Notes under the pieces: generated by a model | Told to the model about the DNA's origin: nothing | Seen by the model: only the letters and a program-made list of their open reading frames with translations | Databases searched by the model: none | From: Hyaloraphidium curvatum SAG 235-1 | Lineage: Eukaryota; Fungi; Monoblepharomycota | Assembly: GCA_025558095.1 (NCBI GenBank) | Contig: JAIVFI010000039.1 | Coordinates: 124,001 to 188,000 of the forward strand | Direction of reading: 5' to 3' | Length of the DNA: 64,000 nucleotides | Shown here: positions 1 through 64,000 of the stretch, piece by piece | How the letters are laid out: every line of letters begins with the position of its first letter | How positions within the stretch are numbered: position 1 is the stretch's first letter | Made by a program: the position numbers and the translations under genes

Positions 1-116
1 GTGACACTTTTCCGGCTTGCCTCCCCGCGCCGCACCCCAGCAAATCCCCTGCCGGCCCTCTCCGCCGGCCTTTCTCGAGCGTTCTCTTTCCCTTTCCTCC
101 GTTCCCGCAGGCAGCC

Positions 117-1436
117 ATGTCGCGCCTCCTCACCCTCGCGGTGCTCGCGCTCCCCATCGCGTACCTCGCGCAGCCGGGCGCCCTCAGCTCCATTAAGCCC
201 TTCCTCCGCCCCGCCCTGTCGCTGCTGCCCTTCTGGCACGGCATGCCGTTCGACCCCGCCGAGGTCGGTCGGCACGAGGACCTGCTTGCCGGGGAGCCGT
301 TCGGCACCGAAGGGTGCGAGATGCGGTTCAAGGGCGTCGCGGACGCGTGCGAGGACGGGCAGGTGCACTACCCCTCGCACACGGCCATCTGGGCGTGCGG
401 CACGATATACGGGAGGCAGCACTTCTGGCCGCCCTTCAGGCTGTACAACCGGACCTCGGGGAGGCAGCAGGACTACGTGGTCACGTACAACATGGAGACG
501 AACAAGGTCCAGCGGCTCAAGACTCCCGGGTACAACGGGGAGCTCAACTTCCACGGGATGGGCATCTGGTATGCCCCGGACAAGCAGAACGAGGTCTACA
601 TCTTCCTGGTCAACCACAAGTCGGAGCCCCAGTCGTGCATCACCATCTTCAAGCACACCATCGGCACGGACAGCATGGAATTCTTCCACGAGAACTGCGA
701 CCCGCTGATTGTGTCGCCCAACGACGTGGCTCCCACCGGTCCCAAGAGCTTCTACATGGTTGGTTCCGTTGCTGGCCCGGCGCCATCAGGGCTGAGCATC
801 TCCGGTCCCTGCGCCAAACAGGCCAACGCGCACCGGTTCAACGACCACGGCCGCGGGGGCCTCCAAGGTTTCCTCGCCCGCATCGAGAACGAGCTCGGCC
901 AGTGGCAGTGGACCAACGTCATCTATTGCGACGGCACCAACCCCTGCCGCAAGGTCGCCGGCAACCACGTCGGCGCCAACGGCGTGCTCCTGGTCGGGGA
1001 CCTTCTCTACGTCGACGACTGGCAGGGCGCCTTCGTCGCGGTCTACAAACGCGAGAAGGACGACTCGCTCACGTTCCTGGAAAAGATTCCCCTGGGAAGC
1101 CCGATCGACAACCTCTCGTACGACCCCAAGGCCGACGCATTCCTCGGCGCCACGTTCCCCTCGGTTCCCCGCGCCACGGCGCACCTGTGGGCTCCCCGCG
1201 ACCACGTGCTGGTCCCCTTCACCATCACCCGGATCAAGCGGGCGGCGGACCCCGCGCCCGGAAAGACCAAGCACGAGGCCACCATCATCATGTACTCCGA
1301 CAAGATGACGGGATCCGTGTCGACGGCGCTGTCGGACGCGAGCATCGGCAAGTCGGTTGTGGGCGGGATCGTGAACGAGGGTCTGCTGGTGTGCGACAGG
1401 GCCCTGGCCGAGGACGTGAGTGCTTCGATGCCGTGA
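117..1436 (+). CDS. Paraoxonase/arylesterase-like six-bladed beta-propeller (lactonase), probably secreted or signal-anchored
   Basis: Hydrophobic N-terminus; motifs ACED, FHGMG, LVNH, SPNDVA, GANG and IDNL. Removing the in-frame intron 759-821 (GTTGGT...ACAG) restores FYMANAH, which matches the PON 'FYxTNDH' segment. Confidence 0.75.
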   Translation: MSRLLTLAVLALPIAYLAQPGALSSIKPFLRPALSLLPFWHGMPFDPAEVGRHEDLLAGEPFGTEGCEMRFKGVADACEDGQVHYPSHTAIWACGTIYGRQHFWPPFRLYNRTSGRQQDYVVTYNMETNKVQRLKTPGYNGELNFHGMGIWYAPDKQNEVYIFLVNHKSEPQSCITIFKHTIGTDSMEFFHENCDPLIVSPNDVAPTGPKSFYMVGSVAGPAPSGLSISGPCAKQANAHRFNDHGRGGLQGFLARIENELGQWQWTNVIYCDGTNPCRKVAGNHVGANGVLLVGDLLYVDDWQGAFVAVYKREKDDSLTFLEKIPLGSPIDNLSYDPKADAFLGATFPSVPRATAHLWAPRDHVLVPFTITRIKRAADPAPGKTKHEATIIMYSDKMTGSVSTALSDASIGKSVVGGIVNEGLLVCDRALAEDVSASMP

Positions 1437-1896
1437 GCTTGAGGGATGCGATGGGCTGACTCAGTTGCGGCCGGCAGGTGAACGGGATCCCGGCGTAACA
1501 GGGCGGACGAGGGAGGCGGGTTTCGGGACAGTTTTGGGACTGCGGACCGATGAGTGGAGCCGGAACAAATGAAAAATGGCAGGATGTATCGCGCGCGAAG
1601 AAGAATCGTTGCCTTGAGCATGCAGCCTAGCCCTCCGCGTGAGGACCTATCCGTGTTGGCGCTCGCGCCAGTCAGAGACCCACGGTCGTGCGCGCCACCT
1701 CGCATTGCGTTGTTCCCAACACCCCGGCATACCAACGGGCCCGCGATTGCACTTGTGCGATCGACGGAGAGTTCGGATAGAAGGTGTAGGGACTGAGGGC
1801 ACATCGCTCTTGGCCGGGACTCCAAGGTGGGCGAATGTAGCCGCGCAAAAGCCTTGATTCAAGAATCCTTGAGTACTGGTGGTGGCCGAAAATGTT

Positions 1897-2544
1897 CTAA
1901 AGGAATTCATCGTCGTAGAAGCTCCAGACCGCCACCGCCGTCCACGCGACCGCCGCGAGCACGATCTCGACCGCGTACGCGACCAGCGCCCTCCCGACCG
2001 CCGCATCGTTGCCCTGCAGCGCGAACCAGAACATGCAGCTGGGGATGATGGTGAAGGCCCACTTGAAGAGCGCGTTGCCGTTCATCACCGCTAGGGCGGT
2101 GCAGACTGGTTCGCGGGACACGTCAGCGATCGCCTGTGCGCGGCCCTGGGTGTTGCGCTCACGGGAGGTCCACGCGACGCTGACAAAGTCGTGCTCCGCA
2201 AAGACCTGGTTCCGGGCGGCGAATTCCTGCCCGAGGATGTCGCCCCATGCCAGCACCCTGCCCCCGGCAGCCAGCCTGTGAAGCTCCTCCGGTCGGGGCA
2301 GCGGCGCCCGCCCCGCGAGCACCGCGCGCCCGGCCTCCGTGGCCTGCAGCGCTTCTCGGGGTACGTAGCGGATGACGAGGCGGAAGGGGGCGAGGCGCAT
2401 GCCGGTGCGGGCGGCGACGGCGCGGTAGACGTTCAGGCCGAGTGAGAGCGCGAGGGGGCGCTTTCGGGAGGAGGCGGGGCGGGAGAGCGGGAGGGCGGGC
2501 GAGACGGGGACGGCTGGCTGGGCGGAATCGCGGCGGGCGGCCAT
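1897..2544 (-). CDS. Hypothetical protein with two C-terminal hydrophobic helices
   Basis: ATG at 2544 (MAARRDS), coding-like codon usage, C-terminal segments LFKWAFTIIPSCMFWFAL and LVAYAVEIVLAAVAWTAVAVW. No family recognised. Confidence 0.45.
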   Translation of the reverse strand: MAARRDSAQPAVPVSPALPLSRPASSRKRPLALSLGLNVYRAVAARTGMRLAPFRLVIRYVPREALQATEAGRAVLAGRAPLPRPEELHRLAAGGRVLAWGDILGQEFAARNQVFAEHDFVSVAWTSRERNTQGRAQAIADVSREPVCTALAVMNGNALFKWAFTIIPSCMFWFALQGNDAAVGRALVAYAVEIVLAAVAWTAVAVWSFYDDEFL

Positions 2545-2747
2545 CGTTGGGCTTCGTGGGGAACGCGGCACTGGGTTCCTCGCGGTGCGACGCGTCATCA
2601 TGGCACCTGCTTCTGGCATGACTCTGGCATCACTGGAGCGGAAACCATGTAACAAACTGTGCACAGATGCCACTCTGCGGGTCTCCTGGCAACGACGAAA
2701 GACAGATAAGACGGCACCAACACCTCATGATCCCGCATCCTCGGCGC

Positions 2748-3646
2748 CTAGACCGTGCTCCACCCGTTGTCGCACGGTATCACGGCCCCGCTCACGTTCC
2801 CCGAATCGTCGCTCAGCAGGTACGCCACCAGCGCCGCCACCTCCTCCGGTTCCGCCAGCCTCCCGGCAGTCGCCTGCAGCACGGGCCCCAGCGCCTCCCC
2901 CGCGTGCTTGGACAGGAACGGCGCCTCGATGTTGGTCTTGACGCCCCCCGGCGCGACGGCGTTGCACCGGATCCCCTGCGCGCGGTAGAAGAAAGCTGTA
3001 TTCTTGGTGATGCCGTTGATGGCGTGCTTGGAAGCGGTGTAGGCGATGCCGGCGCAGGTCTTGATGGAGGCTTCGGAGGAGACGTTGACGATGCTTCCGC
3101 GGCCGGCGGAGATCATCCCCGGAAGCACGGCGCGGATGAAGCGCATGGGCTGCATGCCAATGACGGCCGCGGGAATCGACCAGGACGGTTAGCTTTTGAG
3201 CCGGGAGCCGGTCTCCCTGCGTAGGAAACCCACCGCCGTCACGTTCACCGCCATGACGCGCTCCCATGTCTTGTCGTCCACCTCCGCCGGCGGCAGGAAC
3301 CCGTCCATGATCCCCGCATTGTTCAGCAGCCCGTCCACCGGCCCCCCCGCGGCCTCGAGCACCCTCCTCACGGTCGCGTCCGCGGTCACGTCACCGACCA
3401 CCGTGTCCAGCTTCAAGGAGGGCTCAGACGCGCGCAGCTGGCCCAATCTGTCCTCAGAGACGTCGGTGGCGACCACGCGGGCGCCTTCGCGCGCGAGGCG
3501 GAGGGCGGAGGCGCGTCCGATGCCGCTGCGCGTGTGGGAGACATTGGGGACGTGGGAGCGCGTCTGAAGGCTGGGCCGCACCTGCCGGCCCCGGTGACGA
3601 TGCAGAGCTTGCCTGCGAAGCGCCCCGGAACGAGGGAGGACGACAT
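2748..3646 (-). CDS. Short-chain dehydrogenase/reductase (classical SDR), 3 exons
   Basis: TGAG|SGIG glycine motif split by an intron; NNAG, VNVSS, YTASK and NAVAPG motifs; second intron between VTA and PMRF. Confidence 0.9.
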
Positions 3647-3799
3647 CGCCTCCTGAAGATGACTCGGCCGTCGATCGTGATCGCGAGCGGCGGTTGGCTG
3701 GCGCGGGGTTGGGGATGAGCCTTCCACGGTTCCACGGCCCGGAACGCGCGGGATAGGGCCACGCCTGAGCTACGGACGGGTGCCAAGCACAGTGCGGCC

Positions 3800-5414
3800 A
3801 TGGCGGCCATGGAGCCGGCCTTCACGGACGCCGAGCTGCTCGCGCTCTTTCCCCAACCGCCCGGCTCCCCGCAGCCGCTCGCCGCCCGTCTCGCCCGCAC
3901 CGGCTGGGACCCCGAGGCCGCTGCTCTGCCGCTCGACCCGGTTTCCCCCGCGGTGCGGGCCGCAAACCCGCTGACCCCCGAGGAAATGATCCGCAGCCTG
4001 TCCCAAGCCAGCCCGGCGCTGGCCGGCCTCGTGCGGTACCAGCGGTCGCTGGCGTGGTTCGGGCGGCGGTACGACCTCGTGCGGCTGGGGTACTATGCCG
4101 TGTCGTTCGGCACGGCAATCTCGGGGGCGTGGGCGTACAACGACGGGCGGTTTACGGACGCGGCGCTGGGTGCGGCGACGGCGGCCCTCGTCATGAGCGG
4201 CGTGTTCCAGGTCGTCCCGTACGCGATAAGGAGGACGAGCACCGGGGGCGTCGCAAGGACGCTCGGGGTGCCCTTCTTCGCCAAGCCGAAGCCGGCCGAG
4301 TCGGGCAAGGAAAAGGACGAACAGGCCACGGCGCCGCGCCCGCCGGACTGGAGCCAGCACAACTGGTCAGGGCTCGTGAGGTGGCTGCAGCTCGTGGAGC
4401 GCGAGGGCAGCTCGTCGCCCATCCTCGCGCACGAACCGGACGACCCGCTGTGCCCGTGCCCCCTGCCCTCCTGTGCCGAAGGTACCGCGGCAGCCGTGCT
4501 CCGGTTCCGCATCCTGCACTACGCCATCCTCTTCCCCACCTTTTGCCTGGGACTCATGTTCTTCCCCTCCTGAACCGGCATGGTCACGTTCGGGGCGCGC
4601 TTCTGGGCCGCGCCGTGGAGCTGCGCCCTCGGCGTGCTCGCGGTCCTGGGCGTCTTCGCGTACTTCCTCACCGTGCCCTTCGTCCGCATCTCGGCCAGCT
4701 ACCCCTTGCTGCAGCTGGGCAACCGCATCCAGGCGCGGGCCATGTCGATGGCGCTCTGCTCCCTTTTGCGCGACCTGGACGGAGGCCATGGCGCTTCCGG
4801 AGCCGCCGATGACAAGACCAGCGAGCCGCAGCCCTACGAGCGACTGCACACTGCTCTCGCAGTAGCATGGCAGAGCCGGATCCCCATGTTCGCGACCAAC
4901 TCGGTCATCGCGACCATGCTTGCCGGCACGGTCTTTGTCTGCATCCCGATCAATGTGGTCGGTGTTCCGCCCCCGCACTCCCCACGCCCGCTGACGACCT
5001 TCTCGCCACCGGACTCAGATCGCCGGCGCATGCGTTCCGCTCTACATCCTCATGCAGATCCTCTTCCTCCTCTACGTCTTCCTCGTGGATCTCGTGAACG
5101 TCTCGGTGTGCAACGCCCAGATCGACACCGTCGCCTCCCTTTACCAGGAAGCCCGAACCGAGCTCCGCCGCGCCGCGCTGCGCCCCGGCCTGTCCTCGGA
5201 GCTCGTCGCGCGGATGCGGGGGCACGATGCGGTGCTGGAGGTGTTCATCGCCGCGGCGGGGGCGTCCAGGGCGAGGTTCCTGGGGTTCGTGGTGACGTTT
5301 GCCGCGGTGAGGAGCGTCGTTATCACTGGTTTCACCGTGGCCGTCGGCCTGTGGACGATATTCAGGTCGGCGGGGTACTTTGTGACGCTGGAGATGGCGT
5401 GCCCGTCGAGGTGA
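3800..5414 (+). pseudogene. 7TM receptor-like family copy 1 (7TMIC/GR-like candidate), with one in-frame TGA at 4571-4573 and an intron at 4958-5018
   Basis: ORFs 3800-4573, 4580- and 5052-5414 join into one ~515 aa protein colinear with the paralog at 10454. Shared motifs: LALFP, NDGRF, HxxxDPLCPCPLPxCA, PYxxLH, GxCVP, DLVN, RFLGF, TLxxxCP. Confidence 0.75.
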
Positions 5415-5958
5415 GCCCGCCGGTGGGGGAATAGACGATGGACGGCGGTCAGGACGCGGCGAGAACATTACTCCATATTCTATTCCTTGCTTTTGGACGT
5501 TTTGCCGGGGCTTTTGCCGGCCCTGGACCTCGTCCCAGAGGGTGGACTGGGATGCGGCGCAGTGGAGCGAGTGCCCCAAGGAGAGCGGCGCGCCGCTGCC
5601 CCTGAAGCTCGGCATCACGAGGGCCGCCACGGAGCGCAGCAAGGCGCAATCGCCCTACGTTGCCGTCGCGATCGAGACCGCCGATAAATTCGGACTGGAT
5701 CGCATGGCGCTGCCGACCAAGGACGGGATCTTGGTGCCGATGGGGTACGTCCCGAGCCTCGATCTGGGCTACTAGACCGCGATCGGGATGGGATGGCATA
5801 TAGCCCACCCAGCGGGCAAGCAGATGAAAAGATTGAAAGACGAGGTCGTGGGGAGAGACGGCGAATGAGTAGAGGTTTTCCCGGCGCCCGCCAGTCAGCC
5901 GCCGGTTCCCTTGACTTCTCTTGCCACCGAATCCGCAGCGCCACCCTCTCCCACGCAG

Positions 5959-8137
5959 ATGGCGGCCCGGCCCGAGTCCCCGCCCGGCGAGACGGGCTCG
6001 GACACGTCCGGCGAGGCGAGCACCGCGGTGCCCGACGGCGCCCCGCCCGCGGAGCTCGATGCGGCGCAGGACCCCGCGGCGGCCGACGTCTCCAAAACGG
6101 ACTCGAAGGACGGCTTCGCGGGTGACGCCCCGCCGGCCGACTCCAAAACGGACACGAGGAGCGCCGTCCCGGCCTCCGCCATTTCCGTCGACGCCAAAAC
6201 GGACGCCGCAGACCTGAAGAAGGACGCGCTCGCGGGCGACGGCGTCGAGGACGACCCGCACGCCGTCGTCCCCGCCCCCGACTCCCCCGCCGAGCCGGCG
6301 GAACCCTACACCACGACCCAGAAGCTGCTGGCCATCATCGCCCTCGCGATGGGCATGGTCCTCTTCACCATCGACATGACGCTCATCACCACGGCGCTGC
6401 CGACGATAGCGCGGGAGCTGGACGCCGCCGAGTCCTACCAATGGGTCGGCACGTCGTACCTGCTCACGTCGACGGCACTGGCGCCGCTGTGGGGCAAGCT
6501 CAGCGACGTCTTTGGCCGCAAGCAGCTCATGATCTTCAACTGCCTGCTGTTCACCCTCGTCTCGATCCCCTGCGCCCTCGCGCCAAACATCATCGTGCTC
6601 ATTGTTGCGAGGGCTCTGCAAGGCGTCGGCGGCGGTGGGATGCAGAGCATCGTCTTTGTCATCCTGACCGAGATCGTGACCATGCGGGAGCGCGGCAAGT
6701 ACCAGGGATTCATGATGTCGCTCAGCGGCATCTCGGCCGTCGTCGGGCCCCTGCTCGGGGGCGTGCTGACGCAGTACCTTTCGTGGAGGTGGTGCTTCTG
6801 GATCAACCGTGGGTTTCTGCTCGGCACCGCCGGCCGCCGCCGCTGACCTCCTTCCCAGTCCCCTTCGGCACCCTCGCCCTCCTGGGCTACTGGTTCTACA
6901 TCAAGGACCTTTCAAAGAAGTCCTCGATGCGGGAGAAGCTCTCCCGGATCGACTACCTCGGCTCCGTGCTCTGCATCACCGGCGTCACCCTCGTCCTGCT
7001 CGGGTTCACCTGGTCCGAGGGCGGCTGGACCACGGGGCAGTGTCTAGGGCCGATGCTCTCGGGGTTCGCGGTGCTGGCGCTGTTCGTGGCCTGGGAGGGG
7101 TACGGCGCCAAGGAGCCGAGCCTCCCGCTGATCCTGTTCCGCTCGTGGAACTTCACGTGGTGCATCGCGGCCACGTTCTGCCTGGGATGGGTGCTCCTGT
7201 CGCAGAACTACTTCCTCCGTACGTCGTCCGCTTCCCCCTCCACGGTTGCGGTTCTCACCCACCACCCCTGCCCGCAGCCTTCTACTTCCAGCTCGTCCGC
7301 GGGGCGACGCCCACCTCCTCGGGCCTGATGATGATCCCCCAGATCGTCTCGTGGCTCGTGGGCGCCATCATGATCGGCATCATCTCCTCCAAGACCGGGC
7401 GCTACGTTGAGTTCCCCAAGGTCGGGTACGTCCTCATGGCCGGCGGCATCGGCGCCATGGCGGCCTGGACGGCCGACTCGCACTGGGCCTTCGTGTACTG
7501 CATCGAGGTCGTGGTCGGTGGGTCCGTCCCCCTTGCCCGCGCGGGCGTGCAGCGCTGACGGCGCGACCAGGATTCGGCCTCGCCCTGTCGATCACCATGC
7601 TCACCGTCATCGTGCAAGCCGCCGTCGACCCCCGCGACATCGGCCCCGGCACCACCTTTGCCACCTTTGCGAGGTCGATCGCCGGGACCATCTCCATCGC
7701 CGTCTCATCCGCCATCCTCGGCAGCGTCACCTCGTCCACCTACGCGGGCCAGGTCCCCGTGCTGCAGTCGCAGTACGGCATCCCCCCGAGCGTGTCGTCG
7801 GCCTACATCTCCAGCTTCACGAGCGGCAGCCCCGCTCCGGCGGATCTGACGTCGGACCAGGCGGCCGCGCTGCACGGGGCGACGGTGGCGTCGTTCCAGC
7901 GCGGGATACAGATGGTGTTTGCGGCGCTGGTGCCGTTCGCGGTGGTGGGGTGGGTGGCGACCATGTTCCTCAAGGTGCGTTGTTCCGCGTCGGATGCGGT
8001 TCCGACGGGGCTGACGGGTCGGTCGGCAGCACATCCCGCTGGCGACAAAGGCCATGGGCAACGAGTCGAGGAAGGCGGGGGACAAGTCGGGGTACGGCAA
8101 GGAGGAGAAGATGGGCGGCCACTTGGAGATGGCATGA
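5959..8137 (+). CDS. MFS drug:H+ antiporter (DHA2, 14-TM type), about 5 exons
   Basis: Motifs DMTLITTALPTI, WVGTSYLL, WGKLSDVFGRK, RALQGVGGGG, GPLLGG and WRWCFWIN. Introns near 6809-6858, 7219-7277, 7518-7571 and 7975-8029. Start codon uncertain. Confidence 0.9.
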
Positions 8138-8192
8138 CGTCGAGGATCCTTTCTTGGGTGCGAGTGGAATAGACATACATCGCCGCGTCGGA

Positions 8193-9083
8193 CTAGAGCC
8201 TCACGCCCGCGGCGGCCAGCCCGGGCACCTCGGCCGCAAAATGCTCCGCCAGCTCCACGTAGGTCTCCCAGTACTCCACCCTCGCCCTTATCGGCATTCC
8301 CGCCTCGGCGGCCCTCGCTATCCTCCTCTCCAGGGCGAACCCGCGCCGCGCGAGGACCACGTCCGACGGGAGCAGCCGCGCAGATGGGCAGTAATCGTTC
8401 CCCCCGTCCCCAACGTACACCGCGCGCGCGTAAGTCCTCGGCGGCGCGGGTTCGGGAACGGGCGTGCCCGGCTCGACGCCGTACAAGAGCCGGTCCGCCT
8501 CCTCGCCCTTGCACAGGTTCTCGGGGCACCCGTTGGCGCACCTCTCGTGCCGCTTCCCGGCCGCGGGGTCGGCGTTCGTGCGGCGTTTGCGGATGCGGAG
8601 GCGGCCGAGGTGGTCCACGTGCGACGGGTTGGTCACGACGCCGGCGAAGCACGCCGAGAGCGGGGGGGTCTGCGCGTCGAGGATGGCGGAGATGTAGGCG
8701 TCGTTGGCGTCCGAGAGGATCACGGCGTCGGCGTGCGGGAGCGCGCCGAGCTGCCGCAGCAGACTGTCCATGGTCGCGTCGAACTCGGCCCGGGCGACGG
8801 CGGCGAGCACCTCGGGGGCGCCGACGCGGAGATGGTCCTGCGCCCTGACGAGCATCTCGTCCATGAGCTCTGTCCACTGGCGGCCCTCGCCGCGGACCAG
8901 CGCGGCGGCGGTGGAATTGTACTCTGGCAGGCCGAGCTGCACGAATATCTCGCGGTCCGAGTCGACGGGGAGGATCGTCTGGTCGAAGTCGAACATGACG
9001 AGCGTGCGGCCGGCTGCCCGCTCGGCCCGCCCGGAATCGCGGTCCGCGGCGTGCGAGCGCGTTAAGGAGCTCGGATCGGCCAT
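8193..9083 (-). CDS. PHOSPHO1/2-like HAD phosphatase (pyridoxal-phosphate/phosphoethanolamine phosphatase family)
   Basis: HAD motifs FDFDQTI, ILSDAN, CPENLCKG and YVGDGGNDYCP. Confidence 0.9.
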   Translation of the reverse strand: MADPSSLTRSHAADRDSGRAERAAGRTLVMFDFDQTILPVDSDREIFVQLGLPEYNSTAAALVRGEGRQWTELMDEMLVRAQDHLRVGAPEVLAAVARAEFDATMDSLLRQLGALPHADAVILSDANDAYISAILDAQTPPLSACFAGVVTNPSHVDHLGRLRIRKRRTNADPAAGKRHERCANGCPENLCKGEEADRLLYGVEPGTPVPEPAPPRTYARAVYVGDGGNDYCPSARLLPSDVVLARRGFALERRIARAAEAGMPIRARVEYWETYVELAEHFAAEVPGLAAAGVRL

Positions 9084-9334
9084 CGTTTCCGGGGATTCGA
9101 GGGAAAAGGCGCGACGCGTCGGCGGTGCGGCGGTGCCTGGCGTGGCGCGGCGTCCCCCACCGCCCGGCAGCAAGATTCTCCGTGTCGCCGTCCAGGCAAA
9201 GCAGCCCTCCGCCCGCCGCGCCCCGCCGTTCCCTCCCCTCTCCGCGCTTAATTGCGTCACGCCCCGCCCGAACCCGCCCGGCCGCCCTCCCCCGCGCCCG
9301 TAGTCCTCCCGAATCCCACCCAACCCCCGAAACA

Positions 9335-10250
9335 ATGTCCAAGGCCAAGGTCTGGGACGAGGTCCTCTACGACGTCAGCGAGCACATCGCCACCATCACC
9401 CTCAATGCCCCCGAGCGCATGAACACCATCTCTGGGCCCATGCTGAACAAGCTCGCGGAGCTGATGCTGCAGGCCGACCGCGACCCCGAAGGTGGGCTGC
9501 ACCCCTTCGCGGACGACCGGACACCTCTCACCGAGTCTGTTAGTCCGCTGCATCGTGCTGACCGCCCGCGGCCGTGCCTTCTGCGCCGGCCTGGACCTCC
9601 GCGGCGCGCGCGAGGGCAACACCGGCCTGCAGGGCGCCTCCACCTCGACCGACATCGACGTGCGCTCCACGCCCCCCACGGTGATCTACAACCTCGGCAC
9701 GCCGACCATCTGCGCCATCAACGGCTCCGCCGCCGGCTACGGGATGGACACCGCCCTGGTCTGCGACATCCGCGTGATGGCCAAGGGCGCCAAGCTCGCC
9801 GCGGCATTCACCAAGCGCGGCGTGCTCCCCGAGTCGGGCGGCACGTGGCTGCTCCCCCGCATGATCGGCTGGTCGCGCGCGGCCGAGGTGATCTTCACCG
9901 GGCGCACGCTGTCGGCGGACGAGTGCCTCGCGCTCGGCCTGGTCTCGCACGTGGTGCCGGACGACCAGGTGCAGCAGGCCGCGAGGGCGCTGGCCAAGGA
10001 GATCGCGAGCAACGCGCCGCTGGCGGTGCAGGCGAGCAAGCGGATGATGAGGATGGGGATGAGCGAGACGTTCAACGACCACGTGCACCACGTGTTCCTC
10101 CAGGTGCGGCGGACGGCGGTTGTTGGTGCTTCTTCGGCTGACTCGCGGGTTCCGTGGCGACAGCTCCTGCCGCTGCTGCGGTCTGAAGATTCGATGGAGG
10201 GCATGAAGGCGTTCCTCGAGAAGCGGCAGGCGGCCTTCAAGGGCCGCTAG
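9335..10250 (+). CDS. Enoyl-CoA hydratase/isomerase (crotonase) family, 3 exons
   Basis: Motifs ITLNAPERMN, RAFCAGLDL, PTICAINGSAAGYG, PESGG and C-terminal EGMKAFLEKRQAAFKGR. Introns about 9492-9543 and 10104-10163. Confidence 0.9.
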
Positions 10251-10453
10251 GCGGATGGCCCCCGCGCAAAGCATATAAAGGCGTATCTGAATCAATGAAC
10301 GGTTGTTGCGCCGGAATGGCTTGGATCCAGAATCGGTTGTGTGCGGAGGTTCTGCGCAGAAACGTCGAGGCAAACGTCCCCCCGCCTGCCCTCTCCCGCT
10401 GGCCCGGCCACAGTCGGCATTCTTTGCGAAACGCCCCCTCCTCATCGTAGACA

Positions 10454-11995
10454 ATGGCCTGCGAGTCCGCCGCCGCCGACCTCTCCGGGGACAAACCCCG
10501 TCCCGCGCCCTTTTTCACGCCGCCCGAATGGCTGGCCCTGTTCCCGTCCCGCGTGGAGCGGGCCCCGGGGAGCGTCTGGGACGCCGTGGCGGGATCCGAC
10601 CCCCTCTCCGCGATGCCGGACCGGGTGCCGCTGGCGCGATCCGCGCTGCTCGCCGAGCTGGGCGGGGCGTCGACGGCCGCGGGGTTCCTCGTGGGGCTGC
10701 AGTTCCGGCTGCAGCCCTTCGCGGCGCGGCTGTGGGCGCGCATGCTGCCGTATCTCGCCCTGTTCGTCGCCGTGTTCGACCTCGCGTGGGTCTTCAACGA
10801 CGGCCGCTTCGGCACCGCGCAGCTCGTGGCCGCCACCGTCGCCTTCAACATGGCCGTGGTGGTGTTCGGCGCCGTGCTGCCGCTCAGCGCGTCGTACCGC
10901 TCGAGCTTCCGCCCCCGATCCCCCGCATCGCCCCGGATCCAACCGGCGGACGACGAGTCGGGCCACGCGTTCGCGGGGATCGCACGGTTCCGCCAGCTGG
11001 ACCGCGCCGAGGGCCGGGAGTCGCGGCTGCTCGCCCACGACGCGCGCGACCCCCTTTGCCCCTGCCCCCTCCCGGGCTGCGCCGGCAGGACCTTGTCGAG
11101 GGCCGGAACGCTGCGCGCCCTGGATTGCGCGTTCCGGATCCCGCTGCTGGTGCTGTTGATTGTCGGCGTCGAATGGACGAGCGTGGTGACGCTGGGCGAC
11201 CGCCTGTGGGCCACCTGGTACGGCGCCACCCTGGCGGCGCTTTTCTTCGCAAGCGCCGCGGTGCTGCACGCGCCCAACCTGCTTGGACGGACGCCGGCCA
11301 ACGTCGCCACGCTCGGGCTGGGCCTGAGGTTGCACCAGCGGGCCGTGACGATCGCGCTCCGTTCGATGCTGCTGCGCTACTCGGACGCCCTGTTTCCCGA
11401 TCCCGACGCTGGCGGCCCCGGAAAGTTCCCCGATCCCGGTCCGGGCGCCCAGGACGAACCGTACCTCGTCCTGCACGCCGCTCTGGCCTCCACGTGGCGC
11501 TCCCGCCTCCCCTTCCTCTCCTCCGGCGGCCCGCTGATCCTCAGCGTGTTTCCCGTCTCCGCCATCCCCCTCGTCGCCAACGCCATCGCGGGGGGCTGCA
11601 TCCCGGCATTCACGCTGTACACGCTGCTCTACCTGCTCTACGCGCTGGCCCTGGACGTCGTCAACCTGGCCGCCGCGAACGCGCAGATCGCCGCGGTGAC
11701 GGAGAAGTTCCTGGACGCCTCGGACGCCGCGCGGACCCTCCTTGCGCGGGCGCAGCAGCGCCCCGCTCCCCTTGCTGATCCCGCGGCCGCGGGCGCGCTG
11801 GCCAACCACGCCGGGCTCCTCGTGCAGTGCGCCGACGCGGAGAGGTTCAAGGGGCGGCTGTTCGGGTTCGCCGTGGACGCCGGGGTCGTGAGGAGCGCGT
11901 TCCTGACCTCGTTCACGGCCGCGGTGGGGTTCGTCTCGCTGCTCAAGGCCGCAGGGCTGTCGTTCACCCTGGACGCGGTCTGTCCGTCGCCGTGA
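10454..11995 (+). CDS. 7TM receptor-like family copy 2 (intact, intronless, 513 aa)
   Basis: Uninterrupted ORF with seven hydrophobic segments, all family motifs, and C-terminal RLFGFAVDAGVVRSAFLTSFTAAVGFVSLLK. Confidence 0.8.
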   Translation: MACESAAADLSGDKPRPAPFFTPPEWLALFPSRVERAPGSVWDAVAGSDPLSAMPDRVPLARSALLAELGGASTAAGFLVGLQFRLQPFAARLWARMLPYLALFVAVFDLAWVFNDGRFGTAQLVAATVAFNMAVVVFGAVLPLSASYRSSFRPRSPASPRIQPADDESGHAFAGIARFRQLDRAEGRESRLLAHDARDPLCPCPLPGCAGRTLSRAGTLRALDCAFRIPLLVLLIVGVEWTSVVTLGDRLWATWYGATLAALFFASAAVLHAPNLLGRTPANVATLGLGLRLHQRAVTIALRSMLLRYSDALFPDPDAGGPGKFPDPGPGAQDEPYLVLHAALASTWRSRLPFLSSGGPLILSVFPVSAIPLVANAIAGGCIPAFTLYTLLYLLYALALDVVNLAAANAQIAAVTEKFLDASDAARTLLARAQQRPAPLADPAAAGALANHAGLLVQCADAERFKGRLFGFAVDAGVVRSAFLTSFTAAVGFVSLLKAAGLSFTLDAVCPSP

Positions 11996-12290
11996 ACGGC
12001 GGCGATCGGGTGGTCTTCGGGGGGCGGGGCTCCGTTGCAAGCATGCGATTGGGCTTGAGACGGCGTGTCGGCAATATTACATTGCCGCTGCGGCCGAGAG
12101 CGTTGAACATTGTCCGGGCAGAGAGAGCATCCAGCGCGGCGGCCCCAGTTGTGGGGCTGGGAACGGGTTCGGATGCGTTGCGCCGAGTCCGATGCTCGCC
12201 CCGAATCCGGCACCCTGCTCCGTGTCGGCGCACGCCCCGCGGGCCCGTCGCGATGCGGGCACGCCACGCCCCGGCAGCCTCGGCGCCGTG

Positions 12291-13421
12291 ATGGAGACCG
12301 CGGACACCGCTCGCCGCGGGTCGCCCGGCGCGTTCGGCGCGCTGCCGCACGAGCTGCTCGTCCGCCTCCTGGCCTTCCTCGCCGCGGACCCCGTCGCCCT
12401 CTTTGCCGCGCGCGCCGCGTCGCCCGCGCTCCGCATCGCCGCGTCGGACCCGTCGCTGTGGCGCGAACTCTCCGTAACGCACGAGCTCGGCCGCCGGGCG
12501 CGCCACGAAATCAAGGCGGTCCACACCGTGCTGGCCGAGGAGGTCATCGACCTCCTGCAATGCTGCGCCGATCTCGCGGCCGCCCAGGGCGTTGCCGGGA
12601 TTCGCTCCGCCCTCTTCGACTTTCGCCGCGACGCGTTCGCCCCACGCGAATCCTCGGCCATCCTCGCAACCTTGGCGGGACGACACGGCGCGTGGTTGGA
12701 GCGTCTCCACGTGCCCGACACCTCTGAGCTGCCCTTTGCCGCGCTGGAGGCGTTCCTGGCGCACCCGCCGCCCCGGCTGGCCGAGCTGGACCTGTTCCTC
12801 TCCCCGCCGTCGGGAGACGTCGTTTCGGACAGCCAGTGGCGCTCCCTCGGCGCCCTCATTTTCGCGCATCCCCTGCGCAAGCTCGCCCTGCGCGGGCCCG
12901 AGGGCATCGCCTCAGTCCTGCGCCGCAGCTCCGCATGCCCCACCCTCGAAGCCCTGCACCTCGCCGAATCCGCGTGCGAAACCCTGCCGCCGTACCTGGC
13001 GGCCAGCTTCCCGCGCCTCGCCGAACTGTCCCTCGAAGCTCCCTACCTGTACGCCGTCGGCGGCGCCTCCTCCTGGGCCTCGCGGGGCATCGCGCCCAAC
13101 CTCCCCGCGACCGTCCGTCTGCTCCGCGCCGACATGAGCGACACCGACGCCCCCGATCACGAAGCCTCGGGGTTCCTGCGTGCCTTCTCATCCCGCGGAC
13201 AATTCGACGGCGTGGAGGAGCTGGAGCTGGCCGTGCAGGCGTTGGAGATGACGGTCGGGGAGGCGGAGGAGGTGCTGCGGGGGTTGTGGGCTGCGAGGGA
13301 GTCCAGGCGCGGGAGGGAGCAGGGGTGGAGGGCGCTGCGGAAGGTGACGATCACCGCAGAGGGGAGGGCGATCGTGTCCGAGGGACCGGGAATGACGGTG
13401 GAGTGCTTTCCAAACGAATGA
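12291..13421 (+). CDS. F-box / leucine-rich-repeat-like protein
   Basis: N-terminal FGALPHELLVRLLAFL...DPSLWREL F-box pattern followed by LxxLxL repeats. Confidence 0.7.
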   Translation: METADTARRGSPGAFGALPHELLVRLLAFLAADPVALFAARAASPALRIAASDPSLWRELSVTHELGRRARHEIKAVHTVLAEEVIDLLQCCADLAAAQGVAGIRSALFDFRRDAFAPRESSAILATLAGRHGAWLERLHVPDTSELPFAALEAFLAHPPPRLAELDLFLSPPSGDVVSDSQWRSLGALIFAHPLRKLALRGPEGIASVLRRSSACPTLEALHLAESACETLPPYLAASFPRLAELSLEAPYLYAVGGASSWASRGIAPNLPATVRLLRADMSDTDAPDHEASGFLRAFSSRGQFDGVEELELAVQALEMTVGEAEEVLRGLWAARESRRGREQGWRALRKVTITAEGRAIVSEGPGMTVECFPNE

Positions 13422-13473
13422 GGTGTTCCTACGGTACACCATGCCCAGAACTTGAAGCCCCGAAAGAATCCCG

Positions 13474-14751
13474 CTACAGGCTCGCCCTCGGCTTTCCCCG
13501 CGTGATCCCACCCTCCGCCTCCATCCCGGCGATCTCCTCGTCGCCCAGCCCCAGCCAGCGGAGCACCTCCTCCGTGTGCTGCCCCAGCCCCGGCGCCCTT
13601 TCCAGGGCCCTCCTCCTGGCGCCGGGGAAATCGAGCGGCGAGGTCACCGTGAGCCCCGTGCCGTCGGCGTAGGGCCCGTAGATCCCCGCCTCGCGCGCGT
13701 GCGCCGACCCCGCGGCGTCGGAGAGGGTGGCGATGAGCCCGTAGGGCACCCTTGCGGCGTCGAACCGCGCGGCGATCTCGTCGCGGTCGAATTCGGCGAA
13801 CCTGGCGTCGAGGATCCGGATGATCTCGGCCGAGTTGGCCAGGCGGCCCTCGTGCGTGGCGATGCGCGGGTCCGCGGCCAGGCCGGGGTCGCCGAGGGCT
13901 TCGAACAGGGGGCCGAAGATGTCGGGGGCGAGGACGACCAGCTGCAGCCATCTGCCGCAGCGGCACCGATAAGTGTTGAGCGTGGGGTAGGGCGCCTCGG
14001 TTCGGGGGCGGATGGGCTGCTCTGTAGCGCCGTCGAAGCGACCCTGCAGGGCCGTGCCGTTGCTCCAGACGCCGTTGTGGAACAGGTTCGTGCCGACCAC
14101 GCGGCCGCGGCCGTCGACCGAACGGGCGTAGAGGCCCGCGGAGATCGCAGCAACCATGCTCATCGCAGTTGCATGATCGCCCATCGCGCCGACGGCAAGG
14201 CTCGGCGGCGCGTCGGGATGCGGCTTCACCACATCCTGCATCCCCGAGGCGGCCCACCACGCGGTGGCGTCGAAGCCGGGCTTGTGCCTGTCGGGCCCGG
14301 TCTCGCCGTAGCCCGTCAGCGAGGCGTAGATCAGCCGTGGGTTGCGGGCGAGCATCGTCGCGGCGTCGATGCCGAGCCGCTCGCGCGCGGCGAGGGGGGT
14401 GTTGGTGACGAGCACGTCGGCGCGCTCGACGAGGCGGAAGAAGGCGGACAGCGCGCCCTTGTGCCGCAGGTTCAGGGCGACGGAGCGGCGGCCCTTGCCC
14501 TCGAAGTCGAAGATGAAGGGCGGGTCCCCGGGCCGGGAGATGTTGCGGAAGTTGTCGCCCTCGGTGGGCTCCACCTTGATCACCTGTACAGGGCGAGCGG
14601 CGTTGGGGGGTTGGTACGGTGCTGGCCGCGGGAGCGGAGAACCGCCCACCTCGGCGCCCCACTCGGCGAGCACCGTCGACGTCGACGGCCCGGCGGCGTA
14701 CTGCGTCGCGTCGATGACGAGCAGCCCTTCGAACGGGAGCCTCGTAGCCAT
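13474..14751 (-). CDS. CoA-transferase family III (CaiB/BaiF)
   Basis: Motifs AAGP...LAEWGAEVIKVEP (after removing in-frame intron 14584-14649), ADVLVTN, NPRLIYASLTGYG, PGFD and APGLGQHTEEVL. Confidence 0.92.
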   Translation of the reverse strand: MATRLPFEGLLVIDATQYAAGPSTSTVLAEWGAEVGGSPLPRPAPYQPPNAARPVQVIKVEPTEGDNFRNISRPGDPPFIFDFEGKGRRSVALNLRHKGALSAFFRLVERADVLVTNTPLAARERLGIDAATMLARNPRLIYASLTGYGETGPDRHKPGFDATAWWAASGMQDVVKPHPDAPPSLAVGAMGDHATAMSMVAAISAGLYARSVDGRGRVVGTNLFHNGVWSNGTALQGRFDGATEQPIRPRTEAPYPTLNTYRCRCGRWLQLVVLAPDIFGPLFEALGDPGLAADPRIATHEGRLANSAEIIRILDARFAEFDRDEIAARFDAARVPYGLIATLSDAAGSAHAREAGIYGPYADGTGLTVTSPLDFPGARRRALERAPGLGQHTEEVLRWLGLGDEEIAGMEAEGGITRGKPRASL

Positions 14752-15329
14752 GCTTGTGCGTCTTGGACAGCGGTTTGCTTCCTGGTGTTGGTGTCTCCCG
14801 GCAGAGATGCGCCACAAACGCCGCCGCAAGGATCCGATTTGCCGCATTGACTTTGCCCCACCAAAGTCCAAATCTCTATGGTCTCGCCACATGGCGTCGA
14901 CGAAATGATCATGCTCCCGGGCGAAAGTCCTGCGGGCAACGGCGTTCCGGGACGCGGGGGTCGCGCGCCCCGATCGTGTCCGCGCGGGCCGGGCGGAGCA
15001 GCGAGCTTCACACAGGACAGGCCGCTGATCCGCGGGCATCGGTGGCAATTTTAGCTTGTGCGAGGCGATCGAATGCAGGAAAGCGGGGGTACGTATTGCC
15101 TTTGGGCGCATGCCCATATCCAATGTATCGGGCCAGTGGAACCTTACCCAAACGCCTTCGCGCAGTGATGAATGGCAGCGATGGCAGTCTGCCGGCTGTC
15201 GTAACACCCTTGATTGCGCGGACCGCCTCCTGGCCGGTGCCGCATCCGTGGTCAGCAACGGCCATCGCCGTGCGGGGCTGGTGCAAGACCCACCCATCTC
15301 CCGCCCGAACCACGCCGGCCGATTCCGCG

Positions 15330-17263
15330 ATGGGGACGTGCCGTGTGCTTTTCCTCCTCCTCGCGCTCGCGCTGCTCTCTGCGCTCTCTGCGGACGGCGC
15401 CGAGCGCGGCCGCGGGGGCGGCGGGAAACCCCCCAAGTCGTCGTACGAGGCGTACGACGCGCCGCTGCCCGAGGACGGCGGCGGCGGCGGCGGCAGGGGG
15501 CCGCCCCGTGCGGGCGGCGGCGGCGGGGCGCCCGACGGCCCGGCATGTACGCCCGCGCGCTCGCAGCCCGCCGCGCTGAACCCGGCCGTGTCGCTGCCGA
15601 ACCGCGTGCTCCGCAACCGCGACCCGACGTTCCCGCCGCTCATCTACTTCGAGGTCGGCCGCGAGCTGGGCGGCGGCGCGTTCGGCAAGGTCATGCTGGC
15701 CTCGCTCAAGGCCGCGAAGCCGGCCGTGCTCGACACGCTCGAGGAGAAGCCCGCGCGCTTCTTCGCACTCAAGGAGCAGAGCTACGACCACGTGATCCCG
15801 TGCGGCAACGACCCGCGCCCCGCGATGGTGCGTCGGTCTTCGCGCACTGAGCCGCAGTTCGTGGGTTGCCCCCGCGTCCCTCCGCGATCACGATGTGTAG
15901 CCAACCGCTCCCCGGTTCTGCAGATGGAGCGGGTCAACGGCGGGCCGTACATCATCAGGTATTGGGGCTCGTGGTACAGCCGCAGCCTGGATGGCAAGAA
16001 AAAGCGGGCGCACTTCACGATCGCCATGTCCAAGGCGGTTTCGGACCTGGAGAGCGAGCTCCTTGGCACGGGGCGGTTCTACAAGCGCCCCGGGATCCCG
16101 GAGGACAAGGCCAGGATCATCATCGGGCAGCTCGTCATCGCCATCGGCTTCATGCACTCCAAGGGGATCATCCACCGCGACTTCAAGCCCGGCAACATCC
16201 TGCTCGACGCCAAGCGCCGGCCCATGGTCGCCGACTTTGGCTGCGCCATCGACGCCAACCGGGTGGAGCAGGACCTGTCCGAGGCCGGCGTGTGCGACTA
16301 CCGCATCCGTGCCCCCGAGGCCATGGTCTACCCCGCGTTCATCGACGCCCCCAAATGTGGGTTCCTCATTGGCGCGGGATTCCCCCGGCTGATTTTGCAC
16401 CCCCAACGCTCCAGACAGCTACGAAGCCGACTGGTGGTCGCTGGGCGTCGTCACGCACAACATCCTCACCGGCACCGGCCAGCTCGAGAGGGGCGACACC
16501 AACGGCCCCTTCGTGTCCCGGCTGGCCGGCATGGCCCGCTATTCCCAGTACTGGTACGACCAGCACAAGAACCAGGCGACGCCCCGGCGGGAGGACTACC
16601 TCGACCGTGCCAAGCTGGCCCGGCTGAGCCCCGACGCGCGGTCCTTTGTCCTGGCGCTGCTCGAGTTCGATCCGGCGCGCAGGCTGGGCACCTACTCGGG
16701 CGACGGCAAGAAAGGTGCGCGGTCCCCGCCGCCGCGCGCGACCGCGCTGATCCCCCGTGCCAGGCTGGGAAGCCGTCATGTGCCACCCGTTCCTCGCCCC
16801 CCTGGACCCGAACCGGCTCATGGCCGCCGGCGCCAGGCAGGCCGAGGAGCTCGGCGCGCCCCTCGTCTTCGACACGCGCACGGGGAAGCCGCCGAATCCC
16901 AAGGAGCCGCTCGAGGCGCAGCTCGCGCCCAAGGCGCCCAAGGTCAGCGAGGTGCGGGCGGCGCTCAAGGCGGCGTCGGACGACGCGTACGCGGCGTACG
17001 AGCACCTGGTCGAGGACAGGCAGCCGCCCAAGAAGGGGGCCGAGGATCCGTACCTCGAGTACGACGAGGCGGCGGACGGGGGCAAGGGCGGGGCGGCGTC
17101 GGGCGGCAAGAAGGGCTCCGGGGACGAGGGGGGCAGCTACGAAGAGTACGAAGAGCTGGCGGATGCGGCGCCCGTGGATCCGGCGCCGGCCAAGGGGGGG
17201 AAGAAGAGCGGGGGGAGGAAGCCGTCCAGGCGCGGGTTGGGGTGGGCGGCGCTGGCGAACTGA
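15330..17263 (+). CDS. Ser/Thr protein kinase (AGC-like) with N-terminal signal peptide, 4 exons
   Basis: Motifs LGGGAFGKV, FALK, HRDFKPGN, DFG, APE, DWWSLGV, LLEFDPARRLG and HPF. Introns at 15828-15923, about 16357-16414 and about 16714-16763. N-terminus MGTCRVLFLLLALALLSALSADG. Confidence 0.85.
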
Positions 17264-17622
17264 CCCCGCGGGGTTCGGGACTTTCGGGCGGGTTTCGGAG
17301 CCTTGGATGCAGGTCGAGCATGCCGGGGTCGGCACTTTCGGGGCAGTGCCGACCGCCTTCCTATTGTATCTAGCTGTTTGCTGTTCGCTTCTTGGCAATT
17401 GACACGGTTGCTGGTTCGCAATGTTGACCGCGCTGCATCGGTGTCGCAGCATCTTACAAGACATGACCTGAATAACCGATTATTGCCCATACCGGATGGC
17501 GATCCTCGTCCTGGGCTTGGAATCTTCTTTGGAAGCAGGGCGGATGCGATTGGGGGGCCGTCTTGGGGCCGTCTCCCACTCCGGAAAAAACACGCGTAAC
17601 TCGAGCCCCCCAACACGCAACG

Positions 17623-19257
17623 ATGGCCGCCCAGGAGATCAAGTACCCGCTGAAATGCAAGGCGGCGATCCTGACCGAGTGCGTGGCCCGCCGGCTTTGG
17701 CCCCGCTGCGCGTTCTGACCGCGCCGCGTCGCGGGGGACGGAACACCGCGACCTCAGGTACAACAAGCCGATGGAGATCAAGGAGGTCGAGTGGGACGGT
17801 GGACGGCGGTGAATCGCGTCGAATGGAAGCGTTGCTGACCGGGATGCGCTACAGAACCCAGGGCCAACGAGTGTGGGTCACTCGTGCCGGGGGGGACAAC
17901 GGGGTCGGGCGCCGGGACGCTGCCGGACAGCCCCCTCGGCGGCCATCTCCCGCGCTTGCCAATGGCTGACCATTGTTTGCGGCTCGTTAGGCCTCGTTCG
18001 CGTTCACACCACCGGGGTTTGCCACTCGTGGGGCCTCCCACCGTGCTCGGCCCCTTCACCGCTTATGTCCCCCTCCCTGCAGCGACCTGCACATCATGAA
18101 AGGAGACCTTTCGGCTTTCACCAGCGTGCCAATGTTGCTGGGCCATGAAGGTGCCGGCACGGTCGTCCAGGCCGGCCCGGGCGTCACGCGCCTCAAGAGC
18201 GGCGACAGGGTCATCTTCCTGTTCGTGCCCAACTGCGGGATCTGCGGGCAGTGCCAGATCGGGCGCCCCGGCAATTGCCAGGGCCGCCGCGCGACCTCCG
18301 GTGCCTCGCACGACGGGACCTTCCGCGTGAGGCTGGACGGCAAGGGCCTGCCCAGGATGACGTCGCTCGGCCTGTTCTCCGAGTACGTCGTGGTCTCGGC
18401 CGAGCAGCTGGTCCACGTCACGGACGACGAGGTGCCGCTCGACCGCTGCGCCCTCGTGGGCTGCTCCGTCATGACCGGTGTTGGCGCCGCCATGAACACG
18501 GCCAAAGTCGAGGTGATTGATCAACCGTGGCACGAACTCTTTCTTCGTCCCTGACGCGCCTTCTCTTTCTTCCCCCCCCTTTGCTCCCGCTGACAGATGG
18601 GCTCGACCGTTGCCGTGGTTGGCTGCGGCGGTGTCGGCCTCAACGTAATCCAGGGCGCACGCAACCTGAACGCCGCCACCATCATCGGCATCGACTTGCT
18701 CGACAACAAGCTCGAGTACGCGAAGCAGTTCGGGTGAGCATCTTTCGCCTGGCCGCACCGTGACCGAGCGAGCTCATTTCGGGCCACCCACAGCGCCACC
18801 CACGTCATCAACGGCAAGGACAAGGACACCGTAGCCGAGGTCCTCAAGATCTGCCCCAACGGCGTGGACTACGCCTTCGACGCCATCGGCAATAGCAAGG
18901 TGCTCGAGCAGATCTTCAACATGCTGACCCCCGGCGGGTCGGCCATCGAAGTCGGCGTCGCGCCCCAGCAACAGATGTCGAGCCTCTCGCCGCTCATGCT
19001 CAACCTCAAGGAACTCAAGATCCTCGGGTCGATGTACGGCAGCGCCCGTCCCCAGCTCGACATGCCGAGGCTGCTGGCGCTCTACAAGCAGGGTGGGTTC
19101 GGCCGGGCTGCCCATTGGACTTTCCGCCTCACTCTCCTGGCCAGGCCGCCTGAAGCTCGACGAGCTCATCTCTAAGACCTTCACGCTGGAGCAGATCAAC
19201 GAGGGCTTCGAGGAGCTCAAGGCAGGCGGTATCGCGCGTGGCGTTATCAAGATGTGA
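17623..19257 (+). CDS. Zn-dependent alcohol dehydrogenase (MDR, class III-like), many exons including an 18-nt microexon (17855-17872)
   Basis: GVCHSDLH assembled across an intron; GHEGAG, structural Zn site CGICGQC...[11 protein letters not shown] and GCGGVG. Confidence 0.9.
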
Positions 19258-19400
19258 TGTAAGAGACGCGGAAAATCTTTTCCTTTTCATCTCCCGTTTG
19301 GATCGATCGCCAGGTAGAGGCGGCGGCGGCGGAGCTCGGCCGTGGGCTGGCCCCCGCAAGTCGCGCCTAAACTTTGTTTCGCAACCCACTTCCCGACCAA

Positions 19401-20600
19401 ATGCTCTCGCGATTGAAGCCCGGGACGCGTCATTCTTTGCTTTCGCGCCCTGCGCGTGGTCTGCTGCTTCCGCGCCGAGGCAACGCGCCGCCGCGGGCTG
19501 CTTTCGCGTCCGCCGCGCGGTCGCTCCCGCTGGCGCATGGCGCGCCCATCGCCGTCGTAGGGGGCTCGGGCTTCGTCGGCCGCAATATTGTCCGGCTGCT
19601 CAAGGAAAGCGGCGAGACGGAGGTCGTGAACATCGACCTCGCTCCGCCTCCGGACCTCTATACCGCCGATGCCCCACTCGTCAAGGCGGACGTCACGGAC
19701 CCGAAGGCAATAAAAGCCGCGCTAGCGAGGCAGCCCGGCGAGAGGCCATTCGGGGCCGTGTTCCACGTCGCCGCGTACCTGTCGTTCATGGACCGCTTTC
19801 CCTCGGAGCTTCCGAAATCCATGGCCGTCAACGTCGGAGGAACCAAGAACGTGATCGAGGCCTGCAGGGAGCTGAGCATACCGTACCTTGTGCAGACAAG
19901 CACCTCGCATGTCTGCGTCGGGCAGGACATCTGCCCGATTCTGGACGGCGACGAGTCGACACCCTACACGGAGAAGCCCGTGAACCACTACTCTCTTTCG
20001 AAGGTACTAGCGGAAAAGGCCACCCTGGAGGGCGACGGCGCCTCCCTTGCCTCCGGCAACGGAACCCTCGCGACCGCCTCGGTACGGCCGACTTCGAGCG
20101 TTTTCGGCTTCCTGGATGCCATCTCAACGGAGAGCTACATCCGAGTTCGGACGATGTTCCCTCCGGTGAGGCCCGAGAACAAGATTGACTTTGTGCACGT
20201 CGAGAACGTGGCCTTGGGACACCTCCTTGCGATGCACGCGCTCCGTTCGGGAACTCCGGGCGTGCGCGGCCGCGCTTTCTTTGTTTCAAACGACGAACCC
20301 ATGTCGTTCCCTGAGTACGCTGTGCTGCTATCTTCGCATATCCCATCGTTCAGAACGATTGATACCCGGGTCATCTACCCGATGTATGCCCTATCCGACG
20401 TCTTCCGGCGCTTCGGAGGACGGTTGCCAGGGGACATGGGGATCCTCAGCCTCGCGGTCTGGAAACTGCACAACTTCGAGTATACTTTCAGCTGTACAAG
20501 GGCGAAGAGCGTGCTGGGATACAAGCCCATGTTCAGTGTGTCCGAGGCCTTGGACCGGACGATGCGGCAGTACAACGATGCCGGGATGCTGGCTGGATAG
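19401..20600 (+). CDS. 3-beta-hydroxysteroid dehydrogenase/NSDHL-like extended SDR, tandem copy 1
   Basis: Motifs GGSGFVG, VFHVAA, VNVGGTKNVI, YSLSK and DFVHVENVALGH; intronless. Confidence 0.85.
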   Translation: MLSRLKPGTRHSLLSRPARGLLLPRRGNAPPRAAFASAARSLPLAHGAPIAVVGGSGFVGRNIVRLLKESGETEVVNIDLAPPPDLYTADAPLVKADVTDPKAIKAALARQPGERPFGAVFHVAAYLSFMDRFPSELPKSMAVNVGGTKNVIEACRELSIPYLVQTSTSHVCVGQDICPILDGDESTPYTEKPVNHYSLSKVLAEKATLEGDGASLASGNGTLATASVRPTSSVFGFLDAISTESYIRVRTMFPPVRPENKIDFVHVENVALGHLLAMHALRSGTPGVRGRAFFVSNDEPMSFPEYAVLLSSHIPSFRTIDTRVIYPMYALSDVFRRFGGRLPGDMGILSLAVWKLHNFEYTFSCTRAKSVLGYKPMFSVSEALDRTMRQYNDAGMLAG

Positions 20601-20796
20601 TTCGTGCTCAATTCCTGCGGCGGGGAGACATCACCAGGTTAGAAGCAGACTAGATGCAGTATGGAATTCCTCGCCCATGTCCAGTCCGTTTGTCGGCCTG
20701 GGCTATGGTCGTGTCGTTGGCGCAAGGGGCCATCGGGCGGCGTTGCGCCAAGCATTTCGCCTAAATTTGAGCACTTCCAACCCACACCGGACCGCA

Positions 20797-21966
20797 ATGC
20801 TGGCGCGGCTGACGCCAGCGACGCGTACGTTGCTTCCTCTGCGCCACGGGCGCGTGCCCGGGCGGGCTACTTTCGCGTCCGCCGCGGCGTCGCTCCCTCC
20901 GGCGCACGGCGCTCCCATCGCCGTCGTCGGCGGCTCGGGCTTCGTCGGCCGCAACATTATCCGTCTGCTCAAGGAAAGCGGCCAAACAGAGGTCGTGAAT
21001 GTCGATCTCGCTCCGCCTCCGGGCCCGTACGCTGCCGATGCCCCGCTCGTCAGGGCGGACGTTACGGACCCGAGCTCTATCACGGCAGCCCTTGCAAGGC
21101 AGCCCGGCGAGAAGCCTTTCGGAGCCGTGTTCCACGTCGCTGCATATCTTTCATTCATGGACCGGTTTCCGTCGGAGCTTCCCAAGTCAATGGCGATCAA
21201 CGTCGGAGGGACCAAGAACGTCATCCAAGCCTGCAGGGACCTGAACATACCGTACCTCGTGCAGACGAGCACTTCGAACGTCTGCGTCGGCCTCGACATC
21301 TGCCCGGTCATTGACGGAGACGAATCGACGCCCTACACGGAGAAGCCCGTGAACCACTATTCTCTTTCGAAGGTGGAAGCGGAGAAGGCCACATTGGCAG
21401 CCGACGGCGCCTCCCTCGCTTCCGGCAACGGCACCCTCGCCACTGTTTCGATCCGCCCGACCTCGAGCGTGATCGGGTTCCTGGACGGCCTGGCGACGCA
21501 GGCCTACATCAAGACGCGCACCGCGTTCCCGCCCGTGAAGCCCAACAGCATGATGGACTTCGTCCACGTCGAGAACGTTGCCCTGGGCCACCTGCTCGCC
21601 CTGCACGCGCTGCGGTCAGGCGCTCCTGATGTGCGCGGCCGGGCCTTCTTCGTCTCCAACGACGAGCCCATGCCGTACCCCGAGTACTTCGATCTGCTCT
21701 CGTCCCGCATCCCTTCGTTCAGGGTGCTCAACCCGCGGATGATCTACCCGCTGTACGCCCTTTCCGACGCCGTCAGGCGGTTCGGGGGCCGGCTGCCCGG
21801 GGACGTGGGGATGTTGAGCCTCGCGGTTTGGCAGCTCTCGAATCTCGAGTACACTTTTAGCTGCGCGAGGGCCAAGAGCGCTCTCGGATACAAGCCGAGA
21901 CTGAGCGTCGCCGAGGCCTTGGATCGGACCATGGGGCAGTACAGGGAGGCCGGGATGCTGGCCTAA
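20797..21966 (+). CDS. 3-beta-hydroxysteroid dehydrogenase/NSDHL-like extended SDR, tandem copy 2
   Basis: Same motifs as the upstream copy and colinear with it, with high similarity. Confidence 0.85.
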   Translation: MLARLTPATRTLLPLRHGRVPGRATFASAAASLPPAHGAPIAVVGGSGFVGRNIIRLLKESGQTEVVNVDLAPPPGPYAADAPLVRADVTDPSSITAALARQPGEKPFGAVFHVAAYLSFMDRFPSELPKSMAINVGGTKNVIQACRDLNIPYLVQTSTSNVCVGLDICPVIDGDESTPYTEKPVNHYSLSKVEAEKATLAADGASLASGNGTLATVSIRPTSSVIGFLDGLATQAYIKTRTAFPPVKPNSMMDFVHVENVALGHLLALHALRSGAPDVRGRAFFVSNDEPMPYPEYFDLLSSRIPSFRVLNPRMIYPLYALSDAVRRFGGRLPGDVGMLSLAVWQLSNLEYTFSCARAKSALGYKPRLSVAEALDRTMGQYREAGMLA

Positions 21967-22068
21967 TTCGGCGTGCAGGGGGTTTCGCGGGAGCCCTTGA
22001 AAAGACGGACGTGCGATCACACTCAAAGTGTAGTGCACGGGACAGCATACATGGCCTGCGAGCGTGCA

Positions 22069-22854
22069 TTACCCGACGTTCCCCGTGCAGGCCTGCTGCA
22101 GCGTCACGTACGTCCCCGCTCCCCTCAGCACGCTCCACAGCCCGATGCCGACGGTGAACAGGGTGACCAGCACCGTCCGCACGACGCCGAACCCGACGGG
22201 GTAGCCCATAAACCTGGCCCTGTACGCATCCACGTCGCAGAAGGAGGCAAGGACGGCCTCGGCGGCGTGGAGGGTGCGCGCTGCCGCCTTGCGGTCCGGG
22301 GAGGTGGCGTTGGCGACGGCCGGATCCGAGAGCGAGACGCGGATCTCGAGGCGGGCTGTGCGGTAGAGGTCGCGGATGGAGGAGATGCCGGCGTTGGAAG
22401 CGGCGTGGTTGACAAGGTCGATGAGCCCGTGCTGGAGCGTAGCCTTGTACGATGTCCACCACATGCTCCCGAGCGTGACCCACGCGCCAAGGAGCAGACC
22501 CGTTACCGTCCCGGTCACGAGCTCCGCCCGTGCAAATTCCGCGCCTCTAAGCGTCCAGACGCCGGTCCAGGCGAGCACCGAGACCACGAACAAGGCAGCG
22601 AGGAAGAAGAGCGCGAAGCCGATCGGCAGCGTGGCCCACAACTGCACGCGCAGGAGCGCACCCAGAGTCGGGCTGACGTCGCGCAGCACCCGCAGCATCC
22701 TCTCGCGCGTCAGGGGCCGCGCGGCCCGCAGCGACTCGGCGCGGTCCAGCGGAGGCTCGGCGGTGCCCAGCGCGGGTGGAACATTCGGGAACGCGGGAAA
22801 CAGGGCCAACCAGTCCGCCTCCGACAGCTCCAGAGTCGGAGGCACGTTTAGCAT
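22069..22854 (-). CDS. 7TM receptor-like family copy 3, an internally deleted mini form (261 aa)
   Basis: N-terminal DWLALFP and two TM helices fused in frame to IDLVNHAASN...RARFMGYPVGFGVVRTVLVTLFTVGIGLWSVLRG...TLQQAC. The CPC loop and TM3-5 are absent. Confidence 0.7.
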   Translation of the reverse strand: MLNVPPTLELSEADWLALFPAFPNVPPALGTAEPPLDRAESLRAARPLTRERMLRVLRDVSPTLGALLRVQLWATLPIGFALFFLAALFVVSVLAWTGVWTLRGAEFARAELVTGTVTGLLLGAWVTLGSMWWTSYKATLQHGLIDLVNHAASNAGISSIRDLYRTARLEIRVSLSDPAVANATSPDRKAAARTLHAAEAVLASFCDVDAYRARFMGYPVGFGVVRTVLVTLFTVGIGLWSVLRGAGTYVTLQQACTGNVG

Positions 22855-23090
22855 CGTGTATTGCCGGGAAACGGTCTGCCGCTGCCCGTCCGACGGAGTT
22901 CCAGAAAGATGGCGGCAGTCCCTAGAATTGTCCCCCGCCTCCAGGTTCGGATCCAGCCCACTCACGGGCGTGGAACGGGACCGTTCCTCTCTCTGCGTCT
23001 GCAAGGCGGCGCAGAGCTCGATTCTTCCCGCACTCCCGTCCAGCGCCGTGAACCGCGGCAGACACGTCAACGCAGCGACCGAAGGCCTAG

Positions 23091-24545
23091 ATGTCCTCAA
23101 CAAAGCCTGGAGACGCCCCTGCGGCACCGCTCTCGCTTTCTCAGCGCGAATTTCTGGCGCTTTTTCCCGTGTCGCCTGGCGCCGGAGGCCCTCTCGACCC
23201 CATTCCGCATGACCCCGCCGCGGAGCTGCGCGAGTCGGACCCGCTTTCGCGCAGTGCGCTGCTCGACGCGCTCTCGCCGGCACCGCTTCTCGCCTTCTTC
23301 GTTCGTGCGCAGCTCTTTTCGCGGTATGCGGCGCGATTCGTTCGTTGGCGCGGCGCCGTCATGATTGGTCTCGGATGGGCCCTTCTGTCGGTTCAGTGGG
23401 TCGCAAACGACGGCCGTTTCACGGCTCTAGAACTTGCTTTTGGCACTGCTTCAACGGCATCCTTCGGTGCTATGTGCCTCGTGCTGTACTTTGCGAGCCA
23501 TGCTTTTGTTTCGCGCCTCTCCGTGCCCAGGGACATGTCGCACCACCCTCTTGCCGCTTTTGCGCGGGTTGCGCAGCTTCGGAGGGATCAGCCGGATTCG
23601 ATCCTCATTCAGCATGACGATACCGACGCGCTGTGTCCCTGTGCGGCCCCTGCTTGTGCGGGTGGCCTTCTTGCCCGAGCTTCCCTACTGCGAGCTCTGG
23701 AGTTTGCTGCTCGTTTCAGCCTCATCAACTTGTACTTCATGAGCTTCTTTCTGTGGATGCCCGCTGTGACTTTCGCTTCTTTCACTTGGACGACCCCTTG
23801 GGCGGCCACCATTTGTGCATTTGGTATCGCAGCAGTGCTTGAACTCAACCTTGGCAACATTCTTGCTGCCTCGCCTCAGAATCTTGCCGGGCTGCAGCTC
23901 AGTCTCCGCTTGCACAACCGTGCATGCACGCTTGCCATTCGCGACCTTGAGTTGCGTTGCACCGCCCTTCTACATGAGCAGACAGGCATCTGCGATGTTT
24001 CTACGGACAAGATAGCCACTTCAAACGAGCTTTACGTCGTGCTCCACGATCTGATGGTTCCCACCTGGAGGAGCCGCATCCGGTTGCTTGCATTCGGATC
24101 ACCGACCCTCTGGTTCACGTATTTCTTTACCCCCATTTGGTTCATCGCCTTCATTGCCCTGGGCAACTGCATACCGTTCAGCACTATTGCCGGCGTGCTC
24201 TACCATCTCCTTTTGTTCGCCATCGACCTCGCCAACTTTGCCGCCAGCAACTCGCACATCTTCGTCATTAACAACCTGTACCTTTCGGCGCAGGCCAAGC
24301 TCCTCCGCCTGCGGCACGACGCGGATTCCCGCGCCGCGCGCAGGGAGACCGGCGACCACGCCGCCATCTTTGCGTCCTTTACCGCCAACTCGGAAAGCTC
24401 GCTGGCCCGCTTCCTCGGATTCCCGGTCTCGCCTTCGGGGGCACGGAGCGCGGTGGCGACGCTGCTGACCGTTGCGGTCGGCCTGTGGAGTGTGCTGAGA
24501 GGCACAGGGGTCAGGGTGACGATGAACACGACGTGCGGAGGCTAA
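23091..24545 (+). CDS. 7TM receptor-like family copy 4 (intact, intronless, 484 aa, lower GC)
   Basis: Motifs FLALFP, NDGRF, HDDTDALCPCAAPACA, LYVVLH, GNCIP, DLANFAASN and ARFLGFPV...TLLTVAVGLWSVLRG. Confidence 0.8.
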   Translation: MSSTKPGDAPAAPLSLSQREFLALFPVSPGAGGPLDPIPHDPAAELRESDPLSRSALLDALSPAPLLAFFVRAQLFSRYAARFVRWRGAVMIGLGWALLSVQWVANDGRFTALELAFGTASTASFGAMCLVLYFASHAFVSRLSVPRDMSHHPLAAFARVAQLRRDQPDSILIQHDDTDALCPCAAPACAGGLLARASLLRALEFAARFSLINLYFMSFFLWMPAVTFASFTWTTPWAATICAFGIAAVLELNLGNILAASPQNLAGLQLSLRLHNRACTLAIRDLELRCTALLHEQTGICDVSTDKIATSNELYVVLHDLMVPTWRSRIRLLAFGSPTLWFTYFFTPIWFIAFIALGNCIPFSTIAGVLYHLLLFAIDLANFAASNSHIFVINNLYLSAQAKLLRLRHDADSRAARRETGDHAAIFASFTANSESSLARFLGFPVSPSGARSAVATLLTVAVGLWSVLRGTGVRVTMNTTCGG

Positions 24546-24650
24546 TTGAATGTACTAGTAGTCGCTTTACATCCTTTTTGACATGCCGTTCCAATGGGCG
24601 ACCTCTCCGTCCTTTCTCGGTCGTCGCAGGTCCTTCCAATCTGTAATCTT

Positions 24651-26155
24651 TCAACTCAGGCATACAGTATCCAACACAGCCGTTACCCCAAAGCCTCGCG
24701 CCAAACCCCACGCCGCAAACGCTACAGTCAGCATTGACACAACGAGCCCCCTCAACGATCCGAAGCTGACCACGATACCGAGAAACCTCCGCCTGGGGGC
24801 ACGTGCCTCGCCCAAGTACCGTTCCAAGGCTGCAGAGTGGGCAGCGAGATGGAGAGCTACAGGTGGCGCGGGGTTGGAGGGGGGGAAAGCAGCCACGAGA
24901 AGATCACGGGTTGAGGTCAGGGCGGTGGAGTAGAGGTCGCTGAGAGCCGTGACTTCGGCGTTTGCGGTGGCGGCGCGCCAGAGATCGCGAAGGAGGACGT
25001 ACAGGAATTGGGAAAGGTTAACCAACGTCCAGGCTGGAACGCAGCTCCCGATGATCTGCCAGTGGGCGGTACATAGTGAATTAGGGAACCGTGCTCCGCA
25101 AGTTTGCGGGTAGGACGTCGATCAAATCAACGCTACACACTCACAATGCTGCTCGTCATCAGGGTGACGAGGAATGCGATGAATACCGGGTCCAAAAAAG
25201 GAATGTTGTAGTACGCGAAATCATGAGACCACCTCTGGCGCATCTCGGCATGTAGCTGCATGTAAGGTTCCTCGGCGAAGCCCCAGATCTCCTCTGCGGT
25301 TTCAAAGGGTTTCCCGTGACGCACAGCCATCCGGGCACGGTCGAGAAACACGACGAGTGCACGGCGCATGAGCCTTCTACGCACTCGGCCTTCCAGCCTG
25401 ATAAGAGCAAAGGCCGGTGGCGGAAGTAGAAGGGTTCCAGTGAGAGCTGCACAACATTCGCAACTGGTGGATCAGAGGCGGGAAGCAGAGCAAATTAGCA
25501 AACAATGCCAAGTCCAAGCTGCAGCCCATCAATCCGGTCTACCCACGGAAGAGCGCTGCGAGGATGGTACTCCATGCGTTGGACCACACCTGCGGGAGCC
25601 CGAAAAGCGGTGTCCACGTCAAGAAGAGGAGGCAAGCGGCAATTAAGCACATCCGAAAGATTCCGTCGAATAGCCAGAAGCAGGCATGTGAAGTCATTAG
25701 CGAGCCAAGAGCATCGCGCACCTGCGCAGGTGCATTCCGGCTCGCTGTCGACGTGGTCCAGCATACTGCGGTCTCCCGATTTGTCCGTGCTCTTCTGAAC
25801 ACAACGAGCCCAGGCCGGCAACAAGGCAAGCTCTGCAATCCACGACTGCACGATGTGGCCCCGAATGGGTCCGGGGTAGAAGTTGCCCCACAAAATGGCC
25901 TGCAGTGCGGCAAGTCTGCTTGGAAAGAGGCCGACCTCCTTTAGGACGACCATCTGGCCCAAAAGGAACAGCAAAGGGACTGAGGAGCAAAAGAGAGCCA
26001 CCAGAACACCCGGCAGCGGGGTCCGACGGGCGCGGCGGCTCCCAAGGCCCGGGCGCGGGCGGCGGCAGCGGGAATGCCGCGGCAAAGTCCGCTGCCGAGA
26101 AGAAGCCGCGCTTTGCCGCGTCGCCAGGCGGCCCCAAGTCGATCATAACGTCCAT
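24651..26155 (-). pseudogene. 7TM receptor-like family copy 5, frameshifted and degenerate
   Basis: Family motifs are spread over different frames: DFAAAFP, HVDSEPECTCAGARC, LTWTP, EPYMQLH, then intron 25056-25144, then GSCVP and RFLGIVVSFGSLRG...LDTVCLS. GC is reduced. Confidence 0.7.
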
Positions 26156-26371
26156 CGTGGGACGAGATTTTCGTAGTCTGCGAACTTCTCAGAAGCATCG
26201 ATCGATCCTGCGAGCCAGCCGGCACGTACAAGCAGTCAGAAAGACTAAGAAAAGGGAGATCGAGATGCCCGTTGTATGCTGTCCTTGTCCAGAGCCTACA
26301 TGTCCACGAAAAGTCTGCTAAGACCGAGCGAAAGCTCCTTGTAAGAATCAATTCCCCTGCTCTTCTTGCCC

Positions 26372-27604
26372 TCAATCGTCGTCCTCGCCCTCCAGGCACT
26401 CCTCCTCCCAGCAGATGTGCGCCACCATCCCCGCGACCTCGGGCGGCAGCCCACCCAGGCACCCCTTCTCGATCCACCTGCCCCACGCCCTGGCGTTCAG
26501 CACGTCCTCCGTGTACCACGACGTGTACCCGACCGCCCCCGTCTTGCCGAGCACCGCCATGCGCACGTGCGGGTCCGAGGCCGGGCAGCCGTGGTGCAGC
26601 AGCAGCCTGACGATGCCCCGTGCGCCGCGCAGGTGCCCCTCCCGCTCGCCGACGAACGCCACGAGCTCGATCGCGCGGGCAAGCGGCGCCGGATGCGCCG
26701 GGATGCGGGGGAGAAGCGCGGCGAGGGAGCGGAAGATCTCGCGGCGGTCGCGGTGGCTGAGGAGCGGGTATCCCGGTTCGGCGTTTGGGAAGAGGAGGAC
26801 GAGGTCGGCGGCGCCGGGGCTGGGAAGACACCAGCCGCGGTCGAGCACGGTGCGGAGCACGTGCGAGTTGGCGTGGTCGAGGACGATCCTGGGCATGCAG
26901 TTGGCGGCAATGGTGCGGCGCTCGGCGTCCGAGATGGAGGGGAGCGAGAGGGCGCGCAGGAACATTGCCGGAACCTCGTCCTCAAAGATCTCGTCGCCGC
27001 GCTCGACGAGCCAGCTAAAGTAGAACTTCTCCGTGGCCGGCGAGGGGGCAAGGCCGAACTCGGCGAGGAGGGGGCGGAGGTGGTCGGGGGCGAGGAAGAA
27101 GTGCGGCACGTCCGCGCCGTGGTCGGCTGGGCGCGGGAAGCCGGGCAACGCGCGCAGACACTCCAGGGCGAGGTCGTACAGGCGGCGGCGCTTCTCCAGG
27201 TCGGCGGGCTTGAAGCTCTCGTCGAACAGGCGCCCGAGGAGCCACGACGTGTCGCGCTCCAGCGCCGCTCGCACGTCCGTCGACACGTCCTCTGGTCCGA
27301 GCAGCCACTCGAGCACGCCGTCAGCCGCGTAGTCCGGCGCCGCCATCGCGATTTGCCCGACGATGTCGTGCGAAAACGCCCCGAGCGCCCTGCGCGACCA
27401 CCGCAGGTAGTCGATGGACCCCGCCGCGCCGGCGACGTATTCCGGGGTGCGAAGGGAGCCCAGCACCGCGGCCTTGGCCCGCAGCCGCTCGGACGTGTGC
27501 GTTTCCGCGGGCGCCGCGTCCAGCATGCGCTGCAGAATGATCGGCTGGTTCAGCGCGGTCCAGGGACTGACCCAACGACAACCGGTGCGGTCTGCGTTGG
27601 CCAT
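26372..27604 (-). CDS. Hypothetical helical-repeat protein (degenerate ankyrin-like) with F-box-like C-terminus
   Basis: Intronless ORF of about 410 aa with motifs VLEWLL, SWLVERG, TVLDRG, IVRLLLHHG and C-terminal LPPEVAGMVAHICW. Confidence 0.55.
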   Translation of the reverse strand: MANADRTGCRWVSPWTALNQPIILQRMLDAAPAETHTSERLRAKAAVLGSLRTPEYVAGAAGSIDYLRWSRRALGAFSHDIVGQIAMAAPDYAADGVLEWLLGPEDVSTDVRAALERDTSWLLGRLFDESFKPADLEKRRRLYDLALECLRALPGFPRPADHGADVPHFFLAPDHLRPLLAEFGLAPSPATEKFYFSWLVERGDEIFEDEVPAMFLRALSLPSISDAERRTIAANCMPRIVLDHANSHVLRTVLDRGWCLPSPGAADLVLLFPNAEPGYPLLSHRDRREIFRSLAALLPRIPAHPAPLARAIELVAFVGEREGHLRGARGIVRLLLHHGCPASDPHVRMAVLGKTGAVGYTSWYTEDVLNARAWGRWIEKGCLGGLPPEVAGMVAHICWEEECLEGEDDD

Positions 27605-27728
27605 GCACGCGGGGTTGCCTCCCGAGAGCTGGCCGGGGGAGCCGCCCACGATCCGAATGAGGAACGAGTAGCTGGAGGAGAGGAGGTTCAGCGGAGCCCG
27701 TCGGAGCACAGTTGTCGTTCACTCGGAT

Positions 27729-28832
27729 TCACCCCTCCGGGTTCGTCCACTCGAAGCACATCCAGTTCCCCCTCGGATTCACCCTCGTCCCCGCGGCGGG
27801 CACTACCCGATGCTCCCCGTCACCCTGCTCGCCCGCGGCGTCTCGACGACGCGCGGCCCACTGCGAAGCGGCGTAGGCGTCTGCGTCCCCGGCGTTTTCG
27901 TCACGCCACTGCGGGCCGGGGCAGGGCTGCCCGCGCGTCCACGCCGTGGCGGTGAACAGGCGGCCGCCGCAGAGCGCCACGGCGCCGGCGTCGTAGGCGA
28001 CGTAGACGAAGTAGCGGTGGTCGAGCGGCGACTGCGCGGCGGCGATCAGAAGAGACATCCATGCCAGAAGATTTCGCTCTCCTTACACTCCATTGCCGAC
28101 AAATCAGCCGGCGGCGTCAAGGCCCCCGGGTCGCCGTTCTGCGAACCCGACGACCTGAACGAATCTGCACTCTCATGCGCGCTCTTCCTGTCCCCTGGTT
28201 TGTCCAGATCACCCGCCTCGGCACCCCCGCAGCGGCCCCGCTCGCCCTGACGATCAACGCGATGCAGAAGGTCAGGTCGCTGACGAGCACGGGCACGGGG
28301 AGCCGCAGCCCGGCGCGGCCGACGGTCGCCGTCAGGACGATCCGCGGGCCGGGGTCGGGCGGGGGATGGAAGCCAAGGCGGATGCGGTATTGCTGTCCCC
28401 GCGCGCGGTGCGTCAGCCGTGTTTCCCGCGGATCGCAAGGAGTACCGACGACAAAGTCCCCACCGGTCTCGGCGTGCGTGGCAATCGACTCGATCCGGGG
28501 CGCTGCCCCGCCCAGCGTGAACTCGGACAGCTCGAGTGCGTCGAGGAAGGCCGGCCGGTTCTCGTCCAGCAGCGCATTGGCCACCGCCGTCACCTTTCTC
28601 CCGATCAGCCCCACCACGTCATCGGGCGCGGGAGCAACGGAGCCCGCGGCGCGGAAACCCAGGGCTCCACCTTCTCCCAATGCACCTGCACCCACGCGTT
28701 GGCCCACTCCGCCGTCTCGCCCTGCCCGGCCCACTTGGCCTCGCGCGCGAGCTGCCTTGCCGCGGCGGCGCGCGCGGCGGCCCAGAGGCCGCAGAGGCGG
28801 CGCTGCCATGCTCTGCGAGCCACGGGAAGCAT
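27729..28832 (-). CDS. SMP (synaptotagmin-like mitochondrial lipid-binding, tricalbin-like) domain protein, multi-exon; gene model uncertain
   Basis: ETAEWANAWVQVHWEKVEPW, RPAFLDALELSEFTLGGAAPRIESI and PVPVLVSDLTF match the SMP start, core and end patterns. The 3' exons are unclear. Confidence 0.55.
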
Positions 28833-28910
28833 AGTGCAATCGCGATGGGCGCGGCGTGGTTCCGCGGTGCGAAAAAGCACCCCGTCATCACGGGTGCACG
28901 CGTCCCAAAC

Positions 28911-31900
28911 ATGTCACCACATGATCCACCCGATCCCCGGACGTGCGCGGCCATGCCGCCGTCGATCTCGGATCGCGCAGAAGAGCCTGCGCAGGAGCGC
29001 GGTCCCGCGCCGCCGCCCGCGGACGATCGCGCCGCGGCGGCTGCGGGGTGCGGCGGCGGCGGCGCGGGGCCCACCCAGCCAGCGCGCGGACGGCGCATGC
29101 TCATCCAACCGCCCGCGCGCACTGGTGGCGGCCACGGGCACTTGTTCGGCGAGGCTGCGACCGGCAACGGCGGCGCGACCCCCGACCCCGCGCCGGGCCG
29201 CGCGCGCGACGACCGCGACGCGCGCAGCTTCCTCACGCCGAAGCCGCCGTCGCTCAAGCTCCATCTGCGCAAGACCGCCACCGGCTACGAGCACGTGCGG
29301 CGCGAGGCCGGCGGCGCGCGACCGGCGCGGCTTCGCACCCCCCGCCTCCAGGAGCCCCCGATCGACGCCGGCTCGACCCCCTCCCCCGCGCCGCGCAGGC
29401 GCTGGACGGAGCAGGAGGACGACGACTTCGTCGACGAGGATGACTCCCCGCCGGCGCGGAAGCGGCGCCGGACCGTGCGCGCCCCGGCCCCCGAACCCGA
29501 CCCCGCCCCCGCCCCCACCCCCGCTCCCCGTGCCCGCGGCCGCCGGGTGAAGAAGCAGAAGGAGCCGCAACTCCTGCGCTACCTCCGGAAGGCGGGCGAG
29601 AGCGCAGCGGCGGAGAGGCCTGTAGCCGGGGTCGCGGAAGAGGGCGAGGTGGGTCCTCGACGATGCTCGGCCGCCCGCCACCTCTAACGCATCGTTCAGC
29701 ACTCCCATTCCGACGCGACCGCAGGCGCTGATGGCGGGGCTACCGGCGGTGCGTGGGCGTTGTTGACTCCGAGCGCGTCGCTGATCAGGCACTCCGATCA
29801 GGCACCGAACCCCCGGTCGACGACGACCTCCGCCGCACCGCCGAGCTCCTCCAGGAGTTTGTGCGCCGCCGCGTGGTCTTCGACGCCATCCGCTTCGGCC
29901 TGCCCAATGGCCGCGGCCCCGCTGTCGCCGAGCTACTCGAGGCTGGCGAGCTGGCTCCCCTACCGGCCGCAACCCCCGAACACGTCGCGCATCTCGAGAA
30001 ACTCGAGGACGGGTGGACCCGGAAGGCGGCAGAACGCGGCACGCCGGGCAAATGGTCGCTCGGGAACGAGCGCGGGGACGTCTCCAAGCTGGCGACGGCG
30101 GACTGGGGCAAGCTCTGCCTCCTCGCGGACTTTCCCGTGAATGCCGAGGAGCAGTTTGGCGTGGGATCGCGCGGGGTGAAGTACCCTCGAGAGCCAAATG
30201 GACTCCCATACGACGTGTGCCTCACCGGCTTCCAATACCAGAAGATCGCGCCTGCCATCGGCTTCGGGGCCATGTGCCTCGACGGCAAGCCGATCGTCGC
30301 CGACGCGAAGGACAAGAACGGCCCCTTCGACATCACCAACGCGCATGACCTGGAGCTTCTGGATCTCGTCCTCGGGTTCGGGCTTGCGGCCGGCGCGACG
30401 AAGATGCTCGCCTTGTCGGCCATCATGCGCGAGGGTGTCGTCTTTGCGCTGCGCAAGGGGTTTGGCGGCCGCTACGAGGGGGAGACCGAGGTTTCGGCTG
30501 GCGGCGTTCGCTTGCCGCTCCACGTGTTCACGGACCTCAGCGTCGAAGGGCGCAGGGACATCGCGCTTGCGGTCGCCGGCACTCCCCACCTCCAGCTCCT
30601 CATCAACCCGGGGGTCTCGCTCGTGGTCTCGCTGGGCCTCTGTACCGTTGTGAGCGTGACGGGCCGGGGCATGTCGCTCGAGGGTATCATGCGCGTGCTC
30701 TCGGCCGGCTGCGGTCCGTCTCACGAGCAGCTCGTCGAGTTCCTCCGGCTGCTGAAGGAAAGGGCGACGCCGAAGGCCTTGGACGCGCTGAGGAAGGAGC
30801 TGGAGACTGATCCTGGCATGGACGCCCGGCAACAAATCCATTTCTTGTTCTCGCACGCCGGGGGGGTGATGCTGGGCGAGCTCAAGGACGTCGTGCGGTC
30901 CATCGTCGCCAAGCCGGTGCGCCGGCGGCTGTTCGACAAGTCGTACGCGCTCATTGCCGAGAAACCGACCCCGGGGGCGCGCGGCAAGGAGGCGCTCAAG
31001 CAGCTGGAGGGCTTGGGGGAGGACGGCGCGGCGCTCGCGACCAAGCGGTTACGGGATAGCGGCGCGGGGCCCGCGCTCTTTGCGTGCTTGAGCGAGTTCG
31101 AGGGCGGCGAGTGGATCAAGGAGCTGGCGCGCTAGGTCGTCGAGCTGCTGGGCAAGGACGCGGTCGACGAGCTGCGCGAGCCGATCTGGGAGGCGACGAA
31201 GGACATCATGGGCACGGACAAGGGCTCGGAGAGGGCGCGGAAGGAGGCTGTTGCGCGGGTGGTGCGCGAGCGGCTTGGCGCCGAGAAGGCCGCCTCGATC
31301 GCGACGCTGGAGGGCGGCCTTCTCCAGCTGGTTGGGCGCGGGGAGGGCAGCGAGCGGGTCGCGGAGCTCGCCCGCGAGGTCGTCGAGATCCTGGGACCAG
31401 GCCGTCTCTTTGATCTGCGGATCCGCGTCAAGACTGTGCTGGAGGAGGACGGAGTCGACGAGGCCGGGCCCCGCGACCGCCGCGAGGTTGTCTTGGACGA
31501 GGCGGAGAAGCTTTTCGGTCCGGACATGGCGAAGAAGCTGCAGGACCTGGAAGGAGGTGTGCTGCAGGGCCTCGCCGTGGACCAGCAGCCGTCCACCGCC
31601 AAGAAGGAGTGCCCGGTGTGCCAGAAGAAAGTGAGGTTTCTCAAGATGACTTCCGCGTTCACTGATTGGCCGTCTCCCTCTAGGTGGCACACCTCCCGGA
31701 CCACATGAAGTCGCACTCGGACGAGAGGCCCTTCTGCTGCGAACGCTGTGGCACTCGGGTGTGTCTGGTCATCGGAGGATACCGTGTTTTGCTGCTCACA
31801 CGCTCCCAGTTCAAGCGCCAAGGGGATATGAAGAGACACGTCGCTGCCGGGAAGTGCAAGCCGCGCACCACCATGCACAAGGCCCCGCCCGAGCGGTTGT

Positions 31901-32139
31901 TCGCCTGCACGATCTGCGACAAGACTTATACCACGCACGGCAACCTCGTGCGGCACCAGAAGCTGCACACCGGGTCCAAGCCCTACACGTGCGATCTGTG
32001 TTCACTCTCCTTTGCCCGGAACGACCATCTCAAGAGCCACCGAGCCAAGCACTCGATGGGGCTCAACGCGACGACGGAGGAGCCGCCGCGGGAGACGAAC
32101 GAGGACGGGGAGGATTCGCAGACGGATGAGGGATTGTAG
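28911..32139 (+). CDS. Large protein with four C-terminal C2H2-type zinc fingers, interrupted by an in-frame TAG at 31133-31135
   Basis: Fingers CPVC..HMKSH, CERC..RH, CTIC..HQKLH with linker TGSKPY, and CDLC..HRAKH. Introns about 29649-29724, 29749-29788, 31631-31683 and 31759-31809. Basic NLS-like RKRRR. Start codon uncertain. Confidence 0.7.
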
Positions 32140-32417
32140 GGTGGCGCTCCGACTACACCGAAACCCCTCTTCAAATGGCACACATCACCCCAGTCCACGC
32201 TCCACATGCCAGCCAGGATCCGTCCCTCAACCCCGCCCGGCACTTCGCACACCCGGAACCCCCGGAATGCTCGACAAAAAGCAGAGAAAGATTGTAGCAA
32301 AATGGGCATCAACTGCAACTCCCCAAGTTCCAGGGTATCCTCTCTGGCTTAAATCGCGCAAACAGCATAATCATCGACAAAGATCCCACACAACTCACAC
32401 GGTCGCACCCCGGCCGC

Positions 32418-34856
32418 TCACACCGTCGGCGCCCTGGCGGGTTCCCTGGCCCCGTTCAGCAGCCGCTTCCTCCTCTCCCCGCCCATCCCCCCCACGGCCG
32501 CGTACAGGTCCCTTGCCTTGACCGGTTTGGCCAGGTGCGAGTCCATGCCCGCGGCGATGCAGTTGGCGCGGTCGTCGAGCATCGCGTTGGCCGTGAGCGC
32601 GATGATGCTCGGCTGGTCGTGGGCGGGGATCTCGTGCCGGATCCGGCGGGTCGCTTCGAGCCCGTCGAGGATGGGCATTTGGATGTCCTGAACGATCGAC
32701 GTCAGGCCGCGACACCACCCAAAGGAGCCCGAGCCAACCCACCATCAGCACGACGTCGAAGGGCGCCCCCGCCTCGGCCGCCCGCGCCACCTTGTCCACC
32801 GCCTCGACGCCGTTGCTCGCCGTATCGACCCCCTCGCCGCCGTACCCCCCCTTGGACAGCAGCTTGAGGATCAGCTTGACGTTGACCGCGTTGTCCTCCA
32901 CCACCAGGATCTTGGGCGCCTCCCCCGGCCCCGCTTCGGGCGCCCCGTTGGCCCTGCCCGCCGCCTGCGCCCTCGCCCCGGCCAGCGTCCCCGCGATGTC
33001 CAGCCTCGGCGCGGCGGTCCGCGCCGCATGGGCCGCCGCCACGGGGTCCACGTCCATCTCGATCCAGAACTCGGACCCGCGCCCGACGTCGGGCGAATCG
33101 ACCCCGATGCGGCCGCCCAGCAGGCCGATCAGGCGCTTGCTGATGAACAGGCCCAGCCCGGTTCCGCCCACCAGCCGCGCATACGAGGCGTCGCCGGGGG
33201 TGAACTCGGTGAAGAGCACGTGGATCTTGTCGGGGGCGATGCCCATCCCGTCGTCCCGGACCGAGATGCGCAGCGTGTGGGTGGCGGAGGTGTTGATGCT
33301 GTGCCGGCGGGCGCCGGGCAGCGGCGGGGAGGGAAGGGGGCGGGCAAAGCAGCGCGCGGTGACGGTGATGTGGCCGCCAGAGGGGGTGAACTTGCGGCTG
33401 TTGGTGAGGAAGTTGCCCAGGATCTGGCGCAGGCGGAGCTCGTCCGAGATGATGTGTTCGGGCACGTCCGCCGAGCCCGGGACCGAGGGGTCCGCGGGCG
33501 CGATGACCAGGTCCAGGGTGATGCCGAGCTCCGCCGTCTTGGGAGCGTGCAACGCGTGTACGCTGGAGAGGAACTCGCGGGGGGAGAAGGGGTGCAGCTG
33601 GACGTCCATCTTCCCGGCCTCGATCTTGCTCACGTCGATCAGGTCGCCAATGATGTTGGCCAGCGAGTCGCCGGATTCCTTGATCATCGACACCCAGCCG
33701 GCCTCCTCGGGCGTCAGGCCTTTGGCGCCTTCGAGGAGGTTTGAAAAGCCGAGAATCGCTGGAAGCAAAAGGAGAGTCAGTGGATCATTGACACAATCTC
33801 GTCCCGGTAAGCCAATTTAGGCATGTTGGGACACCAACCGGTCAATGGCGTCCGCAATTCGTGAGATATCGTGGCGACAAAGGTGTTTTTCGCCCGGTTG
33901 GCGGCCTCGGCCGAGTCAAGTGCACGCTGCAGTTGCCTCAACGCCCAATACTCTCGCCTGGACGCCACCGCGGCGAAACCAAAAACGCCAGGCCGATCCG
34001 GCGGCTCAGGTAGGTCCATGCAAATGACGATGACGTCGGGAGCGTCCTCCTTCTTCTCCAGGCCTTCGACGATGGGCCGCGGGAACCGCACCGAGCGGTC
34101 GGGCGCCGGCTTCCCCGAGAGCACCTGGCAATTGCGGCCCGGGTCGGCCAGCAGCAGCATGGACTCGAACATGTACGGCCTCATGTCGCGCATCAGGCCG
34201 TAGGACGGGTTGTCGGGCCAAATGGGGCCCTCTTTGAGGCCCGTCCGCGGGTTGGGCTTGTTGTCCTGCGGCGCAGTCGGGTGCAGCCCGGCGGCCTCGA
34301 AGCCCAGTGCCGAGCCGGGGCCCATCTCGGCGGCGATCGCCATGACGCGCTCGACGCCCTCGCGGCCGGCGGCGTTCTGGTCCGAGAGCACAAAGGCGTC
34401 GTCGGGCGGGTCCGCGGCGGGGTCGCCGTCCTCGCCCTCCCGCGGCCAGCCGTTCTCGTCGTGCGGCCGCGGCGCGTCCGGCCTGCCGCGCCACAGCGCG
34501 AGCCGCCGCGAGTACAGCGTGCCCGGCCGCCAGGTGAAGACAAAGTTCGTCGCGGTGCTCGCCTCCTTGAAGAATTTCAGCAGCCGCGCCTCGGCACGCG
34601 CCGCACGCAGCGCCGCCCTCAGTTCCTCGACGGTCTGCGGCTCGCCGTCCCCGCTGGGCGCGCCCGGCGCGGTGGCGGCGAGCGGCCGGTCGCCCCCCGG
34701 AAGCCGCCCCGCCGCCGCACCGCCCGCCGCCGCGCCCGCGTCCGCCGCTCGCCCGCCGTCGGCGCCTCCCATAAGAGAGCTTCCGCCCGGCGCCGTGCCT
34801 ATTTGCGGGCGAAGATGACTTCGAAGCCTATTCAGAGGTCGTTCCTCTCCAGCCAT
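32418..34856 (-). CDS. Hybrid histidine kinase (HisKA + HATPase + receiver), 3 exons
   Basis: SHELRTPLT|AILGF, DELRLRQILGNFLTNSRKFT, DDGMGI, GGTGLGL; receiver motifs ILVVEDN, DVVLM|DIQMP, IIALTANA and HLAKP. Confidence 0.93.
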
Positions 34857-35780
34857 CGACCGCTTGAACCGCCTTGCCCCTCAATCCCCAATCCCCCTCT
34901 GCCCCCTGCCCAGACGGTGTTGCTCCATAGCAATGCCTCGCGGATGGCATGTCCTTTGTTGGGAATCGGCCGCTTTGCCTGCCGAGGTCAACGGCAACTC
35001 AACGCTTACTCACGGAACCTGCATCCTTGTCGGCCGGTCCCTTTCCCTTTCCGAGCGCCCTCCCGTTACGTCCTTCGGGCAAAAGGGGAGCAGAATCAAT
35101 CTTTTGCCCCTATTTCGCCACCGTCCCGGTTTCTCCGCGGCACGATTCAGGTCACACGGCCGGGTTCACGGATTCAACGGCGCCTTTGTCGACCGCGTCC
35201 GACGCCCATCGTGCTCCGAATACCGCCACAACAGCAGTGTCAACAAGGGGGGGTTCTATTCCACCAGATTCTAGACGAATAGCTGCCCCCCGAAGGTCCT
35301 TGGGGGCCGTCCTCATCATTAGCGCCCTGGCCGCCGGCGATCCCCGGTGGCCGACCCTCCTACAAACCGACCTCCGGCCCTCCCAAACGGCCGACTATGA
35401 ACCAGCACCATGCTGTCTCCCCATCCCAAGTTTTCCGGGGAAGTTTGGTGCGGCGTCTCTCCGGTCCGGGAATGACCTTCCCAACAACACTTCCTCCACC
35501 CCGCTTGTACCCCACATCTCCGGCACATTCCGCCCGGGCCGTGGAGAAAAAGGCGGGCGGAGTTCGATAGAATGCGAGGCTGGAAGGGTCCCGGTCTCCG
35601 GGCGTTTCCAGGCGAAGCGAGGCGCGACCGGGATCCGGCTTAGCGGCCGCAGTTGTGGCGGTGCGGGAGGAGAAATTCCTAGCCCATAAAGACCGCCCGC
35701 AAACACGGCCGTTCCTCCAAATCAAACGCGTTCTCCTCCTCTTTGGCCCATCTCTTCCTTCGTCAACCTCTTCCACCGCG

Positions 35781-36719
35781 ATGAACGCGCCCTCCTCGCC
35801 CGAGATGGCCACCGTCTCCCTCGCCGACACCCCTGCCTACCCCACCGTCGCGGAGCCCAAGCTCCCCGTCGCGGCGCCCACCGCCCCCGGCACCCCCTCC
35901 GAGCCCGCCCCCTCGCCGCCCAAGAAGACCTGGGCGCAGCGGCTTGGCTGGACCCGCATCGCGGAGGACGAGGACGGCGTGGACCCGCTCGTGAACTCGT
36001 GGTTCCTCGGACCCAAAGGCGTGCTCGCCACGCGCTCCATCCTCTCGGCGTGGCAGCTCGGCATCCTCATCGCCTGCGTCGTCACGAGCGAGGCACCGAC
36101 GTACTGGTTGACCTACTTCACGAACCAGACGTTCACGGCCCTGACGGCGATTCTGCTGATCGCCACGGGTCTGTCGGCCGCCAAGGTCATCAAGGGCGAC
36201 GCCGCCTTCGCCACCTCCCCCCGGTGGTTCGCCATCGCCATGAAGTTCCTCCTGGCGATCCAGCCGCCCCTGCACCTCGTCGTCACGGTGGCCTACTGGG
36301 CGCTCCTCGCCAAGGGCTTCCAGTTCCTCTCCTTCGCCGAGCACGGGCTGGAGTTCGTCGTCGCCTGCATCGAGTGGTTCCTCTGCAACCGCGTCGTGCT
36401 GACGTACACGCACCTCCTCGTCATCCTGAACGTCGGCCTGCTCTTCATGTTCTTCTCCTGGGTCATCTACGCGACCGTGCCGCCGCCCGGCAGCGACGGC
36501 TCGCAGTCGTCGGGCTTCTGGATCTACGGGTTCCTGGACTGGTCGAACCCCATGAACGCCGTCTACTACGTGCTGATCCTGATCCTGCTGTGCGTCGGCT
36601 ACTTCCTCTTTGCCGTGCTGACGGACAAGGTGCGCGACCCCCTGGGCCGCAAGAGGGCGGCGAGGGCCGTCGCGGCCGCCGCCACGGACTCCGGGGCCGC
36701 CGCGGGCGAGAAGGCGTGA
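35781..36719 (+). CDS. FAR-17a/AIG1-like multi-pass membrane protein, copy A
   Basis: About six TM helices; motifs YFTNQT (Thr), VTVAYW, EHG (His) and WIYGFLDW. Confidence 0.7.
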   Translation: MNAPSSPEMATVSLADTPAYPTVAEPKLPVAAPTAPGTPSEPAPSPPKKTWAQRLGWTRIAEDEDGVDPLVNSWFLGPKGVLATRSILSAWQLGILIACVVTSEAPTYWLTYFTNQTFTALTAILLIATGLSAAKVIKGDAAFATSPRWFAIAMKFLLAIQPPLHLVVTVAYWALLAKGFQFLSFAEHGLEFVVACIEWFLCNRVVLTYTHLLVILNVGLLFMFFSWVIYATVPPPGSDGSQSSGFWIYGFLDWSNPMNAVYYVLILILLCVGYFLFAVLTDKVRDPLGRKRAARAVAAAATDSGAAAGEKA

Positions 36720-36789
36720 GAGAGGGATTCCGTTCCGTGGTATTGAGCCAGCGTGTGGCATGGCATTGAGTCTGATAGATGTTCTCGAA

Positions 36790-37698
36790 TCATCCCGCCC
36801 CCCTCATACCCGTGCCCGCCTGGTCCGGCACCCACAGATCCCCGCGGTATGGGCCCCTCCGGGTGTCCACGAAGCCGACGCAGATCAGCCGGACGCCGGA
36901 AGTGATCGGCCTGCCGGCGTGGAGTAGCTTGGCGTCGTGGACGAGCGCCGAGCCCAGGGCGTTGGAGGCGAGGTAGCCGTCCGGGGATGGCGGAGACTCG
37001 TCTTTGCAATCCACCTTTTGCGTGCTCAGTGTACGACTATCGGAATCCGATTCCTGGGGATCCGTGTCGGCCGTCTGATCCAGTTCGGGGAAGAAGGTGC
37101 CTCCGCCTTCGAACTCCTCCGGCGGGTTCAGCAGAACATTAAACGAGACCAGGCACCCATCCGTGTGCTCCCCCAGCCCTTGTTGACCATCCCTAGCATC
37201 GTACCGCACGACAAACAGGTCCCGGTATTCGAAGTCTGAATGGTGGAACCCGAGCCGTTCTGTCGCGGGCACCAGAACCCGCTCCCGGAGCGTCCGCGCG
37301 ACGAAATCGCGCTCCTCGTCGGCCAATTTAGCCACCGCGACGTCGTAGGTCGGGAACGCGTCGTGCCTCTCGCCCCCGAACCCCGCCCTCTCGCAGGCCC
37401 GCGCGACCCGCTGGCATTCCTCCGCGGTCCACACGTTTGGGATCCTCAGGAGCTTCCGGTGGGGTCCGGAGAGTTTGTAGCGTCTTCGGCGCGCCTCGAC
37501 GCCGCGGAGGTCCGTTCGGGAACCGGAGAGATCCGGGGCCAGGAGGGCGTCGCGGTCCGCGGCCGCGAGGGCGGAAGTTCGGGCATCGCGGAGGCGGGCC
37601 GCGTGGAGCGACGATGCGTCCGATGTAGGGGAAGCGGAAAAGAGCGAGAATGAAGAGGAATCGTCCTCGTCAGGGGCGGACGAGGAGCTCGAGGCCAT
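36790..37698 (-). CDS. 2OG-Fe(II) dioxygenase (prolyl/lysyl hydroxylase-like)
   Basis: Motifs DLFVVRY, HTD (HxD), SFNVLLN, FEGGGTFF and HAGRPITSGVR (distal His and Arg). Confidence 0.88.
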   Translation of the reverse strand: MASSSSSAPDEDDSSSFSLFSASPTSDASSLHAARLRDARTSALAAADRDALLAPDLSGSRTDLRGVEARRRRYKLSGPHRKLLRIPNVWTAEECQRVARACERAGFGGERHDAFPTYDVAVAKLADEERDFVARTLRERVLVPATERLGFHHSDFEYRDLFVVRYDARDGQQGLGEHTDGCLVSFNVLLNPPEEFEGGGTFFPELDQTADTDPQESDSDSRTLSTQKVDCKDESPPSPDGYLASNALGSALVHDAKLLHAGRPITSGVRLICVGFVDTRRGPYRGDLWVPDQAGTGMRGAG

Positions 37699-38643
37699 CT
37701 TTGTTTGTGGCTCTCGTCATCATTCATTCAGGCGGCCGACCGGCGCGGCAGACAACCCCTGTGATCCTGCTTTCCACCCGCAGCCAGCGGCAAAACAAGG
37801 CCAAGATGGTGTGGTCTCGATGAGAGGGAGGCTGCTTGCTCATGAGATCCAGTTGTTGATGACATTGGGTTGATGGGCAAGTGAACTAATTCGTCGATGC
37901 CGAGGTCTCTACTGTAGCAGTGTCGACTGGTCCCTTCCCAGCCGGTTCCCTTGTCCTCCAGCCGGACAAGATGGAACGCTCTCCAGTGGTTCTGCGCTTC
38001 TGATGTGGCTTCTTCGCGGCACGATTCTTGTCGCAGGGCCGCGTTCACTGATTCAATGGGCTTTGTCGACCCAGTCCGACGCCCATCGTGCTCTGAATTC
38101 CTCCACAACAACAGTGTCAATGAGAGTAAGCTCTATGTCATTAAGTTCTGAATGAACAGGCCCCGGGAAAAGGATCCCCTTCGCTTTTCGTGATCGGTTA
38201 TTGGGATCGGAACCCCCCACGAAACAACGCCTACAAACCCGCAAAGCCGCTGATTCCGCATCGTTTACGCTCCAAAATCTCCACGCAAACGCTCCAGTGA
38301 AGTCTGCTGCGCCGTCTCTTCCGGCTGACGATGCCTCCCGGAATCAACGCGCGCCCTGCGCTTACCCCACATCGTCGGGCGCATCCCGGACGGGCCGCGG
38401 AGAAAATGGCGGGCGGAGTTCAGTAGGATGCGAGGCTGGAGGGTCCGGTCTCCGGTGGCGTCTCCGGTGAGGCGTGGACCGGGATCCGGCTTAGCGGCCG
38501 CAGTGTGGCGTTGCGGGAGGAGAAATTCCTAGCCCATAAAGACCGCCCGCAACGCGGCCGTTCCTCCAAATCAAACGCGTTCTCCTCCTCTTTGGCCCAT
38601 CTCTTCCTTCGTCACTCTTCCTTCGTCAACCTCTTCCACCGCG

Positions 38644-39582
38644 ATGAACGCGCACTCCTCGCCCGAGATGGCCACCGTCTCCCTCGCCGACGCCCCTGCC
38701 TACCCCACTGTCGCGGAGCCCAAGCTCCCCGTCGCGGCGCCCACCGCCCCCGGCACCCCCTCCGAGCCCGCCCCCTCGCCGCCCAAGAAGACCTGGGCGC
38801 AGCGGCTTGGCTGGACCCGCATCGCGGAGGACGAGGACGGCGTGGACCCGCTCGTGAACTCGTGGTTCCTCGGACCCAAAGGCGTGCTCGCCACGCGCTC
38901 CATCCTCTCGGCGTGGCAGCTCGGCATCCTCATCGCCTGCGTCGTCACGAGCGAGGCACCGACGTACTGGTTGACCTACTTCACCAACCAGACGTTCACG
39001 GCCCTGACGGCGATTCTGCTGATCGCCACGGGCCTGTCGGCCGCCAAGGTCATCAAGGGCGACGCCGCCTTCGCCACCTCCCCCCGCTGGTTCGCCATCG
39101 CCATGAAGTTCCTCCTGGCGATCCAGCCGCCCCTGCACCTCGTCGTCACGGTGGCCTACTGGGCGCTCCTCGCAAAGGGCTTCCAGTTCCTCTCCTTTGC
39201 CGAGCACGGGCTGGAGTTTGTCGTCGCGTGCATCGAGTGGTTCCTCTGCAACCGCGTCGTCCTGACGTGGACGCACCTGCTCGTCATCCTGAACGTCGGC
39301 CTGCTCTTCATGTTCTTCTCCTGGGTCATCTACGCGACCGTGCCGCCGCCCGGGAGCGACGGCTCGCAGTCGTCGGGCTTCTGGATCTACGGGTTCCTGG
39401 ACTGGTCGAACCCCATGAACGCCGTCTACTACGTGCTGATCCTGATCCTGCTGTGCGTCGGCTACTTCCTCTTTGCCGTGCTGACGGACAAGGTGCGCGA
39501 CCCCCTGGGCCGCAAGAGGGCGGCGAGGGCCGTCGCGGCCGCCGCCACGGACTCCGGGGCCGCCGCGGGCGAGAAGGCGTGA
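38644..39582 (+). CDS. FAR-17a/AIG1-like membrane protein, copy B
   Basis: Differs from copy A by only about three residues (P/H, T/A, Y/W). Confidence 0.7.
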   Translation: MNAHSSPEMATVSLADAPAYPTVAEPKLPVAAPTAPGTPSEPAPSPPKKTWAQRLGWTRIAEDEDGVDPLVNSWFLGPKGVLATRSILSAWQLGILIACVVTSEAPTYWLTYFTNQTFTALTAILLIATGLSAAKVIKGDAAFATSPRWFAIAMKFLLAIQPPLHLVVTVAYWALLAKGFQFLSFAEHGLEFVVACIEWFLCNRVVLTWTHLLVILNVGLLFMFFSWVIYATVPPPGSDGSQSSGFWIYGFLDWSNPMNAVYYVLILILLCVGYFLFAVLTDKVRDPLGRKRAARAVAAAATDSGAAAGEKA

Positions 39583-39652
39583 GAGAGGGATTCCGTTCCG
39601 TGGTATTGAGCCAGCGTGTGGCATGGCATTGAGTCTGATAGATGTTCTCGAA

Positions 39653-40112
39653 TCATCCCGCCCCCCTCATACCCGTGCCCGCCTAGTCCGGCACCCACAG
39701 ATCCCCGCGGTATGGGCCCCTCCGGGTGTCCACGAAGCCGACGCAGATCAGCCGGACGCCGGAAGTGATCGGCCTGCCGGCGTGGAGTAGCTTGGCGTCG
39801 TGGACGAGCGCCGAGCCCAGGGCGTTGGAGGCGAGGTAGCCGTCCGGGGATGGCGGGGCCTCGTCTTTGCAATCCACCTGCGTGCTCAGTGTACGACTAT
39901 CGGAATCCGATTCCTGGGGATCCGTGTCGGCCGTCTGATCCAGTTCGGGGAAGAAGGTGCCTCCGCCTTCGAACTCCTCCGGCGGGTTCAGCAGAACATT
40001 AAACGAGACCAGGCACCCGTCCGTGTGCTCCCCCAGCCCTTGTTGACCATCCCTAGCGTCGTACCGTACGACAAACAGGTCCCTGTATTCTAGGTCCGAA
40101 TGGTGGAACCCG
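39653..40112 (-). pseudogene. 5'-truncated copy of the 2OG-Fe(II) dioxygenase
   Basis: Lacks the N-terminal half. Has a CAG>TAG stop at 39683-39685 and a one-codon deletion relative to the copy at 36790-37698. Confidence 0.85.
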
Positions 40113-40152
40113 GAAGAGTGAAACCAACTTGAATCCTCGCGAGGCACGTAGT

Positions 40153-40431
40153 TCAGCCCTTGCCGAAATCGCCACCCGACCCCAACTCCGCCCTCTTCTT
40201 CTCAATCTCAAGTTCCAGAGCATGTAGTTCCTGCTGGCGTTTGGTCCAGCTCGCCATGCAGGTCCGGAAGCGCTCCATCTCCATGCGACACGCGCGCCAG
40301 TCGCGTCCCTTGTCGGCGTAGCAGAGCTGCAGCGCCTCGTTCTCGGCGTAGCAGCCCGTGCGGAGGATAGCGGACGTGTATGCGTCGGGTTCGTCGTCTC
40401 CGGCCGCCGCCGCAGGCTTGGAATCGGCCAT
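40153..40431 (-). CDS. COA4: Twin CX9C-type CHCH cytochrome c oxidase assembly factor
   Basis: TGCYAENEALQLC...DWRACRMEMERFRTC. Confidence 0.8.
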   Translation of the reverse strand: MADSKPAAAAGDDEPDAYTSAILRTGCYAENEALQLCYADKGRDWRACRMEMERFRTCMASWTKRQQELHALELEIEKKRAELGSGGDFGKG

Positions 40432-40610
40432 CGCGTTCGCGGTGATTGACAGGCTGATTGGATGTGACCGCGTCGTTCTTCCCCCCCGACTCACACTTGG
40501 CCGAGACGGAGAAGAAGGAGCGTTGCAAACATCAAGCATCTTTCACCAATTCAGTTGGCCTTCTAGTGCGCAATCCATCCAGCCAACAGCGACGTGGACT
40601 CCTGCCGCGC

Positions 40611-41544
40611 TCAAATCTTCGATGCCGGCCCGTACCCAGGCGGACCCTGCAGAATGTTGCGCTTCTTGACCTTGCGGAAGAAGGTCCTCTCGTAGACCTC
40701 CTCCGGGCTCTCCCTGACCATGGCGTCAAGCACCTTGGCATCCTCTCCCACCAGGACTCGCCACCTCTTCTCCCTCACAGCGTCCAGGATGACATTTGCG
40801 GCCTGCGCAGCAGTCATCGGAGCCGTCTCCTCGAACTTCTTCGACGCATCCTCGCCGTTCCCCGGCCCCTGGTATCCCGTCACTTTCGGCGAGTTCCTCC
40901 GGATCCCGGTCGCGATGTGGCCCGGCATGACGACGGAGACGCCGATGTGAGGCGCGTTGGCGCGGCAGTCCATGACCAGGGCTTCGGTGAAGTGCCTAAT
41001 GGCACCTTTGGCGGCGCTGTAAGAGGTTCCAGTGCTCCAGATCGCCGCCGCGCTGACACGAACAGTCAGCCGAGGTTTCCATCCTGGTCGCAAGCAACAC
41101 GCCTCACCTTGACGTGTTGACGACGTGTGCTTCGGGCGCCGCCTTGAGCAAAGGCAGGAATGTGCGGTTACCAAAATAGACTCCTTTCCAGCTGACGTCA
41201 AAGACCGATTCCCATTCCTCACGAGGCGTGGTGAACATGGACGTCGCTCCGCCAATGCCGGCCTGGCACACGAGAAGATGTACCACCTTGGCATCGTGCT
41301 GCGTGAGCACCTCGTCTTTGAAGCGGAGCCAGTCCGCCTCCTTGGTCACATCAACGACATGGCCCGTGACCTTGACGTTCGGATTGGCCTCCTTGCACGC
41401 CTTGATCGTTCCGTCGAGCGATTCCGGCCGCACGTCGCAGAAGGCCACCGCGCAACCTTCACGTGCGAGCTGGACGGCGAGCTCCTTCCCCATTCCGCTT
41501 CCGCCGCCGGAAATGACCGCGAGCTTGTCCGCGAACGACTTCAT
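40611..41544 (-). CDS. Short-chain dehydrogenase/reductase, 2 exons
   Basis: Motifs SGGGSGMG, AHVVNTS, YSAAK and VMPGHIAT. Confidence 0.88.
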
Positions 41545-41780
41545 TGGAGAAGATCGGCACAGAGACTGCTGACGTTTCCTTTTCGCTAGCGCGACGCGTG
41601 TCGGTCCGCGGTTGGGGGAGGTCAGTGGGAGACAGGATGCGCACGCGGCGTGGCGGAGCGATCAACACAGAACAAGCAAGCGATCCTGACCACATCACAT
41701 TCAACAAGAGGCTATGGATATATTGGAGACTATTGGCAACTGCAAGACGCTCATGACCAAGGTTTGCGTTTCGGTAGTCC

Positions 41781-44700
41781 TCAGCGGATGTAAGACTCAT
41801 AAGTCGGTTCGTCCTCGTCGGCATAGCGGTACGACCTCCCGCCTCCGCCACCGCTCTCGCGGTAGGTCGATCCCGATCCCTCAATCATGCGGTTGCTGGA
41901 GGTGCTGGGCCCCTCGATCCGGCGCTGGGAGCCCTGCGAGGCCTGCTTGGCCTGCTCCTTCTTCCTGGCCGACTGCACGCCGATCGACGCCTGGAAGAGG
42001 GCAAGTCAGACCATGCTCGGTGCCGCGGCAAGCAGGGCACAGACCAGGAACTTGTTGAGCCCGGCCTCGCCCATCTGGCTCGCACCCATGCTCTCGGCCT
42101 GCTGCGCTCCGGCGGACTTGAGGCTCGTCACCTGGTCGTTGAGGTACCCGACCCAGTCCCTGAGCTGCGTTTCGACGGTCGTCTGGATGGCCTTGCGGAC
42201 GGCGCCGTCGATAATGGGGGCCGCAGCGCGGTACAAGGGGCTGAAGGGCAAAGTGAGCTTCCATTTCAAACCACCCCGACAGCCGTGATCACGCACTCGT
42301 GCCTGGACTCGCGGATTTCGATGCGGAGATCATCGACGTAGGTCTTGCACTTGCGGATCCAGAGAGTGCGCTGCGTGGAGGTGAGATCCATCCCCAACTT
42401 GAGGATGATCGACATGCCCTGCCCGCCGAGCTGCGGTGGCAGAACCGTCAATATCATTGCCAGCAAGGAACGGGCAAGCGACGCACGTAGATGTTGGCCA
42501 CCCCGTGATCCGACAGACGCGGGAACCCGGTCTTCTTGCGGAAGTAAAACGGCACGTCGCGGATGTCGGCATAGATCTGGTAGAAGTTGAGGGTGACGCT
42601 GGTCGAGGCCGTGCTGGCCAGCTCGGACCGAAGGCCGACGACAGCCGCGTTCTTGAGCTTGATCTCCATCACGTTGGGCAGGAAGTTGTCCGAGGTGAGG
42701 ATGATGTTCTCGACGATGATGTGGATGTTCTCGTCGTTGTGCTCGATGCGCGGGATCGGAATGTAGCGGACCTGCGAGACGATGATCTGGAGCGAGGCCG
42801 AAGGCGACGAGCATCAGCAGCCGAACTCGCGATGGACGCGATCCACCCACGGGCAGCAGCACGGTGGCGAAGTCGCGCGCCAGTTCGTCCTTGAAGGTAA
42901 GCCTTCCTTCCCTGAAACATGGAGCACGGTCAGAACATGGCTCACGAAAAACGGTCGAAACTCACTGATCGAAGAAGAAGTTGTTGACGAGCTGCTTCAG
43001 CGAGCGGCCGAACTCCTGCGTCGTCGAGTCTTCTTGGAAAGCGGTCGTGATTCTCTGCGTCTCGTCCAGGATCGCCTGCGTCTCCTGGCGGTAGCCTTCG
43101 AAAAGCAGGGCGCGGCCGCGGTTGAGGAGGTCGGAGCCTTTGCGGACGTAGTCGGGAGAATCAAGGTAGCGGCGCTCGTGGAGGGAACGATCGAGGAAGA
43201 GACGGACCTGCCCGAAAGGAGTCGTCAACGGCAGCATGTTACCAAGGAGGGACGAACATACGTCAGCCATGAAGTCCCTGAGGTAGAAGTCGTCCGTGAG
43301 CTGCGCGTTGAAGTCCTTGATTGCGTCCAGCAGCGGCTGGATGTCCTGGTCCCCGGCAAAGCGAGCAAGGAGGTGCTGCATGCAAGCAGATGTCCAGTAT
43401 GATCCAAGGTGACTGCCGCCGATCGCCCACCTTCAAGTCGTGGCGAGCGGCCCTGACGTTGGCGTCAGTCCTCCGCTTCCTGCCCGTGGCGGTCCGGCCC
43501 TGGCCCTGCGTGCTCTTGGAGACCTTGGAGGACAGCGAACCGACGCTGTTGAGAAGGAAATCGATGGCTTCCACGTACTGGCTGTTGTCCTGATAGAGAG
43601 AACCATTTGAGCTCGGAAATGAAGATCTGGCGAGCTGGAGACACACCTGCACGATGATCATGACGTCGCGCAGCCTCTCGATGAGCCTGGTGCGCCTTTC
43701 GGGGGTGAGCCGCTCCTCGATCGCCTCGTGAAGGTCGTCGGCGGTGATGTTGGGCTGGCCCCCGCCGGGCCGGCCGTTGGCGGCCTCGCGGTCCCCGACG
43801 AGGGTCGTGCGCCGGGAAGTGTCCCTCAACATGCTGCTGGATTGCCCGGCTCCGGTCGTCGGGCTCGAGTAGGCCGAGTACGTCACGAACGGCTTGGCCG
43901 CCTCGGTCGATCGGGCAGGCGTGCCGGCGACGCCGCCGGTGGGCGGCACGGGAGCTTCTTCCTCGTCGGGATTGAAGTACTTGTAGGGCCTGCATCTGCT
44001 GGTCAGGAAGGATTTGAAACGGCAACGGCGAAGCCGACGCACCGGTCCTCGGTGGAGGTAGCCATGCCGCCGCTGGGACATGCAACAATGAGCTCCAGAG
44101 ACGACGACCAGAGCTAGACGAAACCAACCTCGGCATTCCTTGCGCCTGCGAACCAGACCCGCTGGCGATTGGAGTGGTTTAGAATGCGTCCGCACGGAGC
44201 CACGACAGCGAGCTCACGACGCGACGCCGATGGTCTCCCCCTCCGCACGAGTGTAGCTGCTGTCGGCCCTTGACGTCGATCCGCTCACTCCGCCCTGGCG
44301 AGCGCTGCGCTTCTGGCGGATGCCCTCCATCATGTCCTGGCCAACTTCGGACGGCGGCAATCAGCGGCGATCATACGACAAAGTTGGCGAGGGCGTACTG
44401 TCGTTGAGTTCGGTGACCATGTTGCGGAACTCGGAGTTGGTGATGAGCAACCTCGCAACGAGCATGGACTTGTTGAAGGCTGCAAAAGCATCAAGTCAGG
44501 CTCGGGCCATGCGCAAGCCAAAGCATGCTGACCTTCAGAGGGATCAATGGGACCGGCGGCTTCCCTGGCGGCTCCCATACCGGCCTGCGCGGTCTTGGCG
44601 GCGACGGGCGACGTGGCCGCGAGGCGGGCGTGGAACAGGAACTGATGGCAAGCTTCAAAAACCCATCCCGGCTCAGCTGGCTCCGCGGCGACCCACTTCC

Positions 44701-45175
44701 TGGATGTCCTCGTCCGCGTTCTTCTCCTCGACGACGCGCTTGGTGGCCTCGAGGAAGGTGATGAGGTCGTCGACGAACTTGCTCCCGTCCTCGGACATGT
44801 CCATCTTCTTGCGCTCCAGCGTCTCGGATCCGACGACGATGTCGATCATGCGCAGCAGCTGCTCGTTGGTCGGCAGCTTGCCGTCGCGCAGGGCCTGGAC
44901 AGCCTCGAAGATGCGGAACGAGGACGAGGCCTCGGCCTCCTTGACGCTCTGCGGCTGCTGCTGGGGCGCCCGGTAGAGCGTCATGTCGCCCGCCGAGGGG
45001 GTGCCGCGCGGCGCGCCGACGGAGAGGCGCTGTCCGGTGCCGGCGGAGTAGTCGCCGGCGGCCGGAGCGCGGCCGCGGCGTCCGCCCCAGACGCCCCTGC
45101 GGACGGGTCAGCGGCGGCGGCGGGAACGCCAGGCGGGACCCACCCGGTGAAGGCGCGTGTAAAGGGGTCCGACAT
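41781..45175 (-). CDS. Fungal DUF5923/DUF4449-like large protein (S. pombe C32A11.02c-type, TULIP-like), many exons
   Basis: Motifs ALRDGKLPTNEQL, EEKNADEDIQE, YIPIPRIEHNDENIHIIVENIILTSDNFLPN and DVPFYFRKKTGFPRLSDHG. Confidence 0.75.
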
Positions 45176-45684
45176 GGTGATGTTCCGCTGCTACCCGGTC
45201 CGCTCAAGCGCGGTTTTGTGTGGAAATGGCGCGGGGGAAGTGCCGGGGTGAGTGTGACATCAGCGGTCGACCGGGCTGTGGCTTTTCGCCCGTCCAAATC
45301 ACAACACATCACATCGGAAAAGAGCCGCGGCCGTCATTATACGGCAAAAGGTAAGAAAAGAAAACGACGGAAACAATGCTCGCCTCATTGATATCGCCGT
45401 ACAGAGCCCTGTCTAGCGCGTACTTCAGCCAACCATGTCGAAGCATCCTCGACCCACGTCCACAGCATTTGCGCCCAACAACCTTGTCCTCCCCGTCCCC
45501 ATACGTCCACAATTGAGCCGCAAATGCTCGCCGTGAGTCCAGCGTAGAGGTGCCGGGCAGCGCTACCCAGGCGCGGTCGCTCCAGTCGAGTCCCGCAGTC
45601 CAACTCAGCTGAGCTGCCACCGAGAGCAAGCTCCCGCTTTTCCAACCGCTCGGGTATAGAATCCAAGCATTTCCGCCGAGCAAT

Positions 45685-46446
45685 TCACCCGTCGACGCCC
45701 TTGAGCGCGCGCGCGAACATGGCCCGGCACGACTGGTACCAGAACATCCCGCTCACCGAACCTGCCCCAAAACGCATCAGCATCGCCCTCCAACATCTCC
45801 CCCGATCAAGAAGACCCACCTGCCGGCGCGAACGGCAGCGAAACGAACGACCCCACCCAGCCCAGCCAGTCCCCGGGGAGGTGGAACATGGGCACGGCGC
45901 GGAACCAGATCAGCACCGCGATGGGCAGGACAAAGACGACGGCGCGGATGGCGATGGTGAAGATGAAGGAGATCTTGGTCTTTTCCATGCCGATTTCCTT
46001 GGCTGGAATGGAGCGGGATGGATCGGCAACGGAGGGCGGGCGAAGCGGGCGCGGAAACACACATTGCACCTCCAATTCCTGCAGCTTGCCGTCCAGCTTC
46101 CTCCGCAGCTTGGCCCACTTGGCAAACTCGTCCTGCGACGGCAGACGGCGTCGGCCGATGCCCCCCGAACGCGTCCCGGGAAGCGGACCCACCTGGCTGC
46201 TCGTGGCCTGCAGTTCCGCCCTGGCTTGCATGACCTCCGCCTTCAATTTGTTGGTTTTTGAGACGAGCCGGTGGAGGTAGGCGTCCTGCGCCTGTTTCCG
46301 TCGCGGAAACGTCGGTCCGCCGTCAGCACGCGTCCGACGGCCGGCCGGGCGCGGGCGCGGACCTTCTGCGAGACCCAGTCGTAGCCGACGAACTCGAGGA
46401 GCTCGATCGCGAGGGCTATCAGCAGGAGGAGGAAGAGGGCGGCCAT
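45685..46446 (-). CDS. GET1: Guided entry of tail-anchored proteins factor 1 (Get1/WRB), 5 exons
   Basis: TSSQ|DEFAKWAKLRRKLD signature, coiled coil, and TM helices with PMFHLPGDW, PFAPAG|SVS and WY. Confidence 0.9.
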
Positions 46447-46544
46447 CGCGACGTGGCAATGGGCCTTGCAATGGGCCTGCGGGCGCCGTGATCGAACGAC
46501 GCGCGACCGTAAACAACGCCCTCGCGACGACTTCCTGCGAAGCC

Positions 46545-47701
46545 ATGGCGGACGCCGCGGCAGGCGACAAACGCCCCGCCCCCTCCTCCTCCAAATCCTC
46601 CTCCTCCCGCCCCGCGAAGCGGTCCCGCCGCTCCCACTCGGGCGCGAACCAGCCCTCCCCCTCCTCCTCCGCACCCCCCGCCGCACGCCCGCATTCCGCC
46701 TTCTTCGACCCGTCCGATCCCGTCCGTGCGGGACTTTTGGTATCGGTATCTGCGAGGCAGGAGGCGAGGGGCGCGGCGCAGTTCAGGGGCCTGCTGGAGC
46801 ATCTATTGCCGCTGCTCGTCCCGGACCTCAAGGCCCGGGAGGCGAAGGAAACGGACTCAGCGGGCCAGAATGTCGCGAAGGGGGACGGGACGGAGGACGA
46901 GGTGAAGGAGAACGGGCAGACGGGCCATCTGGACGCGGCGGAGGAGGCGGAGAAGGCGCAGACCGAAGGGCAGCCCAACGAATTGACGGATGCCGGCGAT
47001 TCAAAGCCGCCACAAACGAACCAAACAGCGGCCGGGCGCCAGACGGTGGAGATGATCGACACGGGATGCCAGGCGGTGGTCTTTTTCAACCTCCGGATCC
47101 CGGAGCTGGACGCCGTCGACCTCGTCGCGCGGATGTTCGGTGCGCCGCCCTCGTTGCCGTTCTACGACAGCAGGCTGATTGCCGCGTTTTGCCAGACCAC
47201 CTGCGCAACCTGCCCGCCGAGGAGAGGACCAAGTGGTCCTACAAGCTGGCCTACTGCCACGTGAGCCCCCCACCATCCCTCTCACGCTACCCGAAACCAA
47301 CCATTTCCCCCCGCAGCGCGTCATCCCCGTCCAAGCAGCCTGCGAGGCCTCCCGCGACGCGATCCTCGCCGCCGCCGCGCCCCTCGCCGCCTCCCTCCAG
47401 GACGGGAGGACCTACGCGGTGGACCTGGAGGTGCGGAACAACAACAAGGTGGGCAAGAGGGAGACGATCGATGCCGCGGCGGCGCTGGTGGGCGCGCGGT
47501 GCAAGGTCAGCCTGAAGAACCCGGAGCAGTCGCGTTGGTGCCGTCTCGCCGTTGCGTTACGACGTGCTGACGATCCGCTCGTTGTTAGTACTCATATCGG
47601 TCAACAGGCAGGCTGCGCTGCTGGCCGCCGTGCCCAATTACTCGGAGCTGTCGGGGTACAACGTCCACAGAGTGCTGGGGACCAAGCCGCGCGAGGGATG
47701 A
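46545..47701 (+). CDS. THUMP-domain protein (Tan1-like tRNA modification cofactor), 4 exons
   Basis: Motifs IDTGCQAVVFF, RVIPVQAAC, TYAVDLEVRNN, KVSLKNPE and YNV. Confidence 0.75.
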
Positions 47702-48107
47702 CGTTGTCGGCGATCTCTATGCTTCGAAATCCATTGTCGGGCTGCTTATTGTGCTTTATGCTATACATCTGGCATCACCCATGCTTCTTCTTCGTCGTAG
47801 CGCTGTCCTAGCGGTCACAGGAAGGGATGCAACGCTGATTGGTGTGATGGGTTCGCGCTGGGTGCGACTCGACTACTGCGCAGCTCCGTCGTTTTCACTT
47901 CGTTCCCCCCCTTCGCCCCGCCGCCGCCAGCGACCGCGCCGGCCTCCGCCCTAGGTAGCTATCCTTTGGCCGCATACGCCGGCCGCTTTCCGACCAGCGG
48001 CTCACCGCCGGACAGCGGAACCGGGCCCGCCGGGTGCCCTCCCCCGCCCCGCCCCCCCTCGCCCCCTCCGCACGGTTGGTCCGGGCGCCGCGCGCCCCTC
48101 GGCAACG

Positions 48108-49085
48108 ATGCTATCGGCCACCGCGCCCGCAGATCTGACTGTGCTGTTCGACCTCGACGCCGCGTCGTCGGACGACGGCAGCATGGCGCACACGCCCCCC
48201 CGTGAGTCGCTCTCTCCCCCGCCTTGGGACGGCCCTCATCTCCCGGGACTGGACCGCGCCGCCGCCGACCTGCTGCTGGACGCCGACATCGCCGCGCTGC
48301 TCGCCTCGCCGCTGCCCGACTTCCTGGCCGCCCCGCTGCTCCCCGCAGAGGACTTTGCCGCCGACGCGCACTACGCCTTCGCCGCCCGCTTCCTCGAGCT
48401 GCAGCAGGACCTGCCCGCGGGCATCGCCGCGCTGACCCCCGAGTCGATGGGCTCGCCCGCTGAGGGCTACTACAGCCCCGGGCTGTCGGCCGCCGCCGGC
48501 CCCGAGCCCGACGACCACGCGCTGCCGTCGCCCGTGCACACGGACGAGGCCGACCGCCGCGCGGACCGCTTCTCGCCCGCGCCATGGGACCAGGGCTACG
48601 TCTCGACGACCGACATCCTGGGCAAGCGGCCCCGCGAGGCCGATGCCGCCTACGACGACGCCGCCTACGACAACGCCGAGGTGAGGCCCGCGCCCAAGCG
48701 CCGGCACGCGTCGCCGGCCGCGCCCGCGCCGGTGGAGGACGCCGGCACGCCTCCCTCCGCCAAAGACACTGCCTCCGACGCCGAGGACGGCCAGGACGGT
48801 GAGCACGAGGACGAGGACGGAGCCGGTAACCGCCGCTTCGCCTGCACGCACCCCGGCTGCGGCCTCCGCTTCCGCCGCAAGTTCAACCGCAACCAGCACC
48901 TCCTCACGCACACCTCCTCCAAGCCCTTTGTCTGCGGCAAGCGCTGCCCGACCACGGGCGAGGTATGCACCGAGGCCTTCCGTCGGGGGTTCGACGTGCG
49001 GCGGCACCAGGCGAGCGTGCACAACCACCGCAAGGGGGAGGTCAAAACGCGGTGCCTGTGCGGGCAGCAGCGGAGGCGCAAGTGA
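48108..49085 (+). CDS. C2H2 zinc-finger transcription factor
   Basis: Acidic N-terminus, PAPKRR NLS, FACTHPGCGLRFRRKFNRNQHLLTH, and a second finger C..C..RRHQASVH. Confidence 0.85.
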   Translation: MLSATAPADLTVLFDLDAASSDDGSMAHTPPRESLSPPPWDGPHLPGLDRAAADLLLDADIAALLASPLPDFLAAPLLPAEDFAADAHYAFAARFLELQQDLPAGIAALTPESMGSPAEGYYSPGLSAAAGPEPDDHALPSPVHTDEADRRADRFSPAPWDQGYVSTTDILGKRPREADAAYDDAAYDNAEVRPAPKRRHASPAAPAPVEDAGTPPSAKDTASDAEDGQDGEHEDEDGAGNRRFACTHPGCGLRFRRKFNRNQHLLTHTSSKPFVCGKRCPTTGEVCTEAFRRGFDVRRHQASVHNHRKGEVKTRCLCGQQRRRK

Positions 49086-49533
49086 GGCGCTCCGTGCGGC
49101 GGCTGCCCCGCGGGCGGGGCATGCTGTGCGCGGACAAATGGCCTGGACCGAGGACGGTATGGCTTGCGCGGTGCCGATGCGACTTTCCCTTCCCCCTGCC
49201 CCGGACCCCCCTCCTCCACCTGACTCTGCGGTGCCCGTGCCCGCTCTCTGGCCCATGCTCGAGCTCGATCGAGTGAGTTTCCTCGGCTGCCGAGCCCAGA
49301 CATTGCTAAACGATGCCGCGTTGCGCCGCGCTTGCTGTAACCGTTGGGGAAACCGTGGTCGTTTTCATGTATAGACGGCAGGCAGGCCGTAAGTAGCTAG
49401 ATGAGGTAGGGCCCTCGTGTCGTGTACATTCTCCGACTTTGGCATGGTGTGAAAGAATGGGATTCAGTGTATTGGCAGCTTTCGCAGACCTCGTCGAGTC
49501 CGGTCCACATCTTTTCACACCCAGTCCGATCTC

Positions 49534-50367
49534 TCACTTTGTCAGCTGCGCCAGAAAGTCCTCCAGCTTCGCCCCCCCCGCCGGCGATCCCGCCCTCTCC
49601 TTCTGCTTCGCCACCATGCTCTGCAAATCCTTCACCTTGTTGCGCGCCTTCTTCAGCTGCGACGCCGACACGGGCGTTCCCCCCGGGCTCTGCGCCGCCG
49701 GCGTGCCGGGCCTGCTCAATGCCGGCGACGCGGGCCTGTATTCCGGCGCCGGTGTCGAGGGTTTCGGCGCGGGAACCTTGACGGCGGGCGCCTCCCTCGC
49801 CCCCGGCCGAACGTGCCCCCGCAGCGCCTTCAGATCGGCCACCGTGGTCCCCGGAAACACCGTCTCGGCGCCGCAGACGAGGCACCGGTAGCACACCCTG
49901 TTTTTCTGCTTCCTGAGCCGCTTGGGGAGGTGGGAGCGGGGTTGGCCGGCGGGCGGGCGGTCGTGGAAATGGATCCGCACGGGGCGGGGGGCCCGCTTCC
50001 GGGGCACGGCCGGGGAAGGGGATACCGGAGCGGCGGGTTCCTCGGTGCCGGCATCGGAAGGGTCGTCGGGCCCGGGTTCGGGCGTCCTTTCGTCCCCGTC
50101 CGGTTCGTGTCGGGCACCCCGCTCCTTCTTCCCCCTCCTCCGTTTCTCCTTGGCCTTCCTCACCGCCACCGTGCAGTTTGCCCCCGCGGCAAACAGCGAC
50201 CCGCAGCGGTTGCAGAACCTCCGCAGGACCGAGTCGGCCACCTGCACCGTCCCGCGGGACTGCGCGGCCAGCCGCGAGAAGGCGTGCCGCGACAGGGCGG
50301 GGGAGACGGGGGAGAGGAAGTGCGCGGCGGAGTAGAGGAATTCCACGCGGACGGAGGCGTCGTCCAT
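49534..50367 (-). CDS. RNase P/MRP Rpr2/Rpp21/Snm1-family subunit
   Basis: RVEFLYSAAH, and CxxC pairs RRFCNRC and YRCLVCG. Confidence 0.8.
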   Translation of the reverse strand: MDDASVRVEFLYSAAHFLSPVSPALSRHAFSRLAAQSRGTVQVADSVLRRFCNRCGSLFAAGANCTVAVRKAKEKRRRGKKERGARHEPDGDERTPEPGPDDPSDAGTEEPAAPVSPSPAVPRKRAPRPVRIHFHDRPPAGQPRSHLPKRLRKQKNRVCYRCLVCGAETVFPGTTVADLKALRGHVRPGAREAPAVKVPAPKPSTPAPEYRPASPALSRPGTPAAQSPGGTPVSASQLKKARNKVKDLQSMVAKQKERAGSPAGGAKLEDFLAQLTK

Positions 50368-50605
50368 CGCTGGAAACGGGCCGGGCCGGGGCGGCAGCTC
50401 GGCGGCGGCGCGAGATGGAGGAGTGATCGACGCAGGCTGGCATAAACAAACGGACGCCGACTCCAGAGCGACCGTTCGCCCGCAGGCCCCCCTCAAAGCA
50501 GCCATAGGAGCCACGATTGCGGCTCGGCGTGTGTTTTGGCCCCGGATCTGGGCGCCGCTGGGTCCTCCGGGCGCTCGGGACAAGATCTCCGCGCCGCTCT
50601 CCGCG

Positions 50606-52510
50606 ATGGCCTCCCGGGGCTACTCCGCCGGCCGTGGGGGCGGCCGCGGCGCCTACTACAAGGAGAAATACGGCAACCGCGGCCGCGGCAAACCGTACGG
50701 CGCCTCGCCCGCCGCCGCTTCCCACCCTCCGTCCACGAGCGGCGCGCGGACCTCGGACGAGCTCCTCGACGTCCTCCGGAGGATCGACGGCCGGCCCTAC
50801 CCCGCGTACAACGACCTCCTCGGCGCGTGGTCCTTTGCCGCGCAGGGCTTCGAGCTGCTCTTTGATCGGCTGCAGTCGGACCCCTACGCGCCGCCGTCGC
50901 ACGTTCGGCTACGGGTAGCCGGGGGCGCGGCGGGGTTCCCGCCCGAGCTGCACTCCAACAGCGCGTGGAGGACGGCATTCTGCGATTTGCTCGCGCGGAG
51001 GGTGTGGGATCACGTCAGGGCGGCGAAGCTGGACCGCGCTGCGGGCGGGGGAGGGTGGGCGGGGGCCAAGGGGGGCGATTTGGGGTTCGAGATGCCGGGG
51101 CAGCAGGTCCTCGAGAGGTCGTCGGTCGTGCTGCTCGGGGCGCCGGAGACGGGGACGGTGGAGGTCAGGATGACGGCCAACTTGCCGGCGCAGGGACGGA
51201 CGATCCTGGGCAGGCAGGCGGAGGAGCTGCTGACCAAGGCCTTGCCGCGGCTGGTCCGCTCGGCTCTGACCTATTCGACCGTCGAGGACAAGAAGGCGAT
51301 GGCGGACTTTGTGGACAGCGTGGAGGCGCAGCGCGATCTCAGGCGGCAAATCGTGGCCGCGGGCCTCGTGGCCTTCGTTCCCGACGGCGCCATCCTGCCG
51401 CGTGCGTCGGGCGCCTCGGACCTACCCCTCGCCGACGGCGCCGTCGGCTTCCGCTCCCCGCCCTCCCTGCGCCGCACCTTCTCCGTCGGGCCCAACAACC
51501 TCAGCGTCTCGGGAATGGGCCTGGCCCGCGGAATCACTCTCATCGTCGGCGGCGGGTACCACGGCAAGTCGACCCTCCTCCAGGCTATCCAGGCAGGCGT
51601 GTACGACCACGTGCCGGGGGACGGCCGCGAGTTCGCCGTCTCGGATCCGACTCTGTTTCCGGTCCAAAGTGAGGACGGGCGGAGCGTGACGGGCGTCAAC
51701 ATTTCGCCCTTCATCGACAACCTGCCTTTCGGCCGCTCGACAAAGAGCTTCTCCACCGCGGACGCCAGCGGATCCACATCCATGGCCGCGTCGATCCAGG
51801 AGGCACTCGAGCTCGGCTGCTCCGCCCTGGCCGTGGACGAGGACACGGCGGCGACCAACTTCCTCATACGCGACGCCCGCATGCGGATGCTGGTCGGCAA
51901 GGGGCAGGAACCAATTACGCCGCTCATTTCTCGGGCGCGGGCGCTGCGCGACGAGAAGGGGGTGTCGACCATCCTGGTGATCGGCGGGTGCGGAGACTAC
52001 CTGGACGTTGCGGACTGCGTGGTGCAGATGCAAGAGTACAGGGCCGTGGACGTCACCGCGCGGGCCAGGGAGATTGCCGCTGCGGTGCCGGTTTCTCTGG
52101 ACGCGGACGGCGGGAGCGCTTACGGGCCTGTGGATCACCGACGGCTCGCGATCCCGAGCCAGAACCCGGGCAGCGACGAGGACCGCGTCCTCAAGGGCTC
52201 CAAAACCCGGGTCCGCGGCGTGCGCGAGCTCTCCTTCTGCGGGCAGGACGTGGACGTCTCGGCGCTGACCCAGCTCGCCGAAACGGCGCAGACGAGGCTC
52301 GTCGCCGAGGCGCTGCGGTACCTCCGCGACGCGCCGCAGTTCGCCGGGCTGACGGTGCGGCAGGCTGTGGATGCGCTGGAGAGGGAGCTGGACGCGCGCG
52401 GGACGGACGTGCTGAGCCCGTGGGGGCACCCGACGGGGAACATGGCGCGGTGCAGGGCGATCGAGGTCGCGGCGGCGCTGAACCGGTTGCGCGGACTCGT
52501 GGTTTGGTAG
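50606..52510 (+). CDS. Predicted ABC-class ATPase (COG3044/ABC_ATPase family) with RGG-rich N-terminus
   Basis: Motifs IDGRPYPAY, QSDPYAPPS, ILPRASG, Walker A GGGYHGKSTLL, ASGSTS, DEDTAATNF and AAALNRLR; intronless. Confidence 0.88.
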   Translation: MASRGYSAGRGGGRGAYYKEKYGNRGRGKPYGASPAAASHPPSTSGARTSDELLDVLRRIDGRPYPAYNDLLGAWSFAAQGFELLFDRLQSDPYAPPSHVRLRVAGGAAGFPPELHSNSAWRTAFCDLLARRVWDHVRAAKLDRAAGGGGWAGAKGGDLGFEMPGQQVLERSSVVLLGAPETGTVEVRMTANLPAQGRTILGRQAEELLTKALPRLVRSALTYSTVEDKKAMADFVDSVEAQRDLRRQIVAAGLVAFVPDGAILPRASGASDLPLADGAVGFRSPPSLRRTFSVGPNNLSVSGMGLARGITLIVGGGYHGKSTLLQAIQAGVYDHVPGDGREFAVSDPTLFPVQSEDGRSVTGVNISPFIDNLPFGRSTKSFSTADASGSTSMAASIQEALELGCSALAVDEDTAATNFLIRDARMRMLVGKGQEPITPLISRARALRDEKGVSTILVIGGCGDYLDVADCVVQMQEYRAVDVTARAREIAAAVPVSLDADGGSAYGPVDHRRLAIPSQNPGSDEDRVLKGSKTRVRGVRELSFCGQDVDVSALTQLAETAQTRLVAEALRYLRDAPQFAGLTVRQAVDALERELDARGTDVLSPWGHPTGNMARCRAIEVAAALNRLRGLVVW

Positions 52511-52540
52511 GGCACCAATTCTTCGATCCCTCCGGGAGCT

Positions 52541-53671
52541 TCAATTGAGGGATTTGAAGAGATTTGTGCCTTTCCGTCTCCAAGCCTCGGCCCATCCGTC
52601 CTGCAGCTCCGTCATCGCGAGCTCCACCGCCTCCCTTTCTTTCGGATACCTTGCGCCGCCCACGGCCGAATTCCGGGAAGCGAAGCCATTCCCCAGCCCA
52701 TCCCTGTTTCCAGATTCAAGCAGATACGCCACGGGCGGGAACCCGAGCGCCGTGACGTTGAGTTGTCTGGCTAGCAGGCGCTGCAGCGCTTCGGGATCAC
52801 AGCCGGCTTCGGGGCAGTCCAGGAGGAACCGGAGCCGCCGGTACGGTTCGCCGTCGGCCAAGAGCGAGAACATGCCGAGCATTTCCGGCGCCAGGGAGCG
52901 GGGAAAGACGACGTGCCGGTCGTTGATGCCGCCATAGTGCTCGGCGTCCTGCACAAACAGGGCGCTCCCGTCCGCCTCGTCGAGCAGGCCAAGGGGCGGG
53001 TGCGGGAAGGTCCACTGGAAGTCGGGTCGCGTCCTCACAATCTTCTGGTAGCGCCGGCCGGCGCTCCGCTCGCGCGCCTCGATGGCACGGAAGCACTCGC
53101 CATAGTTCAAGTAGTTGCCCAGCATCGACTGCCGGACGACAAGATCGCTGTTGACAAGCCGATTGCCCGACAAAAATGGCAGAAGGACATCTGCTGCCGG
53201 AAGCAGCTTCCCGAGTGCTTGGAGGTCGTGGCCGAAAGCATCCACGCGCATCGAAGCCAGCCCGGGGAGGCTTGCAAGGAGCCCGGCGACCTTCTTCCTA
53301 TAAGGCTCGTCGGCAACCATGACATAAGCAAACACGTCGACGCCCCAACGGCCGCGGCTGGAAGGCCAGTCCGCGACGAGGCCTCCAAGAAGATTGTGCA
53401 CGGTCGAGTTGAACGTCTCGTCGAAGCTGCGCGCCCCGCCGACGAGGCACACCGCGGCCCTCGGCGGGTCGAAGAGACGATCCGGATATTCCTTGGGCGC
53501 GGGCAGCGCGCTCGGCAGACTGTCGTTGCCGCTCACGTTCACAGCCAGGCTCGACGGCGGTTCGCGCGGTTCCGACACACAGGACCGCGATGTCCGAAGC
53601 AGCAGCACGGAAAACATCATTATGGCCAATGCAGTTACTGGAAGCAGCCAGAACAAGAGGCTCCCGCGCAT
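52541..53671 (-). CDS. Type II membrane protein, putative glycosyltransferase-like
   Basis: N-terminal TM anchor; motifs AVCLVGGARSF, RTRPD and YGGINDR. Confidence 0.65.
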   Translation of the reverse strand: MRGSLLFWLLPVTALAIMMFSVLLLRTSRSCVSEPREPPSSLAVNVSGNDSLPSALPAPKEYPDRLFDPPRAAVCLVGGARSFDETFNSTVHNLLGGLVADWPSSRGRWGVDVFAYVMVADEPYRKKVAGLLASLPGLASMRVDAFGHDLQALGKLLPAADVLLPFLSGNRLVNSDLVVRQSMLGNYLNYGECFRAIEARERSAGRRYQKIVRTRPDFQWTFPHPPLGLLDEADGSALFVQDAEHYGGINDRHVVFPRSLAPEMLGMFSLLADGEPYRRLRFLLDCPEAGCDPEALQRLLARQLNVTALGFPPVAYLLESGNRDGLGNGFASRNSAVGGARYPKEREAVELAMTELQDGWAEAWRRKGTNLFKSLN

Positions 53672-53811
53672 CCCTGTTACGCATCTGTGTGTTTGGGCCT
53701 CGAGTCCCTACACTCCCGGCAAGCGCATGAGGCCGGCGACGGGAGACAATCCCGACTTGACCCCGACTGCGTGACCCAATTGTGCCGCATCTTAAACGTT
53801 GAAGCTTAAGG

Positions 53812-54733
53812 ATGGCGAAGGACTTTGAGATCCCTGCGCCGGACGGCACGATCCTCAAGGCCAGCGCGTTTGAAAACCCCTCTGCTCCGCGTGCCATCTG
53901 CGTGATCGTGCACGGAATGGGCGAACATCGGAGGCGATACGAGCGCGTTGCCAACATTCTGGCGGAGAAGGGCATCGCAGTGGTCACGTACGACCAGCGG
54001 GGCCACGGAGAGACCGCCACCAAGCACGGGGACGTGAACGGGGGATGGCCGGCAATGATTGCCGATATCGACGTCGTCCGGAAGGCCGCACTCAAGAAAC
54101 TCAAAGTTGACGTGCCAGTGATCATTCTGGGGCACTCGATGGGATCCATGTCACTGCAGAGCTACCTGTTGGAGCACTCGAACGACGTTGCGGGGATCGC
54201 GCTCTCCGGGTCGACGGCGATCGACGTTATGGCCGCAAACAGGGTTCCGGGCCAGGCTCCTGACCTATCGGCGATGAACGCGCCCTTTGCCGGGCCGAAT
54301 TCGACGGGTTTCGAATGGCTATCGAGGGATCCTGCGGAGGTGGCCAAGTACGGTGGGTTTCCACGGGCCAAGAAGACGGTATTCCAGTGCTGACGAGGCG
54401 TTTTGTACAGTCGCTGACCCCGCCTGTGGCTTCGGCATTGATCTCGAAGCCAGCAACGGCCTCTTCGCCACCGGTGCTACGCTGGCCGACCCGGAACACC
54501 TCAAGCGCATCCGCCCGGATCTCCCCATCTTTATCTTTTCCGGGGACCGCGATCCGGTCGGAGGACCCGACGGTGCGTTCTTGGAGCTCATCGGCAAGCG
54601 GTACAAGGACGCGGGGATCTCGAAGACCAATGTGAAGCTGTACCCGGAAGGCCGCCACGAAATGTTCAACGAGACCAACCGCGACGAGGTCCATGCGGAC
54701 TTGCTGGCCTGGATCGACTCGGTGCTCGCTTGA
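53812..54733 (+). CDS. Alpha/beta hydrolase (monoacylglycerol lipase/lysophospholipase family), 2 exons
   Basis: Motifs HGMGEH, DQRGHG, GHSMG, WLSRD, GDRDPV and RHEMFNE. Intron about 54353-54410. Confidence 0.9.
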
Positions 54734-54865
54734 TGTGCTAATGTGAGGTGCAGATGTACCGGAGGAGACCCGGGCGCATAGAACGGGACGAGAAGTTGTT
54801 CCTCAACAATGCAAATGCAGAATCAACGAGCAATAGCTCCTCCTTTTCCCAGCCTCCACCGTGCG

Positions 54866-57758
54866 TCAGAGCCTCTCCAGGTGGTGCACCTCGACCCACC
54901 CGGCCTTGCCGTCCCTCCCCACGACCCACCACCAACCCCCGTCGTCCACAAACTCGACCCGCACCACGTCCCCCGCCCGCAGCACGAGCTCCGGTCCCTC
55001 GTGCGGGAACACGCACACGGCGTCGAATGGGCCCCCGTCCGTCGTCACGGGCGTCTCGGTAGGCGTCGACGCGACCGACGCGCTGCTCCCGACAACGGAG
55101 CTCACGCTGGCCGACCTCCCCGCCGCGATGCTTGGCAGCGACTCGCTCCGCCCCCCGTCCCCACCCGAGATGTTGCGCTTCCCTGAGCCCGACTTGGAGC
55201 CGAACAGCCAGCGCAGCGCGCCCTTCGATGCGTCGGGCCCCTTGAGCCCGTCGGGGGCGAATGTCCGAGCCTTCCACTCTCGCGCCGTCTCGAGGCCCTC
55301 GAAGAGCGCTTCGACCCTCCTGAATGATTCCTCCCAGCGCGCGCGTATGCCGTCGAAGGAATCCGCGGGTCCGGGCGACGCCGCAGCCAACGCTGCTGCC
55401 CAGCCGCGGAGAGCGTTGGCCTTGGCCGAGGCGAGGAGCACGGCGACGCGGTCCATCCAGCGGCAGGCGAGCAGGATGAACTTGGGGAGCTCCTCGACGA
55501 GCTGGGCGTTGAGCGCGACGTAAGCAGCCGCCGATTTCTCCAGCGCTTCGTCAACCTGCAAAGCAATGCAAGATCAACTGACAGCCATGAAGCGGGTGAG
55601 CACTGCAGCAACCCACTGGAGCGCCCTTGGCCTTGAGCTCCTTTGCCCTGTCGTAGTCGAGCCTCTTCTTCTCCCTCTTGCGCATCACCACCGTCGGCCT
55701 CGCGAACCACTCCAGCAGCCTCTCGAGCGCCGGCACCACCTCGGCCGCCACCGCCCTCTCGGCCTCCCTCCATCTGGTCGCCGCCTCGGCCTTGGCCGCC
55801 CTCGCCAGCTCCTCCGGCCACGTGCCCTTCTCCCCGCAGAGCGCGTACCAATCGGCCGCGCTCCCCGCGAACACCTCCAGCGCCTCCGCCGCGGCCTTCA
55901 GGGCGCCGGTCCACGCCCCGGCATCCTTCAACATGGTCCGCGCGTGCGCCTCCCTCGCCTCGAACGCGGCCCGGAGCGCCTCGTACCCCTGGTCCACCGT
56001 GCCGTCCGCCAGCCCCGTCGCCTGCCTGAGCTGCTGCGCCGTGCGCTGCAGGCTCTTGGAGGTCCAGTGCACGACGCTCCTGCCGCCCTCGGCGCGCGCC
56101 ACTTTCTCCGTGACCTCCTTGCGCCGCTTGAGCTCGTTGATCCGGCCCGCCGTGGCCTCGTACAGGGCGACGGCGGCAGGCACGCGCGGATCGGCGGGGG
56201 TGGCCTTGGCGAGGGCCGAGAGGAGGAGGGGAACGCGGAGGATGCGCTGGACGGGCTTGATGAGGAGGGAGAGGAGGTCCCACGCCGCGGTGCGGCCGGC
56301 GAGCTGCGATGATTGGTGCTGCCGCGGAAGTGGGGGTCAGCAGACGGTCGGGGCGGAACGGACGGGGTGCGGTCCCACCGCGATCCACTCCCTCGCCCTG
56401 GCCTCGTACTCCTCGTCCCGCGGCACTTTCGGGTCGCGGTCCTTTCCGGTGGGATCCATGATCTCCGCGAATCGGAGCAGCGCGCTCTCCTGGCGCTTGC
56501 AGTAGCCCGCGTAGGCGGCCTCGATGGCCGCGGCGCGCGCCCCGTCGCCGCCGACAAAGGCCTCCAGCACAGCGTCGGGCGAGTCGGCCTCGTACGAGGT
56601 GTCGAGGATATCCAGGACCGAGCGGGAGGCGGCGATCACGGCGTCCAGCTGGGAAAAGAGGGCGCGGGCGTCAGGTGGGGTGAGGGCGCCCGAGCGCGCG
56701 GGGCGGGCAAAGAGCTCGTCTAGCACGAGCATGTCCGAGTAGAAGGTGCGCTCCGTGTTGCGGATCTCCTCCAGGATGTGGATCCGCTTCTTGCGGAGCT
56801 TGGCCGAGTCCTTCGGGCCGTTTGCGGAGGGGTCGTCGCCCTCGGGAGGGAGCAGAGATGCGGAAGAGGAGCCCCGACTGTCCGCTGCCGTCGATTCGGC
56901 CGTGCCAGAGGCGAAAGAGGGCTGAGTGGAGAGGGAAGATGTCCGCTGGGGCAAAAGAGAGCTCGGAACGAGGGTCTGGGCGGCCTGCTGCGCTGCCACC
57001 GGTGGTGGAGCTCCGCGCCCGGGTTCGTCGCCGGGGACGATGTAGCCGTAGTCCGATCCCCGCGAGTCCATGGAGCCGTACCGGTCGACCGGCGTGCGCG
57101 ACGGCGGTTCCGAGGTCGCCGAGCCAAAGGACGGGTCCCTGCCGTAAGCAGTCTCGCCCGGATACGGCTCCCCATCATGGCCCTCCCCCGGGTAGGCCTC
57201 GCCCGGGTACAGCTCCGACACCGGTCTCGCAGCGTACGGTGCCGACGGCGCCGAGGCCGGCAACGAGGGCGGCAGCGAGGTGGCCGACGAGGCCATGGAC
57301 GGCGGCACCAGCGGCGCGAGGTTCAGCTTGGCGATGTGGTCCACGATATTCGACCCCCCGTCCGCGGGGCCCCCGTTTGCCGCGTCGTGCGAAAAGTGGC
57401 TGCTGTCCCGTGCGCCGTCGTTTGTCCGCAACGATTCGGGCTTTGGCGGCGGCCGCGGCGGCGGTCTCCTCGGTTTGGCCGGCGCGTCGCCCCCAAAGTC
57501 GACGCCCGAGCTGCGCAGCCCCGACGAGACTGACGGCGCGCGCGACAGCTCCGACCGTGCGGAAGTCGACGCGGTGCGGTCGAGGCCGCTGCCGTATCGG
57601 CGAGCCGCGACGCTTCCCGTCGACGCGGCGCGCGACGGCCCGCCTCCCCCGCCCGCCGCCTCGGCCTTTTCCTCGAAGAGCATCGACAGCCGCGCGACGT
57701 TGCCGCCGCTGAGCGGCCGGCGCGTGCCCGCTGGAGGCACGCCCGGGTCGGACGCCAT
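54866..57758 (-). CDS. RhoGEF (DH)-BAR-SH3 protein (Tuba/Gef1-like), 3 exons
   Basis: DH motifs LEEIRNTERTF and LLIKPVQRILR; BAR KREKKRLDYDR...LNAQLVEELP; SH3 ELVLRAGDVV...WW...GWV. Confidence 0.85.
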
Positions 57759-57858
57759 TTCCGGAGCTGGCAGTGGGCGGACTTTCGGGAGGACGCTGGT
57801 CCCGCGCGAGGCGCAAAGCGGTACTCGACCTCACGATGTACTGCACGGAAGTACACTG

Positions 57859-58868
57859 CTAGAAATCGATCGCGCCGAACTTGCCCGACTGGTAGTCCAT
57901 GACGGCCCTGGAGGTCATTGAAGGTCAGACCGGAATACTCGGCCCAGTCCACGGCAAGCAACCCACTGCATGATCTGGTCCCGCGTGGTCATCACGAACG
58001 GGCCGTACCGGGCGACCGGCTCCTTCAAAGGCTTGCCCCCCAGCAGCAGCAGCATGAGGTCCTCCTTGGCGTCCACAGGGTTCTCAAACTCGACCACCTC
58101 CGGCTCGCCCTCCTCCGACGGCCCGGGCACGAAAAACACCGTGTCCATCTCCCCCACGTCCCGATCCTTGCCCGAGCCCTCGGGCCCGTACACCCGCGCC
58201 CGGCCGTGCGCAACGTAGGCAAAGAGGTTGAATCCGTCAGTCGGGCGCCCGCCCCACGCCGCCGCCTCGGGGATCTGCCACGACACGCGTCCGCCCGGCT
58301 TGACGATGTAGTGGTTGTACCAGACGGGCGTGTCCGGCTCGATCCGGGACCGCACGCCGTACGAGTCACCGACGATCACCTTGACCGTCGCCTTCCCGTC
58401 GGTCCCGGGCACCTCGACCACAGGCAGCCCCTCTGGAGGCGTGTCCTGATAGCGTGGGGTCTGCATCTTGTCCTTTGCCGGCAGGTTGATCCACAGCTGA
58501 AAACCCTCGGCTCGCCCACCCTCCTCCATGAACTTCTTCGTGGGCATCTCCGAGTGCAGAACTCCCGAGCCCGTCGTGAGCCATTGCACCCAGCCGGGGC
58601 CGAGCACCCCGTGGTTCCCCGCTGAATCCTTGTGCTCGTTCTCCCCGTGCACGATGTGCGTTAGCGTCACGAACCCGCGGTGGGGATGGGTCGGCGCGCC
58701 GACGGCCTTGCCGGGCTCGACGACGCGGTCGGGGAGGTGGTCCAGGAGGAGGAACGGGTCGTAGTGCTGTAGCTGCCCCGTCGGGAAAGGACGGCGCACG
58801 GTGAAGCCGGCGCCCTCGACGGTTTCGCTCGCGCGGAGGACGTAGTTGACGGCGCGGCGGGCGGCCAT
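57859..58868 (-). CDS. Pirin family cupin, 2 exons
   Basis: Motifs DPFLLLDH, HPHRGF, GVLHSEMP, QLWINLP and YGPFVM. The last exon encodes AVMDYQSGKFG. Confidence 0.92.
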
Positions 58869-59103
58869 CGTGAACTGGAAGGGGGCGCCGAGAGCGGTCC
58901 TCGTGGGATTAAGAAGGACGAGTGCCGTCGAAGAGGCTGAGGCCGCCTCCGGCTCTTTATGTCCGCTGCTTCGGGGTTTCGCGATGCGGCTCCGATTTTC
59001 CGGCAGACGACGACGGCTCCAGCCAAACAATCGATCGGGTCCACAGTGGATCAAGCTGTACACGACGAAGATGCGATATCGGGAAAAAGATCTAGTACAT
59101 CGT

Positions 59104-59666
59104 TTACTTCTTCAGCTCCTCCGGCAGCGCATCGGCGATCGTGGCGTTCGGCAGCGGGTCGTCTGCCTTCGGAGCCTGATCGGAGGCAAGAACACGTCAG
59201 GAACTCCATTCATCATCGGCGATGTCCTTCGATGCCCACCTCGGCAAGCATCTTCTCCTTCTCGAACTCCTCCAGGCTCTTGACCTGCCGTCCGAACGCG
59301 CGATCAGTTCCTGATCACCTCAGTGCCCGCCCCGGAACCCAAGCCCAACCTGCACCCTCGGCTCGCGCGGCGGCCCGACGCTGGCGTTCTCGGCGGCCTC
59401 GATGGGGTTGCCCTCGAGCTCGTCGGTCTCGGTGCCCCAGTTGTGCGCGCCGCCGCCCTGCTTCTTCACGGAGCCGCGGGGGTCGCCCATGCCACTCCTG
59501 GCCGCGGCAGCGCGATGTTATGAGGTGGAGAAATGCGGCAAGGGCGGATGGAAGGTGGTAAATGGGGCATGAGGCAATGAACGGCGGGGCGAGAGACGCA
59601 CTTGTTCTCGTGGCGGTCGTGCTTCACCTCCTGCGGGCCGTGTCCGGAGTTGTGCGAGCGGGTCAT
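59104..59666 (-). CDS. Small HABP4/PAI-RBP1 (Stf2/Tma10-like) RNA-binding protein, 4 exons
   Basis: MTRS..DRH, KKQGGGAHNWG and KSLEEF across short exons. Confidence 0.75.
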
Positions 59667-60059
59667 GTTGCTTTAGTAGGCAGTCGTTGGCGAGCGAAGC
59701 GGTTGGAGCGGCGGGATGCGGGTTTCGGGCACGATGTCGCGGTCCGGAAGTCCCAAGGAGCGCGAACGGAACGGGTCCGCGGAGCAAAGCGTAGGACTCG
59801 GTGAGCGTCCTCTGCCAGCGAAGTCGGAGTGCTGCATCTTCCAGTCACCTTTGGCGGAGAGAGAGGGGCTGCGCTTATTGCAAGACGCGCGACTTCGAGG
59901 TTCTGCTTTTGTTGAAAGGGTGACTCAGTGCGCCGACTCCCATCCAGCGCCGACAACCCTCGCGCGGACCAACAAGGAAGACCCAATTGCGCTGATGTGA
60001 ACAGTACGTAGATGCAATTAAGTGACATGGCACATTTTGATGTTGATGGATAGTTTTTT

Positions 60060-63000
60060 TCAGCGGGCCCCGATCCTCTTCATCGCCTCGACCGACGCGG
60101 TGCTGCAGGTCGAGCAGATCGGCCCTCCGGTGTTCGCCTGCGACGTGACATGCGCCGCGTAGCCCCAGATCTCGACTTGAACGCCCCACACGCCCGTCCA
60201 GTCCCACTGCTGCTGCGAGGTGGGATCCGCGCGCACGTCGAAGCGCGCAAAAGGCGTTGGTACGTAATAAGCCGCCGAGGCGTCGTCGGTCAGGGCGCCC
60301 GGGGTCGTCACGGCCCAGTTGTTGGTGGGCTGCACGCCGATGGCGAACTGATAGGGTGTGGCCAGGAAGGACTTCACGTAGCGGGTGCCGCCCGAAGAAA
60401 GGAGGTTCTCGAAGGCGCCCGAGGGGGTCACCAGCAGCTGCAGCGTCGGGTGGATGCCCGGGGGCGTAAACCCGGTAGGTTTTATGCCATATGGCTTCAG
60501 GTTGAGCTGGAACATGTGCACGTTGTTCCACGAGGAGCTGAAGAGGTAGGAGACGTACTCGTCCGAAAGATCGCTCAGGTCGAGGACCGCCCGCCCGGAG
60601 GAGGACAGGTTGCCGACGAATCCGGGGTCGGTGGCGATCCACGAGGTGTTGCACAGGCATTGCGAGATCTGGAAGACCTGGTTCAGCCCCGTGAGGGCGG
60701 CGTTGGCCGCTGCGGTAAAGTCGGCCGCGGAGGAGGAAGGGTCCGGCATGACGGCAGGGCACGGCTGCGTATGCGCGTACTCGAAGGCCGCGCAGGCCTG
60801 GTGCACGAGGTCCAGGGCGCGCATCTTGCGGTCCAGCAGCGACAGCGAGGTCTCCGTCACGGCCGCGCCGAGGGCGATCTCCTGTCCAGCGATCGATGCC
60901 ACCATGTCGGCGATCTTGGCCCGCTGTGCGATGGCCGACTGCAACTTGACGCCGCTCTGCACCAGCTTGTTCTGCGCGGCCAGGAGCTGGATCTGCAGGT
61001 TGACCATGTCCAGGCCGGCGTCGGCCAGGGCGGCCAGAGCGGCGGCGTAATCGTTCGCGCCGGAGATGCCTTGGTTGATGGCGGGACCGAGGTAGATCGT
61101 CGCTTGGTCGTGCAGGATCTGGAAGCTCAGGGCAGACTGGGTCAGGGAGGCAAGGTCCGAGGTGTTGGCGGCCGCGGCAACGCCTCCCGCGGGCATGTCG
61201 ATGGAGGGCGACGTGGGCAGTGATTCGATCTGGTTGACCAGGGGGATGAGCTGGTTGACGAGTGAGTCGATGTTGTAGATCATCGTCGCGATGGTGTTGA
61301 TCAGGGCCGCGAACTTGTCCACGTCCTGGATGATGTTCTTGAGCTGGCTGATCTTGCCGCCCAAGCCCGCAAAGACCTGCGTGGCGCCGGCGCCCTCAGT
61401 TGCCACAGCCGTGAGGATATCCAGTATAAACTCGACGCAGATCTCGGCGATCTCGGCCGACAGGGCGGCCTTGACGCCGTCCGCAAAGGTGCTCGCCGAT
61501 GAGTTTGAGGCGGCGTACTTTTCGGCGTAAGTCGCGTTCATCTGATCAAAGGCGGTCTGCAGCTCGTTGACGTGGTTCAGGTCGCCCTGCACCTCGGTCA
61601 CCGTGGCGGCCACGACCTGGTCCATCATGGCCAGCGTCGCGTTCAGGTTGGCCGCCGCGGCCGCCAGCGTGGCGCCCTCCTGCTGGGCCGCGGCCAGGGA
61701 GGCCTCGATCGCCTGCATCGCCGAAAGCTCGTTGCCAGCCGACTGCGATATGACGTCCGCGGAGAGGAAGGGCACTGCCTGAGTGTAGGCGGCCTTGCGG
61801 GCGATGCGAAGGTCCGCAAGCACGGTCGCGGCGCGCACGGCATAGGGGTCTGAGGCGTCGAGGTGAGGGGCGGCGTCGGCGAGGAAGGCCTGGGCGTCCG
61901 AGTAGCGCTCCGCCGAGACCATCTCGTCGGCGCACGAGGCAATCATCCGCGCCAGGAGGGGATCCGCGGAGCCGAAGGCCGACGGGGAGGCGGTGGCGGG
62001 GTTGCGCACGATGGTGCCCGACATGAATCCGGGCAAAATCGGGACGCCGCCGCCCACACCCGGGGGCAAGGGGCAGGTGGCCTTCTTGAGCGACGCCGGG
62101 GTGAGGGTGCCGTTGGCGACGAGGTCCAGCAGAGCTCCGTAAGTGATGTCAATAGGCGGCGGGGGCGTGCAATCGGTGGTGGTGCAGGCGAGACCCGTCG
62201 CGTAAATGTACTCTCCGATGTAGGCCTGAGCAGGGTAGATCGGCAGGTCGATGCGCCAATCCGCCGTGGCAAACACGCCCGCGGCGGAGCTGACGTTGGT
62301 GGCCCGCGAGCCGGGGTTCCCCTCGCGGTCCGCGAATGCGCCGATCCTATAGGTCGCCGATCCGAAGGTATCGGGTTTGGCCACGGCGCTCTTTGCGAAC
62401 CTGTCCTGGATCCAGTGGACCACGGCCGGGTACGTGAACCTGTCGGTGTTGATCGCAAAGGCGGCGGCCGAGTTCTGCCGGGCTGCCGGCCCCAGCGCTC
62501 CGCTGAAGTAATCCGTGAGCCTGAAGTTGCCACTGATGCCGTAGCAGTTGCCATTGTCGACGTTCACCACTGCAGTGCCGAGGCACTGGTGCTGCCCGGT
62601 GGTGCAGACGGGGTTGAAGACGTTTGGATCGTCGGTGCAGTTGTAGGAGTATGCCGTACGCCAGTCCCACGTATAGCCCAAGCTGGAGCATCCGCCCGCA
62701 GCATCCGGGTTGATGGGAGCAATGAACGTGTCGCGGTCAGCAAAATCGCACGATTCGGGGTTAGCGGTGCAGTCGACCACTAAGTGCATTCCCGGGTAAG
62801 AGGGATGCGCGACGGGACCAGAAAGTGCACCCACTTTGGAGGGGGAAATCCACCGACTTGGGCTCCAGGGTTGCCGGCAGCCCGTTCTGGGTGATCTTGA
62901 GCACGCCGTACACGTTGGCGGCCTTGACGACCACGTCGGGACCGAAATGGCCCGAGGCATCGGGGCCGAGCGAGACCACGTCGACGGTTGAGTTGTCGCT

Positions 63001-63935
63001 CATGATGTTGACGGCCCTGACAGAGAATGCGGTGTAGCCCTTGTTGGATCCGGCGATGCGGTACCGCTGGTTCGATCCAAAGTCGACGTTCACTGCGGTG
63101 ATATGCAGGCCCGAGAGCGTGTCCAGGTTGTAGGCGCCCCCGGTCGAGGAGCGGACGATGCCGTCCAGATCGGCGAAGGCGAGGTCGACGAAGGTCAGGG
63201 AGATGTTGGCGGTCGGGGTGCCGGCGCGGGCGACCCATGCGGCCCCGGCGGCCCCGGCGGCGGCCACGCCGGCGCTGTACTTGGGACACTTGGCTGCCGC
63301 GAAAGTCGACGGGCTGCGCAGGACGAGGGTGCTGCCCGCGGGCGGCTGCACCGCCTTTGTGGGGGCGTTGACCGAGGCGGAGCGGCAGGAGTACGAGGCG
63401 CGCACGAGCTTCGAGGTTCCCGGGCACGGGTCGCCGAAGAGGGCGGTGTAGTCGACGGAGCTGGGCAGCGCGCACGACGGGTTGCCGTCGCACAGCTGTG
63501 CGGCGCGCAGTGTGGCCGCGGCGCCGGCGGCGGGCGACAACGAGCAGGAGGAGCTGGCGTCAGGAGTGGTGTTCGGACATGAGGACGGGATGCCGGCGTC
63601 CTGTGCGACATCGCGACCGACTGGACGAAGGGGAAAGGAGATGAGAAGCCGCGGACGGATCGGCAATGCCTGCGCCCACCGAAAAGCGACTCGACGGACA
63701 GCACGAAGCCCGCGGGGCAGCTCAGCTGGGTTGCGTTGGAGCCGCAGGCCCATGCCGAGAGGCCGACCTGCGCGACGGGCGTAGGTGGCTGCGAGGCCCG
63801 CGGCGGGGCGGCCACCCGCACGCCGCCGCGGAGCGGGCCGGCGTGGAACACCGGGAGCGCCGCGGCGGGCGGCGGCAGGAAAGCGCCGGTGAGGGCGAGC
63901 GCAGAGAGGAGCCAGGCGTTGAATGTGCGGCCCAT
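60060..63935 (-). CDS. Large secreted protein: signal peptide, SUEL/rhamnose-binding lectin domain, beta-rich region, long coiled-coil with hydrophobic hairpin, and C-terminal beta domain (toxin-like)
   Basis: Signal peptide MGRTFNAWLLSALALTGAFL. SUEL motifs LSCPAG, CDGNPSC and FGDPCPGTSKLV..SYSC. Helical region about 60800-61950. Introns near 63620-63690 and 62789-62840. Confidence 0.75.
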
Positions 63936-64000
63936 TTGGGGAGGGTATGAGGGTATGCTGGGTATTGCTCCGAGGTTTGGTGAGGTCTTGACCGGCCGGC

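Follow-up and report, generated by a model that had tools for sequence, protein, structure and literature searches.

A hugely expanded family of predicted 7TMIC-type proteins in the unicellular fungus Hyaloraphidium curvatum

Five gene copies in a 64-kb window

Hyaloraphidium curvatum, a tiny, non-swimming freshwater fungus of the Monoblepharomycota, has a 31.9-Mb genome assembly of 55 contigs with introns present, from which a 64-kb stretch of DNA (the window, G000:C39:124001-188000) was analysed. A first-pass annotation, made from the sequence, had described five paralogues in 22 kb with the architecture of insect odorant and gustatory receptor (OR/GR) ion channels, members of the 7TMIC superfamily. 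A profile HMM of 44 members finds exactly five family copies in the window, all within 3800-26155 (Table 1), and no sixth copy elsewhere in its 64 kb. The paralogues are thus real, but the motifs listed for them are not common to all five, LALFP being exact in four copies and NDGRF and LCPC in three. In databases the window paralogues appear as H. curvatum "hypothetical proteins".

Three of the five are damaged, which leaves copies 2 and 4 as the intact ones. Copy 1 matches profile positions 7-360 and 360-493, and its spliced translation has a single internal stop, at codon 258; the GC3 of 0.89 indicates that inactivation, if real, was recent. Lone in-frame stops in otherwise clean genes were also seen at two further loci (L012 and L030), the conserved Trp being clearly replaced in copy 1 only. 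Copies 1 and 5 have the same intron position, and other copies in the genome are likewise split near profile position 366; the occurrence of intronless genes and genes with the TM5/EL3 intron in one family suggests intron loss or retro-duplication. Copy 3 matches profile positions 8-144 and then 380-492 in adjoining DNA, with 145-379 missing in frame. It keeps the N-terminus, TM1-2, TM6, part of the anchor and TM7, whereas TM3-TM5 and both flanking inner loops are gone, and it is without NDGRF and the His/Cys motif (GC3 0.89). No second full-length match to this short form was found among the genome matches listed. With its assembly and pore parts retained, copy 3 could be a modulatory subunit, but it is no less likely to be a young pseudogene or to result from an assembly error.

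The full-length window copies are just 32-34% identical to one another and are therefore old paralogues, their nearest relatives among the matches listed lying on other contigs; a recent tandem array was rejected on this mutual identity. Other genes in the window encode an F-box-like protein (12192-13421, +) and two tandem 3-beta-HSD-like proteins (PF01073; 19374-21966, +), of which Pfam confirms the first, and ORFs of 439-460 aa without Pfam match lie at 117-1436 (+), 26372-27709 (-) and 29753-31135 (+).

Table 1. Family copies in the window and their features; residue numbers refer to the copy 4 model.
Feature	Position	Strand	Description
Copy 1	3800..5414	+	517 codons; full-length gene of predicted 7TMIC fold, two exons, one in-frame TGA
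Copy 1 TGA	4571..4573	+	replaces family-conserved Trp (WT..VT motif); sequence and alignment
Copy 1 predicted intron	4958..5018	+	61 nt, phase 0, GT..AG, TM5/EL3 junction
Copy 2	10454..11995	+	intact, without introns, 513 aa
Copy 3	22069..22854	-	261-aa open frame; in-frame deletion fusing TM2 to TM6
Copy 4	23091..24545	+	intact, without introns, 484 aa
Copy 4 His/Cys motif	23613..23657	+	H175, D179, C182, C184, C189; predicted cytosolic TM2-3 loop
Copy 4 Cys360	24168..24170	+	predicted TM5-6 outer loop
Copy 4 hairpin and TM7b	24402..24503	+	hairpin residues 438-447; TM7b, putative pore-helix equivalent, 448-471 (model, DSSP)
Copy 4 Cys482	24534-24536	+	C-terminal
Copy 5	24651..26155	-	frameshifted relic, fragments in three frames (HMM)
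Copy 5 last exon	24651-25055	-	still open; 69% identity to annotated paralogue
Copy 5 predicted intron	25056-25144	-	phase 0, TM5/EL3 junction
Copy 4 N-terminal region	residues 1-83		closing helix 65-81 (model)
Copy 4 TM1	residues 84-105		model
Copy 4 TM2	residues 112-135		model
Copy 4 inner loop 1	helix 155-166		followed by the His/Cys motif residues (model)
Copy 4 TM3	residues ~201-227		helix starting at 190 (model)
Copy 4 TM4	residues 236-259		continuing as 265-296, anchor extension (model)
Copy 4 cytosolic helix	residues 314-328		running into TM5, anchor extension (model)
Copy 4 TM5	residues 337-358		then C360 (model)
Copy 4 TM6 and extension	residues 363-410		anchor extension (model)
Copy 4 TM7a	residues 414-432		model

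Predicted fold and conserved sites

Hydropathy averaged over the family gives seven peaks, which coincide with the helices in the AlphaFold models of copies 2 and 4 (pLDDT 92 and pTM 0.91 for the AF2 model of copy 4), and the outer loops (TM1-2, TM3-4, TM5-6) measure ~5-9 aa against ~64-77 aa for the inner loops (TM2-3, TM4-5, TM6-7), in agreement with the seven helices and the alternation of short and long loops first read from the sequence. Lys and Arg are concentrated on the side of the N-terminus (7.2/6.5/9.7/7.7 for the N-terminus and the TM2-3, TM4-5 and TM6-7 loops) and rare on the opposite side (0.5/0.4/0.1/1.2), a positive-inside pattern that predicts an intracellular N-terminus, as the annotation had proposed, and an extracellular C-terminus. 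In both models TM7 is split, in copy 4 by a hairpin of two short strands around G443, and the long extensions of TM4-6 into a cytosolic anchor (Table 1) have equivalents in copy 2. The anatomy of copy 4 shows every testable structural feature listed for 7TMICs (bioRxiv 2023.08.30.555482; PMC12635824). A helix at 65-81, which may or may not correspond to the N-terminal re-entrant loop (TM0), precedes TM1 inside the aligned range.

When the copy 4 model was searched against 48,161 chains, the eight best matches were insect ORs and GRs, and with the copy 2 model all eight OR/GR representatives ranked inside the top 11; the alignments ran end to end for both models. Foldseek probabilities of 0.6-0.98 for ORs/GRs stand against 0.2 or less for transporters, with non-significant E-values, TM scores of 0.3-0.4 and 7-12% identity in the structural alignments to solved ORs/GRs. 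Atlas TM scores are 0.56-0.58 for unnamed proteins from cnidarians, echinoderms and chlorophytes, 0.43 for a GR and 0.2 for GPCRs, and the language-model neighbours of the intact copies include the DUF3537, DUF267/SRR and 7tm_7 clusters. Pfam gives no match for single copies or for the 44 members, and a PDB sequence search with the family profile returned nothing relevant. These models make it very probable that the family has the 7TMIC fold and belongs to that superfamily, as the architecture seen in the first reading had suggested. A GPCR was rejected (TM ~0.2 to GPCR clusters, and no GPCR among the top 50 VIA structure matches), as was a LeuT/APC transporter (TM ~0.1, rmsd ~30 A). In the ESM Atlas feature search, a TMEM39B cluster (PF10271) appeared next to DUF3537, scoring 0.93 with each intact copy; TMEM39 may belong among the 7TMIC relatives without having been recognised as such, or the match may be one that membrane proteins give in general.

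Among 172 proteins the residues of the His/Cys motif are 95-99% conserved, and together they probably form a Zn-binding structural or redox-sensitive cytosolic module. Cys360 and Cys482, each 99% conserved in the same set, both lie outside under the N-in topology, and the model has short strands at 360-362 and 475-477; a disulfide between them would probably fasten the C-terminal end to the TM5-6 loop near the gate. The GR motif TYhhhhhQF, already noted as absent at first reading, occurs in 0 of the 44 members. In the inferred register of that motif, T460 shows 96% conservation and residues 467/468 are Ser/Gly/Thr and then Val/Ile/Leu, which could substitute for the Q/F gate pair.

Family size, range and divergence

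The motif HxxxDxxCxC occurs 435 times in the genome against 40 in the reversed control and is present in 88% of known members, which corresponds to ~450 loci; the stricter HxxxDxxCPCxxxxC, found 252 times against 0 and thus placing the family far above chance, is present in 61% and corresponds to ~410. The H. curvatum family is accordingly estimated at about 400-450 loci; a large genome-wide repertoire had been surmised at first reading. Both fractions were taken from high-scoring members and copies without the motif escape counting, so that the true number may be higher; protein searches of the genome scored the best 83-146 of 666-892 candidates, and counting with a DNA pattern for TM7 lacked specificity (265 against 133). 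Two loci with identical scores (G000:C30:69283-70389 and G000:C48:24832-25938) suggest a duplicated segment or haplotig, by which counts could be slightly inflated.

Searched with the full profile, 1.84 billion representatives yielded 471 clusters (50% identity). Of 30 clusters checked among the best 150, 28 are from H. curvatum and two from sequencing run SRR26194948, whose fungus differs from H. curvatum in GC content (54%) and in an adjacent DIL-domain gene, which shares 65-73% identity with the H. curvatum counterpart. This fungus carries at least three family copies with all motifs (L061:5001-6569, L062:2163-5656), two of them adjacent. Judged by sequence, the family is shared by H. curvatum and one or more related fungi. 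Each of three word-indexed homologue searches yielded just 3-4 H. curvatum proteins, which says little about range, and a scan of metagenome contigs with copy 4 alone found nothing.

Median pairwise identity within the family is 27%, and FastTree gives a star-like topology whose terminal branches are long, which points to an old radiation with duplication and loss ongoing. For the twelve least diverged pairs in a set of 41 intact genes (mean GC3 0.83, at which dS is approximate), the Nei-Gojobori method gives dN of 0.25-0.42, dS of 0.69-1.23 and ratios of ~0.3-0.4, showing purifying selection in silico. In 11 of these 12 pairs non-synonymous divergence drops from ~0.25-0.46 in TM1-4 to 0.10-0.18 in TM7b plus C-terminus, and column entropy across 140 proteins is 1.7-1.9 bits for the hairpin and TM7b, the most conserved region of the family, against 2.8-3.1 for TM1-6.

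The family differs from known systems in several respects. Compared with insect OR/GR structures (AaegOR10 8v02, ApisOR5/Orco 8z9z/8z9a, MhOR5 7lic, BmGr9 8vc1 and DmGr43a 8jm9), to which they are 7-12% identical, the fungal proteins have ~100 aa more, possess a structured region at the N-terminus, the His/Cys inner-loop module and an invariant terminal Cys, and lack TYhhhhhQF. The chytrid GRLs (GRL1 of Spizellomyces punctatus and S. palustris) are likewise 7TMIC candidates of early-diverging fungi with only one TM7 motif position kept, but there is one gene per species (PMC7746228) against hundreds in H. curvatum, and an indirect comparison showed no sequence link. Plant DUF3537 proteins (PF12056) share the topology class and are language-model neighbours at 0.91-0.92, yet PF12056 has no match up to E=1 in the 44 members and none in the H. 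curvatum genome, the latter in a search without a working control, and plant families have 4-12 members. PHTF, described among Class-B eukaryotic 7TMICs (bioRxiv 2023.08.30.555482), has a first inner loop of >300 aa as opposed to ~55-85 aa here, and its Pfam model has no match in the 44 members. By motif, Pfam and loop length, respectively, the family thus appears to fall outside GR/GRL, DUF3537 and PHTF, with loop length adding to Pfam for the last.

Fungal 7TMIC matches in the 2023 tree-of-life screen were confined to Chytridiomycota and Blastocladiomycota. The text of that study describes no expansion of this kind, though its data files could list a few members; a literature search found no paper with both "Hyaloraphidium" and "gustatory receptor". 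The genes are judged to form a new fungal family, expanded on a huge scale, within the 7TMIC superfamily. Reported non-animal 7TMIC repertoires are otherwise small, with one gene in two chytrids, at most six in protists and 4-12 in plants (PMC7746228), whereas the German cockroach has 431 GR genes, the largest insect set reported (PMC6175461). The ~410-450 loci of a 32-Mb unicellular fungus match the cockroach set, other fungi studied having about one.

Proposed function and alternative explanations

The reading of the family as insect-type chemoreceptor channels is supported, the fold by the models and channel function by analogy with insect ORs and GRs. On balance, it is favoured that these proteins are ligand-gated cation channels sensing small molecules outside the cell. 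As in the insect receptors, four subunits would join via the anchor, TM7b would line a central pore, and an outward pocket among TM1-6, different in each paralogue, would bind a ligand and open the pore to cations, causing depolarisation or Ca2+ entry; pore helix and anchor would be common to all paralogues and ion flux would be the output. H. curvatum is a rhizoid-less unicell without a flagellum and of unclear lifestyle (PMC6899921, PMC8371127), so the signal would probably act on growth, sporulation or metabolism and not on chemotaxis. The family would then, with somewhat better than even confidence, be a radiation of ligand-gated 7TMIC chemoreceptor channels that arose independently and reached insect scale (400+ genes) in a unicellular, non-motile fungus, its members carrying a new Zn/redox-type cytosolic module. 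What 7TMICs do outside animals is still to be settled. Hundreds of paralogues that vary in the pocket but conserve the pore, many of them intronless and easily cloned, make ligand gating of non-animal 7TMICs directly testable and would offer a handle on the Hyaloraphidium lifestyle. If the reading is true, this is the first non-animal case of a large sensory repertoire of 7TMICs, and it would imply that the superfamily has long served chemical sensing and can be put to that use again.

The same channels may, with a rather low probability, serve non-self recognition or defence, detecting bacteria, parasites, grazers or incompatible cells and triggering Ca2+ signalling or cell death; the molecular mechanism would be unchanged and the role immune instead of nutritional or developmental. 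Large and fast-evolving fungal families are often immune-like, and this one is very large, dispersed and subject to birth and death, with pseudogenes, in an organism that is non-motile (PMC6899921, PMC8371127). Pfam scans of the 44 members, however, found no NLR, HET or other effector domain, and a star-like tree with long terminal branches and dN/dS of ~0.35 makes a recent arms race not obvious. About as unlikely is that the proteins have the 7TMIC fold without gating, as solute or metal permeases or PHTF-like organellar proteins whose His/Cys site would hold a metal that is carried or sensed. Against this, conservation peaks in the pore-forming helix and is lowest in the pocket region, a pattern expected of receptors, and PHTFs are conserved low-copy genes (PMC9998090).

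It is quite improbable that this is an unrelated seven-helix family whose OR/GR resemblance is convergent or an artefact of matching helical bundles. The low identities, the TM scores to solved ORs/GRs and the non-significant Foldseek E-values would fit such a case; against it, the ranking is the same for models of two paralogues that share 33% identity, with near-full target coverage, the models contain the anchor helices and the hairpin-split TM7, Atlas TM exceeds 0.5 to three other eukaryotic clusters, and the DUF3537, SRR and GR clusters appear independently. Non-functional proliferation is scarcely credible even with many copies intronless and dispersed and with the damage seen in the window, given dN/dS of ~0.35, the high mean GC3, mostly open top-scoring loci (a sample biased to intact genes) and motifs kept in a second species (SRR26194948); mobile-element cargo, one form it could take, was rejected, as no flanking repeat or element common to the 44 loci was found.
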